Shown here: positions 1-64,000 of the stretch, piece by piece | Layout: each line of letters begins with the position of its first letter | How positions within the stretch are numbered: the stretch's first letter is position 1 | Virus record (IMG/VR): IMGVR_UViG_2848092901_000003 | Span: 1-64,000 of that record | Source of the DNA: a virus | Taxonomy: Duplodnaviria > Caudoviricetes | Length of the DNA: 64,000 nt | Strand: one strand, 5' to 3' | Made by a program: the position numbers and the translations under genes | Notes under the pieces: generated by a model | Database searches by the model: none | The model's input: the letters and a program-made list of their open reading frames with translations, nothing else | What the model was told of the DNA's origin: nothing

Positions 1-138
1 TAACAATTCTCCTTAAAATTATATACATAAACAATTTCGTCATTTGCTTTATTTCTACCACCTGCTTTTTCATAACACTTACAAGCAGAAATATTACTTT
101 TATTTGTTATTAAATACATCTTATAACATTCAATAGAT

Positions 139-552
139 TTAGCATATCATCATTTCAATATAAATCAATTTCACTTTCCCCAGATACGTCTCTTGAAGAA
201 GCTTCAGCGCATCGATGTTATCGCCCTCAATGTAGATATTCTCTGTATCGATGCTACCGGGTGTTCCGTCTCTGCCGACAGACTTCTCCCTGTCAAGGCG
301 CAAGGTCTTAGCAATAGGTTGGTTGGCAAGTACCACCGATTTCTTTTTATCCGGCCATGTGAACTGGTAGCGTTCCTGCGCTCCCTCGACCACAGCCGCA
401 GAGATTTCCTGGCGCAGCACGTCCGCATCAATTGCACGGACAACCTCACCGTCCTCATTTATTGTTTCGGTCACGGCGTTTGGGAACATCGCGGCAAGTT
501 TCCTGAAATTCTCCTCCGCCAGATCGGGTGTATGCATCTTAAGATTCTCCAT
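139..552 (-). pseudogene. mod: Type III R-M Mod methyltransferase, 5' fragment interrupted at IYID(PPY)
   Basis: Mod N-terminus (ERYQFTWPDKK, NIYIEGDNIDALKLLQETYLGKVKLIYI) followed by EMMIC-stop instead of DPPY; very AT-rich unrelated DNA follows. Confidence 0.88.
143..160 (-). other. Putative att-like junction of a further element inserted in mod
   Basis: Minus strand TATTGA|AATGATGATATG; compositional break at 155; an RBS (AAGGAG) at the window edge points to a gene further left. Confidence 0.6.
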
Positions 553-1171
553 GTTTCAAATCCTCCAGTTCCTGTTTATAGCCACGAAGGCGTGTATAAA
601 GTTCAAATTGTTTCTTCGGCTGTTGCTCCTTCCAGGCAGCAGCCTCAGTCTTTGCTATCAGCTTCTCCAGTTTCAGTATTTGCTCCTGTAGAGCAAGGCG
701 TTCATCCACCGAAAGGGAAGCCGATTTTTCAGCCCGCTCATCATAAAGAGCAATCTGTTCCACAAAAGCCTCCCATATCTCATCGAGGGAGAAGCCCTGA
801 GGTTTCAGGCTTATTTCTGAAGCGTCCATCCACTGTGTCCGATAAAGTTTGCTATGATAAAGGGCAAGCTGACGGCTATCCTCGAACATAAGCAGAAAGA
901 CCAGATTGTGAGGATTCTGCTTTGCAATCGCCTCTATTACTTTGCCATCAAACTCCTGCTTCTTTAAAGTTATCGACAGCAACAGTATTTCCTTTATCTC
1001 CGAATCCGTGTTCAGGTTCAGATTATCTTTTGTGAGGCTGTTCTCTATAACAATCCTTTCCACATCGGACACGAACTTGTCCTTCAGCGCTTTTGTCAGT
1101 GGCAGATGCTTGTAGAACGCCTCTTTCGGCAAACGACGGTGAACCGCCGTTGCAGTAGGAAAATCAATCAT
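539..1171 (-). CDS. DUF4391 family protein
   Basis: RRLPKEAFYKH and EAFVEQIAL motifs, coiled-coil C-terminus (KEQQPKKQFELY); lies between SNF2 and mod. Confidence 0.8.
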   Translation of the reverse strand: MIDFPTATAVHRRLPKEAFYKHLPLTKALKDKFVSDVERIVIENSLTKDNLNLNTDSEIKEILLLSITLKKQEFDGKVIEAIAKQNPHNLVFLLMFEDSRQLALYHSKLYRTQWMDASEISLKPQGFSLDEIWEAFVEQIALYDERAEKSASLSVDERLALQEQILKLEKLIAKTEAAAWKEQQPKKQFELYTRLRGYKQELEDLKHGES

Positions 1172-4100
1172 CTCTAATCACCACCATAAAGCATATCAGT
1201 TCAAAATCATCCAATCCTGAAAAACCACCGGACAGAAATGTGGTCTGACCGCCTCTAAAGAAACTGTCAATGTCTCCCTCATCCTTTGCATCAATGATCG
1301 ACATGATAGCATCCTCCAATAGCTGGGAAACCTTGCTCATGTTTTTGCCATTGTTTGTGGCTTTATTGAATTGCTTGCACAACACTTTGTCCGGCACAGC
1401 CTTTCCACGAGAGAGGTGACGCATCACATCGAGTGTATCCTTCGGCTGTAAATGGTTTGTAATAACCTCGCCGTCCATGCCGACGTACACCATATAGAAC
1501 GGATGCAGCCTATTCTGATTCTGAATATTGATGTGTTCGTTAATATTCTTCAGTACGAAAATCACGCCAGGCTTTTCGCCCTTTACTACGGCATGAATTC
1601 CGAATGGTGTGTGATCGATATTTCCATGCTCCTTCATGTAGGCGAGCAGGTCCATACGGAACTCATTCAAGCCTAAATCCATAATGGAAACACCGCTGGT
1701 CATATCTTCCAAGTCAACCACTTCCTCCTGGAGCTTCTTTAACTGGCTGCGGCGATATTCGAGGTCGCCTTTTTCTTCCTGATTGATAAGGTCATCATCG
1801 CCGGTTGAAGTCATAACGGAAATACGCATCCTTGTCTCAACCCTGGACTTGAGGTTGATGTATTCGTCCAAATCCAAATCAGGCCAAAAGTTCACAAGCT
1901 GAATCACAGCATTTCTGCTGCCGATACGGTCGATACGTCCGAATCGCTGAATAATGCGGACGGGATTCCAATGGATATCATAGTTGATGCAAAAATCGCA
2001 GTCCTGCAAGTTTTGTCCTTCCGAAATGCAGTCAGTGGCAATGAGAATATCAATCTCGGTCTTGTCATTCGGATACAGAACGTCTCTATCCTTGGACATC
2101 GGAGAAAAGCAGGAAAGCACGTGGTTCATATCTGCTTTAAACTTCGGAATTGTAGTCTTGCCATCCACCGAGCCGGTCACGAGCGCAGTATGTAAGCCCA
2201 ACTCATCCCTTGCCATACCGCTGATGTTGTCGAAGAGGTACTCGGCGGTATCGGAGAAGGCGGTAAAAATCAACACTTTCCGATTACCTTCGTTAATCGG
2301 GGCAGCCACCTTTTCACGGATAACACGAATGAGTTCGTTTAGCTTGAAATCGTACTCCGGCGTAATATCTTCCACCATGAGTATCAAAAGCTGGAGATTC
2401 TCAATATCCTCGTCAATATCGCGCTTCCACGAGATGTAATCCATATCCCGCAGGTCAATCTTGACTTTCTTTCCCACGCTGAAGAAATCCGTGTTCTGGT
2501 CATCATAGTCAAAATCATCCGCTACAGCAGAGAGATCGCGCATCTCATCAAGGTCTCCCGTGCCGTCCATCATGAACTGTTCGATAGCCTGCGAAGTGTC
2601 ATACAGATAATCATAAATGCGGCGCACGGTCAGAAGAAACGAATGAACAGAACTTTCCATGCGCTTTAAGAGATTAATGCTCATTAAACGCTGGATACCA
2701 AGTTCACGGCCTTTGCGGAAGTTCTCCGATTCCTTCTCGTCCAGATACTTGTGCAGTTTACTGGCATGAATATAAATAGTCGGCGTATATATCGTCAGCT
2801 GCAGTTTCGACAGCAGCTCGAACACTTCTTTGTAATTTATCGCTCCCGGACGGTCAGTCAATTTCGGTCTTAGCGAGATTGGCTTGTTCCTTGCTGGGAA
2901 TGTACCGATATCTGTAACATCATAATAATTCTGTATATGCTTCCTCGATCGAGCAATCGTTACGCTGTCCAGCACCTCGAAGAAGTCAAAATCAAGCTGT
3001 GAAAGTAACGTGGCAGTTGTCCGTTCACTCTCCGGCAATTTGCACCATGCATTATAGACCTTCTGCGCCTGGCGGAAGATGGTATCGATATCTGACTTTG
3101 TATTCAGCTTCTCATTGAATTCGGATGGATCGCCCTCATAGGCAAGCGCCAGCTGGTTACGTAGGTCGTAAAAACGATTGTTTACCGGTGTCGCCGAAAG
3201 CATCAGCACTTTAGTCTTTACACCTGGTTTTATGACTCGGTTCATCAGCCGCATATAGCGATTTTCCTTTTCTCCGCCACGGCTGTCTGTTCCGTTTCCG
3301 TTACGGAAATTGTGGCTCTCATCAATAACGACCAAATCATAATTTCCCCAATTGATACGGTCAATCGGCAGACCAATCACGGTATTGCCGCTGTCTCTGG
3401 AAAGGTCGGTATGATACAGAATGTCATACCGAAGCCTGTCTGCGGCAAGTGGATTGTTAATGAGGTTTCCGCGATAGGTCATCCAGTTCTCTGACAGCTT
3501 TTTCGGGCAGAGAACGAGGACATTCTTATTGCGACCCTCGTAGTATTTGATAACGGCAAGTGCAGTGAAGGTCTTGCCAAGACCAACGCTGTCCGCAAGA
3601 ATACAACCGCTATATTGTTCCAGTTTATTGATAATAGCAAGGGCGGCATCTTTCTGAAAGTTGAACAGCTTGTTCCAAATAACGCTGTCCTTAAAGCCTG
3701 TAGCCTCATTTGGAAGAACATCATCAGAAATATCCTCCAGAAATTCGCTGAAAATGTTGTAGATAGTCATAAAATAGACTAATTCCGGCGCATTTTCCTG
3801 GTAGACTGTGGAGATCATTTCGATGACTTCTTCCGTAACATCGGTCAGTTTATCTTCGTCACTCCAAACGGAATCGAACATTCGTAAGAATTCTGCACTT
3901 GCTGGATTCTCTATGCGGGTAACCATATTTGTCAGATTGTTCCCGCGTTCACAGCCGAGGTCAACAGTCGTGAAAGTGTTCATCGGCATATAGGTATAGG
4001 CGTCCTCCGCTCCGTCCACGAGCAGGAAGTTATTCATTCCTTCGCGGGTAGTGTTAGTCTTAAAACGTACCTTACGGCGCATCCATTCCGCACATTCCTT

Positions 4101-4403
4101 TGCAACGGCCTTCTGCTTAAGTTCATTACGCAGACGGACCTCAAATTCTGTACCATACAGGCTCTTTTCTCTTTTGAGACGGGGAATATAAAATTCACGA
4201 CGTTCCTTCTGCGTTTTCTCCGCAACAAAAGTCGGCGAAGTGAATATGAATCGCAGTTCCTTGCAATCCTCAAGCTGACTCTTCAATTCCTGGTATGCAT
4301 ATATCGAAAAGCAAGCTGCCGCTATAGAGATACGACTGCCTTGCCGTATAGTTTTTTCAAGATCGTCCTTGACTACTTTAGTGGTGTTATTAAAAATCTC
4401 CAC
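1164..4403 (-). CDS. SNF2-family helicase with N-terminal PLD-like domain
   Basis: DSVGLGKT Walker A, VVIDESH, SATP, EGQNLQ and QRFGRIDRIG motifs; GTG start at 4403 chosen from the GGAGG RBS. Confidence 0.88.
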   Translation of the reverse strand: MEIFNNTTKVVKDDLEKTIRQGSRISIAAACFSIYAYQELKSQLEDCKELRFIFTSPTFVAEKTQKERREFYIPRLKREKSLYGTEFEVRLRNELKQKAVAKECAEWMRRKVRFKTNTTREGMNNFLLVDGAEDAYTYMPMNTFTTVDLGCERGNNLTNMVTRIENPASAEFLRMFDSVWSDEDKLTDVTEEVIEMISTVYQENAPELVYFMTIYNIFSEFLEDISDDVLPNEATGFKDSVIWNKLFNFQKDAALAIINKLEQYSGCILADSVGLGKTFTALAVIKYYEGRNKNVLVLCPKKLSENWMTYRGNLINNPLAADRLRYDILYHTDLSRDSGNTVIGLPIDRINWGNYDLVVIDESHNFRNGNGTDSRGGEKENRYMRLMNRVIKPGVKTKVLMLSATPVNNRFYDLRNQLALAYEGDPSEFNEKLNTKSDIDTIFRQAQKVYNAWCKLPESERTTATLLSQLDFDFFEVLDSVTIARSRKHIQNYYDVTDIGTFPARNKPISLRPKLTDRPGAINYKEVFELLSKLQLTIYTPTIYIHASKLHKYLDEKESENFRKGRELGIQRLMSINLLKRMESSVHSFLLTVRRIYDYLYDTSQAIEQFMMDGTGDLDEMRDLSAVADDFDYDDQNTDFFSVGKKVKIDLRDMDYISWKRDIDEDIENLQLLILMVEDITPEYDFKLNELIRVIREKVAAPINEGNRKVLIFTAFSDTAEYLFDNISGMARDELGLHTALVTGSVDGKTTIPKFKADMNHVLSCFSPMSKDRDVLYPNDKTEIDILIATDCISEGQNLQDCDFCINYDIHWNPVRIIQRFGRIDRIGSRNAVIQLVNFWPDLDLDEYINLKSRVETRMRISVMTSTGDDDLINQEEKGDLEYRRSQLKKLQEEVVDLEDMTSGVSIMDLGLNEFRMDLLAYMKEHGNIDHTPFGIHAVVKGEKPGVIFVLKNINEHINIQNQNRLHPFYMVYVGMDGEVITNHLQPKDTLDVMRHLSRGKAVPDKVLCKQFNKATNNGKNMSKVSQLLEDAIMSIIDAKDEGDIDSFFRGGQTTFLSGGFSGLDDFELICFMVVIRDD

Positions 4404-4427
4404 AAGCGCACCCTCCTCCAACGGCTG

Positions 4428-4649
4428 TTACTCTTCAACCGCCTTATCATCATCAATAAATTCCATGATGTCACCGACATCACATTTGAGTGCGCCGCAT
4501 ATACGCAGCAACACATCCGTATTCACATTTCCGCCTTTTCCAAGTTTGGCAACAGAAGTGGCACTGATACCACTCATCTCCCGTAGAGTCTTTTTATTTA
4601 TTCCACGGTCAATAAGAAGTTTGAAAAGTTTGTTGTAGCTAAAACGCAT
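4428..4649 (-). CDS. XRE/Cro-C1-type HTH regulator
   Basis: SYNKLFKLLIDRGINKKTLREMSGISATSVAKLGKGGNVNTDVLLRICGAL pattern; GGAGG RBS 8 nt upstream. Confidence 0.85.
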   Translation of the reverse strand: MRFSYNKLFKLLIDRGINKKTLREMSGISATSVAKLGKGGNVNTDVLLRICGALKCDVGDIMEFIDDDKAVEE

Positions 4650-4689
4650 CTGCATTACCTCCGTGATTTCTTTCTATATTCTACATTAA

Positions 4690-6516
4690 TTACTTCACAT
4701 CATTTAGGAATCCATATCGTGTTCCCGGAATCAATCCTTTGCCGAAGGTTTCAACGACCGCACCATGCTTCTCATATTCAAGGGAAGGGATATGGTCAAG
4801 GTTCTCGATAATAATAAGCTGACCCTCATCCTGATGATTCATGAAGTAGCGGTAAAGCCCAGCTCTCATGCTATCCGGCATCCTGTCATCCACTCCATCA
4901 TCAAAGCCATGAAGTGGAGTATCAATGATAAAGATGTGAGGATCGAATTTAGCGTTTAGCGCCAGATATTTCCGTAGCATCATAATCATCACTGTATTAA
5001 GGTAAGAACGATAACCTTTACCGTGGCTCGTTCCTTTATCCTCACCATTTACCTCAATATCAAATGTTGTAAAATTAAAGTGCGCCTGAAGTAAACCGGA
5101 ATAATTGCATTCCTTAAGAATGGAATTGGCATATTCAGACATCGTGGTGGCAAAATCATCCCCAAAGTAGTCCTTGGGATGATACTCTAAAGTCTTATCA
5201 TTTTTCTGCTCGTTTTCTAAAGCAGTCAGATCGTTTCCAAAGTCCGTGGCATAGGCTTCAATCAATGCAATCTCACTGGCAATTCGGAGATATGCCTTGT
5301 AAGCATTGACTGTGTTTTGTTGCTCACTTTCCTGGGGACGTAGTTCTGTTTTAATTTTAGATTCGAGAGCATCACGCTGCCGCTTTAACTCGACAAGTTC
5401 GGCCCTGATTTCTTTCTTACGATCCTCGACATCTCTCTCCGTATCCTCAAGGCCGGAAAGTTGGGCCATCGTCCGCTCCATCTCTACTTTGGACGCAGCA
5501 ATATAGGATATCCGCTTACGAGGAGTAATCGTTCCTTCGCAGTATGGACATTTGGTGGCTTGTGGAACTTCCTGATAGGCTTCTTCGCCCTCGACAATGA
5601 GAGAAAGCCGTTGAATATCAGCTTTATACTGCGCAGCAAGTCTGTGGTATCTCGTCAAAAGAACATCGCACTCCGCAGCTCGTTCCTCTGCTTCCAGAAT
5701 GGAAGAGAGGATTTTTTGGCTCTCTGCAAGGGCACAGTCGATTTTTCTCTGTGTTTCCTGTAGGGCAGCAGTCGCTTGAGCTATCTGCGCTTCGACATCT
5801 GCGTCATCAAAAATATGCAAATCTTGTTCAAGCTGCTCCTTGCGTTCCGCAGCATCCCGGATTTTCCGATTGACATACTCGGCTACAGCCTTTCGGCGCG
5901 CTTTCTTTATTTCCTTTTTCTCTTGGGCATCTGTCTCTGTAAAAGTCCTGCCGGTAATTAGATACAAAAGTGCCGACAAAAACAGCGTATTCTCCATGTA
6001 ACGATGTTTTGGTTCTACGATAGAGTCGATATCATCAATCCGGTTTTCATCCAAATAAAATACACGCAGCAAATTGCGCCAGGTGAGTCGCTTCTTTTCA
6101 AACCTTGCGTTCGTTATAATCATGGTTTCTTGTTCAATGCCAATGAGCTTCAGCCATACTTCGTTCAGAGGCGGATTCTTAGCTCCCTTTCGGTAATTGA
6201 CATCATAGGTACCACTGTCTATACCGTCTATGGTGCTGGTCACCTCTACCTGATTCTTTCCCACATTTCTATGAAGAGCGACTTCGCCATCACGGTCATT
6301 TGATTCGACAATCATGGTCACGCCGTCATATTTTGCCGTTTCCTTAAACGGCTTGTCCACGGAGCCACCGAAGATAAAGTCAATACAATTCGCCACGCAG
6401 GTCTTTCCACTGTCAGAGCGTCCCTGTATGATGGTCAGTCCTTTACCGAAGGAAACGCTGGCATCGCCCTTGGTGGCGCTTTTCGCTATAACTTTTTTGA
6501 TGTAAAATCCTGCCAT
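4690..6516 (-). CDS. lmuB: SMC/Rad50-like ABC ATPase (Lamassu LmuB-like / ABC-three-component ATPase)
   Basis: Walker A GRSDSGKT, long coiled coil with CPYC hook, SHGKG signature, IFIIDTP Walker B. Confidence 0.8.
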   Translation of the reverse strand: MAGFYIKKVIAKSATKGDASVSFGKGLTIIQGRSDSGKTCVANCIDFIFGGSVDKPFKETAKYDGVTMIVESNDRDGEVALHRNVGKNQVEVTSTIDGIDSGTYDVNYRKGAKNPPLNEVWLKLIGIEQETMIITNARFEKKRLTWRNLLRVFYLDENRIDDIDSIVEPKHRYMENTLFLSALLYLITGRTFTETDAQEKKEIKKARRKAVAEYVNRKIRDAAERKEQLEQDLHIFDDADVEAQIAQATAALQETQRKIDCALAESQKILSSILEAEERAAECDVLLTRYHRLAAQYKADIQRLSLIVEGEEAYQEVPQATKCPYCEGTITPRKRISYIAASKVEMERTMAQLSGLEDTERDVEDRKKEIRAELVELKRQRDALESKIKTELRPQESEQQNTVNAYKAYLRIASEIALIEAYATDFGNDLTALENEQKNDKTLEYHPKDYFGDDFATTMSEYANSILKECNYSGLLQAHFNFTTFDIEVNGEDKGTSHGKGYRSYLNTVMIMMLRKYLALNAKFDPHIFIIDTPLHGFDDGVDDRMPDSMRAGLYRYFMNHQDEGQLIIIENLDHIPSLEYEKHGAVVETFGKGLIPGTRYGFLNDVK

Positions 6517-6520
6517 TGCG

Positions 6521-6970
6521 TTACCTCCTTAAAGATTTCGTTGACTGTCGACTGATTTCGTTGAACAACTGGACATCGCTATAGTTCCCATACTTCTCAA
6601 TCACAAGCCGCATCAGCTCTTTATACCGCTTGGCATATTCTGATTGGAAACCCTCACTCATGTTTCTTCCACTTTCCGAAACAGAATAAAGGATACCTGT
6701 TTCATCATCCGTGGCTATAACCAGTCCATCAACTACCAGATTCTTTATTGCAGTTTTTGTAAGGCTCCGCCTTGCGGATAGTTCGCTAAATGCAAAGCCA
6801 TTCTCCCCATTTAAAGACTTATCCGCAACACCGAAATCCTCACAGTAAATCGTTATGAAATCATAAGCGGTAATTCTGTCGAGTGTAATTTCGGCATTCG
6901 CCACATCAAGAAGAAGTACCACGTGGAGAGACAGTTCAAAGGGGGTATTGAAAAGTCTGTTATTCATCAA
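6521..6970 (-). CDS. lmuC: ABC-three-component middle component (LmuC-like)
   Basis: FNTPFELSLHV and LDRITAYDFITIY motifs, about 150 aa, directly upstream of the ATPase. Confidence 0.72.
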   Translation of the reverse strand: MMNNRLFNTPFELSLHVVLLLDVANAEITLDRITAYDFITIYCEDFGVADKSLNGENGFAFSELSARRSLTKTAIKNLVVDGLVIATDDETGILYSVSESGRNMSEGFQSEYAKRYKELMRLVIEKYGNYSDVQLFNEISRQSTKSLRR

Positions 6971-7937
6971 TGTTCACCCACGACTCAATCACGCCGTCAT
7001 TCACCAATATGTGGCAAATGCCTTTCTTCTCCAAATTGCCGATCAGATTCCGCATTTGGCTGAGTACGGAACTGTCGAGTGTGGTGCTTGTTATTTTTTC
7101 AAGGACAGCATTCAGCCTTGCGTAACCATCCTCGTAATCCTTCCAATATGTAGTATTGATGCCGTGCCATGCATCATCCTTCAGTCTGCCGAACTCATCC
7201 TCTCCGTCATCGAAGATATCCCGGACAGATCGTTCAATACTTACCGCACTGTAATATGCCATGCGCTGTTCCTTGTAGTTCTCTGCATATCGTTTCGGAA
7301 GGGAAGGAACATCGTCAGCAGTAAAAGTCTCCTTGTTTAATTTCTGAGCATACGCCTCATACAAGGCGCGAATGTAATCCAGTTCATGCTTGCCTACATC
7401 ATCAGGGACAAGCGTCTGATGAATCGTTATGACCTCACCGGATATATGTAATTTATCGCCTCTGCGCTCAATTGTCGCAGGGGCTATATTTTTTAGACTC
7501 CTTCCGGTCTCCATGCGCTGGTAATTCAACGCAGTTACATCATCGGACAGTCCCTCGGAACGGCGTCTAATGATCTGAGCAAGGATATTAGCACAGGCCT
7601 GCCCAACCTCGGAAGGCTCGACATCAAAGCTAAACTCAGCCAGCTTGTCCTTCATGTGGTTCAAGGCATCAAAGGAGTATGTATTTACGAAATCAGCAAA
7701 CTTTGCCTCGTCCAGTCGAGGCGTAAGTGCAGACGCCTTTTTCTGTGAAATTGGAAGTCTGCCACTGTAATATGCCTCCAGTGTAGATTTTCCAAGCTCA
7801 TAGAGGGGATTCGGAGAAGCTTTTTCCAATGCCTCATCATCCAGGATGGCATCCGTCAGAATCTTCACAAATTCTGCGGCGTTCATTTTTGTTTCGTAAT
7901 TATGATGCATGAACTGTACAAGGTCGCAGAACTTCAA
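6960..7937 (-). CDS. ABC-three-component CTD protein (LmuA-like) with N-terminal helical/HTH-like domain
   Basis: C-terminal ELDYIRALYEAY, EQRMAYYSA, DGYARL and KKGICHILVND..W motifs; TTG start at 7937 behind AAAGGAGG. Confidence 0.7.
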   Translation of the reverse strand: MKFCDLVQFMHHNYETKMNAAEFVKILTDAILDDEALEKASPNPLYELGKSTLEAYYSGRLPISQKKASALTPRLDEAKFADFVNTYSFDALNHMKDKLAEFSFDVEPSEVGQACANILAQIIRRRSEGLSDDVTALNYQRMETGRSLKNIAPATIERRGDKLHISGEVITIHQTLVPDDVGKHELDYIRALYEAYAQKLNKETFTADDVPSLPKRYAENYKEQRMAYYSAVSIERSVRDIFDDGEDEFGRLKDDAWHGINTTYWKDYEDGYARLNAVLEKITSTTLDSSVLSQMRNLIGNLEKKGICHILVNDGVIESWVNIDE

Positions 7938-7956
7938 GTTGACACCCTCCTTTCCA

Positions 7957-7994
7957 ATGTAGGCATTTATGTAGGCAGATGTAGGCAAACCTAC
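7957..7994. repeat. Three ATGTAGGCA direct repeats plus GTAGG-N4-CCTAC palindrome; putative operator
   Basis: Copies at 7957, 7969 and 7979; palindrome 7981-7994; just upstream of the RBS of the leftward operon. Confidence 0.75.
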
Positions 7995-8046
7995 GAGTTT
8001 TGGAAGTCCTATTTTCTATAATGAAATCGTGATAAGGCAGAAGGAG

Positions 8047-8061
8047 CGCACAGTCTGTGCG
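8047..8061. promoter_or_regulatory. Perfect palindrome CGCACAG-T-CTGTGCG; putative operator
   Basis: Direct reading; downstream of the leftward -10 in the divergent intergenic region. Confidence 0.5.
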
Positions 8062-8083
8062 AAATCCAAAACGCCTCATATCA

Positions 8084-8113
8084 CATTATACCACGAGCAA
8101 ACGCGATAATCAA
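8084..8113 (-). promoter_or_regulatory. SigA-type promoter for the leftward defence operon
   Basis: TTGATT (8113-8108), 17 bp spacer, extended -10 TGGTATAAT (8093-8085). Confidence 0.75.
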
Positions 8114-8280
8114 TATAAATTTGTGAACGCAAAACTTATTTTCAAAATAAAGCTATTGATTTGCGTTTGCGAGTGGTGCAATCCCGCCTGACACCGCATC
8201 AGCTGATCACTGATGGCTCAACGGTATCCGGCGGCACAACTCAATATCACAGCTGCCTTTTGAGCGGGTTAGCTGCAATC

Positions 8281-8379
8281 CGAAACGGAGAACTCCGTTA
8301 GGACTGCGGTTAGGTCTTGCACCCTTTTTGCGGCAGCGCCCAGAGTCCTCCGTTTCGAGAAATCGACAAATGGAGGACT
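8281..8379 (+). promoter_or_regulatory. Structured 5' leader with mutually exclusive pairings around the RBS
   Basis: AGTCCTCC (8344-8351) pairs with GGAGGACT (8372-8379); 8281-8295 matches the reverse complement of 8343-8357 at 14/15. Confidence 0.6.
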
Positions 8380-8384
8380 TTTTT

Positions 8385-8897
8385 ATGAAAACCAATGAAA
8401 ATCAGACCACATCAACCATCTACTACCGTCCGCTCAAGCAGTGGATCGAGGTCACCCCGGAACAGAAGCGGGACTGGGAGCGGTTCGTAGGGACTACCCG
8501 CAAGGCGAAGCAGAGAGCCGGAGCCTGCTGCATTCCGTACAAAAAAAGCTACAAATGCGACGGCCTCTGCGATACCTGCGAGTTCCGCTGTATCCCGAAG
8601 GACGCTCCCCAGCATCTTTCCATCGACACTGAGATGGAGAACGCCTACGAAAACGGCGTCTCCCGTACCAGCTTTCTTGCGGACAGCAAACTGACCACGG
8701 AGATCGATATCGACGCCCTGATTCTGAACGGCCTGCTTACGGAGCTTCAGTCATCCGACCCGGAAAGCTACGAGATCCTCATGGCAATTGCGGACGGGCT
8801 TTCCGAACGCGCCGGCGCAGAGCGGCTGCAGATGCCCCGGAACACCTTTGTGTATAAGCGCAATCAGCTGCTGAAGCGGCTCAAGGAAAAATTCTAA
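8385..8897 (+). CDS. Phage sigma-70 region-4-like regulator with Cys-rich motif
   Basis: CCxxxxxxxxCDGLCDTC; C-terminal HTH GLSERAGAERLQMPRNTFVYKRNQLLKRL; first gene of the rightward operon. Confidence 0.7.
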   Translation: MKTNENQTTSTIYYRPLKQWIEVTPEQKRDWERFVGTTRKAKQRAGACCIPYKKSYKCDGLCDTCEFRCIPKDAPQHLSIDTEMENAYENGVSRTSFLADSKLTTEIDIDALILNGLLTELQSSDPESYEILMAIADGLSERAGAERLQMPRNTFVYKRNQLLKRLKEKF

Positions 8898-8902
8898 AAA
8901 TC

Positions 8903-8938
8903 TTTCGGCCAACTCCTCCTTTCCCGTCCAGATGGGTC
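8903..8938 (+). promoter_or_regulatory. Bipartite motif TTTCGGCCAA-N13-GTCCAGATGGGTC, copy 1
   Basis: Identical boxes and spacing recur at 46408-46443. Confidence 0.7.
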
Positions 8939-8984
8939 TGTGAAAGGCAACACAAGACGCCTTGGGAAAGGAGAAAACGCCGAT

Positions 8985-9209
8985 ATGAGTTACAACGCAA
9001 ACCATTATGACGCCCGTGCCGATGAGGACATTGTTGATGTCCTGACCGCAATCAGCGTGGTGTCAAGGAGACTGGCGAGCAACCTGACTGCCGCGCGCCA
9101 GCAGAGCAAATCCAGGGAAGGAGGAAAATTACATGAGCAGAATGAGCGATATGGCACAGACCATCGAAGATCTCCGCAGTGCTGCCGCTGCTATTTCGGA
9201 TGCCGCTGA
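8985..9209 (+). CDS. Small hypothetical phage protein
   Basis: AAAGGAG RBS; overlaps the next gene. Confidence 0.55.
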   Translation: MSYNANHYDARADEDIVDVLTAISVVSRRLASNLTAARQQSKSREGGKLHEQNERYGTDHRRSPQCCRCYFGCR

Positions 9210-9450
9210 CTGGCTGACGAAGATGTTCAGCGGAGAGCAACCGGCAGAGGATGCTCCCGTTTCTCCTCCTGAACCGGAACTGACGCTGGAGCAGGTCAGG
9301 GCCGTGCTTGCGGACAAATCCCGCCAGGGACACACCGCCGAGATCCGCACCCTGCTTCAAAAGTACGGTGCGTCCAAGCTGTCACAGATCGACCCTGCAC
9401 ACTATAAGGCGTTACTCGCCGAAGCGGAGGAATTGGCAGATGGCAACTAA
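9133..9450 (+). CDS. Conserved phage replication-module protein
   Basis: LTLEQVRAVLADKSRQGHTAEIRTLLQKYGASKLS motif; GGAGG RBS. Confidence 0.75.
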   Translation: MSRMSDMAQTIEDLRSAAAAISDAADWLTKMFSGEQPAEDAPVSPPEPELTLEQVRAVLADKSRQGHTAEIRTLLQKYGASKLSQIDPAHYKALLAEAEELADGN

Positions 9451-10567
9451 GCACGCAGTCTTATCCGCTTCTTCTTCTGAAAGGTGGCTCAACTGCCCGC
9501 CATCAGCAAGGCTGTGCGAAGCCTACGAGGACAAGGGCAGCGACTACGCCGCCGAGGGGACGGACGCCCATGCGCTCTGTGAGTTTCGGCTAAAGCAGAC
9601 TCTGGGGATTCCGGCAAACGATCCAATCGAAAACCTCACCTGGTACAACGAGGAGATGGAGGACTGCGCCGCCGTCTATGCCGCCTATGTGACAGAGCTT
9701 CTGGAGACCGCAAAGCAGACCTGCACCGACTCGGTCATCCTGATCGAGCAGCGAGTGGATTTCTCCCGCTGGGTACAGGACGGCTTCGGCACCGCCGACT
9801 GCATTGTCATCGCTGACGGTGAACTGAACATCGTGGACTATAAGCACGGCAAAGGCGTGGAGGTCAGCGCCGTGGATAATCCGCAGATGATGCTGTATGC
9901 CCTGGGTGCGCTGGAGATCTTTGACGGCATTTACGACATTGATACCGTCCGCATGACCATCTACCAGCCCCGGAAATCCAATATCAGTGTCTGCGTCATG
10001 GAAAAGGACAGTCTGCTCGAATGGGCGCAGAATGACCTGACCTATAAGGCAAAGCTGGCATACGAAGGTGGCGGTGATTTCCACTGCGGCGAGTGGTGCC
10101 GGTTCTGCAAGGCAAAGGCCGAATGCCGGGAACGAGCCGAAGCAAATCTGGCGCTTGTCCGGTACGACTTTGAGGAGCCACCCCTCCTGACCGATGAGGA
10201 GATCGCCGACATCCTGGATAAGGTGGACGCTCTTACCGCCTGGGCTGCGGACGTGAAGGAATACGCGCTCCAGCAGGCTGTCAGCGGCACGGTGTTCCCC
10301 GGATGGAAGCTGGTCGAGGGTCGCTCCAACCGCAAATACACCAGCGAATCCGCTGTAGCCGCAGCCGTTGAGGGCACAGGCTTTGACCCCTACGAAAAGA
10401 AACTGCTCGGCATCACCGCCATGCAGAAGCTGCTGGGAAAATCCCGCTTCGAGGAACTTCTTGCTCCCTACATCGAAAAGCCGCAAGGCCGGCCGGCGCT
10501 CGTGCGGTCGAGCGATAAACGGCCCGAATGGAATACCGCAAAAAATGATTTTATGGAGGAAATGTAA
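9440..10567 (+). CDS. DUF2800 family PD-(D/E)XK exonuclease
   Basis: HAVLSASSSERWLNCPPS, FGTADC, IVDYKHGKG, QMMLYALG, CRFCKAKAEC. Confidence 0.88.
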   Translation: MATKHAVLSASSSERWLNCPPSARLCEAYEDKGSDYAAEGTDAHALCEFRLKQTLGIPANDPIENLTWYNEEMEDCAAVYAAYVTELLETAKQTCTDSVILIEQRVDFSRWVQDGFGTADCIVIADGELNIVDYKHGKGVEVSAVDNPQMMLYALGALEIFDGIYDIDTVRMTIYQPRKSNISVCVMEKDSLLEWAQNDLTYKAKLAYEGGGDFHCGEWCRFCKAKAECRERAEANLALVRYDFEEPPLLTDEEIADILDKVDALTAWAADVKEYALQQAVSGTVFPGWKLVEGRSNRKYTSESAVAAAVEGTGFDPYEKKLLGITAMQKLLGKSRFEELLAPYIEKPQGRPALVRSSDKRPEWNTAKNDFMEEM

Positions 10568-10568
10568 T

Positions 10569-11144
10569 ATGTCTACGAACACAAACAGAGTCAACAACCC
10601 TATGAAGGTCATCACCGGCCCCGACACCCGTTGGTCTTACGCCAACGTCTGGGAGCCTAAGTCCATCAACGGCGGCACGCCGAAGTACTCGGTGTCGCTG
10701 ATCATCCCGAAGTCTGACACTAAGACGGTGGCAAAGATCAAGGCAGCCATTGAAGCCGCCTACCAGGAGGGGCAGGCCAAGCTGAAGGGCAACGGCCGCT
10801 CCGTGCCTCCTCTCTCCGCAATCAAGACCCCGCTGAGAGATGGCGACATTGAAAGACCCGATGATCCCGCCTATGCGAACGCCTACTTCATCAACGCCAA
10901 CTCCGCCACCGCTCCTGGTATCGTGGACGCGGACCGCAATCCCGTGCTGACCCGCTCCGAGGTGTATTCCGGCGTGTACGGCAGAGCGTCCATCAACCTG
11001 TACGCTTTCAATAGCAACGGGAATAAGGGCATCGCCTGCGGTCTGAACAATCTGCAACTCATCCGTCCCGGCGAACCCCTGGGCGGCAAGGCCAGCGCCG
11101 AAGCCGACTTTGCAACCGATGATGACGAGGATTTCCTCGGTTAA
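10569..11144 (+). CDS. DUF2815 family ssDNA-binding protein
   Basis: RWSYANVWEP, KYSVSLIIPK, PLRDGD, GIACGLNNLQ; acidic tail. Confidence 0.88.
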   Translation: MSTNTNRVNNPMKVITGPDTRWSYANVWEPKSINGGTPKYSVSLIIPKSDTKTVAKIKAAIEAAYQEGQAKLKGNGRSVPPLSAIKTPLRDGDIERPDDPAYANAYFINANSATAPGIVDADRNPVLTRSEVYSGVYGRASINLYAFNSNGNKGIACGLNNLQLIRPGEPLGGKASAEADFATDDDEDFLG

Positions 11145-11164
11145 GACAGTGGAGGTAAAACACT

Positions 11165-11350
11165 ATGACAACAATTCAGACAATTCTTCTCTTTACAGTT
11201 CTCGGAATCTGGTTGTGCATCAGCTCCGTCATTCTGATCAGCAGCATCCAGTCCTTTCTCTACGACCGCAAACGTGAAAAGCGTGAGCGGGAACAGGCGC
11301 TTCGTGACGCTGAATATCACGAAAACCGCATGAAGCTGCTGGAGAAATAA
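11165..11350 (+). CDS. Small membrane-anchored hypothetical protein
   Basis: Hydrophobic N-terminus, charged tail, GGAGG RBS. Confidence 0.65.
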   Translation: MTTIQTILLFTVLGIWLCISSVILISSIQSFLYDRKREKREREQALRDAEYHENRMKLLEK

Positions 11351-11415
11351 GCGACTAAGCCCCAGGGCGGCGGAGCGATCTGCCGCCCTGTTGGGGTATG
11401 GAAGGAAGTGACGAA

Positions 11416-13356
11416 ATGCAAACCTTATCCATCGACCTGGAGACTTACAGCGACCAGCCCCTCGCCAAAACCGGCGTGTACCGTTATGTGGAGTCTCCCG
11501 ATTTTGAAATCCTGCTCTTTGCCTACAGCGTGGACGGCGGTCCCGTGCGGCAGATAGACCTTGCCTGTGGGGAGAAAATCCCTTCGGAGATTCTTTCCGC
11601 ATTGGAGAATGAGACTGTGACCAAATGGGCCTTCAACGCCAATTTTGAACGCATCTGCCTGTCTCACTTTCTGGGCTATCCGACCGGCGACTATCTGAAG
11701 CCGGATTCCTGGAAATGCTCGATGGTCTGGGCTGCGTACATGGGGCTGCCCTTATCCCTGGAGGGAGCCGGCGCTGTGCTGGGATTGGAAAAACAGAAGC
11801 TGTCTGAGGGCAAAGACCTCATTAAATATTTCTGCCAGCCCTGTGCGCCAACCAAGTCCAATGGTCAGCGTACCCGCAACCTTCCCAAACACTCTCCGGA
11901 CAAGTGGCTGGCGTTCAAACGATACAACATCCGCGATGTGGAGACGGAGATGTCCATCCAGGCAAGGCTCTCCAAATATCCCGTGCCGGACAGCGTGTGG
12001 GAGGAATACCATCTCGACCAGGAGATCAACGACCGCGGCGTGGGGCTGGATATGGAACTGGTGCGGCAGGCCATTCAGATGGACGGGCGCTCCCGCTCGG
12101 AGCTGACACAGGCAATGAAGGAACTGACCTCGCTGGACAATCCCAACTCGGTACAGCAGATGAAACAGTGGCTTGCGGATAACGGCATGGAGACCGATAC
12201 CCTGGGTAAAAAAGCAGTGGCGGAGCTTTTGAAAACCGCGCCGCCACAATTGCAAAAGGTGCTGACCCTGCGCCAGCAGCTTGCGAAATCCAGCGTGAAA
12301 AAGTATCAGGCGATGGAGACCGCCGTCTGCTCCGATGGCCGGGCAAGAGGGATGTTCCAGTTTTACGGAGCCAACCGCACAGGGCGCTGGGCAGGCCGCA
12401 TCATTCAGATGCAAAATCTGCCCCAGAACCATCTGGACGATCTGTCCGAAGTCAGAGGACTTGTCCGGGCAGGCGACTTTGATGCCGTGGAAATGCTCTA
12501 TGAGGATGTGCCGAATACATTGTCCCAGCTGATCCGCACGGCATTCGTTCCACAGGGCGACCGCAAATTTATCGTTGCTGACTTTTCCGCCATCGAAGCC
12601 CGTGTCATAGCGTGGCTTGCCGGCGAGAAGTGGCGGCAGGACGTATTCGCCGAGGGCAAGGATATCTACTGCGCCAGTGCATCCCAGATGTTCGGCGTCC
12701 CCGTGGAAAAACACGGCGTCAACGGTCACTTGCGGCAGAAAGGCAAGATCGCCGAATTGGCTCTCGGCTACGGCGGATCTGTGGGCGCACTCAAGGCTAT
12801 GGGCGCTTTGGAGATGGGGCTGTCTGAGGATGAGCTTCCCGCTCTGGTCTCCGCATGGCGGCAGTCGAATCCGAAAATCGTGCAGTTCTGGTGGGCGGTT
12901 GACCGAGCCGTAATGGACGCTATTACCCGTAAGACCACCACAAAAACACACGGCATCGTATTCTCCGCCAGAAATGGGATGCTGTTCATCACCCTGCCGT
13001 CCGGCAGGAGTCTTGCCTATGTGAAGCCTAAGATCGGGACAAATAAGTTCGGCGGAGACTGCATCACCTATGAAGGCGTTGGTGGCACAAAGAAATGGGA
13101 ACGGCTGGACAGCTACGGCCCCAAGTTTGTGGAAAACATCGTCCAGGCAACCTCCCGCGATATCCTCTGTTACGCCATGCGGACCCTTCGCTGCTGCTCC
13201 ATTGTCATGCACATCCACGACGAGGTGGTCATTGAAGCTGACCGCCGGATGTCCCTACAGGCTGTCTGTGAACAGATGGGCAGGACGCCGCCCTGGGCAA
13301 AAGGCTTGCGGCTTCGCGCCGATGGCTATGAGACTGATTTTTACAAGAAGGATTAA
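11416..13356 (+). CDS. Phage family A DNA polymerase
   Basis: SIDLETY exonuclease motif, ADFSAIEARV (motif A), RQKGKIAELALGYG (motif B, Leu at the 762-equivalent as described for temperate phages), HIHDE (motif C). Confidence 0.95.
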   Translation: MQTLSIDLETYSDQPLAKTGVYRYVESPDFEILLFAYSVDGGPVRQIDLACGEKIPSEILSALENETVTKWAFNANFERICLSHFLGYPTGDYLKPDSWKCSMVWAAYMGLPLSLEGAGAVLGLEKQKLSEGKDLIKYFCQPCAPTKSNGQRTRNLPKHSPDKWLAFKRYNIRDVETEMSIQARLSKYPVPDSVWEEYHLDQEINDRGVGLDMELVRQAIQMDGRSRSELTQAMKELTSLDNPNSVQQMKQWLADNGMETDTLGKKAVAELLKTAPPQLQKVLTLRQQLAKSSVKKYQAMETAVCSDGRARGMFQFYGANRTGRWAGRIIQMQNLPQNHLDDLSEVRGLVRAGDFDAVEMLYEDVPNTLSQLIRTAFVPQGDRKFIVADFSAIEARVIAWLAGEKWRQDVFAEGKDIYCASASQMFGVPVEKHGVNGHLRQKGKIAELALGYGGSVGALKAMGALEMGLSEDELPALVSAWRQSNPKIVQFWWAVDRAVMDAITRKTTTKTHGIVFSARNGMLFITLPSGRSLAYVKPKIGTNKFGGDCITYEGVGGTKKWERLDSYGPKFVENIVQATSRDILCYAMRTLRCCSIVMHIHDEVVIEADRRMSLQAVCEQMGRTPPWAKGLRLRADGYETDFYKKD

Positions 13357-13369
13357 CGAGGTAACGCCT

Positions 13370-13801
13370 ATGAGCATCAATAAATTCAACTGCGAGGGCT
13401 ATTACGACCCCACAGCCTATGAAGCCCTCGCCAATATAGAAAAAGAAGAACGCGCCCTCCGCGCTTTCCGGCCTATCGTGTATATCTGCTCCCCCTATGC
13501 CGGAGATGTGACCGCCAATGTAGAGAATGCCCGGAGATACAGCCGCTTCGCCGTGGACATGGGATACATCCCTATTGCGCCGCATCTGTTGTTTCCGCAG
13601 TTTCTCTGTGACGACAATCCAAAAGAACGCCAGCTGGGGCTGTTCTTTGGAAACGCCCTCATGAGCAAATGCTCCGAGGTGTGGGTGTTCGGCGAATACA
13701 TCTCTTCCGGCATGGAAGCGGAGATCCGCAGAGCCAAGTGGAAGAACTACCGTTTGAGATATTTTACGGCTGCGTGCGAGGAGGTAACCGACTATGCGTG
13801 A
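13370..13801 (+). CDS. DUF4406-like (nucleoside deoxyribosyltransferase-fold) protein
   Basis: VYICSPYAGD, APHLLFPQF, SSGMEAEI. Confidence 0.7.
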   Translation: MSINKFNCEGYYDPTAYEALANIEKEERALRAFRPIVYICSPYAGDVTANVENARRYSRFAVDMGYIPIAPHLLFPQFLCDDNPKERQLGLFFGNALMSKCSEVWVFGEYISSGMEAEIRRAKWKNYRLRYFTAACEEVTDYA

Positions 13802-16133
13802 ACTGAACATCGCCTACGGCAACAACCGGCAGGCGAAGAGATGGGTCAACAAGACCATAAAATTTGACGATTTGAAGGAACGGCTCAGAGTGCCCATCCG
13901 CACCACCGAGTCCGCAGAGGAATATGCAAAGATGAGCCGCGCCCAGCGGGACGCCGCCAAAGACCACGGCGGCTTTGTGGCGGGCGTGCTGAAGGGCGGC
14001 AGGCGCAAGGTCGATACCGTGGAGAGCCGCTCAATGGTTGCGCTTGACGGCGACCGCATCAACGCCGCTTTTTTGGAAAGCTATGAGTCCCTCTGCCCCT
14101 ATACCTCCGCACTGTACACCACCCACAGCAGTACGGAGGAAAATCCCCGCGTCCGTCTGGTGTTCCCGCTGACCAGGGATGTGACCCCGGAGGAATTTGT
14201 GGCGGTATCCCGCTATCTTGCTCAGATGCTGGGCATCGACTATTTTGACGAATGCTCCTACCAGCCCAATCAGCTGATGTACTGGCCGTCCATTCCGGCC
14301 AACGGCTCCTTTGTGTATAAGGAGACGGACGGCGGCTGGCTCGATCCCGATGCGATTCTCACAAAACACCCGGAATGGACGGATCCCACAAGACTGCCCA
14401 CCTCTTCCAGGGAGAGCAAGGCGAATACCACCGCACAGCAGAAGGTGCAGGACCCTCTGACCAAAGAAAGTGTGGTGGGTCTGTTCAACCGCACCTATTA
14501 TCCCATCAGCAAGGCGCTGGAGACATTCCTCTCCGATGTCTATGAGCCGACCGACAACGAAAACCGCTGGCATCTGATTGAATCCTCCAGCATGGCGGGC
14601 GTGGAAATCAAGGAAGACAAATTCGTCTATAGCCACCACGCCAAAGACCCGGCTTACCTCAAGCTGTGCAACGCCTTTGACATCGTCCGCATCCATCGCT
14701 TTGGAGATCTGGATGAAAAAGCGTCGTACAAGGCGATGTGCGAGTTCGCCATGCAGCAGGATGAGGTAAAGCTGCTGGCGGCAGACGAACGAATGGCGGA
14801 CGCAGAGACGGATTTCTCCGGCAGCGAGGATACCGACTGGCAGAAGCGTTTCCAGTACGAACCCCGCTCCACGGTGCTGAAGAATAACCTCCACAACATC
14901 ACTCTGATCCTCCAGAACGACCCGCAGCTCCAGAATATCGTGTTCAACCAGCAGCTGGACGGTATGGAGATCAAGGGCGAGGTACCCTGGAAGCACCCAT
15001 CTAAATACTGGAGGGACGCTGACGATGCCCAGCTGATCAGCTATGTGGATTCCCACTACGGAACATTCTCCCAGCGCAATTATCAGATTGCTGTAACCAA
15101 GGTGGCGGACGACCGCTCCTACCACCCCATCCGTGAATATCTGGCGGCTTTGCCGGAGTGGGACGGCGTTCTCCGTGTGGACACGCTCCTCATCGACTAT
15201 CTGGGCGCGGAGGATAATTCCTATGTCCGCGCCGTGACAAGAAAGACTCTCTGCGCCGCCGTGCGCCGGGTACAGGAGCCGGGCGTGAAGTTCGATACCA
15301 TGCTGGTCTTAAACGGTCCCCAGGGAATCGGAAAAAGCACCCTCATTTCCCGCCTTGCCGGAGAATGGTTCTCCGACAGTCTGAACCTGAGCGATACCAA
15401 GGACAAGACCGCCGCAGAGAAGCTGCAGGGCTATTGGATTCTGGAAATCGGTGAGCTGGCGGGACTTCGCAAAGCCGAGGTGGAGACACTGCGCTCCTTC
15501 CTTTCCCGTCAGAACGACATCTACCGTGCCGCTTTTGGCAGGCGGGCGACGCCGCATCCGAGGCAGTGCATCTTCTTTGGCACCACCAACGCCGAGTCCG
15601 GCTACCTGCGGGACACCACCGGCAACCGCCGTTTCTGGCCGGTCAAAACGCCGGGCGGCGGCGTAAAGCACTCCTGGGAACTTACCAACGAGGATATCAG
15701 CCAGATCTGGGCGGAGGTGGTGGTGCTTGTAGAGAACGGCGAAAAGCTACATCTGGCTCCCGACCTGGAGACGCTCGCCAAGAGTGAACAGCGGGAAGCG
15801 CTGGAGTCCGATGAGCGCGAGGGACTGGTGCGCGAGTATCTGGAGACCCTGCTTCCGGAGGATTGGGACGGCATGGATCTGTTCGACCGCCGCTCCTTCC
15901 TCGCCGGAGTGAATAATATCGGCCGTGTGGGTACGGTCGCCAGAACACGGGTCTGCAATATGGAGATCTGGTGTGAACTTTTCGGCAAGGATCAAGGCAG
16001 CCTTGGCCGCGCCGAATCCAATAACCTCACGGCAATGCTCACCAAGCTCGGCTGGGTGCGCAAGGAGAAAAAGGAGCGCGTCAGGCCCTATGGACCACAG
16101 TTTGTCTTTGTTCCCGGCGATGTTCCCGACTGA
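13794..16133 (+). CDS. VapE-family primase/helicase
   Basis: N-terminal primase-like domain (KDHGGFVAG, ALDGD); Walker A GPQGIGKST; FFGTTN; GNRRFWPV. Confidence 0.9.
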   Translation: MRELNIAYGNNRQAKRWVNKTIKFDDLKERLRVPIRTTESAEEYAKMSRAQRDAAKDHGGFVAGVLKGGRRKVDTVESRSMVALDGDRINAAFLESYESLCPYTSALYTTHSSTEENPRVRLVFPLTRDVTPEEFVAVSRYLAQMLGIDYFDECSYQPNQLMYWPSIPANGSFVYKETDGGWLDPDAILTKHPEWTDPTRLPTSSRESKANTTAQQKVQDPLTKESVVGLFNRTYYPISKALETFLSDVYEPTDNENRWHLIESSSMAGVEIKEDKFVYSHHAKDPAYLKLCNAFDIVRIHRFGDLDEKASYKAMCEFAMQQDEVKLLAADERMADAETDFSGSEDTDWQKRFQYEPRSTVLKNNLHNITLILQNDPQLQNIVFNQQLDGMEIKGEVPWKHPSKYWRDADDAQLISYVDSHYGTFSQRNYQIAVTKVADDRSYHPIREYLAALPEWDGVLRVDTLLIDYLGAEDNSYVRAVTRKTLCAAVRRVQEPGVKFDTMLVLNGPQGIGKSTLISRLAGEWFSDSLNLSDTKDKTAAEKLQGYWILEIGELAGLRKAEVETLRSFLSRQNDIYRAAFGRRATPHPRQCIFFGTTNAESGYLRDTTGNRRFWPVKTPGGGVKHSWELTNEDISQIWAEVVVLVENGEKLHLAPDLETLAKSEQREALESDEREGLVREYLETLLPEDWDGMDLFDRRSFLAGVNNIGRVGTVARTRVCNMEIWCELFGKDQGSLGRAESNNLTAMLTKLGWVRKEKKERVRPYGPQFVFVPGDVPD

Positions 16134-16345
16134 CTTTTCGGGAACGGAGCGAATCAGGAACAGTTCCCGACTTCCGGCAGTGTTCCCAGGGGAGACTCTG
16201 GGAACGCCGTCAGGAACACACCGAATGTGCCGCCGCAAGGCAACTTTATAGGCTCTGTTCCTGTGTTCCTAAAAAAGCATATAAATTGAAAATGTATCAA
16301 AAAGACTGTACAGAACCCGTAAATCACGCATACGCACGCGCGTAA
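16109..16345. repeat. GTTCC/GGAAC repeat cluster plus AT-rich tract; putative replication origin
   Basis: About 10 copies between 16109 and 16270, two arranged as inverted pairs; AT-rich tract from about 16270; TACGC-N4-GCGTA at 16331-16344. Confidence 0.6.
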
Positions 16346-16383
16346 GGATTTTCAGGTTTTTAAGAACGCGGAGGTAAATCAAA

Positions 16384-16923
16384 ATGTCAATGTATGAAAT
16401 AGACAGCGCATATGTCCGCAGGTGTCAGAAGCGGCTTCAGGAATGGGGAGCGCCCCTCTCCGGCTGGTACTGTGACTATATTTACGATGTGGCAGATGAA
16501 GAGGAAGATTCCGACCATATCGAATTGTTCACTTGCGAACTCTGCGATTGTACGCAAGTACGATTTGTTCATGTGATGCGGCATGACGAATATTTTGAGA
16601 CTGTTTCGGTCGGCTGTATCTGCGCCGGAATTATGGAGGGCGATATCCTCGCCGCCAGAGAGCGTGAGCGGCTTATGAAAAACCGCGCCAAGCGGAAGCG
16701 GAACTTTCCGCGGCGGCAATGGCGGAAGAACTGGTACGGCAACTATCAGCTGACTTATCAGGGCAGAAAGGTATTTATCAACAATAAGGGCGGCAATCGC
16801 TACAGTGTTTATGTTGATGGCAAGACATCCTGGAGCTACAAGGGCAAACCCCTCGACAATTTTGTCTCCGCCGCCTACGCCGCTTTTGAATTAGCCGACC
16901 CCATAGAAAGGATACGCCCATGA
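16384..16923 (+). CDS. Hypothetical protein with CxxC and CxC motifs
   Basis: CELCD, HVMRH, GCICA; GGAGG RBS. Confidence 0.7.
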   Translation: MSMYEIDSAYVRRCQKRLQEWGAPLSGWYCDYIYDVADEEEDSDHIELFTCELCDCTQVRFVHVMRHDEYFETVSVGCICAGIMEGDILAARERERLMKNRAKRKRNFPRRQWRKNWYGNYQLTYQGRKVFINNKGGNRYSVYVDGKTSWSYKGKPLDNFVSAAYAAFELADPIERIRP

Positions 16924-17201
16924 GAGAAAAAGAGATAGAAAAGAAGCTGATCCAAGCGGTCAAACAGGCTGGCGGCATCTGCCCCAAGCTCGTCTCTCCC
17001 GGTTTTGACGGTATGCCGGACCGCATGGTGCTGCTGCCAAATGGAAAGATAGGCTTTGTGGAAGTCAAGGCGACCGGAGAAAAGCCGCGGCCGCTGCAGT
17101 TTTCCCGCCACAGGCTTTTGCGGCGGCTGGGCTTCCTGGTGTATGTGCTGGACGATGCGGAGCAGATTGGAGGAATGCTGGATGAGATACAAACCCCATG
17201 A
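16920..17201 (+). CDS. VRR-NUC domain nuclease
   Basis: GMPDRMVLLP, FVEVKATG, PRPLQ. Confidence 0.92.
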   Translation: MREKEIEKKLIQAVKQAGGICPKLVSPGFDGMPDRMVLLPNGKIGFVEVKATGEKPRPLQFSRHRLLRRLGFLVYVLDDAEQIGGMLDEIQTP

Positions 17202-18546
17202 ATATCAAAAATATGCAGTGGAGTACATCAAGACACACCCCGCAGCCAGTATCTTCTTAGACTGCGGGCTTGGAAAAACCAGCATCACGCTAACAGCCAT
17301 AGCCGATCTGCTGTTTGACAGCTTCGAGATCCATAAAGTGCTGGTCATCGCACCCCTGCGAGTGGCGCGGGATACATGGACGGCTGAAGCGGATAAGTGG
17401 GATCACCTACAGAACCTCATCTGCTCCGTGGCTGTCGGGACGGAAGGCCAGCGCCGGGCGGCATTGATGAGACGCGCTGACATCTACATCATCAACCGGG
17501 AAAACGTCCAATGGCTCATTGATGAGAGCGGCATTCCCTTTGATTTCGATATGGTGGTGATCGATGAGCTATCCTCGTTCAAGAATCACCAGACAAAGCG
17601 GTTCAAGTCACTGTTAAAGGTCAGACCTAAAATCAGCCGTATCGTCGGACTGACCGGCACGCCCGCTTCTAACGGTCTGATGGATCTGTGGGCAGAGTTC
17701 CGCATCCTGGACATGGGTCAGCGGCTTGGACGGTTCATCACCAAGTACCGCACCGATTACTTCACCCCGGATAAGCGTAATGGCCAGATCATCTACTCCT
17801 ACAAGCCCCTGCCCTATGCGGAGGATGCCATCTACCGGAAGATCTCGGATATTACCATCTCTATGAAGTCCGCCGATCACCTGCAGATGCCGGATCTGGT
17901 CAGCAGCGAATACACGGTCCAGCTTTCCGAGGAAGAACAGAAAAAATACACGGACCTGAAACAGGAACTGGTGTTGTCGCTGGATGATGCGGAGATCACC
18001 GCCGCCAACGCCGCTTCCCTCTCCGGTAAACTCTCCCAGATGGCGAACGGCGCAATTTACGATGACAGCGGTGAGACCATTCGTATCCACGACCGCAAGC
18101 TGGACGCTTTGGAGGATATCATCGAAGCCGCCAACGGCAAACCGCTTCTGGTGGCTTACTGGTTCAAGCATGACTTGGGCCGTATTTCGGAAAGGCTGCG
18201 AAAGCTGCATATCCCGTTCTCCCGGCTGGATGACGCCGCCAGTATCCGCAGATGGAACAATGGCGAGTTACCGGTGGCGCTGATCCATCCCGCTTCCGCC
18301 GGGCATGGGCTGAATCTCCAGAGCGGCGGCTCGGCTATCGTGTGGTTCGGGCTGACCTGGAGCCTGGAGCTTTATCAGCAGACCATAGCGCGGCTCTGGC
18401 GACAGGGGCAGACTTCTGAAACCGTGGTGGTACAGCACATCGTCACAAAGGACACCATTGACGAACGCATCATGAAAGCCCTCTCCCAAAAGGAGCATAC
18501 CCAGACGGCGCTGATCGACGCCGTAAAAGCGGACTTGAAAATCTGA
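17182..18546 (+). CDS. Phage SNF2-like DEAD/DEAH helicase
   Basis: CGLGKT, VVIDELS, LTGTP, GHGLNLQ. Confidence 0.92.
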   Translation: MRYKPHEYQKYAVEYIKTHPAASIFLDCGLGKTSITLTAIADLLFDSFEIHKVLVIAPLRVARDTWTAEADKWDHLQNLICSVAVGTEGQRRAALMRRADIYIINRENVQWLIDESGIPFDFDMVVIDELSSFKNHQTKRFKSLLKVRPKISRIVGLTGTPASNGLMDLWAEFRILDMGQRLGRFITKYRTDYFTPDKRNGQIIYSYKPLPYAEDAIYRKISDITISMKSADHLQMPDLVSSEYTVQLSEEEQKKYTDLKQELVLSLDDAEITAANAASLSGKLSQMANGAIYDDSGETIRIHDRKLDALEDIIEAANGKPLLVAYWFKHDLGRISERLRKLHIPFSRLDDAASIRRWNNGELPVALIHPASAGHGLNLQSGGSAIVWFGLTWSLELYQQTIARLWRQGQTSETVVVQHIVTKDTIDERIMKALSQKEHTQTALIDAVKADLKI

Positions 18547-18601
18547 GACAACCTAAGAAAATCCGTGCCAATCCGAGGATCAAAATTTCGGAGGTACGAA
18601 T

Positions 18602-18829
18602 ATGAGCGATATCACGATTTACGAGAACCTTGCGAACGCCATCATCCTGCAGGCTGTGAAGGATTACCGCATGGCGCTGAAAAGCCTGAAAGTCAACTCC
18701 CGGAACAGGACGGTGCAGACTGATAAAGCCGAAATTGAGCGGTTCTTCCGTTCGCAGTGGTACTCGACACTCACAGATGTGAATGGCGAGATGCTGATCC
18801 TCTCCCTGCAGAAGGAGGCAGACATATGA
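18602..18829 (+). CDS. Conserved hypothetical phage protein
   Basis: YENLANAIILQAVKDYR and ERFFRSQWY motifs; GGAGG RBS. Confidence 0.75.
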   Translation: MSDITIYENLANAIILQAVKDYRMALKSLKVNSRNRTVQTDKAEIERFFRSQWYSTLTDVNGEMLILSLQKEADI

Positions 18830-19236
18830 CCGCAAAAGAATATCTAAACCAGGCGCGGCACCTGGACGCACTCATCAACTGCCGCTTGCGTGAGATTGAC
18901 TACTGGAGGGATTTATCGAGCAGCGTCTCAGGCAGTAATTTCGAACCGCACTACAATCCAAACAAGCCGACTGAAGCCCCTTTTGTCCGGTGTCTTGAGA
19001 AAATCGACGCCATCCAAAAGGATGTGGCGGAAAAGGTGGCGTATCTGGTGTGTCTCAAGGAAACTATCAACGCGGCAATCGACAGACTTGCCAGCCGCGA
19101 GGAGCAACTGGTACTCCGTTACCGTTACCTGGATAACTGCTCCTGGGAGGAGATATCACGGATGCTGAATGTGTCGCTGCGCACGGTGCATCGCATACAC
19201 GGGTCGGCTCTTCAAAATTTTTCTGTTCCGGATTGA
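18826..19236 (+). CDS. DUF1492 / ArpU-RinA-like late transcriptional activator
   Basis: MTAKEYLNQA; C-terminal HTH LRYRYLDNCSWEEISRMLNVSLRTVHRIHGSAL; precedes the packaging genes. Confidence 0.8.
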   Translation: MTAKEYLNQARHLDALINCRLREIDYWRDLSSSVSGSNFEPHYNPNKPTEAPFVRCLEKIDAIQKDVAEKVAYLVCLKETINAAIDRLASREEQLVLRYRYLDNCSWEEISRMLNVSLRTVHRIHGSALQNFSVPD

Positions 19237-19240
19237 AAGT

Positions 19241-19285
19241 TGGCACGGTTTGGCACAGCATGGCACACTTGACTTATGGTATGAT
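19241..19285 (+). promoter_or_regulatory. Putative late promoter with three phased TGGCAC repeats
   Basis: TGGCAC at 19241, 19251 and 19261; extended -10 TGGTATGAT at 19277-19285. Confidence 0.65.
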
Positions 19286-19368
19286 TACAATAGCAAAGTA
19301 GAATACAGAACGGCCTTCATGGGAGCGATCCTATGAGGGCTTTTCTTATGCCCCAAGGAGGTGGCAAA

Positions 19369-19716
19369 GTGCCTAGGAAACCGAAACGGCCGTGTTCCTA
19401 TCCCGGCTGTCCAAAGCTGACGGACGGGCAGTACTGCAAGGAGCATGAAGCTGCCGCCCGCAGACAGTACAACCGATACGGACGTCCCGCCGACAGCAAC
19501 AAGAAGTACGGCAGAGCTTGGAAACGAATCCGCGACCGCTATGCTGCGGCGCATCCTTTGTGCGAGATGTGTCTGAAGGAGGGACGGCTGACTCCTGTGG
19601 AGGAAGTCCATCACATCGTTCCCCTCTCGCAGGGCGGGACGCATCGGAACGATAACCTGATGAGTCTGTGCCAGTCCTGCCACACCAAGATCCACCATGA
19701 CCTTGGCGACCGGTGA
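19369..19716 (+). CDS. Packaging-associated HNH endonuclease
   Basis: CSYPGC, HPLCEMC, EVHHIVPL..GG, NLMSLCQSCH; upstream of terS. Confidence 0.92.
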   Translation: MPRKPKRPCSYPGCPKLTDGQYCKEHEAAARRQYNRYGRPADSNKKYGRAWKRIRDRYAAAHPLCEMCLKEGRLTPVEEVHHIVPLSQGGTHRNDNLMSLCQSCHTKIHHDLGDR

Positions 19717-19810
19717 CCGTAGGGCGGTCAAAATCTCCGGGACCTGAATGAGCGGACAGCGGCCTGGGGCCTCGTGTGCAAAAAAGGCGAAATCAAAAGG
19801 GTAATTAAGG
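19717..19810. other. Probable cos region
   Basis: Position between HNH and terS as in HK97-like cos phages; GGGCGGTCAAAATCT followed by a GC-rich box; cut site not determinable. Confidence 0.45.
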
Positions 19811-19856
19811 GCAGCCGGCTGCGGCTGCTTATTTTTCGAGGAAAGGGGTGAGAAAA

Positions 19857-20405
19857 ATGCCGACAAAATCCAATAACACAGGCGGGCGCGGCGGCGCGAG
19901 ACCCGGTGCGGGAAGGAAGAAATCCGCTGTCAAAGAGAAAGCTGAGAACGGCAATCCTGGCGGCAGGAAACTGGAAGTGCTGGACATTCCCGAAGTCGAG
20001 GGTGTCGATATGCCAAAGCCCCATGAGTTTTTATCCGCCGAGCAGCGTGACGGAAGCACGCTCCAGGCGGAGGAAATTTATACGGAAACCTGGGAGTGGT
20101 TAAAAAAGGTGGGCTGCGCGGCGAAGGTGTCACCTCAGCTTCTGGAGCGGTACGCCATGTGCAGCGCCCGCTGGATTCAGTGCGAGGAGATGACCAACCG
20201 CATGGGTTTCCTCTCCAAGCATCCCACCACGCAGAAGCCGATTCCGTCGCCGTTTATTAATATCGGCATCAACTACATGAACCAGGCGGTGCGGCTCTGG
20301 AACGAGATCTTCCAGATCGTGAAGGAAAACTGCAGCACCGATTACGGGGAGGTATCTCCCCAGGATGATCTGATGGAGCGGCTGCTCCGCGCAAGGAAGG
20401 GGTGA
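19857..20405 (+). CDS. terS: Terminase small subunit (P27 family)
   Basis: RGGARPGAGRKK, LERYAMCSARW, PIPSPFI, QDDLMERLL. Confidence 0.88.
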   Translation: MPTKSNNTGGRGGARPGAGRKKSAVKEKAENGNPGGRKLEVLDIPEVEGVDMPKPHEFLSAEQRDGSTLQAEEIYTETWEWLKKVGCAAKVSPQLLERYAMCSARWIQCEEMTNRMGFLSKHPTTQKPIPSPFINIGINYMNQAVRLWNEIFQIVKENCSTDYGEVSPQDDLMERLLRARKG

Positions 20406-20409
20406 AGCT

Positions 20410-21195
20410 ATGTTTGAGAAAGTAAATCCGTGCCACCCGGACAAGGTGGCGGACCGCATTGCCGGCGCCCTGGTGGATGCGGCGTACCGGAAAGAGGAAA
20501 ATCCCAGGATCGCCGTGGAAGTCCTGATCGGCCACGGCGTCTGCCATATCATCGCGGAAACATCAGTGAGCATTCCACAGGATGAAGTGGAATCCATTGT
20601 CCATCGCATCGCAGGAAATCTGCACACGGACTATCTGGAAATGCCGCAGGACGGATGTCTTGCCAATAACCAGGCGGAAGGAATCCGCTGCGGGGACAAC
20701 GGCATCTTCAAAGGGGTTCCGGTCACGGAGGAGCAGAAAGCACTCTGTGAGATCGCCAAAAGTGTATATCACACTTATCCCTCGGATGGGAAGTACATCA
20801 TTGACGAAGCAAGGCTCATCCTCTGCCAGAGCAATGCCCCTGCCGCAGAGCTGCGGAAACGGTATCCGGGCGCCGAGGTCAATCCCTTGGGCGACTGGAC
20901 AGGCGGCACGGATGTAGACTCTGGGGCGACCAACCGCAAGCTGGGCAGCGACATGGCCGATTCGGTGACGGGCGGCGGCCTTCACGGCAAAGACCTCTCC
21001 AAAGCGGATGTGAGTGTGAACATCTACGCATGGCTGAAGGCGCAGGAAACGGGAAAGCCCGTGGAACTGTGCTGCGCCATCGGGGAAGATACGGTGGACG
21101 GCATCCCCTATAGAGAAATCGTGGAGACTGCCCGGAGATACATCCGGTCCCTCGGCGGCTTTGAAAAATTTGCGGAATGGGGGCTGGTGCGATGA
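20410..21195 (+). CDS. metK: Compact S-adenosylmethionine synthetase
   Basis: EKVNPCHPDKVADRI, GDNG, SGATNRK, GGGLHGKDLSKAD. Confidence 0.88.
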   Translation: MFEKVNPCHPDKVADRIAGALVDAAYRKEENPRIAVEVLIGHGVCHIIAETSVSIPQDEVESIVHRIAGNLHTDYLEMPQDGCLANNQAEGIRCGDNGIFKGVPVTEEQKALCEIAKSVYHTYPSDGKYIIDEARLILCQSNAPAAELRKRYPGAEVNPLGDWTGGTDVDSGATNRKLGSDMADSVTGGGLHGKDLSKADVSVNIYAWLKAQETGKPVELCCAIGEDTVDGIPYREIVETARRYIRSLGGFEKFAEWGLVR

Positions 21196-22430
21196 AAACG
21201 ACAACCGAGATGCAGCTTGTCCCTATCGCCAAGCTGGTACCCTATGTGAACAATGCCCGCACCCACTCCCCGGAGCAGATTACCAAGCTCCGCTCGTCCC
21301 TCCGGGAGTTCGGCTTTATCAATCCCGTCATCATCGACCGGGAGTTCAATGTGATCGCCGGCCACGGCAGAATCCTTGCGGCAAAGGAAGAAGGCATCCG
21401 AGAGATTCCCTGTGTGTTTGCCGACCATCTTACCGAAGCGCAGAAGAAAGCCTATATCATTGCGGACAACCGCATGGCGATGGACGCCGGATGGGATGAG
21501 GAACTTCTGCGGGTGGAGATTGAGTCTTTGCAGGGCATGGACTTTGACCCTCTGCTCACCGGCTTTGATGAAAAGGAACTGGCAGCTCTGTTCGATGACG
21601 GCATGGAAGCCAAAGAGGATGACTTCGATGTGGACGCGGAGCTGCAAAAGCCTGCCTTCTCCCGGTTGGGCGACGTATGGACGCTTGGCAGGCACCGTCT
21701 GGTATGCGGGGACTCTACAAAGGCAGAGACATACACCGCACTCATGGATGGCGTTAAGGCAAACCTGGTGATTACCGACCCGCCGTACAACGTCAACTAC
21801 GAAGGCTCGGCTGGCAAAATCAAGAACGACAACATGGCAGGCGAGAAATTCTATGAATTCCTCCTTGCCGCTTTTCAGAATATGGAATCGGTTATGGCGG
21901 CGGACGCATCCATCTATGTGTTCCACGCCGATACCGAGGGGCTAAACTTCCGCAGGGCGTTTGCCGATGCGGGATTTTATTTATCCGGCTGCTGCATCTG
22001 GAAGAAGCAATCCCTTGTGCTGGGACGCTCTCCGTACCAGTGGCAGCATGAGCCGGTGCTGTACGGCTGGAAGAAAAACGGCAAGCATCAGTGGTACACC
22101 GGCAGGAAGGAAACCACCATCTGGGAGTTTGATAAACCCAAGAAGAACGGCGACCATCCCACCATGAAGCCAATCCCTCTGCTGGCTTATCCTATCCAGA
22201 ACAGTTCTATGGCAAACTCGGTGGTGCTTGACCCATTCGGCGGTTCCGGTTCTACGCTCATTGCCTGTGAGCAGACTGACCGCATCTGCCGCATCATCGA
22301 GTTGGACGAGAAGTTCTGCGATGTGATTGTAAACCGATATATTGAGCAGGCCGGTTCTGCGGATGGCGTGAGCGTCCTCCGTAATGGCAGGACATACAGC
22401 TACGAGGAGGTCACGGATGGAACAGAATAA
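21192..22430 (+). CDS. ParB-like domain fused to N6/N4 DNA methyltransferase
   Basis: YVNNARTH and IAGHGR ParB-like N-terminus; TDPPYN; HPTMKP; DPFGGSGST. Confidence 0.92.
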   Translation: MKTTTEMQLVPIAKLVPYVNNARTHSPEQITKLRSSLREFGFINPVIIDREFNVIAGHGRILAAKEEGIREIPCVFADHLTEAQKKAYIIADNRMAMDAGWDEELLRVEIESLQGMDFDPLLTGFDEKELAALFDDGMEAKEDDFDVDAELQKPAFSRLGDVWTLGRHRLVCGDSTKAETYTALMDGVKANLVITDPPYNVNYEGSAGKIKNDNMAGEKFYEFLLAAFQNMESVMAADASIYVFHADTEGLNFRRAFADAGFYLSGCCIWKKQSLVLGRSPYQWQHEPVLYGWKKNGKHQWYTGRKETTIWEFDKPKKNGDHPTMKPIPLLAYPIQNSSMANSVVLDPFGGSGSTLIACEQTDRICRIIELDEKFCDVIVNRYIEQAGSADGVSVLRNGRTYSYEEVTDGTE

Positions 22431-24354
22431 ACTGACGCTGGGCAGCCTGTTTGACGGCTCTGGCGGATTCCCTCTGGGCGGATTGCTCTCCGGCATTACC
22501 CCTGTGTGGGCTTCGGAGATCGAACCATTCCCCATCCGGGTGACCACAAAGCGGCTGCCCTTTATGAAGCATTACGGCGATGTATCCAAAATGGACGGCG
22601 CAGATGTAGAGCCGGTGGACATCATCACCTTCGGCTCGCCCTGCCAGGATATGAGCATCGCCGGCCGGCGGGAAGGTCTGGACGGCTCCCGCTCCAGCCT
22701 GTTCTACGAAGCCGTCCGAATCGTAAAAGAAATGAGGTGTGCGACCGATGGAAAACATCCAAGGTATATCGTCTGGGAAAACGTCCCCGGCGCGTTCAGC
22801 TCCAACAAGGGCGCGGACTTCCAGTCCGTCCTCGAAGAGATCTGCTCGGTCAAAGGATACGAAATTCATACTGCTCGACCTGAGAGGTGGCCAGCCGCCG
22901 GGGAGATCGTGGCAGACGATTTCAGTCTCGCATGGCGGGTATTTGATGCGCAGTACTGGGGAGTCCCCCAACGCAGAAAACGTATCTACCTTGTCGCAGA
23001 TTTTGCAGGCGGGGGCGCCGGAAAAATACTATTTGAGTCCGAAGGCGTGTCTGGGTATACTCCGCAGGGCTTCCGCCCGTGGCAAGGAACTGCCGGAACT
23101 TTTGAGGAAGGCGCTGGAGCGTCAGGCTGCGTCTGCTTAAACGACCAGGGCGGCAGCCGTATGGATGTGACGGAGGATGTCGCAGCAACGCTCCGGGCGG
23201 AAAACCACGGACACCCTCCCTGCGTGATGGGGGCAGCCGGTTTTTGTACCGAGCATTCCGCACAGGCAAGGGGCATTGGGTATGAGGAAGAAACTTCTCC
23301 CACCCTCCGTGCCGGGACGGTGCCGGCGGCGGTCTATGAGAACCATAGCCAGGATACCAGATACACCGGTCCACTGGAGACAGCGCCTACAGTAATGTCT
23401 ACCTACGGCACGGGCGGCAACAACCAGCCCTTTGTGGTGGAGACACCCAAGACGCTGAAGATCCGCTCCGGCTGCGATGGCGGCGGTAAAGGCGCGCTGA
23501 TCCAGGAGAACAAGTCCGCCACCCTCGGCTGCAACAACGACCAGACGGTATTCGTGCCGTTCGTGAAGGGCACCCGCCCCCATTCTCCCGATGAGGGGCA
23601 GCAGTGGAGAGCCGCCGATGTAGCGAATACACTGAACACCTACGATGTAGGCGAGGCCCGGTGCAATGAACTGGCGGTCAGGGTGTACGGCATCTGCTCC
23701 AAGCAGAGCCACGCCATGCTGTCCGACAATCCCCACAGCGGTTTTTATGAAGCGGACACTTCCCGGTGCCTGGACAGGAGCGGCGGCAACCCCACCTGCA
23801 ACCAGGGCGGTATGGCGGTGGTGGCGGTGCAGGGTTCCATGATCGGCAGGGCGGATAAGAATGGTCCCCAGGGCAGCGGCGTGAATGAGGATGTGTCTTT
23901 TACGCTGGATGCTGCTGACCGCCATGCGGTGGCTTACTGCATGACCACCGGCTCTTACACTCAAACATTGGAAGAACAATCTCCAACCTTGATGGCAAGG
24001 GATTATAAAGACCCGCCTGTGGTGAATGAGACTGAGCCGGAGTATATCGTCCGCAGACTGACGCCTACCGAGTGCGCCCGGTTGCAGGGGTTTCCGGACT
24101 GGTGGTGCGCCGGGCTTGAGACCGATGAGCCGTCTGAGGAGGAAATCGAGTTCTGGACAGAGGTGTTTGAGACACATCGCACCGTTCTGGGAACTTCCTC
24201 CAAGCCAAAGAGCCGGAACCAGATCATCAAGTGGCTGAAAGGCCCCCACTCCGATTCCGCAGAATACAAAATGTGGGGCAACGGTGTGGCGCTTCCCAAT
24301 GTTTACTTCGTGCTCTCCGGGATCGTGTACTATGCACAGTTTCCGGAAGGATAA
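22417..24354 (+). CDS. C5 cytosine DNA methyltransferase with a very long variable region
   Basis: SLFDGSGG, GSPCQD, WENVPG, QRRKRIY, RRLTPTECARLQGFP, GNGV. Confidence 0.92.
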   Translation: MEQNKLTLGSLFDGSGGFPLGGLLSGITPVWASEIEPFPIRVTTKRLPFMKHYGDVSKMDGADVEPVDIITFGSPCQDMSIAGRREGLDGSRSSLFYEAVRIVKEMRCATDGKHPRYIVWENVPGAFSSNKGADFQSVLEEICSVKGYEIHTARPERWPAAGEIVADDFSLAWRVFDAQYWGVPQRRKRIYLVADFAGGGAGKILFESEGVSGYTPQGFRPWQGTAGTFEEGAGASGCVCLNDQGGSRMDVTEDVAATLRAENHGHPPCVMGAAGFCTEHSAQARGIGYEEETSPTLRAGTVPAAVYENHSQDTRYTGPLETAPTVMSTYGTGGNNQPFVVETPKTLKIRSGCDGGGKGALIQENKSATLGCNNDQTVFVPFVKGTRPHSPDEGQQWRAADVANTLNTYDVGEARCNELAVRVYGICSKQSHAMLSDNPHSGFYEADTSRCLDRSGGNPTCNQGGMAVVAVQGSMIGRADKNGPQGSGVNEDVSFTLDAADRHAVAYCMTTGSYTQTLEEQSPTLMARDYKDPPVVNETEPEYIVRRLTPTECARLQGFPDWWCAGLETDEPSEEEIEFWTEVFETHRTVLGTSSKPKSRNQIIKWLKGPHSDSAEYKMWGNGVALPNVYFVLSGIVYYAQFPEG

Positions 24355-24452
24355 TCCAGCCCTTATTCTACAGAAAAATGTGCGAAAACCGCTTGCTATT
24401 TCAGGGGTTTAGAGTGATGTATGTACTACCAAAACAAAGGAGGTTTTCGCAC

Positions 24453-25172
24453 ATGGAAATCAGATACAATGTGACGGGTGCCAAGCGCAAGGAACTTGTA
24501 AAGGTCATCGCTGATACCACTGGCGCCAGGGCGGAATACAAGTTCATGCCCACCTGCAACTATGAGATCGACTACTTTACGGTTACCAAGGATGGGACAC
24601 TCCTCTTTGACGACCGCGCCGACAGCGAGGAAGTCGAGCGGGTGCTGGAATCCATCGCCGCCGCTGGCTTTGAATGTGAGCCGCAGGACGGCGTTGAGCA
24701 ACCCTCTGGGCAAGAAACCAAAGAAACGGAAGAAATCGCCGACAGCGCGCCACAGGGCGAACCTGTGGGACTTACAGTGGAGATTCCGCTCCACAAGGTG
24801 GCAGTGGGCAACCTCACGAAGCTGCTGGAAGCCAAAGGAAATCTGATACGGAAAGCCCTGGGCATCACCGACCTTCGCGTTGAGGTTTTGGAAGATCGGG
24901 TGGCGTTCCCCTGGTTCTCCCAGGTAGATGCGGATTCTGCAGCCGCCTACACCCATTTCATTTCCGCACTTTGCGAGATGAGCAGAAATGCCAAGCGAGT
25001 GACGGCGACCGAAAAGCCGGTGGATAACGAGAAATACGCATTCCGCTGCTTTCTCCTGCGGCTGGGCTTTATTGGCAGCGAGTACAAAGCGGAGCGCAAG
25101 ATCCTGCTGAAGAACCTCTCTGGGTCCTCGGCCTTCAAGAATGGAGGTGCCGGCCATGCGGTTTCCGAATAA
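24453..25172 (+). CDS. Conserved phage accessory protein (often labelled virulence-related)
   Basis: VTGAKRKELVKVI, PTCNYEID, NEKYAFRCFLLRLGFIG; the last motif also ends the amidoligase. Confidence 0.75.
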   Translation: MEIRYNVTGAKRKELVKVIADTTGARAEYKFMPTCNYEIDYFTVTKDGTLLFDDRADSEEVERVLESIAAAGFECEPQDGVEQPSGQETKETEEIADSAPQGEPVGLTVEIPLHKVAVGNLTKLLEAKGNLIRKALGITDLRVEVLEDRVAFPWFSQVDADSAAAYTHFISALCEMSRNAKRVTATEKPVDNEKYAFRCFLLRLGFIGSEYKAERKILLKNLSGSSAFKNGGAGHAVSE

Positions 25173-25392
25173 AGATACCGTGGAGCGTATCCGCCGGGAC
25201 TATCCCGCCGGCACCCGTGTGGAACTGGTGCGGATGGATGATGCCCAAGCGCCACTCGCCGGTACGCTCGGCACGGTACTCGGTGTGGATGATACCGGTT
25301 CCCTCCTCATGCGCTGGGACAACGGCAGCGACCTGAACGTGATCTATGGTGAGGACATTGTGAGAAAGGTGGGTGGGCGATATGACGAATGA
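25156..25392 (+). CDS. DUF4314 family protein
   Basis: YPAGTRVELVRMDD, GTVLGVDDTG, WDNGS. Confidence 0.85.
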   Translation: MRFPNKDTVERIRRDYPAGTRVELVRMDDAQAPLAGTLGTVLGVDDTGSLLMRWDNGSDLNVIYGEDIVRKVGGRYDE

Positions 25393-25699
25393 TATCCTGA
25401 AAGACTTCTTCTATGGGAACATCAATCCGAATGAAAAGCAGTTTGACCGCAATTCAGAGTATGGAAAGGCAGCCTCCGGGCTGGTCGATGAGGAAGAAAA
25501 ACTCCGCTCCATGCTGGATCATGAGACGTCCGCAATCCTTGATAAGATGATTTGCCTGCAAGCCTCCATTACAGGTATGACCGCTGAGGAGTACTTCATC
25601 GATGGGCTGCGCACGGGATTCCGGCTGGCTCTCGCTATACTCGATGAAGGAAAAAACGGCTCTCTCACGCCAATTACGGATGGTGGAAAAAGGCTGTAA
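25382..25699 (+). CDS. DUF6809-like hypothetical protein
   Basis: ILKDFFYGNINP and EEYFIDGLRTG pattern. Confidence 0.6.
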   Translation: MTNDILKDFFYGNINPNEKQFDRNSEYGKAASGLVDEEEKLRSMLDHETSAILDKMICLQASITGMTAEEYFIDGLRTGFRLALAILDEGKNGSLTPITDGGKRL

Positions 25700-25700
25700 A

Positions 25701-25831
25701 TTACACAGTATCCAGCAGTCATCTTTGTGTAGTATATTATCGGAAATGGCCTTGCTATTATCCTCTTTTAGAGCGAATATGTGTACACCGAAAGGGAAAA
25801 CACACCAAATGAAAACGGAGGATTCACCATG
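25701..25831 (+). repeat. About 125-bp cassette leader repeat, copy A
   Basis: TACACA-N13-ATCTTTGTG, CTTGCTAT-N11-AGAGCGAATATGT, ACACCGAAAGGGAAAACA and AAAACGGAGGAT shared with 27545-27670. Confidence 0.8.
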
Positions 25832-26779
25832 AATGAGAAAACCGCAAGGCAGATTACAGAGATGAAAAAGCAGACCATCGGGGTCGAGGTTGAGATGAAT
25901 AACATCACCCGCCAGAAGGCAGCCAAGGCTGCCGCCGAGTTTTTCGGCACCGGACGCTACGAGAATACCGCCGGCCGCAACGGATACAGCACCTGGTCGG
26001 CCTGGGACGCAGACGGGCGCGAGTGGAAGTTCCAGAAGGATGTTTCCATTGCGGGACCGGATGACCAGAAATGCGAACTGGTCACCCCGATCCTGACCTA
26101 CGATGACATCGAAACCCTGCAGGAGCTTTGCAGGCAGCTTCGTCACAACGGAGCCAAGAGCGACGCCTCCAGAGGATGCGGGGTCCACATCCACATCGGG
26201 GCAAACGGGCACACCCCGCAGAGCCTTCGCAACCTTGCCAACATCATGGCGAGCCACGAAAGCCTGATTGCCGAGGCACTGAAACTGGACCGGGGCCGCA
26301 TGAGCCGCTACTGCCGCACGGTGGACCCAAGATTCTTAGAGCAGGTCAACCGGAGAAAACCCCGCACAATGGCACAGCTTGCGGATATCTGGTACAACAG
26401 CAACGGCGCAAATTACGGCAGAAACCATCACTACAACGACAGCCGCTACCATATGCTCAACCTCCACGCCACTTTTACCAAAGGCACGGTCGAATTTAGG
26501 CTCTTCCAGTTTGATGAGCCAACCGCAGAGCGCCGGGGCGGCATCCATGCAGGCCAGCTTAAGAGTTACATCCAGCTTTGCCTGGCCTTAAGCCAGATGG
26601 CAAAGGATGTGCGGACGGCAAGCTCCAAGCCCCAGCAGAACGAGAACCCCAAATATGCCATGCGCACCTGGCTCCTCCGCCTGGGCTTCATCGGCGAGGA
26701 GTTCGCAACGGCCAGAGATTTCCTGACCCGCAACCTTACCGGGGACACAGCCTTCCGGCATGGCAGAGCCGCCGCTTGA
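25829..26779 (+). CDS. Putative amidoligase (COOH-NH2 ligase, Amidoligase_2 family)
   Basis: IGVEVEM, ELVTP, CGVHIHIG, RYHMLNL, TVEFRLF. Confidence 0.88.
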   Translation: MNEKTARQITEMKKQTIGVEVEMNNITRQKAAKAAAEFFGTGRYENTAGRNGYSTWSAWDADGREWKFQKDVSIAGPDDQKCELVTPILTYDDIETLQELCRQLRHNGAKSDASRGCGVHIHIGANGHTPQSLRNLANIMASHESLIAEALKLDRGRMSRYCRTVDPRFLEQVNRRKPRTMAQLADIWYNSNGANYGRNHHYNDSRYHMLNLHATFTKGTVEFRLFQFDEPTAERRGGIHAGQLKSYIQLCLALSQMAKDVRTASSKPQQNENPKYAMRTWLLRLGFIGEEFATARDFLTRNLTGDTAFRHGRAAA

Positions 26780-26858
26780 AGGACTTAGGTTAAATGCCCT
26801 GCCCCTGACCGCTTCGGCGGTCTTAGGGTGGTAGAAGGACAAGTAACCTAAGTCCTCC
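26778..26858 (+). other. Structured intergenic element (outer stem enclosing a C-UUCG-G hairpin)
   Basis: GGACTTAGGTTA (26781-26792) and TAACCTAAGTCC (26844-26855) form a perfect inverted repeat; inner GACCGC-TTCG-GCGGTC. Confidence 0.65.
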
Positions 26859-26876
26859 AGGAAAGGATGGATACAC

Positions 26877-27353
26877 ATGAACGAAAAAAGATACTACATC
26901 GCCTACGGCAGCAACCTGAATGTTCGGCAGATGCGGATGCGCTGCCCTCACGCCACGATCCTCGGTACGGCAAACCTTAAGGATTGGGAACTGCTTTTTA
27001 AGGGAAGCAGGACCGGCTCTTACCTGACCATTGAAGAATGCGAAAACGGCACGGTTCCCGTGGTGATCTGGGAGGTGACGGCTGCAGACGAAGCCGCCCT
27101 CGACCGTTATGAAGGATTCCCGACCTTTTACTACAAGCGGGATATCCGTCTCCAGTACAAAGGCATCCGGACAGGCAGACGCAGGACGGTGACGGCCTTT
27201 GCCTACATCATGCACGAGGACAGGCCGATTGGGATTCCCAGCAATCTCTATATGCGGACTTGCCTGGAAGGGTATGACGCCTTCCGCTTTGACAAGAATA
27301 TTCTGGTTGATGCTTATGATAAATGCAGGGAGGTATGCGGATATGAAGGATAA
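26877..27353 (+). CDS. Gamma-glutamylcyclotransferase (GGCT/AIG2-like)
   Basis: YIAYGSNLN, LDRYEG, YMRTCLEGY. Confidence 0.88.
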   Translation: MNEKRYYIAYGSNLNVRQMRMRCPHATILGTANLKDWELLFKGSRTGSYLTIEECENGTVPVVIWEVTAADEAALDRYEGFPTFYYKRDIRLQYKGIRTGRRRTVTAFAYIMHEDRPIGIPSNLYMRTCLEGYDAFRFDKNILVDAYDKCREVCGYEG

Positions 27354-27543
27354 TGTGATCCGGATGGCGGTCTGCCCGCTTTGCGGCAGGACCTACCACG
27401 GCGCTCCGGCGCTTTCAAGAGAAGACAACGAAACGCTCATCTGCCCGGACTGTGGCACCAGGCAGGCGCTCCAGTCTATCGGTGTGGACAGCGCCGAGCA
27501 GGAGCAGATCATTGAGACGATCCACCGCCATACACAGGAGTGA
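27343..27543 (+). CDS. Small Zn-finger protein
   Basis: CPLCG and CPDCG; GGGAGG RBS. Confidence 0.7.
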   Translation: MKDNVIRMAVCPLCGRTYHGAPALSREDNETLICPDCGTRQALQSIGVDSAEQEQIIETIHRHTQE

Positions 27544-27544
27544 T

Positions 27545-27670
27545 ATACACAATTTATTCCTCCGATCTTTGTGCGGATTATGCTCAGAATTAACTTGATA
27601 ATATATGGTTTTAGAGCGAATATGTACACACCGAAAGGGAAAACAAAGAAAACGGAGGATACAAGCCATG
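27545..27670 (+). repeat. About 125-bp cassette leader repeat, copy B
   Basis: Aligns with 25701-25831. Confidence 0.8.
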
Positions 27671-27955
27671 ATGATCAACGAAGCGATGAAAAAGTACCGG
27701 CTGCCGAACCCCACCACAACCGAGGATTTGGAGATGCGGTTCTCCGGCATGGACGGCAAGACGTTGACTTTTGGAGATAAGGTTCTCCTTGCCGGATACT
27801 ACTACAACGGGAGAAACAAGCCCTGCTGCTTCGGCGCGGCATACGAGTTCCTTACCGATGACCACACCTGCGAAGGTATGATCGGGCTGAGAGCAGCCAG
27901 CGGGGTTGAGTTTGAGGATGATGGCCACGCCATCGCTTGGGCGATGCAGCAGTAA
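27668..27955 (+). CDS. Hypothetical cassette protein
   Basis: ORF directly behind the repeated leader and GGAGG RBS. Confidence 0.7.
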   Translation: MMINEAMKKYRLPNPTTTEDLEMRFSGMDGKTLTFGDKVLLAGYYYNGRNKPCCFGAAYEFLTDDHTCEGMIGLRAASGVEFEDDGHAIAWAMQQ

Positions 27956-28069
27956 ATAAAAGAACATAATAACCTGAGATCGAGCCGCACGGCTCTTTCT
28001 CTCGTACAGAACCATTTTGGAAGTCGCAGCGATGCGGCTATTTTTTATGCCATTTGGGAGGTGGTGTCT

Positions 28070-29671
28070 ATGCGAAAACTGAAGAAATACAAGCCTACCA
28101 AGTTCATGGCGAAGACCTCGCACTATGATAAGGACGCCGCCGACTATGCGGTCATGTTCATCGAGTCCCTCTGCCACACCAAGGGCACCTGGGCGGGAAA
28201 ACCCTTTGAACTGATTGACTGGCAGGAACAGATCATCCGCGACCTGTTCGGCGTGTTAAAGCCCAATGGCTACCGTCAGTTTAATACAGCATATATCGAG
28301 ATCCCCAAGAAACAGGGCAAATCGGAGCTTGCCGCCGCCGTGGCGCTCCTGCTTCTCTGTGGGGACGGCGAGGAACGGGCTGAGGTGTATGGCTGCGCCG
28401 CTGACCGCAACCAGGCAAAGATCGTGTTTGATGTGGCGGTGGATATGGTGCGGTTCTGTCCGGCGCTTTCCAAGCGGGTAAAGATCCTGGAATCCCAGAA
28501 GAAGATCACCTACCTTCCCACTAACAGCTCCTACCAGGTGCTTTCGGCGGATGTGGCGAACAAGCATGGCTTTAATACCCACGGCGTAATCTTCGATGAG
28601 CTGCATACCCAGCCTAACCGGAAACTCTTTGACGTCATGCTCCAGGGCTCCGGGGACGCCCGGATGCAGCCGCTTTACTTTCTGATCACCACGGCCGGCA
28701 ACGATACCAACTCCATCTGCTATGAGGTACACCAGAAAGCCATTGACATCGCAGAGGGACGGAAGGTTGATCCTACCTTTTATTCGGTCATTTACGGTGC
28801 TGCCGAGAATGAGGACTGGACAGACCCCAAGGTCTGGAAGAAGGCAAATCCTTCCCTGGGCATCACGGTGGGGATCGACAAGGTCAGGGCAGCCTGTGAA
28901 TCCGCCCGGCAGAATCCTGGCGAGGAGAACGCTTTCCGGCAGCTAAGGCTCAATCAGTGGGTGAAACAGTCTGTCCGTTGGATGCCGATGGACAAGTGGG
29001 ACGCCTGCGCGTTCCCGGTTTCCGAGGACGATTTGGAAGGCCGCATCTGCTACGGCGGGCTGGACTTGTCCTCCACCACGGACATCACGGCCTTTGTGCT
29101 GGTGTTCCCGCCGCTGGATGAGGAGGACAAATACTACATCCTGCCCTACTTCTGGATACCGGAGGAAACGCTTGACCTCCGTGTCCGACGCGACCATGTC
29201 CCCTATGATCTATGGGAGCGCCAGGGGACGCTGATGACTACAGAAGGCAACGTGGTACATTACGGCTACATTGAGAAATTCATCGAGCAGTTGGGCGAAC
29301 GGTTCAACATCCGGGAGATTGCCTTTGACCGCTGGGGCGCTGTGCAGATGGTGCAGAATCTGGAAGGCATGGGCTTTACGGTGGTTCCCTTCGGACAGGG
29401 CTTTAAGGATATGTCCCCGCCGACCAAGGAGCTGATGAAGCTGGTGCTGGAGGAACGCATCGCTCACGGCGGCCACCCAGTGCTGCGCTGGATGATGGAC
29501 AACATCTATATCCGCACGGATCCGGCGGGCAATATCAAGGCGGACAAAGAGAAATCCACAGAGAAAATCGACGGCGCAATCGCCACTATCATGGGGCTTG
29601 ACCGGGCGATCCGCTGCGGCAACGATACAGGCGCTTCGGTTTATGACAGCCGGGGGCTTTTGTTTATCTGA
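28070..29671 (+). CDS. terL: Terminase large subunit
   Basis: EIPKKQGKSEL, IFDELH, ITTAG, GLDLSSTTD, IAFDRW, KIDG. Confidence 0.95.
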   Translation: MRKLKKYKPTKFMAKTSHYDKDAADYAVMFIESLCHTKGTWAGKPFELIDWQEQIIRDLFGVLKPNGYRQFNTAYIEIPKKQGKSELAAAVALLLLCGDGEERAEVYGCAADRNQAKIVFDVAVDMVRFCPALSKRVKILESQKKITYLPTNSSYQVLSADVANKHGFNTHGVIFDELHTQPNRKLFDVMLQGSGDARMQPLYFLITTAGNDTNSICYEVHQKAIDIAEGRKVDPTFYSVIYGAAENEDWTDPKVWKKANPSLGITVGIDKVRAACESARQNPGEENAFRQLRLNQWVKQSVRWMPMDKWDACAFPVSEDDLEGRICYGGLDLSSTTDITAFVLVFPPLDEEDKYYILPYFWIPEETLDLRVRRDHVPYDLWERQGTLMTTEGNVVHYGYIEKFIEQLGERFNIREIAFDRWGAVQMVQNLEGMGFTVVPFGQGFKDMSPPTKELMKLVLEERIAHGGHPVLRWMMDNIYIRTDPAGNIKADKEKSTEKIDGAIATIMGLDRAIRCGNDTGASVYDSRGLLFI

Positions 29672-29688
29672 AAGGACGGTGATTCGAT

Positions 29689-31047
29689 ATGGGTATCTTT
29701 TCCGGGCTGTTCCGTTCCAGGGACAAGCCCCAGGACCGCACCGCCGGCAGCGGCTATGCGTTCTATTTCGGCGGCACCACCTCCGGCAAAGCGGTGACGG
29801 AACGCTCCGCCATGCAGATGACAGCGGTGTATTCCTGCGTCCGTATCCTGGCCGAAGCGGTGGCAGGTCTGCCGCTGCACCTCTACCGCTACAAGGAGGA
29901 CGGCGGCAAGGAAAAAGCCATTGACCATCCGCTGTATCTGCTCCTGCATGACGAGCCGAACCCGGAGATGAGTTCCTTTGTGTTCCGGGAAACGCTCATG
30001 ACGCACCTGCTTCTGTGGGGCAACGCCTATGCTCAGATCATCCGCAATGGAAAGGGAGAAGTGATCGCCCTCTATCCACTGATGCCAGATCGGATGACTG
30101 TGAATCGTGACAGCAAAGGACAGCTATATTACGAATACACCGTCAGCATGGATGATGCTCCTACGATTAAGGGAAGCCTTGTCCGGCTGAACCCCTCCGA
30201 TGTTCTGCATATTCCAGGGCTTGGCTTTGACGGGCTGGTGGGCTATTCCCCTATCGCAATGGCCAAGAACGCCATCGGCATGGCGATTGCCTGTGAGGAA
30301 TACGGGGCGAAGTTCTTTGCCAACGGCGCCGCTCCCGGCGGTGTGCTGGAGCACCCCGGCACAATCAAAGACCCTCAGCGGGTACGGGAGAGCTGGCAGT
30401 CCACCTTCGGCGGCAGCGGCAACAGCAATAAGATCGCCGTGCTGGAAGAGGGCATGAAATACACGCCCATCGGCATCTCACCGGAGCAGGCGCAGTTTTT
30501 GGAAACGAGAAAGTTCCAGATCAATGAGATCGCCCGCATTTTCCGGGTGCCGCCCCACATGGTGGGCGACCTGGAAAAGTCGAGCTTTTCCAATATTGAG
30601 CAGCAGTCTTTGGAGTTTGTGAAATACACGCTGGAGCCCTGGCTGGTGCGCTGGGAGCAGTCCATCCAACGGACGCTCTTTTCTCCGGAGGAAAAGAAGC
30701 GGTACTTTGCCAAGTTCAATGTGGAAGGGCTGCTCCGGGGTGACTATGCCAGCAGGATGTCCGGCTACGCCACGGCGAGGCAGAACGGATGGATGAGCGC
30801 CAATGACATCCGGGAACTGGAAAACCTTGATCGTATTCCTACGGAAGATGGCGGCGATCTGTACCTTATTAACGGCAATATGCTCCCGCTGGGAAATGCG
30901 GGTGCTTTTGCAGATACACAAACGGGAAAGGAGGAAAACCCCGATGAAGAAGTTCTGGAAGTGGAAGAACCAGGCAGCAACGGAGACAGCTCCGGCGGAA
31001 CGGACGCTGTTCCTGAACGGCACCATCGCCGAGGAAAGCTGGTTTGA
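29689..31047 (+). CDS. HK97-family portal protein
   Basis: VYSCVRILAEAVAGLP, WGNAY, IARIFRVPPHMVG. Confidence 0.95.
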   Translation: MGIFSGLFRSRDKPQDRTAGSGYAFYFGGTTSGKAVTERSAMQMTAVYSCVRILAEAVAGLPLHLYRYKEDGGKEKAIDHPLYLLLHDEPNPEMSSFVFRETLMTHLLLWGNAYAQIIRNGKGEVIALYPLMPDRMTVNRDSKGQLYYEYTVSMDDAPTIKGSLVRLNPSDVLHIPGLGFDGLVGYSPIAMAKNAIGMAIACEEYGAKFFANGAAPGGVLEHPGTIKDPQRVRESWQSTFGGSGNSNKIAVLEEGMKYTPIGISPEQAQFLETRKFQINEIARIFRVPPHMVGDLEKSSFSNIEQQSLEFVKYTLEPWLVRWEQSIQRTLFSPEEKKRYFAKFNVEGLLRGDYASRMSGYATARQNGWMSANDIRELENLDRIPTEDGGDLYLINGNMLPLGNAGAFADTQTGKEENPDEEVLEVEEPGSNGDSSGGTDAVPERHHRRGKLV

Positions 31048-31684
31048 CGATGACGTCACGCCGCAGCTTTTTAAGGAGGAACTGATGTCCGGGGACGGCG
31101 ATATCACCGTCTGGATCAACTCCCCAGGCGGGGACTGTGTGGCGGCGGCGCAGATCTACAATATGCTCATGGATTACCCCCATGATGTGACCATAAAGAT
31201 CGATGGCATCGCAGCCAGCGCCGCCTCGGTCATTGCCATGGCCGGCACGAAGGTGCTGGTATCTCCGGTGTCCATGATGATGATCCACAACCCTATGACC
31301 GTTGCCATGGGCGATACCGCAGAGATGCAGAAAGCCATCGAGATGCTTGGCAGCGTCAAGGATTCCATCATCAACGCCTACGAAATCAAGACCGGTTTGT
31401 CCCGCGCTAAACTCTCCCATCTGATGGATGCCGAGACCTGGATGGACGCGAACAAGGCGGTGGAACTTGGCTTTGCCGATGACGTCCTGCACCGGGCGGA
31501 GATCCCGGAGGATGTGGAGCCGTCTGCGGTGTCCATGCTCTATTCTAAAGCCGCTGTGGTGAATTCCCTTATGGATAAGATCGCAGCCAAATGCAGGACC
31601 AACCCTAAGAAAACTGAAAAACCCAACCCCCAGGGCCGCTCTGTAGACAGTCTCTACGAGCGGCTCAATCTTTTGAAGCATTAA
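30944..31684 (+). CDS. ClpP-like prohead protease
   Basis: WINSPGGD, AASAASVI, MMIHNP, ETWMDA; AAAGGAGG RBS inside the portal gene. Confidence 0.92.
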   Translation: MKKFWKWKNQAATETAPAERTLFLNGTIAEESWFDDDVTPQLFKEELMSGDGDITVWINSPGGDCVAAAQIYNMLMDYPHDVTIKIDGIAASAASVIAMAGTKVLVSPVSMMMIHNPMTVAMGDTAEMQKAIEMLGSVKDSIINAYEIKTGLSRAKLSHLMDAETWMDANKAVELGFADDVLHRAEIPEDVEPSAVSMLYSKAAVVNSLMDKIAAKCRTNPKKTEKPNPQGRSVDSLYERLNLLKH

Positions 31685-31697
31685 GGAGGATACGACT

Positions 31698-32900
31698 ATG
31701 ACGATTTTGGAACTGCGCGAGAAGCGCGCGAAAGCCTGGGAAGCCGCCAAAGCCTTTCTGGATTCCCACAGAAATGATAAGGGCGTCCTGTCTGCCGAGG
31801 ACGACGCCGCCTACACCCGCATGGAGCAGGAAATTACCGACCTTGGCAAGGAGATCGCCCGCCTGGAACGCCAGGAGGCGCTGGACGCGGAACTGAACCG
31901 CCCGGTGAACAAGCCCCTGACGGGTAAGCCTATGAACGGCAAGGAGGAGAATAAGACCGGCCGCGCCACGGATGAGTACCGGCAGAATTTCTGGAACATG
32001 ATGCGCTCCAAAGCGCCCATGCCCTCTGTGGTAAACGCCCTGCAGATCGGTACGGACTCCGAGGGCGGATACCTGGTGCCGGATGAGTACGAGCGCACCC
32101 TGGTGGAGGCGCTGGAGGAAGAGAATGTGTTCCGCCAGCTCGCCAAAGTGATCCAGACCTCCAGCGGCGACCGCAAGATTCCGGTGGTGGCAACGAAGGG
32201 CACCGCATCCTGGATTGACGAGGAAGGCGCCTACACCGAGAGCGACGATTCCTTCGGCCAGGTATCCATCGGGGCCTACAAGCTGGGGACAATGATCAAG
32301 GTTTCCGAGGAACTCTTGAACGACAGCGTCTTTGACCTGGAAAGCTACATCTCCCGCGAGTTTGCCCGACGCATCGGCGCCAAGGAGGAAGAAGCCTTCT
32401 TTACCGGGGACGGCTCTGGCAAGCCCCTGGGCATCCTGGCTTCGAGCGGCGGCGCGGAAACCGGCATCACCGCCGCGTCCGCTACCGCCATTACGGCGGA
32501 TGAGCTGATCGACCTGTTCTACTCCCTGAAATCGCCCTACCGCCGCAACGCCGTGTGGGTGCTGAATGACTCCACCATTAAGGCCATCCGCAAGCTGAAG
32601 GACAGCAATGGCCAGTACCTGTGGCAGCCTTCCCTGACCGCAGGCACGCCGGATACCATTCTGGGCCGTCCTGTGCGCACTTCCGCTTATATGCCCGCCA
32701 TCGCCGCCAGCGCCAAGACCATCGCTTTCGGCGATTTCAGCTACTACTGGATCGCTGACCGCCAGGGGCGTTCCTTCAAGCGCCTGAACGAGCTGTACGC
32801 GGCAAACGGTCAGGTGGGCTTCCTCGCTTCCCAGCGCGTGGACGGCAAGCTGATCCTGTCCGAGGCCATCAAGGTGCTGGCACAGAAAGCATCGACATAA
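31698..32900 (+). CDS. HK97-type major capsid protein
   Basis: Coiled-coil delta domain, GGYLVPDE, GDGSGKPLGI, GDFSYY. Confidence 0.95.
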   Translation: MTILELREKRAKAWEAAKAFLDSHRNDKGVLSAEDDAAYTRMEQEITDLGKEIARLERQEALDAELNRPVNKPLTGKPMNGKEENKTGRATDEYRQNFWNMMRSKAPMPSVVNALQIGTDSEGGYLVPDEYERTLVEALEEENVFRQLAKVIQTSSGDRKIPVVATKGTASWIDEEGAYTESDDSFGQVSIGAYKLGTMIKVSEELLNDSVFDLESYISREFARRIGAKEEEAFFTGDGSGKPLGILASSGGAETGITAASATAITADELIDLFYSLKSPYRRNAVWVLNDSTIKAIRKLKDSNGQYLWQPSLTAGTPDTILGRPVRTSAYMPAIAASAKTIAFGDFSYYWIADRQGRSFKRLNELYAANGQVGFLASQRVDGKLILSEAIKVLAQKAST

Positions 32901-32916
32901 CGGAAAGGGGGCGGCG

Positions 32917-33231
32917 GTGATGGACACTCTGCTGGAAAAAGTCAAGGCAAACCTGATTCTGGAGCATTCGGCGGATGATGCGCTTTTGCAGGGCTACATC
33001 ACCGCCGCTGTTTCCTATGCGGAAAGCTACCAGCACGTCCCGGAAGGGACTTATGCTGAAAATTCCATGCCTGCTACCACCGAACAGGCGGTGATCATGC
33101 TGGCATCCCACTTCTACGAGTCCAGGGACGGCAGCACGGGCGGCTTCTTTGCGGACAACACCAACGCGGCACAGCAGGTATGGAACACGGTCAACCTTCT
33201 CCTTCGGCTCGACCGAGATTGGAAGGTGTGA
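32917..33231 (+). CDS. Head-tail connector (gp6-like)
   Basis: VKANLILEH..DDALL, AVIMLASHFYESR. Confidence 0.88.
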   Translation: MMDTLLEKVKANLILEHSADDALLQGYITAAVSYAESYQHVPEGTYAENSMPATTEQAVIMLASHFYESRDGSTGGFFADNTNAAQQVWNTVNLLLRLDRDWKV

Positions 33232-33233
33232 GT

Positions 33234-33566
33234 ATGAGCTTTGGCAAGATGAACACCTTCCTCTCCATTGTGGAAAAGCAGTTCACGCAGGACGAGGACG
33301 GCTTTAAGACGGAAATGGATGTAACTGTGGCAAAGGTGCGCGCTTACCGGGAAGGCCGGCACGGCAGTGAGAAGTGGGCCAACATGGCGTCTTTCTCCAC
33401 TGCCACCGACTTGTTCCGGTTCCGGGTAATCCCCGGCGTAGCAGTCACAACGGATATGCGCATCCTCTGCGATGGGCATACCTTTGAGATCACTTCGGTG
33501 GAAGACGTCAAAGGCCGGGGGATGTATCTGGAGATTATGGCGCAGGAGGTGAAACCCGGTGGCTAA
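33234..33566 (+). CDS. Head closure / head-tail adaptor
   Basis: Position; FEITSVEDVKGRGMYLEI. Confidence 0.82.
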   Translation: MSFGKMNTFLSIVEKQFTQDEDGFKTEMDVTVAKVRAYREGRHGSEKWANMASFSTATDLFRFRVIPGVAVTTDMRILCDGHTFEITSVEDVKGRGMYLEIMAQEVKPGG

Positions 33567-33990
33567 AGCGACATGGAAAATGCCGGACGACTTTCTGATG
33601 AAGGTGTCCAGGCTGGCGGACAAGACGGATGAGATTCTCCCGAAGGTGCTGGAGGCAGGCGCGGAGGTTGTGGAGGACAAGGTGCGCTCCAATTTGCAGG
33701 CGGTCATCGGCAGCGGGACGAAGTATGAGTCCAGAAGCACCGGGGAACTTCTGCGCTCCCTTGGCACTTCACCTGCCCTGCAGGATAAAAACGGGGACTT
33801 CAATGTGAAGGTGGGCTTTTCCGAGCCTCGTTCCGATGGCGACAGCAACGCCAAAATCGCCACCATCCTGGAATACGGCAAAAGCGGCCAGCCCGCAAAG
33901 CCTTTCTTAAAACCAGCCCGTTCCTCTTCCAGGAACGCCTGTATCAACGCTATGAAAGCAAAGCTGGACGAGGAGGTGGAGAAAATTTGA
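33559..33990 (+). CDS. HK97 gp10-family tail component
   Basis: STGELLRSL, LEYGKSGQPAKPFLKPA. Confidence 0.85.
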   Translation: MAKATWKMPDDFLMKVSRLADKTDEILPKVLEAGAEVVEDKVRSNLQAVIGSGTKYESRSTGELLRSLGTSPALQDKNGDFNVKVGFSEPRSDGDSNAKIATILEYGKSGQPAKPFLKPARSSSRNACINAMKAKLDEEVEKI

Positions 33991-34322
33991 GCCTTTTATC
34001 GGAAATCAAGGCTGCGGTTACCGGCTGCGGCCTGCCTGTAGAGACGGGCGTATTCTCCGATGAGCCGCCGGTGGAATATGTGGTGGTCACGCCTTTGGCG
34101 GACACCTATGAACTCCATGCGGATAACCTCCCAGAGTATGAAACCCAGGAGGCGCGGCTCTCCCTGTTTACCAAAGGCAACTATCTGAAGCGAAAGGAGC
34201 AGCTTTCAAAGGCGCTCCTCGCCGCTGATTTTACCATTACGGACAGACGGTATATTGACCATGAGGACGATACCGGCTTCCATCATTACGCCATTGACGT
34301 GGCGAAATTATACAAACTTTAA
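33987..34322 (+). CDS. Probable tail terminator/completion protein
   Basis: Position before the major tail gene; HEDDTGFHHYAIDV. Confidence 0.7.
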   Translation: MSLLSEIKAAVTGCGLPVETGVFSDEPPVEYVVVTPLADTYELHADNLPEYETQEARLSLFTKGNYLKRKEQLSKALLAADFTITDRRYIDHEDDTGFHHYAIDVAKLYKL

Positions 34323-34424
34323 ATTATGAACGGCGGAACGGCGCGGGCGGAAAGGTTGCGTTACCAAAAATACTGGTGCGCGAATTGCCCCCGGCGGTTC
34401 GCCGGTGAAATGGAGGAATGAACT

Positions 34425-35036
34425 ATGGCTACGATTGGCCTTGACAAGCTGTATTACGCCAAGATTACCGAAGATACTTCGGGCAATGAAACTTACGAAG
34501 ATCCGCTGCCTTTGGCAAAGGCCATGACCGCCGAGCTTTCCGTGGAACTGGCGGAAGCTACGCTGTATGCGGACGATGGCGCGGCGGAGGTGGTGAAGGA
34601 GTTCCAGAGCGGGACGCTGACGCTGGGTGTGGACGACATCGGCAAATCTGTCGCAGAGGACCTAACAGGGGCGGTAATCGATGAAAACGGCGTCCTGATC
34701 TCTGCGTCGGAGGACGGAGGCGCTCCGGTCGCTATTGGCTTCCGTGCCAAGAAAGCCAACGGCAAGTACCGCTATTTCTGGCTGTACCGGGTGATTTTCG
34801 GCATCCCTGCCACCAACCTGACCACTAAGGGCGAGAGCATCGAGTTTTCCACCCCGTCCATCGAGGGAACCGTGACCCGACGCAACAAGGTGGACGGTCA
34901 GGGCAAGCACCCCTGGAAAGCGGAGGTGTCCGAGGATGACTCCGGTGTGTCTTCCACGGTTATCACGGGCTGGTACGATGAGGTCTATGAGCCGTCCTAT
35001 GCGGATCAGACAGCGGGCGCGGGCGGCGAAGGATAA
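34425..35036 (+). CDS. Major tail protein (phi13 family)
   Basis: MATIGLDKLYYAKI, LYADDG, YRYFWLYRVIF. Confidence 0.9.
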   Translation: MATIGLDKLYYAKITEDTSGNETYEDPLPLAKAMTAELSVELAEATLYADDGAAEVVKEFQSGTLTLGVDDIGKSVAEDLTGAVIDENGVLISASEDGGAPVAIGFRAKKANGKYRYFWLYRVIFGIPATNLTTKGESIEFSTPSIEGTVTRRNKVDGQGKHPWKAEVSEDDSGVSSTVITGWYDEVYEPSYADQTAGAGGEG

Positions 35037-35049
35037 GGAGGTTTGAGGT

Positions 35050-35430
35050 ATGGATGAAAGAACAGCTACTGTCAATATCGGCGGGCAGGAATACGAAATG
35101 CTCCTGACCACCAGGGCGACCAAGGCCATCGCAGGACGCTACGGCGGATTGGAGAACCTGGGCGAGAAGCTGATGAAGGCGGAGAACTTTGAGATGGCGC
35201 TGGACGAGATCGTGTGGCTGATTACCCTTCTGTGCAATCAGCCCATCCTCGTTCACAACCTAAAACACCCGGAGGACAAAAAGCCGGAGCTGACCGCCGA
35301 GGAGGTGGAACTTCTCACCTCCCCAATGGAACTGACGGACTATAAGGACGCCATTATGGAGGCTATGTACCGGGGGACGAAACGCAATATTGAAAGTGAG
35401 CCGGAGGGAAAAAACACAGCGGCCGGGTAA
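35050..35430 (+). CDS. Tail assembly chaperone (gpG-like)
   Basis: Between major tail and tape measure genes; slippery site near the 3' end. Confidence 0.85.
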   Translation: MDERTATVNIGGQEYEMLLTTRATKAIAGRYGGLENLGEKLMKAENFEMALDEIVWLITLLCNQPILVHNLKHPEDKKPELTAEEVELLTSPMELTDYKDAIMEAMYRGTKRNIESEPEGKNTAAG

Positions 35431-35618
35431 GCGATGAGGAATTGTTTACCCGGCTTTTGTATTACGGCATGGCGCACCTCTCCCTGCGCATGGACGAGGT
35501 GTGGCTCATGCCGTTTGGTCTGCTGATGGATTTGTGGGAATGTCACAGGCAGTTTTTAGGGCTTGCAAAGCCAAAGCAGGAACTGACCATTGACGATGTG
35601 ATCCCATACGGAATTTAA
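35406..35618 (+). CDS. -1 frameshift extension of the tail chaperone (gpGT-like)
   Basis: G GGA AAA / A AAA AAC at 35406-35415; -1 frame open to TAA at 35618. Confidence 0.8.
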   Translation, partial: GKKHSGRVSDEELFTRLLYYGMAHLSLRMDEVWLMPFGLLMDLWECHRQFLGLAKPKQELTIDDVIPYGI

Positions 35619-35636
35619 GGAGAGGGGGTGCGGCTT

Positions 35637-38297
35637 GTGGCGGATAATTTTGGCCTGAAAATCGGCATTGAGGGCGAGAAGGAATTTAAAAAGGCTCTTT
35701 CAGAGATCAACCAGTCCTTCAAGGTGCTGGGTTCCGAGATGAAGCTGGTTTCCTCTCAGTTTGACGCCAACGATAAATCCATCCAGGCGCTTTCCGCAAG
35801 GAATACCGTTCTGAACAAAGAAATCGACGCCCAGCGCCAGAAAATTGAAACGCTGCGGGCTGCCCTCCAGAACGCTTCCGAGTCCTTTGGGGAAAATGAC
35901 CGCCGGACGCAGAACTGGCAGATCCAGCTTAACAATGCGGAAGCCGCCTTAAACGGCATGGAGCGGGAGCTTTCCGCCAACGAGCGGGCGATGGAATCCC
36001 TTTCCCAGCAGGAAACGGAGGCGGCGGACGCTACAGAGCGGCTCTCCCAGGAGATTTCCCGGCAGGAGGATGAACTTGCCGGGATGAAACGCGCCTATTC
36101 CAACGCCGTGCTGGAGTATGGAAAAGGTTCCAGCGAGGCAAAGGAGCTGGAAGGGCGTATTTCCCAGCTTTCCGGGGAACTGAGGGAAAACCGGGAGCGG
36201 ATGAAGGATGCCGGGGATGTGGCGGAGGATTTCGGCGATTCCCTGGAGGACGCATCCAACAGGGCGGATAAATTGGGCTCCGGCCTTTCGGTCGCTACGG
36301 TGGCGATGGGCAACCTCATCTCTTCCGGCATCCAGGCGGCATTGAGCGGAATCCAGGAGCTTGGCAGCGCCATCTGGAACCTGGACGAAGCCACCGAGGA
36401 ATACCGGGTGGCCCAGGGCAAGCTCACCACCGCCTTTGAAGCGGCGGGATACAGCGGGGACGCAGCGCAGAAATCCTATACAGAATTTTATAAAATCCTG
36501 GGCGATACGGATACCGCCACCGAAGCCTCCCAGCTTTTGGCGCAGCTTGCCCAAAACGAGCAGGACATTACCAAGTGGACGAATATCGCGGCCGGCGTCT
36601 ACGGCACCTTCGGCGATGCACTCCCCATCGAGGGCATGATCGAGTCCGCCAATGAGACCGCCAAGGTCGGGCAGGTCACCGGTTCCCTGGCGGACGCCTT
36701 AAACTGGGTGGGTATCAGCGAGGATGCCTTCAATGAAAAGCTGGCGGCCTGTTCCAGTGAAAGTGAACGGAACCGTCTCATCATGGATACCCTCTCCGGG
36801 GCCTATGACGAGGCGAGCAGCGCCTTTTACCGCAACAACGAGGCGCTGGTGGCATCACGGGAAGGCCAGGCGCAGCTTGACGAAACCCTGGCAGGGCTTG
36901 GGGAGACCATTTCCAATGTGAAAAATAACCTCCGGGCAGAGTTCCTCCCGGCAATCTCAGAAGTCATCTCCGCGTTTACCGACATGGTAAACGGCGTGGA
37001 CGGGGCGGATGAAGCCTTTGCCGGAGCTATTACCGGGCTGGTAAACACGGCGGTTTCCATGCTGCCGCAGTTTGTGGATACCGGGATGCAGATGCTGACC
37101 TCGCTGCTCTCCGGCATCATCCAGAGCCTTCCGGCTGTAATGGAAGGCGCGGCGCAGATCATCGTCACGCTGGCCCAGGGCATTGCGGCGGCGGTTCCCA
37201 CCCTGATCCCGCAGATTGTCCTGGTGGTTACCCAGATCGTGCAGACCTTAATCGAAAACCTGCCGATGATTCTGGACGCGGCACTGCAGCTTATCACGGG
37301 GCTGGCCCAGGGGCTATTAAATGCCATCCCGGTCCTGATTGCGGCCCTGCCCGCTATTATTACGGCGATTGTGGAGTTTATCGTAGGGGCGATCCCCCAG
37401 ATCATCAATGCCGGGATACAGCTGTTGACCTCGCTGGTCTCCGCGCTGCCGGAGATCATTACGGCCATTGTGGCGTCGATTCCACAGATTATTGACGGGC
37501 TGGTAACGGCGATCCTCGGCAGTATCCCCCAGATCATTGACGCGGGCGTGAACCTGCTGATCTCCCTGATCCAGAGCCTGCCTACCATTATTACCACCAT
37601 TGTGGGGGCGATCCCGCAGATTATTTCCTCGTTGGTGAACGCCATCCTGAACAGCATCCCCCAGATCATACAGGCAGGCGTTCAGCTATTCGTGTCGCTG
37701 ATCCAAAACCTGCCCACCATCATCATGGAGATTGTAAAGGCAGTGCCGCAGATCATCGCGGGAATTGTGAACGCCTTCACCTCGTCTATGGGGCAGATTG
37801 TCAATATCGGTAAGAACATCGTGCAGGGGCTGTGGCAGGGTATCCAGAGCCTTGCCGGATGGATCTGGGACAAGGTTTCCGGCTGGATTTCCGGCATCTG
37901 GGACGGGATCTGCGGTTTCTTTGGCATCAACTCTCCATCCAGGGAAATGGCCTGGGTAGGCGAAATGCTGGGCAGGGGTCTTGCCGGCGGCATCGAGGAC
38001 AGCGCCGGCGAAGCGGTCAGCGCCGCAGAGGATTTGAACAACGGCATTCTGGGCGTGATGAACGGGCTGGCGGCGGATATGCAGTCCGCTGTTCCCTCGA
38101 ACTTTGCCTTTGACGCCGGCGGGACGATCCGCTCCGCGTCCGGCGGCATGAACAGTGGGGGCGCATCCTTTGGAACCCTCATTACCATCCAGCAGATGAT
38201 TGTCCGCAGCGAGGATGACATCCGCAGGATTTCCCAGGAACTCTACAATCTCATGCAGGTCGGCTCCCGCGCACAGGGACGCATCATTACAGCCTAA
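35637..38297 (+). CDS. Tape measure protein
   Basis: Long helical protein with periodic PQII/LP repeats; GLKIGIEGEKEFK N-terminus. Confidence 0.93.
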   Translation: MADNFGLKIGIEGEKEFKKALSEINQSFKVLGSEMKLVSSQFDANDKSIQALSARNTVLNKEIDAQRQKIETLRAALQNASESFGENDRRTQNWQIQLNNAEAALNGMERELSANERAMESLSQQETEAADATERLSQEISRQEDELAGMKRAYSNAVLEYGKGSSEAKELEGRISQLSGELRENRERMKDAGDVAEDFGDSLEDASNRADKLGSGLSVATVAMGNLISSGIQAALSGIQELGSAIWNLDEATEEYRVAQGKLTTAFEAAGYSGDAAQKSYTEFYKILGDTDTATEASQLLAQLAQNEQDITKWTNIAAGVYGTFGDALPIEGMIESANETAKVGQVTGSLADALNWVGISEDAFNEKLAACSSESERNRLIMDTLSGAYDEASSAFYRNNEALVASREGQAQLDETLAGLGETISNVKNNLRAEFLPAISEVISAFTDMVNGVDGADEAFAGAITGLVNTAVSMLPQFVDTGMQMLTSLLSGIIQSLPAVMEGAAQIIVTLAQGIAAAVPTLIPQIVLVVTQIVQTLIENLPMILDAALQLITGLAQGLLNAIPVLIAALPAIITAIVEFIVGAIPQIINAGIQLLTSLVSALPEIITAIVASIPQIIDGLVTAILGSIPQIIDAGVNLLISLIQSLPTIITTIVGAIPQIISSLVNAILNSIPQIIQAGVQLFVSLIQNLPTIIMEIVKAVPQIIAGIVNAFTSSMGQIVNIGKNIVQGLWQGIQSLAGWIWDKVSGWISGIWDGICGFFGINSPSREMAWVGEMLGRGLAGGIEDSAGEAVSAAEDLNNGILGVMNGLAADMQSAVPSNFAFDAGGTIRSASGGMNSGGASFGTLITIQQMIVRSEDDIRRISQELYNLMQVGSRAQGRIITA

Positions 38298-38312
38298 GAG
38301 GAGGTGGAACTT

Positions 38313-39080
38313 ATGGGCTTTCAATACAACGGAATTTCTTCTCAGTCCATGGATATCAAGGCCCGTCTTACCGGCTGGCAGATGGTTCCCACTCTTCGGA
38401 GCAATACGGAAACTGTCCCCGGCAAAGCGGGCCTTGCGGACTTTGGGGCAGACAGCGGTGAGCGGTACATCGATGTTTCCTGCAATGTCTATCCACAGAA
38501 AACCTTTGCCGGTTTGGTGGCGGTTTTAGATCAGGCGGCGGCATGGCTCGACCCTACGGCGGGGACAAAACAGCTTGTACTGGACGATGTGCCGGACCGG
38601 TATTTTATGGCCCGGCTTTCCGATACGGTGGATTGTGAACGGCTCCTGCGGTCGGCCGGTTCCTTTACCCTCCGTTTTCTTTGCCCCGACCCTTATGGTT
38701 ACGCACTGGATGATGAAACCTTTACCCTCTCCCAGGCGGGGGAGCATGAGGTGGAGCGTGAAATCGGAAACACAGACTCCGAGCCGGTGTATTCTCTGCA
38801 AGGAACAATTTCCTCTGGCGCGATTGTACTCACGACCAATGGAGAAAACCTGCGAGTGGTTGGCCCGCTGGTTGCGGGGGAAGTGCTGGTAATCGACACC
38901 GGCATGGTCACAGCCAAAGTGACGGACAGCGCGGGCAATACCCTGCGAAACGGCCTGTCCTGTTTGGAGGAGCTGAATTTCCCGGTACTGCGCCGGGGTG
39001 TGAATGAGGTTGATATCGCGGTTGAAGGCAGCGCCGTTTTTACCGAACTTCACATACAGGCAAAGAGCCGATGGAGGTAA
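38313..39080 (+). CDS. Distal tail protein (Dit)
   Basis: Follows the tape measure gene; KQLVLDDVPDRYF, FLCPDPYGY. Confidence 0.85.
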   Translation: MGFQYNGISSQSMDIKARLTGWQMVPTLRSNTETVPGKAGLADFGADSGERYIDVSCNVYPQKTFAGLVAVLDQAAAWLDPTAGTKQLVLDDVPDRYFMARLSDTVDCERLLRSAGSFTLRFLCPDPYGYALDDETFTLSQAGEHEVEREIGNTDSEPVYSLQGTISSGAIVLTTNGENLRVVGPLVAGEVLVIDTGMVTAKVTDSAGNTLRNGLSCLEELNFPVLRRGVNEVDIAVEGSAVFTELHIQAKSRWR

Positions 39081-39083
39081 GCG

Positions 39084-41606
39084 ATGGCAGTAAAAACTAC
39101 TTTGACTGCGCAGGAGGACTTTACCGGGGAATTTCCATCTGAATGGGCAGGCTCCGGCCTCTGGCGCTTTAACGAGTCCGAACCGGACAGCAACGACCGG
39201 CTGATGGATTCTTCCGGCAATGGCCGGGATTTCAATATTATCAACTGGAGCGGCACCACGGCAAACCTGCTGGAAGGCTGGCGTGGACATTATTTCCGCT
39301 TCAACATCAATAACCCAACCTCGGAGAAAACATATCTTCAAGCCGTAAACGACGGCTCGATTTTCTCCTCGCTGGGGGAACGGATTGTGGTGGGCGGCTG
39401 GATGAACCCCACCATTTACTCGGTAGGCAATACCTTCTGCCCTATTTTTAACACAAGGCAGGGGCCGGGCCAGCCGATCCTGTATCTTTCGCTGTATTCC
39501 GGGCGGCCCCGCCTAATGCTCTATAATTCCTCCGGCTCCCTGATTTTGGACGAGTCGGTAACGCCCCCGTTTTCTCTGGCAAACAACGGCTGGTATTTCC
39601 TCGCCGCTGTGATCGAGCCGGACGCATACAAAGCCTGCTATGTGGTAGGCGACCGCAGCACCGGTACAGTCTGGATCTCAAATGAGCTGACGATTGAGGG
39701 TGAACTGAACCGTTCCTGTACCGCCGACCTTATCATGGGGATGCACGCTGACACCTATTATTACGCAGGCGGCTTTGATGATTGGTTTCTGGATACGGAT
39801 TCCTCTTTGACTGCCGAAGATCTGGCGGAATATTTTAAGGTCACTCTGTTTGCCAACGGCGGAGATATGTCCGGTGACGTGGATGCGCTCACCGAGCCGG
39901 GGAGCGTTACCCTTAGAAGCTCGGACGGAGCCTATCCATCCAGCGGGCAGCTTATTACAAAGGCGGCAGCCTGCTCCCTTTCCGGTACAGGACGCGTGGC
40001 TGCGACCAGCGAATATACAGCGGGCGTGACTGCCATTGAACAAGTGGAAACCTCCACTTCGGATGATTTGGAGGAATGGTCTGCCTGGCAGGCTATCGGC
40101 ACCAGCGGCGAGCTACAATCTCCGAACCGGCAGTATATCCGCTTCCGTGTGACGCTTGCCACTGAGGATACCAGCCGAACTCCGAAGCTGTTGGAAATCC
40201 AGCTCCACGATATACCGAAGGCCCCCTATGAAAAGCTGGGCTTTGCGCGCCCGGTAGTGCTGGACGCAAACGGCGCTTGGGAAGCGGTTCTGGAAAATGC
40301 CTTTGATATTGTTGTCACCAGCGAAGTCAACGGGGCTGATACCATGGAATTTTATCTGCCTTTCCATGATCCCAAGCGGGCCATGCTGGACAATGAAAAG
40401 CAGGTGCAGATCGTCAATGACATTTACCGCATACGAACCCTCACCGATACGAAGGACACCGATGGCCGGATTGTGACGCAGATTTATGCCGAAGCTGCTT
40501 TTTATGACCTGTCCTTTTCTGAGGAAAAAGAAACGGTGGATTTTAACGCGGATACCGCCGAGGCTCCCATGCGCCACGCGCTGGAAGGCACCGGCTGGTC
40601 GGTGGGAACGGTCAACGTCACCACTCTGCGCACATGGCAGTGTACGGAGAAAAACGCCCTTTCCATCCTGCGGGCCACGCAGAATATCCACGGCGGCGAC
40701 CTGATTTTTGATTGCCCGAACCGGCTCGTCCATCTTCTTACCTTTGGCGGGAATGACAGCGGCGCTCTGTTTGCATATCGCAAAAATCTCAAAAGTATTG
40801 AGCGGGTGGTGGATACCCGCAGCCTGGTAACAAGGCTCTATGCCTATGGCAAGGATGGAATGACGTTCGCCTCGATCAATGGCGGCAAGGACTATGTGGA
40901 GGATTTCTCCTATACCACCGAAGTACGCATTTCCACGCTGGACTGCTCGAACTTCACCAATCCCTATCAGATGCTGGAATACACGCAGATGCGGTTGGCG
41001 GAATATGCGCAGCCCCGCGTTTCCTATGTTCTCTCCGCAATGGATTTGTCGGCCCTTACCGGGTATGAGCATGAGGCGTGGGCGCTGGGCGACATTGTAA
41101 CGGTGGATGATAAAGACCTCAACCTGTCGGTAAAAACCCGCGTGGTGCGCCGCCAGTACAATTTGCAGGAGCCGTGGAAAACTGTGCTGGAACTTTCCAC
41201 TACCCTTCGGGAACTGGGTGATTCCTCCGCACAATGGGATAAGGCCGCCGATGTGCTGGCATCCACCGATGTGATTGACCGGCAGGAAGTAAAGGACTTG
41301 GTGCCTTTTAACCATCTGCGTAATTCCCGCGCCGACAGCGGCATGAATTACTGGACGAACTCCGGCTTTGAGGTGGATGCGGAAAACGGCGTTTCCGGTA
41401 CGGCTTCCTTCAAGGCAGAGGGCGTTTTGGGTATGACAAAAAGCCTGACACAGACGGTCTACCCGGCCAGCCGCCGGAGCTATACCTTTTCAGCGCAGAT
41501 TGCCTCGGAGGATTTGCAGAAAGGCCCCAGCGGGCAGGTCGGCATCGAAGTAACCTTTGAATATGAGGACGGTTCCACGGAAACGCGGTTCATCGACCTC
41601 TTTTAA
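39084..41606 (+). CDS. Tail spike/Tal-like protein with N-terminal LamG/ConA-like domain and C-terminal beta-sandwich
   Basis: LWRFNE..LMDSSGNG LamG-like start; central prophage-tail region (VTRLYAYGKDG, LGDIVTVDD). Confidence 0.78.
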   Translation: MAVKTTLTAQEDFTGEFPSEWAGSGLWRFNESEPDSNDRLMDSSGNGRDFNIINWSGTTANLLEGWRGHYFRFNINNPTSEKTYLQAVNDGSIFSSLGERIVVGGWMNPTIYSVGNTFCPIFNTRQGPGQPILYLSLYSGRPRLMLYNSSGSLILDESVTPPFSLANNGWYFLAAVIEPDAYKACYVVGDRSTGTVWISNELTIEGELNRSCTADLIMGMHADTYYYAGGFDDWFLDTDSSLTAEDLAEYFKVTLFANGGDMSGDVDALTEPGSVTLRSSDGAYPSSGQLITKAAACSLSGTGRVAATSEYTAGVTAIEQVETSTSDDLEEWSAWQAIGTSGELQSPNRQYIRFRVTLATEDTSRTPKLLEIQLHDIPKAPYEKLGFARPVVLDANGAWEAVLENAFDIVVTSEVNGADTMEFYLPFHDPKRAMLDNEKQVQIVNDIYRIRTLTDTKDTDGRIVTQIYAEAAFYDLSFSEEKETVDFNADTAEAPMRHALEGTGWSVGTVNVTTLRTWQCTEKNALSILRATQNIHGGDLIFDCPNRLVHLLTFGGNDSGALFAYRKNLKSIERVVDTRSLVTRLYAYGKDGMTFASINGGKDYVEDFSYTTEVRISTLDCSNFTNPYQMLEYTQMRLAEYAQPRVSYVLSAMDLSALTGYEHEAWALGDIVTVDDKDLNLSVKTRVVRRQYNLQEPWKTVLELSTTLRELGDSSAQWDKAADVLASTDVIDRQEVKDLVPFNHLRNSRADSGMNYWTNSGFEVDAENGVSGTASFKAEGVLGMTKSLTQTVYPASRRSYTFSAQIASEDLQKGPSGQVGIEVTFEYEDGSTETRFIDLF

Positions 41607-41624
41607 TATAGAAGGGAGCGGCCT

Positions 41625-41819
41625 ATGGCTTCTTTTTCGCAAACTGCCACCGACCTGTCCCCCAAGGGGTACGGGAGGCTGCGTTCCATCACCATCCGGC
41701 TTTGTATTACGGATTGCACCGGCAGGGTGTATTTTACCGACATTATGGTGCAGGGTGGCTCCATTGCTACCGGCTGGGTGGGCCATCCCAGCGAAATCCA
41801 GTGGACGCTGGACGGGTAA
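41625..41819 (+). CDS. Small tail-module protein
   Basis: AAGGGAG RBS; ITIRLCITDCTGRVYFTDIMVQ motif. Confidence 0.65.
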   Translation: MASFSQTATDLSPKGYGRLRSITIRLCITDCTGRVYFTDIMVQGGSIATGWVGHPSEIQWTLDG

Positions 41820-41829
41820 GGAGGCTGGC

Positions 41830-42408
41830 ATGGCGGAATTTACTCGATTTTCAGAAACAATTTTGACAAAACAGGATCAGCGGGTGGTAAGCATCACCGT
41901 GAAGCCGATGATTTCTGATTGTACAGGCCGGATTTACTTCACCGACCTGATGGTACAGGAAGGCGACCGGCTCACAGGTTATGTGATAAATACAGAAACA
42001 ATTCTGCAAAAATACCGGGAGGATGGCTCCATTGTTCCTCCCCGTTTCTACAACGGCGTGGTGCGCTCGGCGGAAACGGTGGTGCTATTCAACCTCGGCT
42101 CCGATACGGCGGGGCTGGACTGCTATCTCTACCCGGTGCAGGACATGGCGGCGGGCAGCATTTCCGTGGCTTTGGGCGCGGGCGCACACAAGGCAGCTTT
42201 CCCTGCTGCGGTAAGCGCCGGGGATGAGCTGGCCCTTCTGGCTTCTTCCCGGAAATGCCTGCTCAACGGAAGCCCCACGGAAAAGCGCGGCTTCTTTCAA
42301 TACACGGCTGCCGGGGACAGCAAGCATCCGGTGACAGTAGAGGAGCATAAATCTGCCCGGCTGTTGTTTGAATTTCAGGAAATGCAGGAAGGCGGTGATC
42401 GGTTTTGA
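41830..42408 (+). CDS. Tail-module protein
   Basis: GGAGG RBS; ISDCTGRIYFTDLMVQ motif paralogous to the preceding ORF. Confidence 0.7.
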   Translation: MAEFTRFSETILTKQDQRVVSITVKPMISDCTGRIYFTDLMVQEGDRLTGYVINTETILQKYREDGSIVPPRFYNGVVRSAETVVLFNLGSDTAGLDCYLYPVQDMAAGSISVALGAGAHKAAFPAAVSAGDELALLASSRKCLLNGSPTEKRGFFQYTAAGDSKHPVTVEEHKSARLLFEFQEMQEGGDRF

Positions 42409-44879
42409 ACCGGGACTATCTAAAAGGAAGGCGGTGCATGGTCTGGTCGTTCATGCAGAACGCTCGGATGTACGAGGCTTTGCGGGACTATGGCGACCGG
42501 CTGGATACGGTGGGGATTTTTACTTTTGAGGTGGATGCCACCGGGACGCTCTCGGAAACTGGCACAAGCATTTCCTCCATGATGACCTACATCAACAAGT
42601 GGCCGCACATTCACTGGATGCTGACCGTGATGAACCACGGGACAGCCAGTATTTTCACGGCTCTGCGCAATAACACAAACGGAGCAAAAGATAAGTTTTT
42701 AACCGAGCTGGTGCGCATCATGGAAAAATACCCGTGGTGTGCCGGAGTGGACATTGATTTGGAGCGCGGCGGCGGATATGAGAACCGGGAAGCGGCAAAC
42801 TCCTTATTTCAGGCTATTTATCAGACGGTCAAAGCCTATGATTCCTCCAAACTCGTCAATATCTGCCTGCCCGGCATGACCGGCGTTCAGGGCAGTGTGG
42901 GCGGTGAAAACTGGTGCGTCTATGCCGACCTCAACCCGTACTGCGACACGGCTTCTATTATGTCTTACGGCATGGCGTGGGCAGGCAGCGCCCCCGGCCC
43001 CGTATCTCCCCGGAGCTGGTTGGAGGGCATTTACGATTACGCGGTCACGGCGATGTCCCCGGAAAAGATTTTCATGGGCCTGCCGGGATACGGCTGGAAC
43101 TGGCAGATATACGACACCCCAGAGAACTTGGGCGAAACTTACCGAGGGATTTCCAACACCTACTATGCCGCCAAGCTCTGGATGACTGGCGGCTACAACT
43201 TTACCGGGGATGCGCCGCCCCAGCCCATGATCCCCATTATTGCCTATTGGGACGATGTAGATATGGTGCCGTGGGCGCTTCCGCAGGTATATGACTACAT
43301 GGAAGGATGGGATGCTTCCTCAGTAACTTCGCCCCTGCAGCAGGAAGTCTATAACCGCAGGCGGTATCTGACCTGTTACGGGAAGGAGCAAAAGACCTCC
43401 TTCGGCACAATCTACATTGACCGTGGCGGCGGCACACCGGATTCCTACACCGGGCTTGCCACTGTGTCCGATTACATGACGGTTCTCGGTGAGGGCGCGA
43501 CAGCAACCTTTCATTTTACGATTGAGCAGGCTGGCGCCTATGACATAGCGGTACGGCTTGCTTTTCCTTTTTGGGATAAAAACGCGCTGAATGTGGCTGT
43601 GGACGGAAGCTCAAAGACCTTTTCGGAGAGCCGCCTGTGGTGGCCATACTGGCGGCGCACCTGCTGGCTTTCCTTTGCTTCCGGCAGGAACCTCTCCGCA
43701 GGCAGCCATACGCTTACGATCAGCGGCGGCGTTCCCGGTGTACAGTTTTACGGTTTCCGGGTATGCAGCAGCTTTTCTGAGGAACCGTCTGCCGGAGAGG
43801 CGGCGTTTACCCTCTCACCCCGGCAGTTTCTGGATGTGAACGGCGATCCGGCCACACCGGACAAGGGCTTTAAGCTCACCTGTGAAATGCTCCGGCGAAA
43901 ACCGGATTCGGCGCTGGTATGGTATGAGGACTTCCGGGATGATACCCCTCTGCCGGACAGCTACTGGACGACGCTCTCCGGGGAATGGTCGGTGTGGAGG
44001 GAAAGCTACACCACCGAGAACCGGCCATATTCCTTGCTGGAAGGCTCCGGCAAGCTGGCATGGAAATATGATGGATTCTCCGACCTGCATATCCGGGCGC
44101 GGGTGGGTTTTCCACAGAATGGCGGCGGACGGGCCGGGGTATTCCTTGGAAACCTGTTCTGCTGCTTAAACTACGATACTCAGCGGGTGGAGCTATACCA
44201 AGGCTCCACGCTTTTGGGGAGCTACTCCACCAGCTTTTCCAAGACCCCGGATGCGCAGCTCCACAGCGATCCGACCGTCTATACCATTGAGATGCGAAAG
44301 CGTGGAAATAGAGTCCGGGTGTATTCCGGTTCCAGCTACACCCTGCGGTTTACCGCAACGGTGAGCGCTACCTCCGGCTATGCGGGGATACAGGCGGACA
44401 ATGAGATCGTCTGCGACCTGCTGCGGGCCGGTGATGCCTGGTCTTATGAACCCTATGAGTGTTTTGACGTGGTGTATCCGGACGGGGTGCGCACCAGCTT
44501 CGGGAGGATTGCCCGCTCTGGCGTGACGTGGGACGAGGAATTTCAGATTTTCTCAGTGAACAGCGACGTGGATGAAGGTTCCACCCGCAGCGAGGATATT
44601 TCCCTCGACTATGATTTCTTTCACTCCCACCTGCTGGAAATTTCCTGCGGGAATGATTACACAGCCAAGGTGATCCCACGGGATATAAACGTCTGGACTG
44701 CCCGGCTGTTCTTGGGCGATGCGGACGGCTTTTCGATTCTTTACTATCAGGACGTGGATTCGCTGGTATATTGGGCCAACGAGGCTGCTTACCGGTGGGG
44801 CCTGCGCGGCATTGCAATCTGGTCTTTAGGACAGGAGGATATGCGGCTGTGGGAGGTCATGCCGAAACAAATAGAATAA
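42405..44879 (+). CDS. GH18 glycoside hydrolase with inserted beta-sandwich domains
   Basis: GVDIDLE (DxDxE), SIMSYG, KIFMGLPGYG, GIAIWSLGQED. Confidence 0.85.
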   Translation: MNRDYLKGRRCMVWSFMQNARMYEALRDYGDRLDTVGIFTFEVDATGTLSETGTSISSMMTYINKWPHIHWMLTVMNHGTASIFTALRNNTNGAKDKFLTELVRIMEKYPWCAGVDIDLERGGGYENREAANSLFQAIYQTVKAYDSSKLVNICLPGMTGVQGSVGGENWCVYADLNPYCDTASIMSYGMAWAGSAPGPVSPRSWLEGIYDYAVTAMSPEKIFMGLPGYGWNWQIYDTPENLGETYRGISNTYYAAKLWMTGGYNFTGDAPPQPMIPIIAYWDDVDMVPWALPQVYDYMEGWDASSVTSPLQQEVYNRRRYLTCYGKEQKTSFGTIYIDRGGGTPDSYTGLATVSDYMTVLGEGATATFHFTIEQAGAYDIAVRLAFPFWDKNALNVAVDGSSKTFSESRLWWPYWRRTCWLSFASGRNLSAGSHTLTISGGVPGVQFYGFRVCSSFSEEPSAGEAAFTLSPRQFLDVNGDPATPDKGFKLTCEMLRRKPDSALVWYEDFRDDTPLPDSYWTTLSGEWSVWRESYTTENRPYSLLEGSGKLAWKYDGFSDLHIRARVGFPQNGGGRAGVFLGNLFCCLNYDTQRVELYQGSTLLGSYSTSFSKTPDAQLHSDPTVYTIEMRKRGNRVRVYSGSSYTLRFTATVSATSGYAGIQADNEIVCDLLRAGDAWSYEPYECFDVVYPDGVRTSFGRIARSGVTWDEEFQIFSVNSDVDEGSTRSEDISLDYDFFHSHLLEISCGNDYTAKVIPRDINVWTARLFLGDADGFSILYYQDVDSLVYWANEAAYRWGLRGIAIWSLGQEDMRLWEVMPKQIE

Positions 44880-44892
44880 ATCATGGGAACTG

Positions 44893-44922
44893 GCGACTGT
44901 CCTGCGGGGCGGCCGCTTTTTT
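44893..44922 (+). terminator. Possible intrinsic terminator between tail and lysis genes
   Basis: Imperfect GC stem followed by T6. Confidence 0.45.
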
Positions 44923-44959
44923 CATACACAAAATCATTTCAGGAAACGGAGGTATCAAC

Positions 44960-45382
44960 ATGAAAGAACTTTGGAACACGGCGCAGGTGATCTTTGCGGC
45001 AATCGGAGGATGGCTGGGCTACTTCCTGGGCGGCTGCGACGGGCTGCTCATCGCCCTAGTGGTGTTCGTGGCGGTGGACTATCTCACTGGCGTGATATGC
45101 GCTGTCTCGGACAAGAAGTTGTCCAGCGAGGTGGGTTTTAAGGGCATCTGCCGGAAGGTGCTGATCTTTCTGCTGGTGGGGATCGCCAACATCGTGGATG
45201 TACAGGTTATCGGCACAGGCTCGGTGCTTCGCACGGCGGTCATTTTCTTTTATCTCTCCAACGAGGGCGTGAGCCTGCTGGAGAACGCGGCGCACCTGGG
45301 GCTTCCCGTGCCGGAAAAGATGAAGGACATCCTGGCGCAGCTCCATGACCGGGCGGAAAATACAGAAAGCGAGGGAAAATAA
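44960..45382 (+). CDS. Holin (toxin secretion/phage lysis family)
   Basis: GGWLGYFLGG, VDYLTGV, FYLSNEGVSLLENAAHLGLPVP. Confidence 0.92.
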   Translation: MKELWNTAQVIFAAIGGWLGYFLGGCDGLLIALVVFVAVDYLTGVICAVSDKKLSSEVGFKGICRKVLIFLLVGIANIVDVQVIGTGSVLRTAVIFFYLSNEGVSLLENAAHLGLPVPEKMKDILAQLHDRAENTESEGK

Positions 45383-45384
45383 CT

Positions 45385-46356
45385 ATGGCTTACACAAACA
45401 GTTCACTGGTATCTTACACAAAACTCAGCCCGAACCACTCCGGGGAGAGGACGCACTCCATCGACCGCATCACGCCCCACTGTGTGGTAGGACAATGCTC
45501 TGTGGAAACACTGGGGAATATCTTCCTGCCGGTTTCCAAACAGGCAAGCTGCAACTATGGTATCGGCGAGGACGGCAGAATCGGAATGTATGTAGAGGAA
45601 AAGAACCGCTCCTGGTGTTCCTCTTCCAATGCAAACGACCAGAGGGCGGTCACCATTGAGTGCGCGTCCGATACGACCGAGCCGTATGCCTTCAAGGATG
45701 TGGTCTACCAAAAGCTGATCACGCTCTGCGCGGATATCTGCAAGCGAAACGGCAAGAAAAAGCTCCTGTGGCTGGGAGACAAGGACAAGACGCTCTCTTA
45801 TGAGCCAAAATCGGATGAGATGGTTCTGACCGTCCACCGCTGGTTTGCCAACAAGTCCTGTCCGGGAAACTGGATGTATGCCCGGATGGGCGATCTTGCG
45901 GAAAAGGTCACGGCGCAGCTTGGCGGCGGGATATCCGGGAACACAGAGACGGAGCATCCCGAAAAGCTGACAGAGGGCTATTACCGTGTCCGCAAGACAT
46001 GGGCGGACAGTAAGACGCAGAAAGGCGCTTACAAGATTCTCTCTAACGCCAAGAGGTGCGCCGACAGCAACCCAGGCTACAGCGTGTTTGACGATAACGG
46101 GGTCAATATCTACTCGCCGGGCGGGCCTGCTTCTGCGCCGTCCGAAGATGTGCCATTTCTTGTCCAGGTCAGCATTTCTGACCTGAATATCCGCAAAGGG
46201 CCGGGAACGGACTATGCCAAGACCGGTAAGTTTACAGGAAAAGGCGTATTTACCATCATGGAGGTCAAATCCGGGCAGGGTTCCACGGCTGGCTGGGGCC
46301 GGCTGAAATCCGGCGCGGGATGGATCTCGCTTGACTACGCAGCCAAAATCAAATAA
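45385..46356 (+). CDS. Endolysin: Amidase_2 plus SH3-like cell-wall binding domain
   Basis: ITPHCVVG, TIECAS, HRWFANKSCPG; C-terminal LNIRKGPGT..GWISLDY. Confidence 0.9.
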   Translation: MAYTNSSLVSYTKLSPNHSGERTHSIDRITPHCVVGQCSVETLGNIFLPVSKQASCNYGIGEDGRIGMYVEEKNRSWCSSSNANDQRAVTIECASDTTEPYAFKDVVYQKLITLCADICKRNGKKKLLWLGDKDKTLSYEPKSDEMVLTVHRWFANKSCPGNWMYARMGDLAEKVTAQLGGGISGNTETEHPEKLTEGYYRVRKTWADSKTQKGAYKILSNAKRCADSNPGYSVFDDNGVNIYSPGGPASAPSEDVPFLVQVSISDLNIRKGPGTDYAKTGKFTGKGVFTIMEVKSGQGSTAGWGRLKSGAGWISLDYAAKIK

Positions 46357-46371
46357 CTTAACCTGCTGAAA

Positions 46372-46410
46372 GCCCATCGAGCCATAACGGTTCGGTGGGC
46401 GTATTTTTTT
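46372..46410 (+). terminator. Intrinsic terminator after the lysin
   Basis: GCCCATCGAGCC-N5-GGTTCGGTGGGC followed by T7. Confidence 0.8.
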
Positions 46411-46443
46411 CGGCCAAAATAGGCTTCTATGTCCAGATGGGTC
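46408..46443 (+). promoter_or_regulatory. Bipartite motif TTTCGGCCAA-N13-GTCCAGATGGGTC, copy 2
   Basis: Identical boxes and spacing to 8903-8938. Confidence 0.7.
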
Positions 46444-46476
46444 ATTGAGGGAAACCCTCGGAACGGAGGAACCACA

Positions 46477-46899
46477 ATGACAAATCAGCAAAAAGAACAG
46501 ATTACCGCCCTGCGCTCACAGGGATATGGATACGCCACCATCGCCAAGGCGGTGGGACTGAAGAAAGATACCGTTGTCGCGTTCTGCCGTAAGATGGGAA
46601 TGACCGGCACGAAGGCTGCAGATAACAGACGCATTGAACTGGACGCCGGATTCTGCCTGCAGTGCGGCGCTTTGCTTACGCAGACTCCCGGAAGAAAGCG
46701 AGTCAAGTTCTGCTCGGATAACTGCCGTACCGCCTGGTGGAATGCACACCCGGAAAAGGTCAACCGCAGAGCCATATACCACTTCACCTGCGCTCACTGC
46801 GGAAAGCCCTTCACTGCCTACGGCAACGCAAAAAGAAAATACTGCTCTCACGCCTGCTATATCGCAGACCGCTACAAAGGCGGTGACGGGCATGAGTGA
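46477..46899 (+). CDS. HTH plus Zn-finger protein of the recombination module
   Basis: GYGYATIAKAVGLKKDTV HTH; CLQCG, FCSDNC, CAHCG, YCSHAC. Confidence 0.75.
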   Translation: MTNQQKEQITALRSQGYGYATIAKAVGLKKDTVVAFCRKMGMTGTKAADNRRIELDAGFCLQCGALLTQTPGRKRVKFCSDNCRTAWWNAHPEKVNRRAIYHFTCAHCGKPFTAYGNAKRKYCSHACYIADRYKGGDGHE

Positions 46900-47068
46900 G
46901 GATAAATTCCGCTCTGAAATGAGCTACCTTGCCGCCCTTTCCATCGCAAAGAATCTCAGGGAAAAGGGGCTTCTGAGCGAGGAGGAATATGCCGTAATTG
47001 ATACAAATCTGCGGGCCGAGTTCTCGCCGTCTTTGGGTACATTATTATCGGAAAACGACTTGATATAA
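46892..47068 (+). CDS. SHOCT-like small protein
   Basis: LREKGLLSEEEY motif. Confidence 0.65.
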   Translation: MSEDKFRSEMSYLAALSIAKNLREKGLLSEEEYAVIDTNLRAEFSPSLGTLLSENDLI

Positions 47069-47111
47069 TTGGCTTTCAGAGTGATATATAGTGTCGGAAA
47101 GGAGTGATTTC

Positions 47112-48878
47112 ATGCGGATTGTAAATAAAATCGAAGCGAAAACACCGCAGATGCCGCGCCGCAAAAGGGTCGCTGCCTACGCAAGAGTCTCAATGGAGTC
47201 CGAGCGGCTGCAGCACTCCCTTTCGGCACAGGTCAGCTTTTACAGCAGTTTGATACAGAGCAACCCCGCCTGGGAATATGTGGGCGTATACGCCGACAAC
47301 GGAATAACCGGCACCAAAGCCGAAGCCCGCGAAGAGTTCAATCGGATGATTGCCGACTGCGAAGCCGGAAAAATCGACATTGTTCTGACAAAGAGTATCT
47401 CCCGTTTCGCGCGCAACACCGTTGACCTGTTGAATACAGTGCGCAGGCTCAAGGAACTGGGCGTTTCCGTGCAATTTGAAAAGGAGCGCATCGACTCCCT
47501 CACCGAGGACGGTGAGTTGATGCTGACCCTTTTAGCATCCTTTGCCCAGGAGGAGATACGCAGCCTGTCGGACAACGTCAAATGGGGTACCCGGAAACGA
47601 TTTGAAAAAGGTATTCCCAATGGTCGCTTTCAAATCTACGGGTACCGCTGGGAGGGCGATCATCTGGTTGTCCATGAGGAGGAGGCAAAGATCGTTCGGC
47701 TCATCTACGACAATTACATGAATGGTTTATCAGCGGAAACCACAGAGAAGCAGCTTGCCGAGATGGGTGTGAAATCCTATAAGGGCCAGCACTTCGGCAA
47801 TACCTCTATCAGACAGATCCTCGGCAACATCACTTATACGGGCAACCTTCTGTTCCAGAAGGAATATGTGCAGGACCCCATCAGCAAGAAAAGCAAAATT
47901 AACCGTGGGGAGCTGCCGCAGTATTTCGTGAAGAACACCCACGAAGCCATCATCCCGATGGAGGTCTACCAGGCGGTGCAGACCGAGAAAGCGCGCCGCC
48001 GGGAGCTTGGGGCTTTGGCAAACTGGAGCATCAATACCTCCTGCTTTACCAGCAAAATCAAGTGCGGTCGGTGCGGAAAGAGCTATCAGCGCTCCAACCG
48101 CAAGGGACGAAAAGATCCTGACGCTAACTACACCATCTGGGTCTGCGGGACTCGAAGAAAAACCGGGAATGCCAAGTGCCAAAACAAGGACATCCCAGAA
48201 CAGATACTCAAGGAAGCCTGCGCTGTGGTCATGGGACTGGATACGTTTGATGAGATCATCTTTTCAGAGCAGATCGACCGCATTGAGATCCCTGCTCCGA
48301 ATGAGATGATTTTCTATTTTAAGGATGGCCACATTGTACCGCACCACTGGGAATCCACCATGCGGAAGGACTGCTGGACGGATGAGCGCAGAGCCGCCAA
48401 GGGACGGTATGTGCAGGAGCATCAGCTCGGCCCCAACACTTCCTGCTTTACCAGCCGCATTCGCTGCGACAGCTGCGGCGAGAACTACCGCAGGCAGCGT
48501 TCACGGCACAAAGATGGCAGCTTTGATTCCGTATGGCGATGTGCGTCAGGCGGAAAATGCCAAAGCCCCAGCATCAAGGAAGATGCCCTCAAAAACCTCT
48601 GTGCGGACGCTATGGGTCTGGAGGAATTTAGTGAGACGGTTTTCCGTGAGCAGATTGTCTGCATTCACATCACGGCTCCATATCAGCTTTCCATCCGCTT
48701 CTTTGACGGGCATACCTTCGAGACGGCATGGGAAAACAAGCGGAAGATGCCCCGGCATACAGAGGAGCGAAAACAGCATATGCGAGAAGTAATGATACAG
48801 AGATGGAGGGAAAAACGTGGCGAAAGTAACGACAATACCGGCGACGATAAGCCGATTCACGGCAACGCCGATCAATGA
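47112..48878 (+). CDS. Large serine recombinase 1 with duplicated Zn-ribbon module
   Basis: AAYARVS, KSISRFARN, NITYTGNLLFQK, HEAII; two NTSCFTSxIxC repeats. Confidence 0.93.
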   Translation: MRIVNKIEAKTPQMPRRKRVAAYARVSMESERLQHSLSAQVSFYSSLIQSNPAWEYVGVYADNGITGTKAEAREEFNRMIADCEAGKIDIVLTKSISRFARNTVDLLNTVRRLKELGVSVQFEKERIDSLTEDGELMLTLLASFAQEEIRSLSDNVKWGTRKRFEKGIPNGRFQIYGYRWEGDHLVVHEEEAKIVRLIYDNYMNGLSAETTEKQLAEMGVKSYKGQHFGNTSIRQILGNITYTGNLLFQKEYVQDPISKKSKINRGELPQYFVKNTHEAIIPMEVYQAVQTEKARRRELGALANWSINTSCFTSKIKCGRCGKSYQRSNRKGRKDPDANYTIWVCGTRRKTGNAKCQNKDIPEQILKEACAVVMGLDTFDEIIFSEQIDRIEIPAPNEMIFYFKDGHIVPHHWESTMRKDCWTDERRAAKGRYVQEHQLGPNTSCFTSRIRCDSCGENYRRQRSRHKDGSFDSVWRCASGGKCQSPSIKEDALKNLCADAMGLEEFSETVFREQIVCIHITAPYQLSIRFFDGHTFETAWENKRKMPRHTEERKQHMREVMIQRWREKRGESNDNTGDDKPIHGNADQ

Positions 48879-50388
48879 AAAGAAAAAGCGCCGCACCGCC
48901 GCCTACGCCCGTGTTTCCACGGACAGCGAGGAGCAGCTCACCAGCTACAGCGCCCAGGTGGACTATTACACCAACTATATCAAAAGCCGGGACGATTGGG
49001 AGTTTGTTTCCGTGTATACGGACGAGGGCATAACGGGTACGAATACCAAGCACCGCGAGGGATTCAAACGCATGGTGGCGGATGCACTGGCTGGCAAGAT
49101 AGACCTCATCGTCACCAAATCGGTCAGCCGCTTTGCCCGAAATACGGTAGACAGCCTGACCACGGTGCGCCAGCTCAAGGAAAAAGGCGTGGAGATCTAT
49201 TTTGAGAAAGAAAACATCTGGACCTTGGACAGCAAGGGCGAACTGCTCATCACCATCATGTCCTCACTGGCGCAGGAGGAAAGCCGCAGCATTTCAGAGA
49301 ACTGTACCTGGGGACAGAGAAAACGGTTTGCTGACGGGAAGGTCACCGTGCCATTCAAACGGTTTCTCGGCTATGATCGGGGACCCGATGGCAATCTGGT
49401 TTTGAATAAGGACGAAGCGGTTATCATCCGCCGCATTTACAGTATGTTCCTGCAAGGCATGACGCCGCACGGCATTGCCGCCAGGCTAACCGCTGACGGC
49501 ATTAAATCGCCGGGCGGCAAGGATAAATGGAACGCCGGAGCGGTTCGGAGTATCCTCACTAACGAAAAATATAAGGGTGATGCACTTCTTCAGAAAAGCT
49601 ATACGGTTGATTTCCTCACCAAAAAGAAAAAGGTCAACGAGGGCGAAATTCCGCAGTATTATGTGGAGGGCAACCACGAAGCCATCATTTCCCCAGAGGT
49701 ATTCGAGATGGTTCAGCAGGAAATGGAACGGCGCAGCAAGCGCGGTAGACGAAGCGGTGTCCACCTTTTCTCCGGCAAAATTCGCTGTGGCGAATGCGGA
49801 AGCTGGTACGGCTCCAAAACCTGGCACTCCAATGATAAGTACAAAAAGATCATCTGGCAGTGCAATCACAAATTTGATGGCGACCACAAATGCACCACAC
49901 CACACCTTACAAATGAAGATATCCACCGCTACTTTATTTCGGCAGTCAACCAGCTTCTTGCCCAGAAGGATACCATCATCGCATCCTTGACCGGCGGCTT
50001 GGCCCTTGCCTTTGACCTCACGCCTCTGCAAGCCCAAGAAACTGCACTGATTGAGGAAGTACAGATGCTTGCCGATGCGGTTGAAAAGTGCATCTACGAA
50101 AATGCTCATGTGGCCCTTGACCAGACAGAATACCAGAAACGCTATGACGGACTGGTCCACCGCTACGATGAAGCTAAAGTCAAACTGGGTGCCATCACCG
50201 AGCAGATCGCCGATAAAAAGGCACGGAGAGGCACTATTGAGGAGTTCCTCAAGGTTCTCCGGGAGCAGGACGGACTGGTCACCGATTTTCAAACAAACCT
50301 CTGGTGCGGACTGGTGGATTTTATGACCGTCTACTCCGCAGACGATGTGCGGATCACCTTCAAAAACGGTGCGGAAATAAAGGCATAA
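48817..50388 (+). CDS. Large serine recombinase 2
   Basis: AAYARVSTD, KSVSRFARN, NEKYKGDALLQK, CGECG, WQCNHK. Confidence 0.95.
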   Translation: MAKVTTIPATISRFTATPINEKKKRRTAAYARVSTDSEEQLTSYSAQVDYYTNYIKSRDDWEFVSVYTDEGITGTNTKHREGFKRMVADALAGKIDLIVTKSVSRFARNTVDSLTTVRQLKEKGVEIYFEKENIWTLDSKGELLITIMSSLAQEESRSISENCTWGQRKRFADGKVTVPFKRFLGYDRGPDGNLVLNKDEAVIIRRIYSMFLQGMTPHGIAARLTADGIKSPGGKDKWNAGAVRSILTNEKYKGDALLQKSYTVDFLTKKKKVNEGEIPQYYVEGNHEAIISPEVFEMVQQEMERRSKRGRRSGVHLFSGKIRCGECGSWYGSKTWHSNDKYKKIIWQCNHKFDGDHKCTTPHLTNEDIHRYFISAVNQLLAQKDTIIASLTGGLALAFDLTPLQAQETALIEEVQMLADAVEKCIYENAHVALDQTEYQKRYDGLVHRYDEAKVKLGAITEQIADKKARRGTIEEFLKVLREQDGLVTDFQTNLWCGLVDFMTVYSADDVRITFKNGAEIKA

Positions 50389-50402
50389 GCACCTACGCAA
50401 AA

Positions 50403-50443
50403 ACACCTCGCAACGAGAGCATCATTCTCCAGCTGCGAGGTGT
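50403..50443. terminator. Probable bidirectional terminator between convergent recombinase and abiH genes
   Basis: ACACCTCGCA ... TGCGAGGTGT inverted repeat flanked by A and T runs. Confidence 0.7.
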
Positions 50444-50456
50444 CTTTTGCTATTGA

Positions 50457-51413
50457 TTAGTCATCCCAAAACATTCTGCTGGGAAGAAAATAGGTTTCAA
50501 ATTTCCTGGAAAGTCCTAGAATTCCAAATACATCTTTAAGTCTTTTTTTATCGTCTTCACTATAATAATAAATAATCCATTTTGATGTTGGCTTTATTTC
50601 TTCAGCAATTCGCAAGAGATAAGGAGTGTCTACATTCCCAAACGACAAACCTATGGATACTACTTGCTCTATATCTTTTAGACTTGAAAAAAACGATTCA
50701 TTTCTCGATATAATTGCATCCGTGTCTTTATATAATGACGAGCAAAATTTTGCTATCGCGGAGCATATACTTTCTTCCCATTCTACGAACTCTTCACTTG
50801 CACACTGTGCTCTTCGTTTGTAATAATCTATAATAAATTTATTTCCATGCCCCATGATGGGTGGTATTGCAGAGCATGATGGTACTCCTCCATGCAAGTG
50901 AAGAACTGTTTTTACCCCATATACCCGCTCTAGGACATCTGTATAATTAAAATTAATGAAAATATCAGAACAATTTCCTATGAAACTCTTTTTAATGGGG
51001 CACACACCTGATGTATCTATAGACTCTAACCACTCAAGTACATATTTCTGTAAATCTGAAGAAAACCCATACTGTTCCTTCCAGTGAAGATCCAGAGTAT
51101 ATTTTATACCTTCTTCTGGCATTTGCTCTGCAAGGGAACTTGCCATATCGTGCATTCCTTCTACATCTGGGTTACCCATTTCTTCCTCAAATGTTTGCCA
51201 TAAATCTTTTAGCACTGATTTTTTCCATCTTTCTTGTGCCGCTTCAGTGTACCAAGGCTCTGTATCATCTAAAGGCTGAATGTTATACATAGCCTCAAAA
51301 TCCGTTAGAAATGACTCATGATGCGTTTCTAAGAAACTTCTGAACTCAGAATATGGAGTTCTAATACCATGCTGTATGTCGAAACCGTTTCCTACCAAAT
51401 ACAATGTTTTCAT
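50457..51413 (-). CDS. abiH: AbiH-family abortive infection protein
   Basis: LYLVGNGFDIQHGIRTPYSEF N-terminus; FNYT; HLHG; IGLSFGNVDTPY. Confidence 0.8.
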   Translation of the reverse strand: MKTLYLVGNGFDIQHGIRTPYSEFRSFLETHHESFLTDFEAMYNIQPLDDTEPWYTEAAQERWKKSVLKDLWQTFEEEMGNPDVEGMHDMASSLAEQMPEEGIKYTLDLHWKEQYGFSSDLQKYVLEWLESIDTSGVCPIKKSFIGNCSDIFINFNYTDVLERVYGVKTVLHLHGGVPSCSAIPPIMGHGNKFIIDYYKRRAQCASEEFVEWEESICSAIAKFCSSLYKDTDAIISRNESFFSSLKDIEQVVSIGLSFGNVDTPYLLRIAEEIKPTSKWIIYYYSEDDKKRLKDVFGILGLSRKFETYFLPSRMFWDD

Positions 51414-51442
51414 GTTATTCCTCCTATTTGAACGGCAATATA

Positions 51443-51471
51443 AAAATAGCCGGGATGCCCCGGTCTGTCAA
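51443..51471 (-). promoter_or_regulatory. Possible SigA promoter of abiH
   Basis: TTGACA (51471-51466), 17 bp spacer, TATTTT. Confidence 0.45.
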
Positions 51472-51523
51472 CACACCCCAAGAGCAGATTTTACACCGCA
51501 AGGGCACACTTTTTAATTTTACC

Positions 51524-51560
51524 CATACCTTGTATCAAACTCGGTATGATTATTTCTAAA
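51524..51560. other. Prophage right attachment junction
   Basis: Host frame NILE breaks after GA (51556-51555); adjacent CATACC-N13-GGTATG inverted repeat (51524-51548). Confidence 0.7.
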
Positions 51561-53982
51561 ATGTTTCCCTGTTTAAATCCCATATCCGAAAGCGTCTTAT
51601 ATATTCCGTCAATTACGGTTTTCGGTGTATAAAAGCTCGTTAAAGTAGATTCTCTTGCAGCTTCGTATTCTGCATGTGATAAGTTCTCATTTAGAAAAGC
51701 CCTTGCTTCTTTCCACTGACCTTCCTTGCTTTCATCAAAGACTTCGGAAAGTCCGCCCCAGCCTACATACCTTGCTAAAACTTCCTGAGCTGTACTGTCA
51801 AGCTCTCTTTGTCCGCTCTCCACTCTGTTAAGCATGGAAATTGCTTCAAGGTTATTATTTAACCTTTCGCTTGGACTTAACTTTTCAGGGAGCGTTTCTT
51901 CTGTAATTTTAAAGTTATGAGCTTCCGCTTTCCTTATTTGAGTTTCCTCAGTAGTCTGCTCTGGCTGTTTATATGTCAGGTTTTCAAATACCCTCTCAAG
52001 GTCGCTTTCCAGACGATAAGGAATGACATCGAAGCTTGTTATCATCCCGCCAAAATACTCGGTGTTGTCCTTCACCGTTACCGTATTTAGGTTCTTTCTC
52101 ATATCATCAAAGCGTGTTATGGTATGGTTTTTGTCCTTGTATTTAACTTCATCACCGACAATAAAGTTCGGTCTTTCAAGACTTATTTTATTCAGCAAGT
52201 CCTCATTATCTGTAAAGTCTACAATCGGAATTTGATGGTTTCCACTTCTTACCGGATCAAGCCACAAATCATATCTTCCTGTGATTTCATTTTTAGAAAT
52301 TTCTCTGACTTTATATTCTTCATGATTAAAATAGACGGTATCGCCTGCTTTAACTGCAAACTCTTCTAAAAGGCTGTCCTCTTTTTCATTCAGTTCTACT
52401 TCTTCTCTTTCTTTGAGGTAATCAAATAAGGTAGCTTGAACTGTGCCACGCTTTGTAGCTTCTTCTGTTTCTTCAGGTGCTTCAAGCTCTACTTTATCTT
52501 CAAAGCTAAGTTCTCCATTAAAGACAAACTGAAGCTCCTGCTCATCCATTTGTTTTATAAGCTCTATATCTTTAAGTTCTCTAAAGGTCTTTGGAAAATC
52601 CTCTAAAATGAGCCTCTGGGCATTTAATTCTTTCAGTTCCTCAAGGTTAAAATATCCCCATTCAGGCTCTATTCCAAGAACAAGTCCAAAGGCATCACCG
52701 CTTTCCCTGTCATACTCCGTCATATACCAAGTCCAATTTGAACGAAAAGGAATAATATATGCTGCATGAACCTGCTTATCCGCTAAATCTACATCCTCCT
52801 GTGCGTAAATCTCTGGCACTCTTTCAAGAATTTCATCAGGCATTAGATTTCCAGGATCATTTTTAGAATAATATTGCGGTTCTTTTACTTCTTCTATCTC
52901 TGCCGTACTTTCTGTTTCCTTTTCCTCAAAATAAAGTTTTTTAGAAAGCAGCTCATCAATATGCTTTGCAACACTTGTCCAAGTAAGGAACACATCATTA
53001 CAATCATTCTTCTGTAATTTAAAACCCTTTGCATCGTGCCATTCATCACTTCCCATTGCACCTGACACAACGTGAGAATGTCCTCCGATTCCATATTCAT
53101 CTTTTAGGAAATTGGCTTTTTCCTGCAAAGTATGATTTTCTTTAAAAAACTTGGTGATTCGTTCTTTTCCTCTATCAACGCCGCTTCCTCTTGAAAGGCT
53201 TTCAAGGACTTCATCTTCTGTAATAAAGAGCTTTACCTTCGGAAGTTCTGTCAGATTGGTACTATATTCCTTTCGTTGCAGCTCAAGTTCTTGCAACTTC
53301 TGATAAAGACTATCTACCTTGTGATAATGATACCTTAATACATTTCTGCTTTCTTTGTATCCTTCTAAAAACCTGCTATATTCTTTGATTGTTTCTTTCA
53401 GATATTCAGGATTTTTTAATGCTTCAGATAATCTTTTCGTTTCTTGCGGAAAGCCACCACCTCTTTCAAAAGAGTTGAAATATCCTTGCTCTATTCCTTC
53501 TTCGCTTAAATCGTGCGTTAGATACCATAAGGATTCTGAAATTCTATCCCTTTCATAGTCCTGTGCCTCTAAAAGTTCTACATTTGTAGCAAACTCACCT
53601 CTGTCAAGAAGTTCATTTATCCTACTTGCTGCATCACTCCAACTTAAAATTTGTGTATTATCCTCTCTTGCCGATGTTCCATAAGCTAAATGAATACCTT
53701 TATCCGAATACCAGGAAGATACTTCTCTTTCATCAATGTAAAATCCGTTTCCGCCTTTAAAGGTATCTTTGAGGTATTCTCCCAATTCTTCTATGCTCTT
53801 GCCTTTTGAAAACTCAGCAATAACAGGAAGCCTACCGCCATCATGATTTCCTCCGTTAATAAGGACGGTATCTATATCCTTCTCAGTTAGCGGAATAGTA
53901 AGGCTTATCTGTCCATAAGAATTTTCGGGTAAAGAAAAAGAAGCCTTTTCAGCTTCTATTATCCCTTTATCCGTATTGTCTT

Positions 53983-54390
53983 TTAAATCTCCACTACTTC
54001 CTTGATGGTCATTTCTTTGAGAGCTGAAATCATCGCCCCATACTGCGGATTGTTCTCGTCCTCTATCTTCCAAGCTGCTATCAACTTTGGCTTCTCTGCT
54101 CTCATAAACTCTACTGCCTGTTTCTGAATATCCATCAGGTGTCCTGTCAGCTTCTTCTCCTTGTATAGATCCAAAAGCATCTCGAAGTGGCTCTGCTCCT
54201 CGCTCTGTGAAAGGTAATTCAGCCTCATCACTGCGTAGGTCGGATTCGGATACTTCCTTATAAAGTCCGTCTGTTCCTCCAAGCTGTTTAGCGTATTCTC
54301 CCTGATTTTTTCTATTATCTCGTCCGTACTCTCCATTTCGGAGAACTCGCTCGTTTTCATTTCTTTCCTGATCATCTCGTCGAAATACAT
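53983..54390 (-). CDS. TnpV-like ORF nested in an alternative frame of the helicase gene
   Basis: GAGGAGGT RBS 8 nt before ATG; 135 codons; LNYL..KLTGHLMDIQKQA..KEVV resembles TnpV by eye. Confidence 0.6.
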   Translation of the reverse strand: MYFDEMIRKEMKTSEFSEMESTDEIIEKIRENTLNSLEEQTDFIRKYPNPTYAVMRLNYLSQSEEQSHFEMLLDLYKEKKLTGHLMDIQKQAVEFMRAEKPKLIAAWKIEDENNPQYGAMISALKEMTIKEVVEI

Positions 54391-55189
54391 TTTCTTCTAC
54401 CTCCTCTAATTCTTCTTTAATTTTATTATATCCCGCTTCTTTTCCTATTAAAACTTCTTTTTGAAGCTCAAGCTCTTTGCTTTTTTGAATGGTTTCATCA
54501 ATAATCTTTCCGCTAATATCCGATACACTTTCACCAAGGCTCATTAAGGATATGCTGTCAAATCTTTGAAAATTTTCTCTTAAAAGCTCATAATCCATCG
54601 GATAATCTAACTTAAATCTTGAAGCTACCGCATAGCTTACCGAGTCCCTTACAAACTTGGTAAATGATATTCTATCCTCATCCGCTACTCTAAGTTCATT
54701 CATTAAGGTATCTATTTTTTCATCACCGTAGAGTCTGCTTAAAGAAAAGATGTTTTCAAGTGTGCTTTCACTTTCCTCATAGCCCTCGCTTTTTATCATT
54801 TCCTTTAAGACATCTTGATGGGCTTCTTTATCAAATCTCCAAAGATTGACCTCGTTGACATCCCTGTTTTTTGAAACTGTCTGGCTTATATCAAAGATAT
54901 AGTCCACCTTTTTATATGTGCCGTAATCCTCTAAAATTGGTATCCCTTTCTGCCCTCGCATAACCGTTCGGTTAAAGCGTTCCCTCCAGTAGTCGAACTT
55001 GGCACAGGCTGTCGCTTCAGGATTTTTATCATATATACTTAATTGACTTCTAAAATCATACCTTTGATTGTTTCCGACAACTTTTAGGAGCTTTAGATAT
55101 TCTGCTTCATTATACAAAACATCTTGTTTTATTAGCTCCAAAATGTTATGAAAATCATTTATTCGCATTTTTACCTCCTTCTTTTTTCA

Positions 55190-55226
55190 AACAAAAAAGG
55201 CGGTTAGATTTTACTCTAATCACCTT
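55190..55226 (-). terminator. Intrinsic terminator downstream of the KilA-N gene
   Basis: AAGGTGATTAGA-N6-TCTAACCGCCTT followed by a T-run on the minus strand. Confidence 0.7.
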
Positions 55227-55250
55227 CGCTATATACCAAATATTATTACT

Positions 55251-56054
55251 CTATTTCAATTTTTTAATTGATTCACTTTCAGATAGTATCTTCATTTGTT
55301 CAATAGCTATTGCATTTAATTTTTCCAATCTTTCAGATTGGCTCATGCCTTCATTTATAAATACCGCATTAAGATTCTCAAGATTAGAAAGGCAGACAAG
55401 CTGTGATATATCCGCATAATCTCTAATATTGCCTTTTAAATCCGGATTTTCATCACGCCACTCCTTAGCTGTTATTCCAAATAGAGAAACATTAAGAATA
55501 TCCGCTTCACTTGCATAAATAAAATTGATTTTTTCTTTTGAAAGTTTATCCGGTACAAGTTTGTTTTTAATGGCATCTGTGTGAATTCTATAATTGATTT
55601 TTGCCAAATTTCTCTTAATATCCCATCCTAACTTCTTTTGTTCTTCTTCCTTTAGGCGTTCAAATTCCTTGATTAAATATAATTTAAAGTATGGCGATAC
55701 CCAAGAAGCAAACTCAAACGCTATATCTTTATGAGCATAAGTTCCACCATATCTTCCTGCTCTCGCAACGATACCGATAGAATTAGTTTTTTCCACCCAT
55801 TGCTTGACCGATAATATAAAACGGTTAAATCCTGCTTCATTTTTAATTCCCTCGAATTCGGGGGAATTAAAATTCGTGTTATACATTTCTTCCCAAATAC
55901 CTAAAAACTCTATTGTATTCTTGTTTCTGAGCCACTTTTCAATCAAAGCAGAACCGTTCTCAATATTTCTAACCATATCCGTTAAAGAAATATAATCTCT
56001 ATTGTCTATGGCAATAATGCTGATTTCTGAACCTTCAACATTTATTTTAGACAT
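55251..56054 (-). CDS. KilA-N domain protein
   Basis: YISLTDMV, WLRNKNTIEFLGIWE, GRYGGTYAHKDIAFEF; extended -10 TGCTATAAT at 56099-56091. Confidence 0.88.
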   Translation of the reverse strand: MSKINVEGSEISIIAIDNRDYISLTDMVRNIENGSALIEKWLRNKNTIEFLGIWEEMYNTNFNSPEFEGIKNEAGFNRFILSVKQWVEKTNSIGIVARAGRYGGTYAHKDIAFEFASWVSPYFKLYLIKEFERLKEEEQKKLGWDIKRNLAKINYRIHTDAIKNKLVPDKLSKEKINFIYASEADILNVSLFGITAKEWRDENPDLKGNIRDYADISQLVCLSNLENLNAVFINEGMSQSERLEKLNAIAIEQMKILSESESIKKLK

Positions 56055-56138
56055 ATAATCACCTCTCAATCATTAAATTGATTACTTTGCATTATAGCAT
56101 TTTTAGAGCATTTTTTCCACGCTGAAATTAGTGCTGTC

Positions 56139-57845
56139 TTACTTGCGATATGTCAAAACCGCTTCTTTTATCTCATTTTCAATCGCATCTAAAAATTCTT
56201 TCTTAGAGGATTTACCCTGAGCAATATCAGATAATTCCATTTCCCACTTTGCTGTCGTTTCTGCCGACTTAAAGGTATCTGCTACAATCGTTACAAGGCT
56301 GATTCCTTTATGCGTTGCAATTAGATTCTTCTTATCTCTTTCGACAAATCTCTTAAAGATTAGATTTTCAATAATTCCTGCCCTTGTTGCCGGAGTGCCA
56401 AGACCTTTTCTTTCCACCTCTACACCTTTTTCTAAGGCATCATTTCCCGCAATCTCCATAGACTTTAAGAGCGTATCTTCAGTAAAGTGTTTCGGAGGTT
56501 GGGTAAATTTTTCTTTAACCTCTTTATTTTCAACGCTCAAAACATCACCAACACTTACATCGGGCAATACAGCATCTTCACTCTTTTTTGATTTGTATTC
56601 TTTAAGGTATTTGCTAAAGCCTTCATCCTTAATTACCTTACCTGAACTTGTAAATTCAAAACCGTCAAATGAAGCTACAATCTTTGTTGTATTTTCAATA
56701 AGCGGATAGCCTACACTTGCATGAAATTTATCGGATATAAGGAAGTAAACTTTTGCTTCACTTAAAGGTAATTCAGAAACATCTTCTTTTACTGAACTGA
56801 TTGTCGGTATGATTGCATGATGGTCCGTAACCTTTTTAGAGTTAAATACTACCTTGATACGCTCTGTATCAAAGTCATTTTTACCCAAAATGTTGTTGAC
56901 TGTACTCACAATCATATCCTCTGTTAAACATCTGCTGTCTGTTCTGGGGTAAGTAATCAGTTTCTTTTCATACAGGCTTTGAGTATAGTCAAGTGTCTGC
57001 TTGGCACTATATCCAAAATATTTATTGCACTCCCTTTGAAGCGTAGTTAGGTCAAAAGGTAAATCAGGCTTTGTAATTTTTTCTTTTTGAATAACATCAG
57101 TAATTTCAATCTTATCGCCTACTAAACTTATAAGCTGTTCAGCAGCAACTTCATCATCAATTCTGTCTGTGGAGAGTGTAAATCCATTCATAGAAAGCTC
57201 TACTGTGTAATATTTTTCTTTCTGATAATTTGCTATCTCATCATCTCTTTTTACAATCATGGCAAGGGTAGGTGTCTGCACTCTGCCAACACTGTAATTT
57301 TGCTGATACAGACAAGAGTAGAGCCTACTAATATTCATTCCGACTAACCAATCCGCAATAGCTCTTGCCTGTGCCGATTCAAAGAGATTATCATAGTCTT
57401 TTCCGTCTGTTAGGTTATCAAAACCCTCTTTAATGGCACTATCTTCCATTGAAGAAATCCAAAGGCGTTTCATCTTCTTTTTACAATTCACTTGATTATA
57501 TACAAGTCTAAAAATACTTTCTCCCTCACGCCCTGCATCGCACGCATTGATAACCGTATCAACCTCCTTATCATTCATCAGCTTTTTAAGGATGTTAAAC
57601 TGCTTCTTGGTTGCCTTTGCTACTTCATACTTGTAGTCGCTCGGAATAATCGGTAAATCAGCCATATTCCACTTGGCGTACTTTTCATCATAAGCATCCG
57701 GATTTGCCATTTGAATTAGGTGTCCAACGCACCAGCTCACCCTATATCCGTTTCCTTCATAATATCCGTCTTTCTTTTTATTTGCTCCAATAACCTTTGC
57801 AATGGAGATTGCAACACTCGGCTTTTCTGCAATAACTAACTTCAT
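56139..57845 (-). CDS. topB: Type IA DNA topoisomerase III of the ICE
   Basis: IAEKPS, DAGREGE, GRVQTPTL, ITYPRTDS, GLGTPATR. Confidence 0.93.
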   Translation of the reverse strand: MKLVIAEKPSVAISIAKVIGANKKKDGYYEGNGYRVSWCVGHLIQMANPDAYDEKYAKWNMADLPIIPSDYKYEVAKATKKQFNILKKLMNDKEVDTVINACDAGREGESIFRLVYNQVNCKKKMKRLWISSMEDSAIKEGFDNLTDGKDYDNLFESAQARAIADWLVGMNISRLYSCLYQQNYSVGRVQTPTLAMIVKRDDEIANYQKEKYYTVELSMNGFTLSTDRIDDEVAAEQLISLVGDKIEITDVIQKEKITKPDLPFDLTTLQRECNKYFGYSAKQTLDYTQSLYEKKLITYPRTDSRCLTEDMIVSTVNNILGKNDFDTERIKVVFNSKKVTDHHAIIPTISSVKEDVSELPLSEAKVYFLISDKFHASVGYPLIENTTKIVASFDGFEFTSSGKVIKDEGFSKYLKEYKSKKSEDAVLPDVSVGDVLSVENKEVKEKFTQPPKHFTEDTLLKSMEIAGNDALEKGVEVERKGLGTPATRAGIIENLIFKRFVERDKKNLIATHKGISLVTIVADTFKSAETTAKWEMELSDIAQGKSSKKEFLDAIENEIKEAVLTYRK

Positions 57846-57939
57846 CTGTGTTTTCCTCCTGTTATAAATCAAAATAGGGCGAAAGATGTTACTCTCCCGC
57901 CCTAACTTTGCACCCAAAATAATATGTTTTTAGGTGCGT

Positions 57940-59481
57940 TTATTCTTCATCTTCTACTTCATCTGCATCATTTATTTCTTCCTCGCTTTCAGATTCAGAA
58001 AAGAAATCATCATCTTCCTCCTCTAAGGCTTCAAGTTCTTTATCTTCTTTCTTTTTCACAACCTTAAAATAGTAGCCTGCTCCTAATGCACCACCTACTA
58101 CAAGAAGCAAAATAATATAGGTTCCTAAATTACTCTTTTCGTCCTTCTTCTCAGGCTTTACTTCTTCCTTAACAGGTTCTTCTTTTACTACTTCCTGCTT
58201 TGGTGCTTCTTTTTTCTCCACCATGTTAAGCAAATCATCTTCAGATACTTCCGTAAGAAGCATTACATTCTCACTATCTTCATCATGATTGATGATTAAA
58301 TGAAAAGTCTTACCGTTTTTCGTTTGAAAGGTAATAAACTGCCTTGCATCTGCCGAATACTGATCCGTTTCTTTGTTATCGCTGCTATCTCCATGATGAA
58401 TCGGATACTCCTTATTTGCATTATCTTTATTCTCCGTAACGGATGCTCTCGCCTTTGACGGAGATGAAGCTACTCCCTTGTTGGTGTTTACACTCTTACT
58501 TGCAGACCCCATTGATGAATCCTGACTGTTATTCGCAGGAGCTTTTGCCGTCAACTTATTGGGATAGCGAACTTCCTTTTCTTTCTCCTTTACTTCCGTT
58601 TTGCCTTTACCGGTATCCTTTGTAGTATTACCTGAGCTTACCGAATCCGATGAGCCTTTACCGGTACTACTTACAGAAGTCTGTGGTGTTTGAGGAGAAA
58701 TACCTGAACTTGTCTTAATTCCGGAAATAGGACTAATCGGTGTAACTGATTGTGATGTTACAGGAGCTTTATTTGTTTCAGTTGCCTTTTTCTCAAGCTC
58801 TTTCACCTTTTCCGTCAGCTTATCTATTTCCTTTTTCATATCTTCTGATAAGTCCTTATTTCCCTTATCTTTCTTCATTTTTTCTTTCAGGCTATCAATT
58901 TCATCTTCAAGGTCTTTAATTTTATTCTTTTGCTTATCACTTAATTTGTCTTTGTCCTTAAGTTCGCAATTTAACTTATCAAGTTTATCCTGAAGCTCTT
59001 TTGCCTCTTTTTCTATTTTTGAAATATCGTCTTTAGAAAGCTCTGTCTGCGTTCCCTTATCTTCTGTCTGAGTGCATTCATCCTGCTTTGGCTTTTCTTC
59101 TTCCGTCTGCGTTTCCTTATCCTTAACCTCCATCTTTGCTACCTTACGGATAATCTCATCTTTTCCATCTCCCTTTACCTCATAAAACAGAAATTCATCA
59201 ATGAATTTCATATCATCTGGGAGCATTGGAAGATCTCCGCTATCAATAAGTTGTCCTTTCTCAGCCTTTATCTTTTCTTCCTTAAAGACCTTTTCATCTT
59301 CAAAGATATACCTTACATTTACTTCAACTTCCGTTTGAACAGCTTCGTTTTTTGTTGGAGCTTCAGATTTTTGCTCCTGTGCATAAACAACCGTCCAAAG
59401 ACCTAAAATACAACTAATACTTACAATTACCGCAAGTGCTACCGTCCAAAACTTATTATTCTTTTTCAAACTGGTTTTCAT
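57940..59481 (-). CDS. DUF4366 (CD1107-like) membrane protein
   Basis: N-terminal signal/TM, coiled coil, RQFITFQTKNGKTFHLII, C-terminal TM and acidic tail. Confidence 0.8.
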   Translation of the reverse strand: MKTSLKKNNKFWTVALAVIVSISCILGLWTVVYAQEQKSEAPTKNEAVQTEVEVNVRYIFEDEKVFKEEKIKAEKGQLIDSGDLPMLPDDMKFIDEFLFYEVKGDGKDEIIRKVAKMEVKDKETQTEEEKPKQDECTQTEDKGTQTELSKDDISKIEKEAKELQDKLDKLNCELKDKDKLSDKQKNKIKDLEDEIDSLKEKMKKDKGNKDLSEDMKKEIDKLTEKVKELEKKATETNKAPVTSQSVTPISPISGIKTSSGISPQTPQTSVSSTGKGSSDSVSSGNTTKDTGKGKTEVKEKEKEVRYPNKLTAKAPANNSQDSSMGSASKSVNTNKGVASSPSKARASVTENKDNANKEYPIHHGDSSDNKETDQYSADARQFITFQTKNGKTFHLIINHDEDSENVMLLTEVSEDDLLNMVEKKEAPKQEVVKEEPVKEEVKPEKKDEKSNLGTYIILLLVVGGALGAGYYFKVVKKKEDKELEALEEEDDDFFSESESEEEINDADEVEDEE

Positions 59482-59695
59482 TTGTTTTCTCCTTTTTCAT
59501 TTCTGCTTTTTGTCTGTTTACCTTTGCTATCAAATCGCTGATTGTGATGTTGTTCTTTCTGCAAATGGCAATGATTTCTTCATTTTCAAGCTCTTCTTCA
59601 CGAATGAATAAAGGCTCCAATTCTTCATCAATCAGAGCCTTTTTATCCTTTAACTTCTTTATTCTGTTTTTTACTGTTGTAAGTTCCTTTTTCAA
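59456..59695 (-). CDS. DUF4315-like small ICE protein
   Basis: Coiled coil, ENEEIIAICR; conserved position after the CHAP gene. Confidence 0.7.
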   Translation of the reverse strand: MKKELTTVKNRIKKLKDKKALIDEELEPLFIREEELENEEIIAICRKNNITISDLIAKVNRQKAEMKKEKTNENQFEKE

Positions 59696-59706
59696 ATTGT
59701 TACCTC

Positions 59707-61839
59707 CTATTTCTTTACATTTGGCGGAAAACCGAATCCTACGGGATGGTGCTTACAAAATGTTGCTATCCAATCATCTAAGGTAGTTACTCTTATTCGA
59801 CCGATGTTATCAATCACTTTTCCATCTCCAATGTAAATACCTACATGACCATAGGTAAGCCCTGCACTGCTTCCGCTACTGCTGCTTTCAACTGCCACAA
59901 GCATTCCCACTTTTAGCTTTGACCTGTCTGATGTAAAGGTATAGTTTCGGTACATATCACAGGCATTCCCGCCTATATATCCAAGTCCTGCATTTTGATA
60001 GACCTGTGATACCCACATGGCACACCAGCCTGCACCCGGAGATGGCGTAATGTATGCAGCATTAACAATCTTCTTTTGTACTTCCGTAGATGCCTCATAC
60101 TCTTTTCCACCGCCGATACCTCCATTTGCACTGATAAGGTCAGAATTACCAAAGGCTTCTCTCATATTGCCTTGTGCAAGGAACAAGGCTTCATAGTGCT
60201 TTAGATTATCGGGATAGTTTGCAAAGACCTTTCGGATAATACTGTCCATCTCTTTTTTATGAAGCGTTACGATGAGTTTTTTATACTCATAAGGTTCTTC
60301 GTGGCTTTCGGTATATTCATTGCCATCTTCATCGGTATAGGTTTCCGTAACCGTCCTGTATCTGATTTCAATTTCTTCCCTATACTCAAGGTCATACATG
60401 GACTCAAATAATTCTTTTAATATGGATTCTACTTCCGATACACTCTTTACCTCTCCGCACCTTGATGTAATGTAGGATAAAAGCTCATGGACATTATGAC
60501 CGATGTATTCTGTATTATTTAAGATATATTCATCATATCCAGGATAATTTTCTTTCACATAGTCAACTTCACTTTGAAGCTCACCCTCCATATCTGAAAA
60601 TTTCTGATTGATTTCACTTAGGACATTTGGCTTTGATAAATAGCTTGTTGTAAGCACAGAGCTTGTAGAGTTCATAAAGCCTGTCATTCCCGTTCCTGCA
60701 AAGTTAATCACAAAAGTCCCTAAGATAATGATACCTATGAAAATAAGCATTAGTCCTTTTGCTTTTCGGATAATCATATCCTTTGAGCTTTTCAGTGTTC
60801 CGATAAGTCCCTCTTTAATTCGATCTCTAAGCCTTGACTTATTCTCACGAGAAATTGCTGCCTTTACCTGATTTTTCTTTTGAAATCTTTTATATGCACT
60901 TGCTCTTTTATACTCATCCGTCTTTTTCAGTTCCTTTTTGGCATCACGAAATTCCAACTTTGACTTACGCTTTCTGATTTTATAGTCCTTATTTGTAAGG
61001 TCATAGCCTCTTTTAGCTCTTTTCTTATCAGAGTACTTCTTTATGCCATGAATGAGCTTGGAGCTTGTATCTGCTGTCTTTTCTCCTGCTTCCACTCCTT
61101 GATTTTCATCACTTCCATGAGACAAGTAATCTCTTACAGTTTCACTTCCTTTAGCAAGTCCTGAAAGGGCAGATACCTTTACCATGTCTTTTTTTAGCTT
61201 TTTCTTTTGGTCTTTTGATAGGCTGCTATAAACTTTTCCGCTGACAGCATCTTTTCCCGCCTTTTTATCATCAGCCTTATTTCCCTTTGGTGCATCGTCC
61301 TTTTTCCTTGTATAAAGGCTTTCAGAATAGTTCTTCCTCTTGTACCTGCTTTTTTGAGTCTTATGATTTTTAAAGGAATTTTCTAATGATTTTTCTTTAT
61401 GGGAAAGATTATCCTCCACATCATAGGTCGATTCAAAATAGTTGCTGTCTCTAAAGTCATTATCGTATCTGTCTATAATCCCGTCATTATCAAGGTCTTT
61501 TCCTAAAGGATCATAGATTTTTCCATCCTTAACCTCCGTAATATAATCTGATCTTCCCGTTTCAATTGCGGAATTTACGTCTCCCTTATCTGAAGTTCTA
61601 TATTTTTCGTTTCTCTTGGATGTTCCATAAGACTTTTCATTATCAGCACTTACCTTACTTGTTTTTTCATGCACTTTATCCTGAAACCGTTCTTTCTCAT
61701 GAACGATTTTACCTCTGTAATCATCGTTATGTTTTAGCTTACTTTCTTCAGGTATCGTATCTGTTTTACTATGAAACATCTCTCTTTCAAGGCTTGCCTT
61801 ATGCCTTTCCTTAAAATCCTTTTTCAGCTTCTTTCCCAT
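59707..61839 (-). CDS. CD1108-like conjugation cell-wall hydrolase with CHAP domain
   Basis: One TM segment; C-terminal GWCAMWVSQV and YGHVGIYIG. Confidence 0.85.
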   Translation of the reverse strand: MGKKLKKDFKERHKASLEREMFHSKTDTIPEESKLKHNDDYRGKIVHEKERFQDKVHEKTSKVSADNEKSYGTSKRNEKYRTSDKGDVNSAIETGRSDYITEVKDGKIYDPLGKDLDNDGIIDRYDNDFRDSNYFESTYDVEDNLSHKEKSLENSFKNHKTQKSRYKRKNYSESLYTRKKDDAPKGNKADDKKAGKDAVSGKVYSSLSKDQKKKLKKDMVKVSALSGLAKGSETVRDYLSHGSDENQGVEAGEKTADTSSKLIHGIKKYSDKKRAKRGYDLTNKDYKIRKRKSKLEFRDAKKELKKTDEYKRASAYKRFQKKNQVKAAISRENKSRLRDRIKEGLIGTLKSSKDMIIRKAKGLMLIFIGIIILGTFVINFAGTGMTGFMNSTSSVLTTSYLSKPNVLSEINQKFSDMEGELQSEVDYVKENYPGYDEYILNNTEYIGHNVHELLSYITSRCGEVKSVSEVESILKELFESMYDLEYREEIEIRYRTVTETYTDEDGNEYTESHEEPYEYKKLIVTLHKKEMDSIIRKVFANYPDNLKHYEALFLAQGNMREAFGNSDLISANGGIGGGKEYEASTEVQKKIVNAAYITPSPGAGWCAMWVSQVYQNAGLGYIGGNACDMYRNYTFTSDRSKLKVGMLVAVESSSSGSSAGLTYGHVGIYIGDGKVIDNIGRIRVTTLDDWIATFCKHHPVGFGFPPNVKK

Positions 61840-61842
61840 AGG

Positions 61843-64000
61843 CTACCTCACTTCTTCCGGCTTGGTAGTCATCTTCTGATATAAAATTGTATCTTTCGGA
61901 AACTTATCAATGAAAGGCACAATGGTATTTCCAAAGAATAAGAGTCCCTCACCTTCATTTGAATTAGTAACATATCTGAGCTGTGGAAGTGAGATTTTAA
62001 GTTTTCTTGCAAGTATCTCCCTATCTCCTGATGCTTGATTAAGCATTAAGACAAAGTCTGTATTGTCAAAGATATTTTCTATCTCCTTACTCATAAGTAG
62101 GTCTTTGACATTCTGCGTAATACCTGTTGGAATACCTCCCCATTTACGAAATCTTTTCCAAATCTCTACGGAATAGGATGCTGTCTGCTCATCTTTTAAA
62201 AGCAAATGGAACTCGTCGATATAGTACCTTGTAGCCTTGTTTCCTCTGTTTTGTGACACCTTATTCCACACCTGATCCTGAATAACAAGCATACCGATTT
62301 TCTTTAATTGACTTCCAAGCTCCTTAATATCAAAACAAAGGAGCTTCTTATTTAAATCCACATTTGACCTGTGATTAAAGACATTGAGAGACCCCGATAC
62401 ATAGATTTCCATCTCTGTTGCCAGCTTCTTACCGACCTTTTCTTCCTGCCCTTTTAACATATCGTATAGGTCTTGAAGTATCGGCATATTGTCAGGAGTA
62501 GGATGTTCAAAATACTTTTCATAGATTTTAGGAAGGCACCTATCTATAACGGACTTTTCTTCTGCTGTAAGACCACTACCGCCTACTACAAGCTCAAGCA
62601 TACTCATGATAAAGTTTGCCTTGTCTTTCAGCGGTGCATCCCCATCACCGTAGTTCATGTTTATATCAAGAGGATTCAGGTAATCCTTCGACTTACTGCT
62701 GACCTTAATGACTTCTCCCTTAAACTGCCTTACGAGGTTTCCATACTCTCCTTCCGGATCGCAGATAATCACATCATCATCTGTTACTAAAATCGCATTT
62801 GCCATTTCTCTTTTGGCACTAAAGGACTTACCGCTGCCCGGAGTTCCGAGGATTAGACCGTTTGGGTTCTTTAATTTCTTTCTATCTGCCATAATCAGGT
62901 TATGGCTTAGGGCATTTAGTCCGTAGTAAAGACTATTACTTGAATTGATAAAAAGCTCCTCTGTGGTAAATGGCATAAATACTGCCGTTGATGAGCTTGT
63001 CAATCCTCTATCTATTTCAATCTTATTTACACCAAGAGGCAGCACGCTCACTAAACCTTGTTCCTGAGAATGGTCAAGTCTTTTCAGCTTACAGTTATGC
63101 TTATTTGCAATGGAGCTTATTTGAGCAATTGTGTTATCGAGCTTTTGCACTGTCCTTGCAAAGTTCATAAAGACGATACTTACCACAAACATTCGCTCAT
63201 CTCTTGTCTGCAAGTCTTTTAAGAGGCTCTTTACATCCTCACCATAGGTAATTAAGTCCGATGGAAGAATGTCCATATCATAACCGCTTCTTACCGCCTT
63301 CTTATTTTCCTCAATTTTCATCTTATCAATATCAGTGTTTTTTCGTTTTACCATCTTAATGGCTTCCGATTGGTCGATTGCCCTAATATGAAAGGAAATA
63401 TTGATGTTATCGTCAATATCCAAAAACTCGGATAACATCCTATCTGAAAGCTCACTGGCAAGGATTTGAAAATGACTTGTTGCTCCGATGAATTTGCCGA
63501 ACTTAAAGTATCTACTCGGTGTAAAGTTAAACTCATCAGGCACAATATATGTCTTTGTGCTTTCCCTTTTCTTTAGGTCTTTGTAGGAAAATTTAAATGT
63601 TTTATTTGGATTTAAAACATCATGAAGTATCTTTAGCCTTTCTTCTCCGTTTAGGCTTTCTGCTCTTACTCCCATACTTTTAAGACTCGATAATATATCT
63701 ATCTCCAGTCTTTCAAGTTTTGATGTTGCCTGTTCTAAATTATCCGCTTCCACTGTAAAGGTTACATACTTTGATTTTTTCAATCCGTTATTTCCCTTTA
63801 CAATCTGGCTTTTAAGCATCTCTCTAAATTCAAAGCGTATATCGTCGAAACCGTCCTTTTTATCCGGTATCTGAATTGCCGACTTCATTTCTTCGTTTCG
63901 TCCGAGCTGATTGATATATGAAAACTCAATGCTGATACTTGGATCAAAAGAGTTTAGGAAGTTTGCAAATTGATTAAAAATCAAGTCCCTATCTTCATCT
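61843..64000 (-). CDS. VirB4-like conjugation ATPase, 5'-partial
   Basis: GTPGSGKS, YYIDEFH, RKWGGIPTGITQ; frame open to the window edge. Confidence 0.93.
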   Translation of the reverse strand, partial: DEDRDLIFNQFANFLNSFDPSISIEFSYINQLGRNEEMKSAIQIPDKKDGFDDIRFEFREMLKSQIVKGNNGLKKSKYVTFTVEADNLEQATSKLERLEIDILSSLKSMGVRAESLNGEERLKILHDVLNPNKTFKFSYKDLKKRESTKTYIVPDEFNFTPSRYFKFGKFIGATSHFQILASELSDRMLSEFLDIDDNINISFHIRAIDQSEAIKMVKRKNTDIDKMKIEENKKAVRSGYDMDILPSDLITYGEDVKSLLKDLQTRDERMFVVSIVFMNFARTVQKLDNTIAQISSIANKHNCKLKRLDHSQEQGLVSVLPLGVNKIEIDRGLTSSSTAVFMPFTTEELFINSSNSLYYGLNALSHNLIMADRKKLKNPNGLILGTPGSGKSFSAKREMANAILVTDDDVIICDPEGEYGNLVRQFKGEVIKVSSKSKDYLNPLDINMNYGDGDAPLKDKANFIMSMLELVVGGSGLTAEEKSVIDRCLPKIYEKYFEHPTPDNMPILQDLYDMLKGQEEKVGKKLATEMEIYVSGSLNVFNHRSNVDLNKKLLCFDIKELGSQLKKIGMLVIQDQVWNKVSQNRGNKATRYYIDEFHLLLKDEQTASYSVEIWKRFRKWGGIPTGITQNVKDLLMSKEIENIFDNTDFVLMLNQASGDREILARKLKISLPQLRYVTNSNEGEGLLFFGNTIVPFIDKFPKDTILYQKMTTKPEEVR

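What the first reader, a model, noticed from the sequence alone, without database searches (positions are those of the whole stretch)
143..51560. Two DNA-methylase genes are broken at a GA dinucleotide by near-identical element ends
Seen on the minus strand: ICE gene TTTTAGA|AATAATCATA (51556-51555) and mod TATTGA|AATGATGATA (156-155). The first 10 foreign bases match at 8/10 with the same polarity. Both breaks fall on the acidic codon of a conserved hydrophobic-strand-D/E-P methylase motif (ILE-PS motif I; IYID-PP motif IV). Established: large serine recombinases exchange strands at a 2-bp core and can target conserved genes. Inference: related recombinases home into methylase motifs and knock out rival elements' methylation or restriction functions.
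Basis: partly seen in the sequence, partly recalled or inferred. Interest (0 to 1): 0.8.

Follow-up and report, generated by a model that had tools for sequence, protein, structure and literature searches.

The report
Phage integrase that targets methylase motifs
A gut-type prophage inside a conjugative element of Clostridioides difficile was inserted by a serine recombinase that crosses over at the GA of the Asp/Glu codon in the conserved (D/E)-P motif of DNA methylase genes. The second broken methylase is the phage's own gene, cut at the same kind of site but joined to a scrap of a resistance cluster, not to a second element.

Summary

- **Break 1.** This is the attL of a Heliusvirales-like prophage with two large serine recombinases. 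attP, attB, attL and attR were all recovered, and they place the crossover on GA.
- **Family survey.** For this exact phage arm, 19 of 28 distinct left junctions and 13 of 14 right junctions lie at the (D/E)P of methylase motif I or IV. Targets include HsdM, type III Mod, a BREX PglX-like gene and ICE SNF2-methylases.
- **Break 2.** There is no second element end here. The mod is the prophage's own cargo gene. After the GA come 8 nt of unknown origin. Next is a 3.07-kb fragment of an aminoglycoside-resistance cluster, then a 186-aa gene, then a sister-lineage P arm that abuts the 3' half of the same ICE gene.
- **Was break 2 recombinase-made?** The own-mod site is the best pseudo-attB in the phage, so a recombinase-made cut is likely (about 0.7). 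The history is unresolved.

Serine-integrase targeting of methylase genes is already shown for Tn1806-like ICEs. This is a phage variant with a different crossover.

The parts
51557..55168 (-). 5' part (codons 1-1204) of the ICE SNF2/COG4646-type methylase-helicase gene. It acts as the B arm of attL. The called ORF 51491-55168 adds a 20-residue phage-encoded tail.
   Evidence: 99.955% identity to the intact 2909-aa gene in L002 up to window 51554; homologues listed.
51555..51556 (-). GA crossover dinucleotide: the first two bases of the Glu1205 codon in ILE|PS (motif I).
   Evidence: It is the only sequence shared by attP (L227), attB (L002), attL (window) and attR (L005).
51528..51554 (-). 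P' arm of the prophage attachment site. It starts AATAATCATA and carries the distal motif TTTGATACAA.
   Evidence: Identical arm next to 28 different host flanks. It is contiguous with the P arm in the attP of viral contig L227.
50457..51413 (-). AbiH-family abortive-infection gene, carried as cargo between the recombinases and the P' arm.
   Evidence: Pfam PF14253, E 5.9e-50. It always travels with the two recombinases, whatever the flank.
47091..50388 (+). Two overlapping large serine recombinase genes (595 aa at 47091-48878; 523 aa at 48817-50388).
   Evidence: Both have Resolvase + Recombinase + Zn_ribbon_recom domains and YARVS catalytic serine motifs. The closest solved domain is a C. 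difficile conjugative-transposon recombinase, 3g13.
8100..47090 (+). Core of the prophage (GC about 0.56). Genes include DUF2800 nuclease, family A DNA polymerase, VapE primase-helicase, SNF2, ParB-MTase, C5-MTase, terminase, portal, capsid, tail and lysis genes.
   Evidence: Pfam; composition; 90.6% nt identity to Acutalibacteraceae phage NatCom_11578, Ca. Heliusvirales.
539..7988 (-). Defence cargo of the prophage: ABC-3C system (CTD6, MC2, AAA_23 ATPase), SNF2 helicase and DUF4391. These genes lie upstream of the phage's type III-like mod-res.
   Evidence: Pfam. The same block is attached to the same phage gene in all relatives, followed by intact mod (664 aa) and res (1025 aa).
157..552 (-). 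5' part (codons 1-132) of the phage's own N6_N4-type mod gene. The called ORF is 139-552, 137 aa.
   Evidence: 100% identical to the intact gene of L004 up to window 155.
155..156 (-). GA of the Asp133 codon in IYID|PPY (motif IV). The break point of mod.
   Evidence: The intact site scores 18.3 on the attB matrix, against 18.8 for the real ICE site and 9.5 for the next best of 13,090 GA sites.
147..154 (-). Eight bases (AATGATGA) of unknown origin. They resemble the start of a P' arm (6/8 on their own; 8/10 when the next TA is counted).
   Evidence: Not shared with any relative of either flank. No exact matches in three collections.
1..146 (-). Start of a 3069-bp AT-rich block (GC 0.25): the 3' end of a truncated GNAT gene and the leader of an aph(2'')-If/Ih-family gene. 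That gene begins just outside the window.
   Evidence: 99.8% identity to L023 5855-8923, an IME-like context with Mob_Pre relaxase and tyrosine integrase. NCBIfam NF000498 scores 630 bits against a cut-off of 600.

Best explanation
The window holds one composite prophage of the gut lineage Ca. Heliusvirales inside a Tn5252/CTn-type conjugative element of Clostridioides difficile (DSM 27638-like).

How it integrated. Its large serine recombinase(s) bind an imperfectly palindromic attP of about 55 bp. The site has the form TTGTATCAAA-N15-GA-N15-TTTGATACAA. The enzyme exchanges strands at the non-palindromic GA. The attB is DNA that encodes 'hydrophobic strand-(D/E)-P' of DNA methyltransferases. 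The GA is the first two bases of the Asp/Glu codon and is followed by the Pro codon. This fits both motif I ((D/E)PxxGxG) and motif IV (DPPY). Here the phage landed in motif I of the ICE's SNF2-methylase gene. Because GA is asymmetric, the phage always lies in one orientation relative to the target gene: the recombinase end follows the gene's 5' half.

The second broken methylase. It is the phage's own cargo mod, part of a type III-like helicase-DUF4391-mod-res system. Its DPPY site is the best pseudo-attB in the phage genome. In this C. difficile lineage it was cut at that GA. Everything from there to the phage's P end (mod 3' half, res, P arm) was replaced by a 3.9-kb mosaic made of four pieces:
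1. 8 nt of arm-like sequence.
2. A 3.07-kb fragment of an IME resistance cluster (truncated GNAT, aph(2''), AAA_33 kinase, DUF1016), joined on its right inside a SEC-C motif.
3. A 186-aa gene.
4. The 237-bp terminal module and P arm of a sister phage lineage, which abuts the ICE gene's 3' half at GA.

What is shown and what is inferred. Shown: all junction positions, the attP, the target spectrum and the origin of each segment. Inferred: that the recombinase itself made the cut in mod (about 0.7), the order of events, and any benefit of disabling methylases.
For: - **Empty sites.** Empty-site alignments fix both breaks.
- **Intact attP.** A viral contig (L227) carries P arm-GA-P' arm as one contiguous site.
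- **attR.** In CP011846 the ICE 3' half resumes right after a P arm plus GA.
- **Target spectrum, left junctions.** The exact P' arm sits next to 28 distinct flanks. Of these, 19 are methylase sites: 5 ICE motif I, 8 HsdM (Pfam HsdM_N + N6_Mtase) and 6 Mod IYID.
- **Target spectrum, right junctions.** Of 14 distinct P-side flanks, 13 read (D/E)PxxGxG or DPPYNTG. One lies in an Eco57I-type gene next to PglZ.
- **Relatives.** Recombinase relatives at 67-82% identity have diverged arms but the same kind of site. Ten contigs with the sister P arm show the same.
- **Direct precedent in mod.** In L013 the very same phage arm is joined to IYI-GA of a host DUF4391-type mod, the position homologous to the break in the phage's own mod.
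- **Matrix score.** The own-mod site scores 18.3, against 9.5 for the next best of 13,090 GA sites.
- **Arm-like bases after the GA.** An 8/10 match occurs at only 8 of 8567 GA sites.
- **The defence block is phage cargo.**
- **Origin of the mosaic.**
Against: - **No P'-type arm at the mod junction.** After 8-10 nt the sequence is the interior of a GNAT gene that continues upstream in all 12 relatives. The distal TTTGATACAA motif is absent.
- **The sister lineage's own P' arm does not fit.** It starts TATAAAAA and does not match the 8 nt.
- **Not all edges are recombinase-made.** The right edge of the resistance block is a short-homology join inside a SEC-C motif.
- **A microhomology exists.** TGAT is shared by mod and the GNAT gene at the break, so an illegitimate join is possible.
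- **No intermediate found.** No form was found in any collection.
- **Targeting is not exclusive.** About a third of left junctions are not in recognisable methylase genes (YkoF antisense, MerR, others).
- **Untested points.** Which of the two recombinases acts is unknown, and no activity was measured.
Confidence: 0.75

Rival explanations
1. One reading: two separate, related elements, each with its own serine recombinase, inserted independently into two methylase genes. Window 155-1 would then be the end (P' arm) of the second element.
For: - The break lies at the GA of DPPY, a proven target position for this family.
- The next ten bases match 8/10.
- The far end of the replaced segment is a genuine P arm of a sister lineage.
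Against: - Only 8-10 nt are arm-like. From window 146 the DNA is the inside of a truncated GNAT gene of an IME resistance cluster.
- The 3.9 kb between the two GA holds no recombinase.
- The 3' half of mod and res are absent. The P arm abuts the ICE gene, not mod.
- The natural partner arm of the sister lineage differs from the 8 nt.
Confidence: 0.12
2. The mod junction has nothing to do with the recombinase. A single illegitimate or homology-facilitated recombination replaced the phage's P-end cargo with foreign DNA. It was anchored in the SEC-C motif on one side and at a TGAT microhomology with an 8-nt filler on the other. Its position at DPPY would be coincidence.
For: - The right edge of the resistance block is a short-homology join in a SEC-C motif.
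- TGAT is present in both parents at the left join.
- Filler bases are typical of illegitimate joins.
- No P'-type arm is present.
Against: - The break coincides to the base with the single best pseudo-attB among 13,090 GA sites.
- The following bases match the arm at a level seen at about 1 in 1000 GA sites.
- If the two coincidences are independent, their joint chance is roughly 1e-6.
Confidence: 0.22
3. Assembly chimera: the junctions come from joining unrelated contigs at short AT-rich overlaps.
For: - There are three compositional zones (GC 0.37, 0.56, 0.45).
- The contig ends 155 nt past the mod break.
Against: - The same structure is in the complete PacBio genome CP011846.1 (PMC5749029).
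- A 151-kb isolate contig spans the stretch.
- It appears in 14 isolate runs from 8 studies.
- The same phage arm sits next to 28 flanks.
Confidence: 0.01

Closest known systems
Tn1806-like ICEs of streptococci (triple serine integrases), PMC12942858
   Same: Serine-integrase elements that integrate into several different methyltransferase genes: the snf2 methylase-helicase of ICEs, hsdM and an Eco57I-type MTase. This was shown by conjugation. They nest inside ICEs and split the target gene in two.
   Different: They are conjugative elements, not phages. They have three integrases, not two. The reported flanking repeat is 4 bp (TGGG/GGGA), not GA at the D/E codon. A TGGG lies a few bases downstream of the GA in the intact ICE gene, so both may use motif I, but this was not tested. 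Motif IV (DPPY) targets and self-targeting are not reported.
TndX of Tn5397 and TnpX of Tn4451/3 (clostridial large serine recombinases), PMC4430133 and PMC3672683
   Same: Crossover with 2-bp staggered cuts at a GA dinucleotide. TndX prefers DNA that encodes a conserved protein domain (Fic), which is the same logic of homing to domain-coding DNA.
   Different: The target domain differs. These enzymes sit on transposons, not phages. Sequence relation is only at family level (the TnpX fragment scores E 6.8e-8).
IME_SNF2 of Streptococcus suis, PMC7168690
   Same: Serine-recombinase elements integrated in the SNF2/COG4646 methylase-helicase gene of Tn5252-family ICEs. This is the same gene family as the target at 51557-55168.
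   Different: They are mobilizable elements with a single target gene. Their exact position within the gene was not compared here.
Multi-targeting large serine recombinases (Durrant et al., PMC10083194)
   Same: One recombinase uses many genomic sites that share a short degenerate motif around a fixed core dinucleotide.
   Different: That work does not mention methyltransferase targets (0 occurrences of the word). Here the degenerate motif coincides with a protein motif.
Gene-splitting prophages with serine integrases (SPbeta SprA in spsM; 'active lysogeny')
   Same: The prophage splits a host gene, and excision can restore it.
   Different: Those have a single fixed target gene. Here the target is a motif shared by a whole enzyme superfamily.

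Membership tests
Large serine recombinase (phage-type serine integrase) | N-terminal resolvase catalytic domain with a serine nucleophile | tested here: met
   PF00239 at E 6e-32 and 6e-34. YARVS is present in both proteins.
Large serine recombinase (phage-type serine integrase) | Recombinase domain plus zinc-ribbon domain C-terminal to the catalytic domain | tested here: met
   PF07508 and PF13408 are present in both proteins.
Large serine recombinase (phage-type serine integrase) | attP is an imperfect palindrome around a 2-bp core, and only the core is shared between attP and attB (no longer target duplication) | tested here: met
   attP in L227. The bases next to GA vary on both sides across 28 + 14 junctions.
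Large serine recombinase (phage-type serine integrase) | Catalyses attP x attB recombination | not testable with these tools
   Only the products (attL, attR) and substrates (attP, attB) are seen in sequence data.
GA-core clostridial recombinases (TnpX/TndX group) | Crossover at a GA dinucleotide | tested here: met
GA-core clostridial recombinases (TnpX/TndX group) | Close sequence relationship to TnpX or TndX | tested here: inconclusive
   Only a TnpX N-terminal fragment is in the PDB (E 6.8e-8). The best hit is a C. difficile transposon recombinase domain, 3g13 (E 7e-46). No TndX sequence was at hand.
Methyltransferase-gene-targeting serine-integrase elements (Tn1806-like) | Integrates into snf2, hsdM or Eco57I-type methyltransferase genes | tested here: met
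Methyltransferase-gene-targeting serine-integrase elements (Tn1806-like) | Conjugative element with three serine integrases and a TGGG/GGGA flanking repeat | tested here: not met
   This is a tailed-phage genome with two recombinases, and its crossover is GA.
Ca. Heliusvirales phages | Nucleotide or gene-content relationship to classified members | tested here: met
   90.6% identity over 6.1 kb to NatCom_11578, with the same end architecture. The order's marker-gene set was not scored.
End of an integrated serine-recombinase element (claimed for window 155-1) | Break at the core dinucleotide of a target-type site | tested here: met
   GA of IYID|PPY.
End of an integrated serine-recombinase element (claimed for window 155-1) | A full P'-type arm (about 25 bp, including the distal motif) next to the core | tested here: not met
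   Only 8-10 nt are arm-like. From window 146 the DNA is GNAT gene interior.
End of an integrated serine-recombinase element (claimed for window 155-1) | A recombinase gene in the inserted DNA, and the other end abutting the rest of the target gene | tested here: not met
   The 3.9 kb holds no recombinase. The mod 3' half and res are absent, and the far end abuts the ICE gene.

The most novel reading that the evidence does not exclude
A widespread lineage of human-gut temperate phages has serine integrases tuned to the DNA that encodes the (D/E)-P of methyltransferase motifs I and IV. Lysogeny would then switch off host type I, type III, type IIG/BREX and ICE-borne methylase systems. In these systems, loss of the methylase also abolishes restriction, so the insertion is safe for the host. 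The phage meanwhile installs its own defence cargo. The same specificity would let the phage ride on ICEs into distant hosts such as C. difficile, and would occasionally make it cut its own methylase gene.
Probability: 0.4. Interest if true: 0.75.

Novelty: new variant of a known kind. Interest (0 to 1): 0.6.

Why it matters
- **Specificity.** One recombinase specificity can be explained by a protein motif rather than by a gene. A single phage gets landing sites in almost any Firmicute genome or mobile element.
- **Host defence.** Each integration predictably inactivates a restriction or BREX system, and excision could reverse this. That is a testable link between lysogeny and host defence in the gut microbiome.
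- **A high-GC phage in C. difficile.** It explains how a high-GC gut phage came to sit in a conjugative transposon of an epidemic RT027 strain. There the prophage also carries an aph(2'')-family gene.
- **Engineering.** The attP and attB pairs defined here are ready-made substrates for a multi-targeting integrase.

The general idea is not new: Tn1806-like ICEs and IME_SNF2 already show it for conjugative and mobilizable elements.

Tried and rejected
- **Short repeats as prophage ends.** I considered an 11-mer at 155-165 and 8110-8120 and a 10-mer at about 8152 and 50449. Both lie inside DNA that all relatives share, and the real ends are elsewhere.
- **Exact-match scans for the DNA right after the mod GA.** The 21-24-mers gave 0 hits in viral, metagenome and genome collections.
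- **A candidate arm starting AATGATGAT in L158.** It lies inside a conserved ORF and is not a junction.
- **The 8 nt as a remnant of the sister lineage's P' arm.** The natural partner arm in provirus G002 starts TATAAAAA, which matches only 4/8.
- **Other contexts for the APH and 186-aa proteins.** Exact-protein look-ups returned only the same C. difficile composite.
- **Homologues of the 186-aa gene in viral contigs.** They are not next to a P arm.
- **Read laying.** No alternative joints were seen. The metagenome runs show only the intact-mod form, and part of the stretch was uncovered in them.
- **ICE gene 3' half within the window.** The 1085-aa SNF2 ORF at 1164-4421 is phage cargo, not the ICE gene.

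Full report
**What the window is.** The window is the first 64 kb of an 82-kb virus record. It is 100% identical, where compared, to Clostridioides difficile DSM 27638 (RT027, CP011846.1) around 3.78-3.84 Mb. The genome paper lists that region as a strain-specific prophage 'P6' lying in a conjugative transposon (PMC5749029).

There are three compositional zones.
- 51.6-64 kb, GC 0.37: conjugative-element genes (VirB4/TraG-like ATPase, CHAP hydrolase, CD1107-like protein, topoisomerase, KilA-N) and a giant methylase-helicase gene.
- 8.1-50.4 kb, GC 0.56: a tailed-phage genome that ends in two large serine recombinase genes.
- 1-8 kb, GC 0.45: defence genes, namely an ABC-3C system, an SNF2 helicase, DUF4391 and a truncated mod.

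**Break 1, in the ICE gene.** An intact 2909-aa homologue from another C. difficile genome (L002) matches the contig at 99.955% over 6615 nt, up to window 51554. The intact gene reads GNILE|PSMGIGNF, the AdoMet-binding motif I. The window continues with phage DNA that starts AATAATCATA. The 3' half of the gene is not in the contig. In CP011846 it resumes 3.9 kb beyond the window's left end, directly after a phage arm plus GA (L005 12907 = L002 6608).

**The attachment sites.**
- The AbiH gene and the two recombinases always travel together. The DNA beyond the arm differs between contigs.
- Aligning these junctions shows the same arm after GA every time, while the base before GA varies.
- On the other side, phages with an intact mod-res end in an arm of the form ...TTGTATCAAA-N15-GA. 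The base after GA varies.
- The two arms are inverted repeats of each other.
- A viral contig (L227) carries the uninterrupted attP, with P arm, GA and P' arm contiguous.

With attP, attB, attL and attR all in hand, the exchange is confined to the GA at 51556-51555, codon 1205.

**What the recombinase targets.**

| Junction set | Distinct flanks | At methylase motif I or IV |
|---|---|---|
| Exact P' arm (left junctions) | 28 | 19: 5 ICE methylase-helicase (GN(I/V)L-E), 8 HsdM (Pfam HsdM_N + N6_Mtase, break before DP), 6 beta-class Mod (IYI-D) |
| P side (right junctions) | 14 | 13: 9 (D/E)PxxGxG and 4 DPPYNTG, in genes with N6_Mtase, N6_N4_Mtase or Eco57I domains; one is next to PglZ (BREX-like) |
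| Relatives at 67-82% recombinase identity, diverged arms | 13 | 11 by motif only (not Pfam-tested) |
| Contigs with the sister P arm | 10 | at least 5 clear motif I |

The nine other left junctions include YkoF antisense, MerR and unknown genes. The specificity is therefore strong but not absolute. It follows a DNA pattern (T-rich positions before GA, then NCC..C.T......GG) that coincides with the protein motif.

**Break 2, in mod.** The defence block at 539-7988 is attached to the same phage early gene in every relative. It is followed there by an intact 664-aa mod and a 1025-aa type III res, then by the P arm. The classified phage NatCom_11578 has the same layout. The broken mod is therefore the phage's own cargo. 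L004 is 100% identical to the window's copy for 9017 nt up to window 155, then reads IYID|PPYNTG. Metagenome contigs show the same intact continuation.

**What follows that GA is a mosaic, not an element end.**
1. Eight bases (AATGATGA) have no relative anywhere.
2. From window 146 (L005 9026) to L005 12094, a 3069-bp block with GC 0.25 is 99.8% identical to part of an IME-like region in a Clostridia MAG (L023). That region carries a Mob_Pre relaxase and a tyrosine integrase.
   - The block begins inside a GNAT acetyltransferase gene, and all twelve relatives continue upstream with GNAT coding sequence.
   - It carries an APH(2'')-If/Ih-family gene (630 bits against a cut-off of 600), an AAA_33/zeta-like kinase and a DUF1016/YhcG nuclease.
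   - Its right edge lies inside a SEC-C motif. That motif is fused in frame to the SEC-C motif that normally starts the next gene, which is 186 aa.
3. The last 237 bp are the terminal module and P arm of a sister phage lineage (92-97% identity in nine of ten viral contigs). That lineage's recombinase is 68% identical, and its natural partner arm starts TATAAAAA.
4. There is no recombinase, no distal arm motif and no mod 3' half in this DNA.

**Did the recombinase make the cut in mod?** I think probably, at about 0.7.

For:
- On a position matrix built from the observed sites, the phage's intact own-mod site scores 18.3 and the real ICE site 18.8. The next best of 13,090 GA positions in the contig plus L004 scores 9.5. 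That third site is motif I of the phage's own ParB-MTase at about 22223.
- In L013 the very same phage is integrated at the homologous IYI-GA of a host DUF4391-type mod.
- The 8/10 arm-like match after the GA is seen at about 1 in 1000 GA sites.
- A break at that base followed by those bases is very unlikely by chance.

Against:
- The partner is not a proper arm.
- The other edge of the resistance block is an ordinary short-homology join.
- A TGAT microhomology with filler could account for the left join.

Several multi-step histories fit the data. One is a deletion between the own-mod pseudo-attB and an arm-like pseudo-site upstream of a resistance block acquired earlier. Another is a sister phage integrated in mod and then mostly deleted. 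None can be chosen with the data found.

**Mechanism and consequences.** Shown: the phage integrates by a GA crossover in a fixed orientation and splits the target gene into a 5' fragment with a short phage-encoded tail and a start-less 3' fragment. From established knowledge: type I HsdM, type III Mod, fused type IIG enzymes and BREX PglX are each needed for restriction as well as for modification. Insertion there therefore disarms the system without exposing the host to its own nuclease. Inferred, not tested: that this is why the specificity is kept, as opposed to methylase motifs simply being ubiquitous landing pads, as was suggested for TndX and Fic domains. The phage brings AbiH, ABC-3C and its own type III-like system, which amounts to a replacement of defences. 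An identical AbiH-recombinase module sits in host flanks of GC 0.30-0.535. This suggests a very wide distribution, possibly helped by riding on ICEs.

**Comparison with what is known.**
- GA crossovers are established for TndX and TnpX, and TndX prefers Fic-domain-coding DNA (PMC4430133, PMC3672683).
- Serine-recombinase IMEs sit in the SNF2/COG4646 methylase gene of Tn5252-type ICEs (PMC7168690).
- Most relevant, Tn1806-like ICEs with three serine integrases were shown by conjugation to integrate into snf2, hsdM and an Eco57I-type methylase gene of one recipient, with a TGGG/GGGA repeat (PMC12942858).
- The Heliusvirales papers and the survey of multi-targeting recombinases do not mention methylase targets.

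The principle is therefore known for conjugative elements. What is new here is a widespread phage lineage, a crossover on the acidic codon, the use of motif IV as well as motif I, BREX-type targets, and the apparent self-cut.

**Verdict.** This is a new variant of a known kind, with interest 0.6.

Noticed in passing
L005:9172-10065 (starts one base left of window position 1): An APH(2'')-If/Ih-family aminoglycoside phosphotransferase gene (NCBIfam 630 bits, cut-off 600) lies inside the prophage of an RT027 C. difficile lineage. It came in as a fragment of an IME resistance cluster. The upstream GNAT gene is truncated.
   Followed up: partly
L010-L017 flanks; window 8100-51554: The same phage module (identical AbiH protein, GC 0.54) sits in host flanks with GC from 0.30 to 0.535. 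It is a high-GC Oscillospiraceae/Acutalibacteraceae-type phage inside low-GC C. difficile. Arrival on or via an ICE is possible.
   Followed up: no
window 4690-7988: Pfam assigns the three-gene operon to the ABC-3C system (CTD6, MC2, AAA_23 ATPase). Another first-stage note on this window reads it as Lamassu-like.
   Followed up: partly
L220:6251-9078: One integration of the phage is in a 930-aa Eco57I-type methylase gene directly upstream of a PglZ gene. This is a BREX-like system split at DPCMGSG.
   Followed up: partly
L005:12080-12110: The resistance block is joined to the next gene inside a SEC-C motif (CGSGKKYK). The C-terminal SEC-C of the DUF1016/YhcG protein is fused in frame to the N-terminal SEC-C of the 186-aa gene. 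This is a recombination at a short conserved coding motif.
   Followed up: partly
window about 22223 (inside 21177-22430): The third-best pseudo-attB in the contig is motif I (VLDPFGGSG) of the phage's own ParB-fused N6/N4 methylase. It scores 9.5, well below the own-mod site.
   Followed up: no
one search hit list (P0005-P0046): Many C. difficile copies of the ICE methylase-helicase protein are 2196-2450 aa instead of about 2905 aa. This suggests other recurrent truncations or insertions further downstream in the same gene.
   Followed up: no
L233 record (G002) 68817-69863: In a provirus with the sister P arm, another large serine recombinase gene (37% identity) lies in the host flank just beyond the split HsdM gene. 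This hints at stacked recombinase elements at methylase loci.
   Followed up: no

What the first reader, a model, noticed from the sequence alone, without database searches (positions are those of the whole stretch)
4690..7937. Lamassu-like operon whose LmuA has an HTH-like head, no visible effector, and sits where the prophage repressor should be
Seen: LmuA-like, LmuC-like and LmuB-like genes are the first genes transcribed divergently from the lytic operon. The N-terminal 130 aa (NPLYELGKSTLEAYYSGRLPISQKKA) look helical/HTH-like with no recognisable nuclease, protease or NADase motif, and no CI with a peptidase domain is seen in the window. Established: Lamassu SMC-like ATPases sense DNA and activate the LmuA effector. 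Inference: the sensor may be wired to a DNA-binding domain as a RecA-independent lysis-lysogeny or superinfection switch, or it uses an unknown effector.
Basis: inference. Interest (0 to 1): 0.8.

Follow-up and report, generated by a model that had tools for sequence, protein, structure and literature searches.

The report
Prophage-borne Lamassu cassette, enzyme-less head
A gut prophage carries a catalogued Lamassu anti-phage system as swappable cargo next to its early genes; its output protein has a small non-enzymatic helical head of unknown function instead of a toxic enzyme, and nothing shows that it is the phage's lysogeny switch.

Summary
On the minus strand, lmuA (6960-7937), lmuC (6521-6970) and lmuB (4690-6516) form a short type II Lamassu (ABC-3C) operon. 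It is the first unit transcribed away from the phage early operon. No S24-peptidase repressor exists anywhere in the 82-kb record.

LmuA's C-terminal domain matches solved LmuA structures. Its first 135 residues match no known enzyme, fold or HTH family, and the domain is acidic (pI 4.4-5.5). The "HTH-like head" is therefore not supported.

The 75-aa HTH_26 gene (4428-4655) is a conserved fourth gene. Together with the promoter region these genes form a 3.7-kb cassette (4428-8183).

The closest phage, NatCom_11578, is about 95% identical from 8184 to 50148. It has no Lamassu and carries other genes in this slot. The cassette is thus exchangeable cargo, not core switch machinery.

Two points remain open:
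- The head also sits on STAND-TPR (NLR-like), HamA, TIR and Mrr proteins.
- It is always preceded by three or four lineage-specific direct repeats at 10-12-nt spacing.

This scan reached similar conclusions about this family on other DNA several times before. A 2025 paper notes a short-Lamassu clade that seemingly lost its effector domain.

The parts
6960..7937 (-). lmuA (325 aa): helical head plus beta-hairpin linker plus CTD6
   Evidence: PADLOC PDLC03857 4.1e-105 over the full length and Pfam CTD6 4.9e-38. AlphaFold2 model pLDDT 84.5.
7533..7937 (-). Head domain of LmuA, residues 1-135: non-enzymatic, acidic, all-helical, no known fold
   Evidence: Folded alone: pLDDT 87.4, pTM 0.83. Foldseek PDB best E 0.6. 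VIA best Z 5.2. pI 4.9. Only N43, P44, G59 and A68 are near-invariant. A profile of the domain finds 706 clusters with it at the N-terminus.
6960..7391 (-). CTD6 of LmuA, residues 183-325: docking and oligomerisation domain
   Evidence: VIA-align Z 11.1 (rmsd 3.3, 130 aligned) to 9nxx_A and Z 10.0 (rmsd 2.5, 114 aligned) to 9hqx_A, both over the LmuA C-terminal domain.
6521..6970 (-). lmuC (149 aa), middle component MC2; overlaps the lmuA stop by 11 nt
   Evidence: Pfam MC2 1.8e-41; PADLOC LmuC 2.3e-47.
4690..6516 (-). lmuB (608 aa), short SMC/Rad50-like ATPase
   Evidence: PADLOC LmuB 6.8e-221 over the full length. Walker A GRSDSGKT, CPYC at 323, IFIIDT Walker B.
4428..4655 (-). Conserved fourth gene: 75-aa XRE-type HTH_26 (VanU/YozG-like) regulator
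   Evidence: Pfam HTH_26 1.1e-17. NCBIfam VanU 2e-22, below the curated cut-off. Directly follows lmuB in 39 of 41 main-clade loci that reach that far. Mean column identity 63%.
7957..7987 (.). Three exact direct repeats ATGTAGGCA (starts 7957, 7969, 7979), read TGCCTACAT on the lmuA strand, 10-25 nt before the RBS
   Evidence: The same 10/12-nt array with lineage-specific sequence precedes every head gene examined.
8085..8113 (-). Promoter-like site for the cassette: TTGATT, 17 nt, TGGTATAAT (extended -10)
   Evidence: Consensus scan, 10 of 12 matches with TG. The -10 is invariant in 11 cassettes. TGCTATAAT sits at the same place in L009 and L028.
8184..8340 (+). DUF2800 RNA motif. Its 5' end is the left edge of the conserved phage backbone, so it marks the right edge of the cassette
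   Evidence: Rfam RF02960, 150.9 bits. Homology to NatCom_11578 begins exactly at 8184.
8385..8897 (+). First early gene: 170-aa Cys-rich protein with a sigma-70 region-4-like C-terminus, a frequent divergent partner of head genes
   Evidence: phrog_13787 2.4e-21. Homologues carry Sigma70_r4/ECF hits. It is the divergent neighbour in 40 of 62 loci.

Best explanation
The region 4428-8183 is a self-contained four-gene cassette: promoter and repeat array, then lmuA, lmuC, lmuB and an HTH_26 gene. It belongs to the short, type II Lamassu (ABC-3C) anti-phage family. It is carried as exchangeable cargo in the variable left arm of a Ca. Heliusvirales-type temperate phage, directly beside the early control region.

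Shown here:
- the identity of the parts;
- the fold of the LmuA C-terminal domain;
- the cassette boundaries;
- its recurrence next to related phages in many hosts;
- its absence from a near-identical phage.

Inferred from solved Lamassu systems: in the lysogen, LmuB2-LmuC holds LmuA. DNA ends or replication intermediates of an incoming element release LmuA, which then oligomerises through CTD6.

Inferred only: the output is the 135-aa non-enzymatic head. It probably acts by binding something once clustered, either a protein partner or nucleic acid. The small HTH_26 protein probably sets the expression level of the cassette or of the defence genes behind it. The net effect would be protection of the lysogen against superinfection. 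The cassette is not the phage's own lysis-lysogeny decision.
For: - Family assignment comes from full-length PADLOC and Pfam hits. The CTD matches solved LmuA at Z 11.1 and 10.0.
- The LmuB motifs are intact and the genes are tightly coupled.
- Nucleotide homology between cassettes breaks at 4428-4460 and at about 8176-8184, while the genes downstream vary: BREX, type I R-M, Dcm/Eco29kI, or Snf2.
- NatCom_11578 is 95.3% and 94.4% identical over 8184-50148. It has no Lamassu and carries an XRE-113, an AAA plus subtilase pair, and an HTH_26 plus UvrD-nuclease R-M set instead.
- NatCom_6392, deposited as a complete phage genome, carries lmuA-C-B plus HTH_26 in its left arm.
- The flank homologous to other contigs ends at 146/147, so the cassette lies inside inserted DNA.
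- The head sits at the N-terminus of CTD6 and CTD11 proteins and of STAND-TPR proteins, which is the position an effector usually occupies.
- Published work says LmuA activation by release and CTD-mediated tetramerisation may be general, and describes a short-Lamassu clade that seemingly lost its effector (PMC12663957).
Against: - No toxic or any other activity can be assigned to the head, and it has no conserved catalytic-type residue.
- The head also precedes proteins that already carry an effector (HamA, TIR, Mrr). That fits a regulatory or adaptor role better than a weapon.
- Every head gene is preceded by a co-varying direct-repeat array and is usually divergent from a sigma-region-4-like early gene. 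That looks like a genetic switch.
- In this prophage no other XRE-type repressor candidate was found.
- Anti-phage activity of this subtype was not found tested in the papers read.
Confidence: 0.6

Rival explanations
1. Switch-wiring. The head is a regulatory module that binds the repeat array, or the sigma-region-4-like early protein. Oligomerisation of the attached sensor (Lamassu, STAND, HamA and others) would then change transcription at the divergent promoters. The result would be prophage induction or silencing, or shut-off of the defence operon during the phage's own lytic growth.
For: - The head gene is always the first gene divergent from the early operon, on Lamassu, STAND and HamA versions alike.
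- Three or four direct repeats at one-helical-turn spacing precede every head gene, and their sequence changes with lineage. They are present even where HTH_26 or the sigma-like gene is absent.
- A conserved extended -10 and an invariant opposite-strand TATAAT box suggest face-to-face promoters.
- The slot differs between two phages that are 95% identical, as in an immunity-region swap.
- One head protein carries a Peptidase_M78 (ImmA/IrrE-type) domain.
Against: - The head is acidic (pI 4.4-5.5).
- It has no HTH by Pfam or NCBIfam, by hhalign (0.2%), or among the fold matches.
- The near-identical phage manages without it.
- Cassettes occur with no phage-gene homologue detected within the 10 kb upstream, for example L002, L020 and L021.
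Confidence: 0.18
2. The 75-aa HTH_26 protein is the prophage's immunity repressor, or the main regulator of the slot. Lamassu simply rides in its lysogenically expressed operon as a moron.
For: - It is the only XRE-type HTH between 1 and 64 kb.
- It is the most conserved cassette gene: 55-96% identity where LmuA falls to 37-41%.
- A 52% homologue is present in the left arm of Lamassu-less NatCom_11578.
- It gives weak PHROG hits to transcriptional repressors.
- TTGCG/CGCAA motifs in the intergenic region stay conserved between distant cassettes while the repeat array changes.
Against: - It lies 3.3 kb from the early promoter, at the far end of the operon.
- tblastn at E 1e-3 finds it in only 46 phage records, so many related phages lack it.
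- It is also linked to other defence ATPases and methyltransferases, as a controller of cargo genes would be.
- It is absent from the Bacilli/Mollicutes-type cassettes and from the STAND version, which keep the array.
Confidence: 0.25
3. Degenerate system: LmuA has lost its effector and the operon is inactive. Alternatively it acts only through LmuB/LmuC binding DNA.
For: - No effector domain is detectable.
- The literature describes a clade that 'seemingly lost the effector domain' (PMC12663957).
- Variants exist with a 233-243-aa LmuA lacking the head.
Against: - All four genes are intact.
- The head is conserved from 98% down to 20% identity in 706 clusters and on several protein types.
- In short-LmuA variants the head is kept on a separate upstream gene.
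- That pattern indicates purifying selection on a working domain.
Confidence: 0.07

Closest known systems
Short type II Lamassu / DdmABC (Vibrio cholerae Vc-Cap4, PDB 9nxx and 9ny5; Salmonella enterica LmuACB, PDB 9hqx)
   Same: Gene order A-C-B. A roughly 600-aa LmuB with Walker A and a single CxxC hook. A small LmuC. An LmuA C-terminal domain of the same fold (Z 10-11).
   Different: The N-terminal Cap4 nuclease is replaced by a 135-aa non-enzymatic helical head. The CTD is of the CTD6 type and LmuC of the MC2 type. A conserved fourth gene (HTH_26) and a direct-repeat array are present, neither of which I found described.
Lamassu-Mrr / ABC-3C 'REase-CTD6 + MC2' systems (Millman et al. 2022 preprint 10.1101/2022.05.11.491447; Pfam CTD6 and MC2)
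   Same: The same CTD6 and MC2 families. The second-best PADLOC LmuA model (PDLC03852) matches only the CTD half (residues 192-339).
   Different: There is no Mrr or other nuclease domain before CTD6 here.
'Clade O' short Lamassu that seemingly lost the LmuA effector domain (PMC12663957)
   Same: Short Lamassu with non-truncated LmuB and LmuC and no recognisable effector on LmuA.
   Different: Membership could not be checked, because the clade's sequences were not at hand. Here the N-terminus is not missing: it is a conserved, portable domain.
Defence hotspots of temperate phages (P2/P4 hotspots; cargo arm of the Streptococcus phi1207.3 / phi-m46.1 group)
   Same: A variable slot at one end of the prophage that holds interchangeable defence or resistance cargo. 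Phi1207.3-type streptococcal phages share the DUF2800 replication module.
   Different: The slot here abuts the early promoter and DUF2800 RNA. Its first gene repeatedly begins with the same head domain.
CI/Cro-type immunity regions (lambda, P2, 186)
   Same: Divergent or face-to-face promoter geometry. Repeated operator-like sites. Module swap between otherwise near-identical phages.
   Different: No HTH or S24 domain in the first gene. The candidate repressor is the last gene of the operon. Nothing has been shown experimentally.

Membership tests
Lamassu (short, type II; ABC-3C) | LmuB: roughly 600-aa SMC/Rad50-like ATPase with Walker A/B and a coiled coil | tested here: met
   PADLOC PDLC03867 6.8e-221, residues 1-607 against profile 1-603/605. 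GRSDSGKT, IFIIDT and CPYC motifs.
Lamassu (short, type II; ABC-3C) | LmuC middle component encoded between lmuA and lmuB | tested here: met
   Pfam MC2 1.8e-41; PADLOC LmuC 2.3e-47. It overlaps the end of lmuA by 11 nt.
Lamassu (short, type II; ABC-3C) | LmuA C-terminal domain of the ABC-3C CTD type that docks on LmuB/C and oligomerises | tested here: met
   Pfam CTD6 4.9e-38. VIA Z 11.1 (rmsd 3.3, 130 aligned) to 9nxx_A and Z 10.0 (rmsd 2.5, 114 aligned) to 9hqx_A. Docking and oligomerisation themselves are inferred.
Lamassu (short, type II; ABC-3C) | LmuA N-terminal domain is a recognised toxic effector (Cap4, Mrr, PDDEXK, HNH, Sir2, lipase, protease, and so on) | tested here: inconclusive
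   No Pfam, NCBIfam or PDB-sequence hit. Fold searches give nothing above noise. No conserved catalytic-type residue. A cryptic effector cannot be excluded.
Lamassu (short, type II; ABC-3C) | Protects against phage or plasmid, dependent on the LmuB ATPase | not testable with these tools
   Needs plaque or transformation assays.
CI-type prophage repressor (XRE HTH plus S24 peptidase) | HTH DNA-binding domain in the first divergent gene | tested here: inconclusive
   No HTH family hit on LmuA. hhalign against the HTH_26 profile gives 0.2% probability. No HTH chain is listed by Foldseek or VIA. pI 4.9.
CI-type prophage repressor (XRE HTH plus S24 peptidase) | LexA/CI-like S24 autopeptidase domain | tested here: not met
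   A PF00717 search of the whole 82-kb record found no match at E 0.1. The control genomes matched.
CI-type prophage repressor (XRE HTH plus S24 peptidase) | Conserved together with the early control region in closely related phages | tested here: not met
   NatCom_11578 is about 95% identical from 8184 onward and has no LmuA, LmuC or LmuB.

The most novel reading that the evidence does not exclude
The 135-aa head is a new kind of output module. It could be a DNA- or sigma-factor-binding domain that becomes active only when the immune sensor it is fused to oligomerises (Lamassu, NLR-like STAND, HamA, TIR). It would act on the lineage-specific repeat array between face-to-face promoters. In that way infection sensing would be wired directly into a temperate element's transcription switch, giving induction, silencing or self-protection.
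Probability: 0.15. Interest if true: 0.85.

Novelty: new variant of a known kind. Interest (0 to 1): 0.5.

Why it matters
Lamassu is found in about 15% of prokaryotic genomes (PMC12663957), and every mechanism solved so far ends in an enzyme, a nuclease. This subtype, common in gut Clostridia prophages, ends in a small non-enzymatic domain that also heads NLR-like, Hachiman-type and TIR proteins.

Finding what that head binds would show how such systems stop a phage without an enzyme. It might instead show that some prophages couple defence sensors to their own gene regulation.

It also marks a well-defined defence slot in Ca. Heliusvirales, a very widespread gut phage lineage.

Tried and rejected
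- **HTH reading of the head: rejected as unsupported.** No family hit, hhalign 0.2% against HTH_26, and an acidic pI.
- **Fold searches of the head.** Foldseek PDB best E 0.6. VIA-align wide best Z 5.2 to a transporter, then acyl-carrier-like bundles at Z about 3, which is all within noise. BFVD gives only three uncharacterised Siphoviridae proteins with the same domain. The ESM Atlas gives unnamed clusters.
- **Whole-model Foldseek** gave only weak LmuA rows.
- **Empty-site search** joining the left flank to the right flank found no hit in metagenome contigs. The left flank alone showed that 1-146 is the 3' part of a GNAT-like gene, intact in L081 and L082. The other half of that gene is not in the 82-kb record, so attL and attR could not be defined.
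- **5' UTR of lmuA as a structured RNA:** z-score -1.5, not remarkable.
- **Repeat motif ATGTAGGCA elsewhere** in the window or in NatCom_11578: no enrichment.
- **A strict 24-nt array pattern** in viral contigs recovered only contigs already seen.
- **The ABC-3C source paper** (Krishnan et al. 2020) is not held, so its description of CTD6 partners was not checked.
- **Rightward early promoter:** no convincing -35 was found by eye or by the scan, so the face-to-face promoter geometry remains a suggestion.
Full report
**What is there.** The minus strand between 4428 and 7937 holds four tightly packed genes.
- lmuA (6960-7937, TTG start eight bases after a GGAGG) matches PADLOC's LmuA model PDLC03857 over its whole length (4.1e-105). 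It carries Pfam CTD6 in its C-terminal half.
- lmuC (6521-6970) is Pfam MC2 (1.8e-41).
- lmuB (4690-6516) matches PADLOC LmuB PDLC03867 at 6.8e-221. It has Walker A GRSDSGKT, a Walker B-like IFIIDT and one CPYC hook.
- A 75-aa HTH_26 protein (4428-4655) follows.

Downstream lie an HKD+Snf2 helicase, a DUF4391 protein and a truncated type III methylase. To the right, on the plus strand, come the Rfam DUF2800 RNA (8184-8340, 150.9 bits), a 170-aa Cys-rich protein with a sigma-region-4-like tail (8385-8897), then DUF2800 nuclease, Enc34-type SSB, PolA, VapE primase and SNF2. Two large serine recombinases sit at 47091-50388.

**The LmuA protein.** An AlphaFold2 model built on 33 homologues (pLDDT 84.5) has three parts: an all-helical head (1-127), two beta-hairpins (156-171) and a helical C-terminal domain.
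- The C-terminal part superposes on solved LmuA C-terminal domains: 9nxx_A at Z 11.1 (rmsd 3.3, 130 residues) and 9hqx_A at Z 10.0 (rmsd 2.5, 114 residues).
- The head, folded alone on 26 homologues (pLDDT 87.4, pTM 0.83), has no significant match. Foldseek's best E in PDB is 0.6. VIA-align's best Z is 5.2, far below the noise level for helical models.
- BFVD returns only three uncharacterised Siphoviridae proteins that carry the same domain.
- Pfam, NCBIfam and PDB sequence searches find nothing.
- A profile comparison with the cassette's own HTH_26 family gives 0.2% probability.
- The domain is acidic in all 26 homologues (pI 4.4-5.5).
- The only near-invariant residues are N43, P44, G59 and A68, which are of structural rather than catalytic type.

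I conclude that the head is a real, conserved, non-enzymatic domain. The 'HTH-like' reading is not supported, although DNA binding cannot be excluded by computation.

**A four-gene cassette.** I collected 62 distinct related loci from genomes, viral contigs and metagenomes.
- An HTH_26 ORF follows lmuB directly in 39 of the 41 main-clade loci that extend far enough.
- It is the most conserved gene of the set, with 63% mean column identity. In L009, for example, it is 61% identical where LmuA is 41%, LmuC 47% and LmuB 53%.
- It is absent from a distant Bacilli/Mollicutes-type clade (L039-L047).
- Nucleotide homology between cassettes stops within 4428-4460 on one side and near 8176-8184 on the other. 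The genes behind the HTH differ from locus to locus: BREX, type I R-M, Dcm/Eco29kI, or Snf2.

**Cargo, not core.** Window 8184-50148 is collinear with Acutalibacteraceae phage NatCom_11578 (PV036426, Ca. Heliusvirales) at 95.3% and 94.4% identity.
- Homology starts exactly at the first base of the DUF2800 RNA.
- That phage has no LmuA, LmuC or LmuB.
- Its left arm instead encodes a 112-aa unknown protein, a 113-aa XRE protein, an AAA ATPase with a subtilase, and an HTH_26 homologue (52% identity) heading a UvrD-nuclease, methylase and Res set.
- Another record of that group, NatCom_6392, does carry lmuA-C-B plus HTH_26 in its left arm.
- Of the 41 main-clade loci with at least 3 kb upstream, 32 have homologues of this phage's early genes on the divergent strand.
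- Hosts range from Ruminococcus and Lachnospiraceae to Bifidobacterium.
- In the window, the flank shared with other contigs ends at 146/147, inside a GNAT-like gene. The right flank is an integrative conjugative element.

The Lamassu cassette therefore lies inside the inserted element, in a slot whose content is exchanged between near-identical phages. This argues against Lamassu being the phage's lysis-lysogeny machinery. It fits the known habit of temperate phages of carrying defence systems in hotspots (noted for Lamassu in 10.1101/2022.05.11.491447).

**What remains odd.** A profile of the head finds 706 clusters at 50% identity, always with the domain at residues 1 to about 140. I scanned 109 representatives of at least 190 aa:

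| C-terminal content | Representatives |
|---|---|
| CTD6 | 24 |
| CTD11 | 19 |
| NB-ARC/STAND with TPR | 4 |
| HamA | 1 |
| TIR plus VWA | 1 |
| Mrr plus Peptidase_M78 | 1 |
| no Pfam family in the rest of the protein | remainder |

- In variants with a short LmuA, the head sits on a separate upstream gene.
- Every head gene examined is preceded, 10-25 nt before its RBS, by three or four direct repeats with 10/12-nt spacing. The repeat sequence is lineage-specific: TGCCTACAT here (7957-7987), GCATACAT, GGACA, CGGTC or TCGGA elsewhere.
- The array is present where HTH_26 is absent (STAND version, Bacilli clade). It is also present where the sigma-like neighbour is absent.
- The sigma-region-4-like gene is the divergent neighbour in 40 of 62 loci (Pfam hits).
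- An extended -10 (TGGTATAAT, 8085-8093) for the cassette is conserved even in distant cassettes.
- An invariant TTTTCTATAAT lies on the other strand about 30 nt from the array.

This looks like a regulatory unit. It keeps the switch-wiring idea alive at perhaps 15-20%, but I have no evidence on what binds the array.

**Comparison with the literature.** Solved Lamassu systems release LmuA, which tetramerises through its CTD to activate a Cap4 nuclease. The authors suggest this may be general for other effectors (PMC12663957; 10.1101/2025.06.23.660979). The same PNAS paper reports a short-Lamassu clade ('Clade O', more than 100 sequences) that 'seemingly lost the effector domain'. I could not check whether this family is that clade. 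I found no description of the head as a portable domain, of the repeat array, or of the HTH_26 fourth gene. The Ca. Heliusvirales paper does not mention repressors, lysogeny or Lamassu.

**Earlier notes of this scan.** Several notes on other DNA reached the same picture: a prophage Lamassu with a non-enzymatic head, the head on NLR-like proteins, a repeat array, and an XRE gene closing the operon. I re-derived these points here independently.

**Verdict.** The object is a catalogued kind of system in an uncharacterised variant. Interest is moderate.

Noticed in passing
window 8184-8340: The Rfam DUF2800 RNA motif (150.9 bits) starts exactly where homology to the near-identical phage NatCom_11578 begins. 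Its 5' end is therefore the boundary between the conserved backbone and the variable left arm.
   Followed up: partly
window 1-552: Bases 1-146 are the 3' part of a GNAT-like gene that is intact in two metagenome contigs (L081 9777-10214, and L082). Homology ends at 146/147. The type III Mod gene (139-552) is cut off there after about 137 codons. The other half of the GNAT gene is not in the 82-kb record, so the prophage's left end may be deleted or rearranged.
   Followed up: partly
window 539-4421: An HKD+Snf2 helicase (PADLOC candidate C3a139, 1.6e-125) with DUF4391 lies behind the HTH_26 gene. The same pair follows a 34%-identical Lamassu cassette in L066 (68.8% nucleotide identity over window 857-5187).
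   Followed up: no
window 50457-64000: The right flank has 37% GC and encodes AbiH, a KilA-N protein, topoisomerase III, a CD1107-like protein, a CHAP/NlpC peptidase and a VirB4/TraG-like ATPase. The prophage therefore sits beside or inside an integrative conjugative element, and the IMG/VR 'provirus' record is over-extended.
   Followed up: partly
window 47091-50388: There are two tandem large serine recombinases. Homology to NatCom_11578 ends at about 50148, inside the C-terminal part of the second one, which suggests a different integration specificity.
   Followed up: no
L069:9120-10555 and L034:230-1665: In variants with a 233-243-aa LmuA (a short N-terminus plus CTD6), the head domain is on a separate 235-aa protein encoded just upstream. 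This is a split form of LmuA.
   Followed up: partly
L012-L017, L023-L024: LmuA at 88-98% amino-acid identity occurs in assemblies labelled Ruminococcus, Lachnospiraceae, Christensenellales, Bacteroidaceae, Ructibacterium and Oscillospiraceae. At 67% identity it occurs in two Bifidobacterium isolates. This suggests wide horizontal spread, or binning noise for some metagenome-assembled genomes.
   Followed up: no
L002-L008, L036: A tRNA/rRNA uracil-5-methyltransferase (RumA-like) gene flanks several of these elements or their remnants. This recalls the 'rum' integration locus named in Streptococcus suis phages of the same replication-module family.
   Followed up: no
window 8385-8897: The first early protein has a Cys-rich centre (CC..C..C..C..C) and a sigma-70 region-4-like C-terminus. 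It has no Pfam hit itself, but homologues hit Sigma70_r4/ECF. It is only 77.5% identical to its NatCom_11578 counterpart, although the surrounding DNA is about 94% identical.
   Followed up: no

What the first reader, a model, noticed from the sequence alone, without database searches (positions are those of the whole stretch)
8281..8387. Three-state RNA switch controlling the RBS of the first lytic regulator
Seen: segment B (8343-8357) can pair with the RBS (8-bp AGTCCTCC/GGAGGACT stem capped by TCGA-GAAA-TCGA) or with upstream segment A (8281-8295, 14/15 complementary). Segment A can instead fold on itself (AACGGAG-AA-CTCCGTT). Inference: anti-RBS / anti-anti-RBS logic gates translation of the sigma-like gene through a ligand, protein or antisense RNA. 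I do not recognise it as a known riboswitch.
Basis: partly seen in the sequence, partly recalled or inferred. Interest (0 to 1): 0.7.

Follow-up and report, generated by a model that had tools for sequence, protein, structure and literature searches.

The report
Known DUF2800 phage leader RNA switch
The flagged hairpins are real and conserved. They are the tail of an already catalogued but functionally unexplained phage leader RNA (Rfam "DUF2800 RNA"), plus a conserved hairpin that hides the ribosome-binding site of a small sigma-like regulator, so this is a known orphan RNA-switch candidate and not a new one.

Summary
No dinucleotide shuffle of the region reaches 14/15 complementarity (0 of 300).

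Its "segment A hairpin" is one of that motif's conserved hairpins. Segment B and the RBS arm form a conserved hairpin just 3' of the Rfam model (8342-8381). It buries the Shine-Dalgarno sequence, and in this window it is followed by six U, like an intrinsic terminator.

Across 48-129 relatives from gut Clostridia phages (Ca. Heliusvirales), the A:B pairing stays complementary and shows a few compensatory changes. A control pairing shows none.

There are two states, not three: hairpin A plus the lock hairpin (off), or A:B with a free RBS (on). At equilibrium the off state wins by about 17 kcal/mol. The trigger is unknown.

The downstream protein has only a sigma region-4-like C-terminal domain.

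This scan reached the same reading earlier on other DNA (e1-5468733, e1-5757986, e1-2410841). The thing is real and moderately interesting, but not new.

The parts
8184..8340 (+). DUF2800 RNA motif (Rfam RF02960), full length
   Evidence: cmscan gives 150.9 bits against a cut-off of 60.2, covering model positions 1-158. Blast matches to relatives begin exactly at 8184. The G-U pairs in the stems are valid only on the + strand.
8184..8234 (+). Hairpin 1 of the motif. It carries a 9-nt loop (8202-8210) that holds the self-complementary UGAUCA (8204-8209).
   Evidence: All 17 stem pairs covary. The loop core stays palindromic in relatives: GAUC, GGCC, AGCU, CGCG.
8216..8265 (+). Long-range pseudoknot helix: GCUCAA (8216-8221) pairs with UUGAGC (8260-8265)
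   Evidence: Paired in 96.9% of cells over 129 sequences. Four of the six pairs show double changes, e.g. GC/AU and UA/CG.
8284..8299 (+). Hairpin A, a conserved inner hairpin of the motif (model positions 102-115): 5-6 bp with a GAAC loop
   Evidence: Rfam consensus structure. 92-93% of cells are paired. The 3' arm varies mostly by G-U wobble while the 5' arm is nearly invariant.
8281..8295 (+). Segment A, the switch strand. It can pair with its own 3' arm or with segment B.
   Evidence: 14/15 complementary to B. 88.8% of cells are paired in relatives, against 31-60% when the partner is slid.
8343..8357 (+). Segment B, the anti-SD strand. It is the 5' arm of the lock hairpin and the alternative partner of segment A.
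8342..8381 (+). Lock hairpin T: 13 bp plus a 4-bp cap with a GAAA loop. It buries the SD GGAGGA (8372-8377) and lies outside the Rfam model.
   Evidence: -22.5 kcal/mol, z = -5.9. 88.7-90.3% of cells are paired. Covariation at 8345/8378 (UA 50, GC 48) and at 8346/8377 (UA 114, AU 14).
8379..8384 (+). Run of six U directly after the lock hairpin (intrinsic-terminator-like), immediately before the start codon
   Evidence: Sequence. Four or more consecutive U follow the hairpin in 35 of 48 relatives. The simple terminator scan did not flag it, because the stem has an internal loop.
8385..8897 (+). Gated gene: a 170-aa protein with a Cys-rich middle and a C-terminal sigma-70 region-4-like HTH
   Evidence: phrog_13787. 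No Pfam hit for the window protein. Relatives hit Sigma70_r4_2; only L012 passes Pfam's own cut-off, at 37.4 bits. The C-terminal ~60 residues of the model superpose on SigF/SigD/SigE region 4 at rmsd 1.3-1.8.
8098..8182 (.). Divergent control region upstream of the leader. It holds operator-like TTTGYG/CGCAAA repeats (8098, 8120-8135, 8160-8173), a leftward promoter (8113-8085) and a possible rightward extended -10, TGgTGCAAT (8174-8182).
   Evidence: The palindrome TTTGCG-WW-CGCAAA recurs at the same place in about 10 relatives. The promoter assignment for the + strand is an inference.

Best explanation
The finding is the 3' third of a DUF2800 RNA (Rfam RF02960) plus its expression platform, which lies outside the Rfam model. 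It sits in the leader of the first rightward gene of a Ca. Heliusvirales prophage of gut Clostridia.

The RNA has two mutually exclusive conformations.
- OFF: the two-domain, pseudoknotted motif is folded. Segment A is locked in its own hairpin. Segment B pairs with the Shine-Dalgarno arm to form a -22 kcal/mol hairpin. That hairpin hides the RBS and, followed by six U in this phage, should also terminate transcription at the start codon.
- ON: the 5' arm of hairpin A plus the CGA just before it pairs with B (10 bp, a conserved mismatch, then 4 bp). The lock hairpin cannot form, so polymerase reads through and the RBS is free.

By nearest-neighbour energies the two folds are about equal when B has just been transcribed, but OFF wins by about 17 kcal/mol once the RBS arm exists. 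I therefore read it as an equilibrium-OFF, kinetically decided attenuator and translation lock. It gates a small regulator with a sigma region-4-like domain, and through it the DUF2800/SSB/PolA replication operon.

Shown: family membership, conservation of all three helices, and their mutual exclusivity. Inferred: that the helices actually switch, the direction of the switch, and termination. Unknown: the trigger. I favour a factor or RNA-RNA contact that appears on induction over a metabolite, but only weakly.
For: - Family membership: 150.9 bits over the full model. 14 divergent relatives also score 95-140 bits.
- The platform is conserved even where the downstream coding sequence differs.
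- A:B helix: 88.8% of cells paired against 31-60% for slid partners. 0 of 500 shuffles reach the observed pairing or covariation score.
- Compensatory change at 8283/8355: A-U to G-C in three sequences (two separate lineages on the tree), one G-U, none unpaired, with three state changes on the tree. Position 8283 lies outside hairpin A. In L010 and L182 the partner 8355 lies in the loop of the lock hairpin, so only A:B explains that pair.
- 8293/8345 reads CG 47, AU 42, with further UG, UA and GU. 8345 also covaries with 8378 in the lock hairpin (UA 50, GC 48).
- Control: the other formally possible pairing, the 3' arm of hairpin A with the RBS arm, shows no covariation. 179 of 500 shuffles reach its pairing level.
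- Strands with two partners (the 5' arm of A, and B) are nearly invariant. The strand with one partner (the 3' arm of A) drifts by wobble changes.
- Energetics: the A:B fold is equal or better at the truncated stage in 31 of 48 leaders (median -1.25 kcal/mol). The lock state is better by a median of 17.7 kcal/mol at full length.
- Contigs from RNA libraries of two studies bridge the motif, the lock hairpin and the coding sequence: 8125-8884, 8186-8470 and 8184-8536. This is weak, because DNA can be present in such libraries.
Against: - The core of A:B is almost invariant, so independent compensatory events are few. The phylogeny-aware test has only 3 well-supported independent contrasts (8 on all branches) and is not significant, p about 0.5.
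- The two large clades CGC and AUA dominate the 8293/8345/8378 signal.
- With the enclosing stems of the motif intact, A:B would be a pseudoknot, which the energy model cannot score. The energy comparison, and hence the default state, is therefore uncertain.
- 13 of 48 relatives lack a U-tract, so termination cannot be the family-wide mechanism.
- There is no ligand, no transcription start and no transcript 3' end. The window's best -10-like hexamer (8177-8182) would put the start a few bases inside the first stem, which does not fit.
- No experiment on this RNA family turned up in the library searched.
Confidence: 0.68

Rival explanations
1. Classical small-molecule riboswitch. The 157-nt DUF2800 motif is an aptamer for a host metabolite or second messenger. 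Ligand binding stabilises the pseudoknotted fold, including hairpin A, so the lock/terminator hairpin forms. Without ligand, A:B forms during transcription and the regulator is made. This shares the two-state platform with the best explanation and differs only in naming the trigger.
For: The fold is large and two-domain, with a covarying pseudoknot and many invariant unpaired nucleotides. It has a terminator/antiterminator platform that is nearly iso-energetic at the decision point, where a few kcal/mol of binding energy would decide the outcome. The leader stays the same while the upstream promoter module and the downstream protein vary. That argues against a partner encoded right next to it.
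Against: The regulated genes are phage regulators and replication genes, not enzymes or transporters that would hint at a ligand. The family was seen here only in phages and prophages of Clostridia. Rfam lists it only as Cis-reg, and no ligand appears in the papers I could search.
Confidence: 0.2
2. Static lock with no A:B switching. The B/RBS hairpin is a constitutive terminator and translation block. It is opened by something else, such as a helicase, processing, or a protein that binds the two look-alike hairpins. The complementarity of A and B is a by-product of hairpin A and the lock hairpin sharing one stem sequence, for example as two sites for one dimeric RNA-binding protein.
For: Hairpin A and the lock hairpin carry the same stem sequence in opposite order (AACGGAG/CTCCGTT), which alone yields most of the A:B complementarity. 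At equilibrium the lock state is far more stable. The phylogeny-aware test of A:B is not significant.
Against: A:B extends 3 bp beyond the shared stem (8281-8283 with 8355-8357), and one of those pairs shows A-U to G-C changes with no unpaired case. The symmetric by-product pairing (3' arm of A with the RBS arm) should look the same under this model, but it shows no covariation. L247 changed C-G to U-A in hairpin A, in B and in the RBS arm together.
Confidence: 0.1
3. Not an RNA element. The conservation reflects a DNA-level operator or palindromes, or a small protein-coding gene on either strand. One relative's record annotates a 33-codon minus-strand ORF over the motif.
For: The window has a 62-codon minus-strand ORF (8207-8395) and a 46-codon plus-strand ORF (8161-8301). 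PV036426 annotates a tiny hypothetical protein there. The loop UGAUCA is also a DNA palindrome.
Against: 25 of 51 structure pairs show double compensatory changes. The conserved G-U and U-G pairs in the middle stem (43 and 47 of 48 sequences) would be A-C mismatches on the other strand. The Rfam covariance model scores 150.9 bits. The plus-strand ORF starts in the non-conserved upstream region and has no SD.
Confidence: 0.02

Closest known systems
DUF2800 RNA motif, Rfam RF02960 (type Cis-reg). I attribute it from memory to the comparative survey of Weinberg et al. 2017, PMC5737381. The motif is not named in that paper's main text, and its supplements were not held.
   Same: Window 8184-8340 matches the whole model at 150.9 bits. 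All stems are present. It lies upstream of an operon that contains a DUF2800 (PF10926) gene at about 9308-10567, in a Firmicutes phage.
   Different: The finding extends 45 nt beyond the model. It adds the lock/terminator hairpin, the SD and the alternative A:B helix, which the covariance model does not include. The gene directly downstream is a sigma region-4-like regulator, not the DUF2800 gene itself. I could not check whether the original authors drew the terminator, the pseudoknot or the palindromic loop.
Terminator/antiterminator and SD-sequestering expression platforms of Firmicutes riboswitches (general knowledge of the class)
   Same: The helices are mutually exclusive. The switching strand belongs to the sensor domain. 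A GC-rich hairpin plus U-tract includes the SD in its 3' arm. The two folds are close in energy at the decision point.
   Different: No ligand is known. The switching strand is an inner hairpin rather than the closing helix of the sensor, so the ON helix may be a pseudoknot. The regulated gene is a phage regulator.
HIV-1 dimerisation initiation site: a 9-nt hairpin loop holding a 6-nt palindrome that forms a kissing dimer (from my own knowledge; a lead, not a test)
   Same: Hairpin 1 has a 9-nt loop with a 6-nt self-complementary UGAUCA flanked 2+1. The palindromic character is kept through GAUC, GGCC, AGCU and CGCG.
   Different: Dimerisation is untested here. The outer U-A pair is often lost (41 of 128 cells unpaired). 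There is no relation in sequence or biology.
Phage early-leader RNA devices such as lambda nut or HK022 put antitermination RNAs (general knowledge)
   Same: A structured RNA in an early phage transcript that decides whether downstream early or middle genes are expressed.
   Different: Those elements modify RNA polymerase to read through distant terminators. Here the evidence is for a local, self-contained alternative pairing that overlaps the RBS. No boxA/boxB features were seen and no Rfam hit other than RF02960.

Membership tests
Rfam RF02960 DUF2800 RNA | Covariance-model score at or above the curated gathering score, over the full model | tested here: met
   150.9 bits against 60.2, model positions 1-158 of 158, E = 1.8e-27
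Rfam RF02960 DUF2800 RNA | Consensus stems present and supported by compensatory changes among relatives | tested here: met
   87.9% of cells paired. 25 of 51 pairs have changes on both sides. 0 of 500 shuffles reach the observed values.
Rfam RF02960 DUF2800 RNA | Lies upstream of an operon with a DUF2800-domain gene in Firmicutes or their phages | tested here: met
   PF10926 at 519 bits in the ORF 9308-10567, followed by an Enc34-type SSB, PolA, VapE and SNF2. Relatives are Ca. Heliusvirales phages of Acutalibacteraceae and Christensenellales, and prophages in Oscillospiraceae, Lachnospiraceae and Butyricicoccus assemblies.
Riboswitch (ligand-sensing cis-regulatory RNA) | Conserved structured sensor domain joined to an expression platform with mutually exclusive helices | tested here: met
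   Support for the alternative helix is moderate (few independent events).
Riboswitch (ligand-sensing cis-regulatory RNA) | Direct, selective binding of a small molecule that changes the fold and gene expression | not testable with these tools
   No ligand is known, and the gene context gives no hint.
Intrinsic (Rho-independent) terminator | Stable GC-rich hairpin immediately followed by a U-tract | tested here: met
   Window: -22.5 kcal/mol hairpin followed by UUUUUU. In the family, 35 of 48 have four or more consecutive U. The simple scan did not list it, because the stem has an internal loop. Function is untested.
Sigma-70 family factor (for the gated gene) | Region 4 HTH (recognises the -35 element) | tested here: inconclusive
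   The window protein has no Pfam hit. Relatives hit Sigma70_r4_2, and only L012 passes the cut-off (37.4 bits against 25.7). The model's C-terminal ~60 residues superpose on region 4 of SigF, SigD and SigE (rmsd 1.3-1.8, TM to target 0.64-0.84), but the whole-protein E-values are 0.1 or higher, and LuxR-type HTHs match as well.
Sigma-70 family factor (for the gated gene) | Region 2 (core binding, -10 recognition) | tested here: not met
   No Pfam, NCBIfam or fold match for residues 1-100. That part is a beta-hairpin, a helix and a Cys-rich knuckle.

The most novel reading that the evidence does not exclude
The DUF2800 leader may be a self-associating RNA. Its 9-nt loop with a self-complementary core (GAUC, replaced by GGCC, AGCU or CGCG in relatives) would let two leaders kiss. 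The switch would then read the leader's own concentration and separate leaky prophage transcription from a true induction burst. Alternatively, the motif is an aptamer for an unidentified host signal that decides whether the most widespread temperate phage lineage of the human gut proceeds to replication. Either way an orphan RNA would become the commitment checkpoint of these phages.
Probability: 0.12. Interest if true: 0.8.

Novelty: new member of a known kind. Interest (0 to 1): 0.4.

Why it matters
Ca. Heliusvirales phages are reported in over 90% of people sampled (PMC9226167). Their first rightward gene is consistently preceded by this orphan RNA. If the two-state platform works as read here, it is the gate between prophage leakiness and the replication programme. 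It would also give a concrete assay for finding the trigger of an RNA family that has had no function since its description: termination and reporter read-out with compensatory mutants in 8281-8295, 8343-8357 and 8369-8381. For this scan the practical point is that the finding is a rediscovery. The same element has now been flagged and resolved several times on other DNA.

Tried and rejected
1. Permissive Rfam search of 7800-8600: only RF02960 and a chance snoRNA-like match at E = 0.61.
2. The simple promoter/terminator scan found no + strand promoter and did not list the lock hairpin. I could not place the transcription start. The best -10-like hexamer, TGCAAT at 8177-8182 with an upstream TG, would start transcription inside the first stem. 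This stays open.
3. Weinberg et al. 2017: the main text does not mention DUF2800 and no supplements are held. A full-text search for DUF2800 gave only protein-domain mentions.
5. Two loose DNA patterns returned mostly chance matches, which were filtered out with an HMM.
6. The phylogeny-aware independent-contrast test of 8345 against 8293 and 8378 was underpowered, with 3 supported contrasts and p of 0.25-0.5.
7. RNA-library contigs cannot show starts, ends or levels, so gaps in cover mean nothing and DNA carry-over cannot be excluded.
8. Leader-peptide attenuation rejected: the 46-codon ORF 8161-8301 starts in the non-conserved upstream region and has no SD.
9. The small co-directional gene just upstream of the motif in many relatives, tested as a possible protein partner: present in only 52 of 163 motif loci and absent from this window.
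10. The 59-codon ORF 7900-8079 as a hidden repressor: only a sub-threshold DUF4723 match and no HTH.
11. Pairing of hairpin A's 3' arm with the RBS arm as a third state: no covariation.
12. Foldseek of the gated protein against the PDB: no whole-protein match at E of 0.001 or better.

Full report
**1. The observation**

- Segment A, 8281-8295, reads CGAAACGGAGAACTC.
- Segment B, 8343-8357, reads GAGTCCTCCGTTTCG.
- They pair at 14 of 15 positions, with an A x C mismatch at 8291/8347.
- B also pairs with the Shine-Dalgarno arm. The minimum-energy hairpin runs from 8342 to 8381: 13 bp, an internal loop, and a 4-bp cap TCGA-GAAA-TCGA. It folds at -22.5 kcal/mol, z = -5.9.
- It is followed directly by six U (8379-8384) and the ATG at 8385.
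- No dinucleotide shuffle of 8184-8395 (0 of 300) holds a 15-mer pair with 14 or more complementary positions.
- One correction: the self-fold of A cannot have a 2-nt loop. It is a 5-6 bp hairpin with a GAAC tetraloop.

**2. What it is**

Rfam gives one hit in the whole 64-kb window: RF02960, DUF2800 RNA, at 8184-8340. The score is 150.9 bits against a gathering score of 60.2, over the full model.
- Segment B and the RBS arm lie just 3' of the model.
- So the finding is the tail of a catalogued cis-regulatory RNA candidate plus a part that the model does not cover.

The window is an IMG/VR provirus record. Its nearest annotated relative is Acutalibacteraceae phage NatCom_11578, classed as Ca. 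Heliusvirales.

The genes downstream fit that lineage. In order they are the 170-aa gene, two small genes, a DUF2800 nuclease-like gene, an Enc34-type SSB, PolA, VapE and an SNF2 helicase. This matches the signature genes listed for the lineage in PMC9226167.

**3. Relatives**

Pattern scans of viral, genome and metagenome collections were filtered with an HMM of the motif. They gave 163 loci and 129 distinct leader sequences. Fourteen of the most divergent ones all pass the Rfam cut-off, at 95-140 bits.

Conservation begins exactly at 8184. It continues through the lock hairpin to the start codon, even where the downstream coding sequence is different.

**4. Tests of the helices on the 48-sequence alignment A1**

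- *Motif plus lock hairpin:* 87.9% of cells are paired, 25 of 51 pairs change on both sides, and 0 of 500 shuffles reach this.
- *A:B helix:* 88.8% of cells are paired, against 31-60% for partners slid by 1-3 columns. Five pairs show double changes, and 0 of 500 shuffles reach the pairing or covariation score.

The most telling pair is 8283/8355: A-U in 125 sequences, G-C in 3, G-U in 1, and none unpaired. Position 8283 lies outside hairpin A. In L010 and L182 the partner lies in the loop of the lock hairpin. Only A:B explains that pair.

Other supporting changes:
- L247 changed C-G to U-A together in hairpin A, in B and in the RBS arm.
- 8293/8345 reads CG 47, AU 42, plus wobble types. 8345 also covaries with 8378 in the lock hairpin (UA 50, GC 48).

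As a control I counted the other formally possible pairing, the 3' arm of hairpin A with the RBS arm. It has no double change, and 179 of 500 shuffles reach its pairing level. The A:B signal is therefore not just a side effect of two look-alike hairpins.

The main caveat is that independent events are few. A tree-based contrast test has only three well-supported contrasts and is not significant.

**5. Energetics**

- At the moment B is complete (transcript ending at 8358), the predicted best fold of the window's leader is the A:B form: -62.9 kcal/mol, against -59.5 for the motif alone.
- Once the RBS arm is made, the motif plus lock hairpin wins, -82.0 against -64.5.
- Across 48 leaders, A:B is equal or better at the truncated stage in 31 (median -1.25 kcal/mol). 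The lock state is better by a median of 17.7 kcal/mol at full length.

These numbers ignore the pseudoknot described in section 7. They also ignore the possibility that A:B forms as a pseudoknot with the enclosing stems intact. The default state is therefore inferred, not shown.

35 of 48 leaders have four or more consecutive U after the hairpin. RBS sequestration is the family-wide feature, and termination is an added feature of most members, including this one.

**6. How it most likely works**

There are two states, not three.
- *OFF:* the motif is folded with hairpin A closed. B pairs with the SD arm, transcription stops at the start codon, and any read-through message is untranslatable.
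- *ON:* the 5' arm of hairpin A plus the preceding CGA captures B. No lock hairpin forms, so there is read-through and a free RBS.

The conserved mismatch 8291 x 8347 is unpaired in 120 of 129 sequences. It splits A:B into 10 + 4 bp. I take this as tuning that keeps the ON helix displaceable, which is an inference.

The trigger is unknown. Three observations bear on it:
- The upstream control module is swappable. Some relatives have a small co-directional gene plus a TGTC-N8-GACA palindrome. The window and about 10 others have a divergent promoter with TTTGCG-WW-CGCAAA palindromes.
- That small upstream protein is absent from the window and from two thirds of the loci.
- The gated protein varies in its N-terminal half.

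A partner encoded right beside the leader is therefore unlikely.

Contigs from RNA libraries of two chicken-gut studies bridge the motif, the lock hairpin and the coding sequence. This fits transcription through segment A, but it does not exclude DNA carry-over.

**7. Further anatomy seen here**

- *Pseudoknot.* GCUCAA in the internal loop of hairpin 1 (8216-8221) pairs with UUGAGC (8260-8265). 96.9% of cells are paired over 129 sequences, and four of the six pairs covary.
- *Self-complementary loop.* The 9-nt loop of hairpin 1 holds UGAUCA. Its 4-nt core is GAUC in most relatives, GGCC in 9, and AGCU and CGCG in one each. A handful are non-palindromic. It cannot pair within its own loop, so it suggests loop-loop dimerisation. 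That is untested.

**8. The gated gene**

The 170-aa protein has no Pfam or NCBIfam family and belongs to phrog_13787. Relatives in the same position are 129-222 aa. Several hit Sigma70_r4_2, and one does so above the cut-off.

An AlphaFold model (mean pLDDT 83.5) has a C-terminal helical domain that superposes on region 4 of SigF, SigD and SigE. There is no whole-protein match and no region 2. "Sigma-like" is thus half right.

A bipartite motif, TTTCGGCCAA-N13-GTCCAGATGGGTC, stands right after this gene (8903-8938) and again at 46408-46443, before the serine-recombinase genes. It is a candidate target promoter for the gated protein. This is an inference, and the lead came from note e1-5887793.

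**9. Comparison and novelty**

The element is a canonical member of RF02960. It works like a terminator/antiterminator riboswitch platform, but ligand binding, the defining feature of a riboswitch, cannot be tested here. No functional study of the family was found in the library.

Earlier follow-ups in this scan reached the same reading on other genomes (e1-5468733, e1-5757986, e1-2410841).

Verdict: real, conserved and mechanistically plausible, but a rediscovery. Interest is moderate because the family is still an orphan and sits at the entry to the lytic programme of a very widespread gut phage lineage.

Noticed in passing
window 8216-8221 with 8260-8265: A long-range pseudoknot helix inside the DUF2800 RNA (GCUCAA/UUGAGC). 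It covaries strongly (GC/AU, CG/UA, UA/CG, AU/GC) and is paired in 96.9% of cells over 129 sequences. It does not appear in the consensus-structure line printed for the Rfam model.
   Followed up: yes
window 8202-8210: The 9-nt loop of hairpin 1 holds the self-complementary UGAUCA. Relatives keep a palindromic 4-nt core (GAUC, GGCC, AGCU, CGCG). This suggests a kissing-loop homodimer of the leader RNA. A DNA-level palindrome is not excluded.
   Followed up: partly
window 8903-8938 and 46408-46443: An identical bipartite motif, TTTCGGCCAA-N13-GTCCAGATGGGTC, occurs twice. One copy is right after the sigma-like gene, ahead of the replication operon. The other is ahead of the two large serine-recombinase genes (47091-50388). 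It is also present in a relative (L185). It is a candidate promoter for the gated regulator.
   Followed up: partly
window 4690-7988, minus strand: The genes transcribed divergently from the leader encode an ABC-3C (Lamassu-type) defence system: an AAA_23 ATPase, Middle Component 2 and a CTD6 protein. No repressor-like gene was found next to the operator-like repeats. The 59-codon ORF 7900-8079 has no HTH.
   Followed up: partly
window 8098-8173: Operator-like repeats: CAAACGCGA, TTTGTGAACGCAAAAC and TTTGCGTTTGCGAG. About 10 relatives carry a near-perfect TTTGCG-WW-CGCAAA palindrome at the same distance from the leader. Other relatives instead have TGTC-N8-GACA behind a small co-directional gene. 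The control module upstream of the leader is swappable.
   Followed up: partly
window 539-4421 and 50457-51413: Further defence-type genes flank the prophage: DUF4391 plus a 1085-aa SNF2/ResIII helicase on the left, and AbiH on the right, just beyond the recombinases.
   Followed up: no
L142:6827-6874 (minus strand of the locus): A gut-2 RNA (RF02990, 51.3 bits) lies about 200 nt upstream of the DUF2800 RNA in one relative.
   Followed up: no
L133 (PV036426.1) 6115-6213: The deposited annotation of the related phage places a 33-codon hypothetical protein on the minus strand over the DUF2800 RNA. This is probably an annotation artefact.
   Followed up: no

Follow-up and report, generated by a model that had tools for sequence, protein, structure and literature searches.

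Comparative evidence for a TnpV-like gene nested out of frame in the linker of a giant conjugative-element gene

Long overlaps of two genes on one strand are regarded as very rare among bacteria; most of the proposed cases are weakly evidenced. In phage lambda, Rz1 (about 60 codons) lies complete in the +1 frame inside Rz and has its own start; both products are functional and cooperate in lysis. The comS gene of Bacillus subtilis (46 codons, of narrow taxonomic range) is situated out of frame in srfAB, also with its own start. TnpV (PF14198) is known from Tn4451/Tn4453 and Tn6104–Tn6106, its genes have been described as stand-alone, and an Xis-like role for the TnpX recombinase has been postulated (PMC3158075). 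Polyvalent proteins of conjugative elements and phages were described by Iyer et al. 2017 (PMC5512222); that paper contains no mention of TnpV, overlapping frames or linkers.

The window, i.e., the whole 64,000-nt stretch that was analysed (positions 1 to 64,000 of the IMG/VR record IMGVR_UViG_2848092901_000003), contains an ORF, P0001, which lies inside a larger one, P0002 (Table 1). P0001 is very likely a genuine protein-coding gene of a divergent TnpV clade, placed out of frame in the disordered linker of a giant conjugative-element gene; the evidence is comparative, with no expression data. As with Rz/Rz1, the smaller gene is fully nested in the +1 frame of the same strand and has its own start. 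Unlike Rz1, it comprises 135 codons, belongs to a conjugative element and shares its DNA with a disordered linker, and its product is not known to be functionally connected with that of the host gene. The likeness to comS/srfAB consists in a small gene out of frame inside a giant multidomain bacterial gene; the gene described here, however, is three times longer than comS and represents an old family with stand-alone members, found in many Bacillota genera.

P0001 and the TnpV of the transposons named above are homologous small helical proteins of mobile elements; those transposons use large serine recombinases, and the elements with the nested gene may do so too. Compared with the classical TnpV clade, P0001 is extended at the N-terminus by ~45 residues, which are acidic, and is shorter in its C-terminal region, where the 'W-V-G-x-M-N-N' stretch is missing. 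Its gene is nested, and its product is acidic; the Xis-like role of TnpV is a mere postulate. The likeness to polyvalent proteins concerns the host gene, intact relatives of which are giant and encode methylase and helicase, and which adjoins topoisomerase III, KilA-N and transfer genes; the difference is that the window's host copy is truncated before the enzymatic domains. No published account of a nested TnpV-like arrangement was found in the literature searched. New from the window are the divergent 135-codon clade below the Pfam threshold, dN/dS per frame with flank controls, exact probabilities for the avoidance of stops, a fold prediction of the host-frame reading as a control and the stand-alone relatives as natural controls.

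Table 1. Coordinates of the nested gene, its putative signals, the host gene and the neighbouring features of the window
Feature	Position	Strand	Remarks
Nested ORF P0001	53983..54390	minus	135 codons, ATG to TAA, +1 frame of the host ORF
Shine-Dalgarno (SD) motif GAGGAGGT	54399..54406	minus	8-nt spacer, then nested ATG at 54388-54390
Nested-frame TAG	54397-54399	minus	two codons upstream of the ATG; starts with the last SD bases
TATAAT (-10-like box)	54425..54430	minus	34 nt upstream of the nested ATG; Tyr-Asn in the host frame
Weak -35-like TTTTAA	54448-54453	minus	17-nt spacer to TATAAT
Hairpin and U-run	53934..53957	minus	stem 53951-53957 with 53939-53945, loop GAAAA, U-run 53934-53938
Host ORF P0002	51491..55168	minus	1225 codons, N-terminal part of the giant conjugative-element gene
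AbiH-family gene	50457..51413	minus	PF14253, E 5.9e-50; low GC; between the host-gene break and the serine recombinases
Two tandem large serine recombinase genes	47091..50388	plus	Resolvase, Recombinase and Zn_ribbon_recom domains; prophage end
Prophage terminase	28061-29671		
Prophage tail protein	39084-41606		
Prophage amidase	45385-46356		
Prophage PolA-like gene	11398-13356		
Prophage VapE-like gene	13794-16133		

The two ORFs differ in frame by +1 (778 mod 3 = 1) and P0001 is contained entirely within P0002; the pair meets the criterion of same-strand nesting of one complete ORF within another in a different frame. The nested frame is closed by the TAG two codons upstream of the ATG, and P0001 therefore starts by initiation and not by read-in. 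Homologous loci, 85 in number, were compared, a scan based on a six-sequence alignment having contributed to them; 80 lie in genomes that represent species across many genera of Bacillota, and the others on two plasmids and on metagenome or genome contigs. The SD motif and the ATG are kept in 84 of them, with SD–ATG spacings of about 2–9 nt. The GGAGG of the SD motif is kept though the host frame reads E-E-V in some lineages and L-G-G in others, i.e., the motif stands in differing host-frame registers.

Alternatively, programmed +1 ribosomal frameshifting could produce a fusion of the N-terminal domain with TnpV, the internal SD motif acting as a frameshift stimulator. SD-stimulated frameshift sites exist, for example that of prfB, and a strong SD motif is present here in coding sequence a few bases before the A-rich GAAGAAAAUG. 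Against this stand the nested-frame TAG, which occurs in the window and in close relatives, the near-universal ATG with spacings typical of initiation, the lineage-dependent register of the SD motif, and the stand-alone relatives, which begin at the homologous ATG. Frameshifting is considered very unlikely, and initiation at the nested ATG remains the preferred reading.

The predicted product of the nested gene is acidic (net charge −9). Its AlphaFold2 model, built with a 19-sequence alignment, is all-helical, with seven predicted helices (pLDDT 91.4, pTM 0.83). Compared directly with Pfam TnpV, P0001 gives E 0.0017 and 18.8 bits, below the gathering threshold of 27, its residues 50–112 matching positions 24–82 of the 111 in the profile. 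Fourteen of 19 full-length relatives match Pfam TnpV (best E 1.8e-15). In phmmer searches P0001 is connected to two proteins for which PF14198 is recorded, P0146 (E 1.7e-11) and P0159 (E 2.4e-6), and hhalign of the window's clade against the Pfam-positive clade gives a probability of 99.8% and E 7e-28 over 130 columns. P0001 is sub-threshold, yet homologous over most of its length; it therefore belongs to a divergent sister clade and is not a Pfam-defined TnpV member.

A word-indexed protein search returned 264 relatives, the best 120 of which are 87–95% identical and 135–136 residues long; a few are labelled 'uncharacterised' in S. pneumoniae, C. difficile, S. equi and Fusobacterium necrophorum. 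Fifty clusters were retrieved by an exhaustive search of 1.8 billion representatives. The element copy of Peptoniphilus indolicus ATCC 29427 encodes a nested protein with 99% identity. Stand-alone relatives exist at 30–47% identity, one of them located between ParB and DUF3991/Toprim genes. The NCBIfam search and the PDB sequence profile search gave no match, PHROGs returned for relatives of P0001 an unknown-function family alone, and the ESM Atlas hits were unrelated families with scores below 0.9. Foldseek against the PDB gave no informative match (best E 2.3); sigma-factor region 2 fragments (VIA-align best Z 5.5) were rejected as a fold match, being within the noise for helical proteins.

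Most close relatives come from metagenome contigs of 500–650 bp which hold the nested ORF alone. Such short contigs fit a stretch more conserved than its flanks, at which assemblies would therefore break. On these contigs the host ORF is cut at both ends and gene callers choose the nested one.

The part of P0002 with which the nested gene overlaps, residues ~260–396, is the linker. In the host frame the shared 408 nt encode a stretch rich in R, G, D, E, S, N and Q, for which no secondary structure is predicted (pLDDT 49.3, pTM 0.10; 15-sequence alignment). An intact host relative of at least 2400 aa contains an Eco57I-type methylase at residues 1263–1336 and a ResIII helicase at 1907–2101, and the host relative of S. 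pneumoniae has Eco57I, ResIII and Helicase_C domains. Intact host relatives meet the polyvalent-protein criterion (giant, methylase plus helicase, mobile element); the window copy does not have these domains. A domain search found neither a methylase nor a helicase domain in P0002, because its similarity to the intact relatives (L010 and L012) ends near 51555 with the prophage interruption; the last ~20 codons are unrelated. The nested gene is intact although the host gene is truncated.

The first-pass annotation, a reading of the window made without database searches, had reported a shifted-frame ORF of 135 codons with an GAGGAGGT-N8-ATG start, which held, the strand being minus. The low-complexity R/G/D/E/S linker that it described in the host frame held as well. 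Its 'giant helicase gene' held only in part, the window copy amounting to the N-terminal 1225 codons without methylase or helicase domain.

In many loci the giant gene is shortened to 500–1450 codons, which suggests its frequent disruption.

Selection was analysed in a codon alignment of 68 loci, with pooled Nei-Gojobori estimates of dN/dS. In both flanks, diversity by host-frame codon position is ~0.09, ~0.08 and ~0.29 for positions 1, 2 and 3, respectively. Over the nested interval the values are 0.14–0.24, 0.06–0.11 and 0.045–0.10; the phase switches exactly over this interval, where the third position of the nested frame becomes the most variable. Within the interval, dN/dS equals 0.16 in the nested frame and 1.34 in the host frame, and in the flanks 0.08 and 0.13 in the host frame and 1.3–1.5 in the +1 frame. 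Between the window and S. pneumoniae, 11, 2 and 21 differences fall on nested codon positions 1, 2 and 3, respectively. Lineages at 42–62% identity differ by conservative replacements, and their indels are in frame. Overlapping frames bias dN/dS, and because descent and transfer connect the 68 loci, the counts are not independent events; the pattern of selection recurs in lineages down to about 30% identity. What comparison shows for the nested frame is purifying selection of the ordinary kind, acting on a folded helical protein.

The simplest rival explanation would be a chance open frame in a purine-rich, T-poor linker, with the giant gene alone coding. The coding strand of the interval is indeed rich in A and G (149 A, 114 G, 79 T, 66 C), and, given the host protein, merely 1.8–4.5 stops are expected in the nested frame, with a probability of none of 0.002–0.1 per lineage. 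However, the codon-position pattern and dN/dS track the nested frame, and the third frame of the same composition has 18–24 stops. The conserved SD motif and ATG, the confident fold and the homology to TnpV and to stand-alone genes also oppose this explanation, which is already contradicted and all but excluded.

Another possibility is that an RNA or DNA element is conserved (a structured regulatory RNA or a recombination site) and not a second protein. Nucleotide-level constraints do exist at the edges of the interval (TATAAT and the hairpin), and the many short contigs mentioned above look as if the nested stretch were more conserved than its flanks. Nevertheless, a strict three-base periodicity is observed in the nested frame together with the conservative replacements and in-frame indels, the protein family has stand-alone genes, and its fold is confidently predicted. 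This possibility can be all but excluded as well, in favour of a second protein.

The host frame is open across the nested ORF in 83 of the 85 loci, in a constant +1 relation and within ORFs of at least 2400 codons. As a null model, the nested protein was recoded synonymously with the codon usage of the same host gene's flanks. This predicts 10–15 host-frame stops, and in all ten lineages examined every one of 100,000 recodings contained a stop; the exact probability of a stop-free frame is 7e-11 for the window, and for seven further lineages it lies between 2e-11 and 6e-7. In the third frame 18–24 stops were observed against 14–20 expected. Stand-alone relatives have 19–23 stops in the host-equivalent frame in three contexts and 5 stops in two contexts. 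The latter, non-nested relatives (L005:40-489 and L091:4001-4426) may represent recent escapes from the nested state.

Besides being open, the host frame in most lineages encodes a stretch of lower hydrophobicity, with a higher share of disorder-promoting residues, than stop-free synonymous recodings would give. In six of eight lineages, no more than 3 simulations in 1000 reached the real values in both measures; L081 is extreme for disorder-promoting content alone, and L077 for neither measure. The comparison shows that over the interval the host frame is selected solely to stay stop-free, polar and disorder-prone.

The opposite rival explanation accepts only the TnpV-like gene as real. According to it, the giant ORF would not be translated through, the N-terminal and downstream domains would be separate products, and the open host frame would be incidental. 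Several observations are consistent with this. In L049:2367-3597 and L009:4229-5435 the host frame is terminated within the nested gene, or 22 nt short of the nested gene's end, the nested gene being intact, and in L009 the methylase part begins as a separate ORF at 5456. There is no host-frame amino-acid constraint within the interval, as the dN/dS above unity indicates, and a terminator-like hairpin directly follows the nested gene. On the other hand, an open host frame in all but two loci stands against the minute chance probabilities given above, the stand-alone relatives carry stops in that frame, and its composition is biased beyond stop avoidance. Both flanks are, moreover, under purifying selection in the same frame without an intervening stop and restart. 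Separate products are very unlikely.

Dual coding is the reading which remains: comparison shows that both frames are kept by selection, of different kinds, one for a folded protein and the other for an open polar linker, the existence of both products being inferred. That the linker reading is the younger is suggested by the unequal constraint on the two frames and by the occurrence of TnpV genes that stand alone. Nested and stand-alone members occur in both deep clades, with at least two to three changes of state, and the ancestral state is therefore not resolved by the tree. The strength of the case lies in the 408-nt overlap with clear, separable selection signatures in both frames, in the natural controls provided by stand-alone relatives and broken-host-frame variants, and in the spread over many genera via conjugative elements which also carry resistance genes.

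The first-pass annotation had further mentioned a similar linker in other ICE helicases, which would make this a conserved dual-coding region; the counts of conserved starts and open host frames bear this out, and the frame-specific dN/dS that it had proposed as a check favours the claim. The resemblance to TnpV held via the clade, with P0001 alone remaining below the Pfam cut-off. The claim that annotation suppresses the nested ORF held for the PLSDB gene table of NC_013164.1 (pAPRE01), in which a sole 'helicase-related protein' is listed over the homologous stretch. The expression 'TnpV-like gene overprinted' is supported in the sense of dual coding, with translation inferred; the phrase leaves the direction open.

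Of 84 loci, 82 have the TATAAT hexamer ahead of the nested ATG; a scan of these 84 found none of the synonymous variants TACAAT, TATAAC or TACAAC at that site. In divergent lineages TATAAT is preceded by CTGACA, which agrees with the −35 consensus at 5 of 6 positions. In the two loci scanned for promoters, L084 and L004, the combination CTGACA-18 nt-TATAAT (11 of 12) outscores every other promoter-like match on its strand within 2 kb. At the window's own site promoter scanning called nothing, and the −35 hexamer is poor in the window's clade (3 of 6).

The hairpin begins 26 nt past the nested stop, still within the host ORF, and has the shape of an intrinsic terminator. RNAfold z-scores of −2.6 to −5.3 were obtained in 9 of the 11 lineages folded; in the other two, the nested lineages L009 and L093, the hairpin is absent. 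Over 51 distinct sequences the hairpin is 98.3% paired, three pairs being changed on both sides, and none of 500 shuffles reaches the observed value (42–76% in slid controls). No variation occurs at synonymous sites within the stem, and L008 has an unrelated stem sequence with the same hairpin shape. With these compensatory changes the hairpin meets the sequence criterion of an intrinsic (Rho-independent) terminator; termination activity itself is inferred from the sequence. In the host frame, TATAAT and the hairpin are read as short conserved peptides (Y-N and E-A..A-S-F, respectively), so part of their conservation may be at the protein level. The nested gene seems to carry its own signals, a −10 box and a terminator-like hairpin, with promoter and terminator activity inferred. 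The conservation of both is new here.

In the proposed mechanism, ribosomes would initiate internally at the nested gene's own SD motif and ATG, and an internal promoter with a partial terminator may yield a short transcript beside the long operon mRNA. Ribosomes translating the host frame would cover the hairpin and RNA polymerase would pass, whereas ribosomes in the nested frame would stop upstream of it and thus permit termination. A bolder reading, which at present appears more doubtful than credible, is that a complete transcription unit (promoter, SD motif, ORF and terminator) has been engulfed by the giant ORF and that the reading frame decides the fate of the terminator. Host-frame ribosomes would then let RNA polymerase enter the remaining 6 kb, and nested-frame ribosomes would halt ~25 nt upstream of the hairpin. 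If this were true, one DNA stretch would provide two proteins together with a frame-dependent transcriptional switch between a short, abundant and a long, rare message.

Irrespective of this switch, the locus is well suited to studying how one DNA stretch can serve a folded protein as well as a disordered linker, and which of these readings came first, and it lends itself to the question of whether promoters and terminators work inside translated ORFs. Gene callers forbid such overlaps, and the nested gene is therefore usually dropped in large assemblies, while on short contigs it replaces the host gene. Being dropped by annotation, TnpV is thus under-counted in element catalogues.

The final 13.5 kb of the window (GC 35–40%) are part of a conjugative element, with genes for a VirB4/TraG-like ATPase, topoisomerase III and proteins of the CHAP-domain, CD1107-like and KilA-N types, followed by the host ORF. 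A GC step is situated near 50400, with a GC content of 55% on the prophage side. Within window positions 1–51555 the prophage ends in the two recombinase genes and is followed by the AbiH gene; it interrupts the giant gene of the conjugative element near 51555, i.e., a phage has integrated within an ICE gene. The stretch 50400–64000 is conjugative-element DNA though the record is classed as a provirus, and the provirus boundary therefore seems to include part of the ICE.

The snf2 gene of streptococcal ICEs, the equivalent of the host gene, has been reported as an insertion hot spot for mobilisable elements, and an 11-bp repeat, TTTTGCGGACA, has been described from the termini of elements that occupy snf2 in S. 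suis (PMC9815147). No exact copy of TTTTGCGGACA was found in the window, where only one-mismatch copies occur (6 against 1.7 expected, at six sites across 3590–45997). As a mark of the junction the repeat was rejected, all of these copies being scattered in the prophage and none lying at the junction.

The only recombinases within the window are those of the inserted prophage, encoded by two genes (47091–48878 and 48817–50388) which overlap by 62 nt. Of six copies of related elements checked in four genomes, five have serine recombinase genes on the same strand 7–35 kb downstream, the element ends being unmapped; L020 has merely a weak serine recombinase match nearby. From this gene association and the old postulate on TnpV (PMC3158075), the best guess that can be offered is that the TnpV-like protein could be an accessory protein-binding factor of the element's large serine recombinase or of an establishment module, and not a basic Xis-like DNA binder.

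Two element copies with distinct variants of the nested gene are present in several genomes, including those of Peptoniphilus indolicus, Shuttleworthella satelles and Eubacteriales bacterium KG125 and others (loci L010, L055, L019, L023, L020 and L025).
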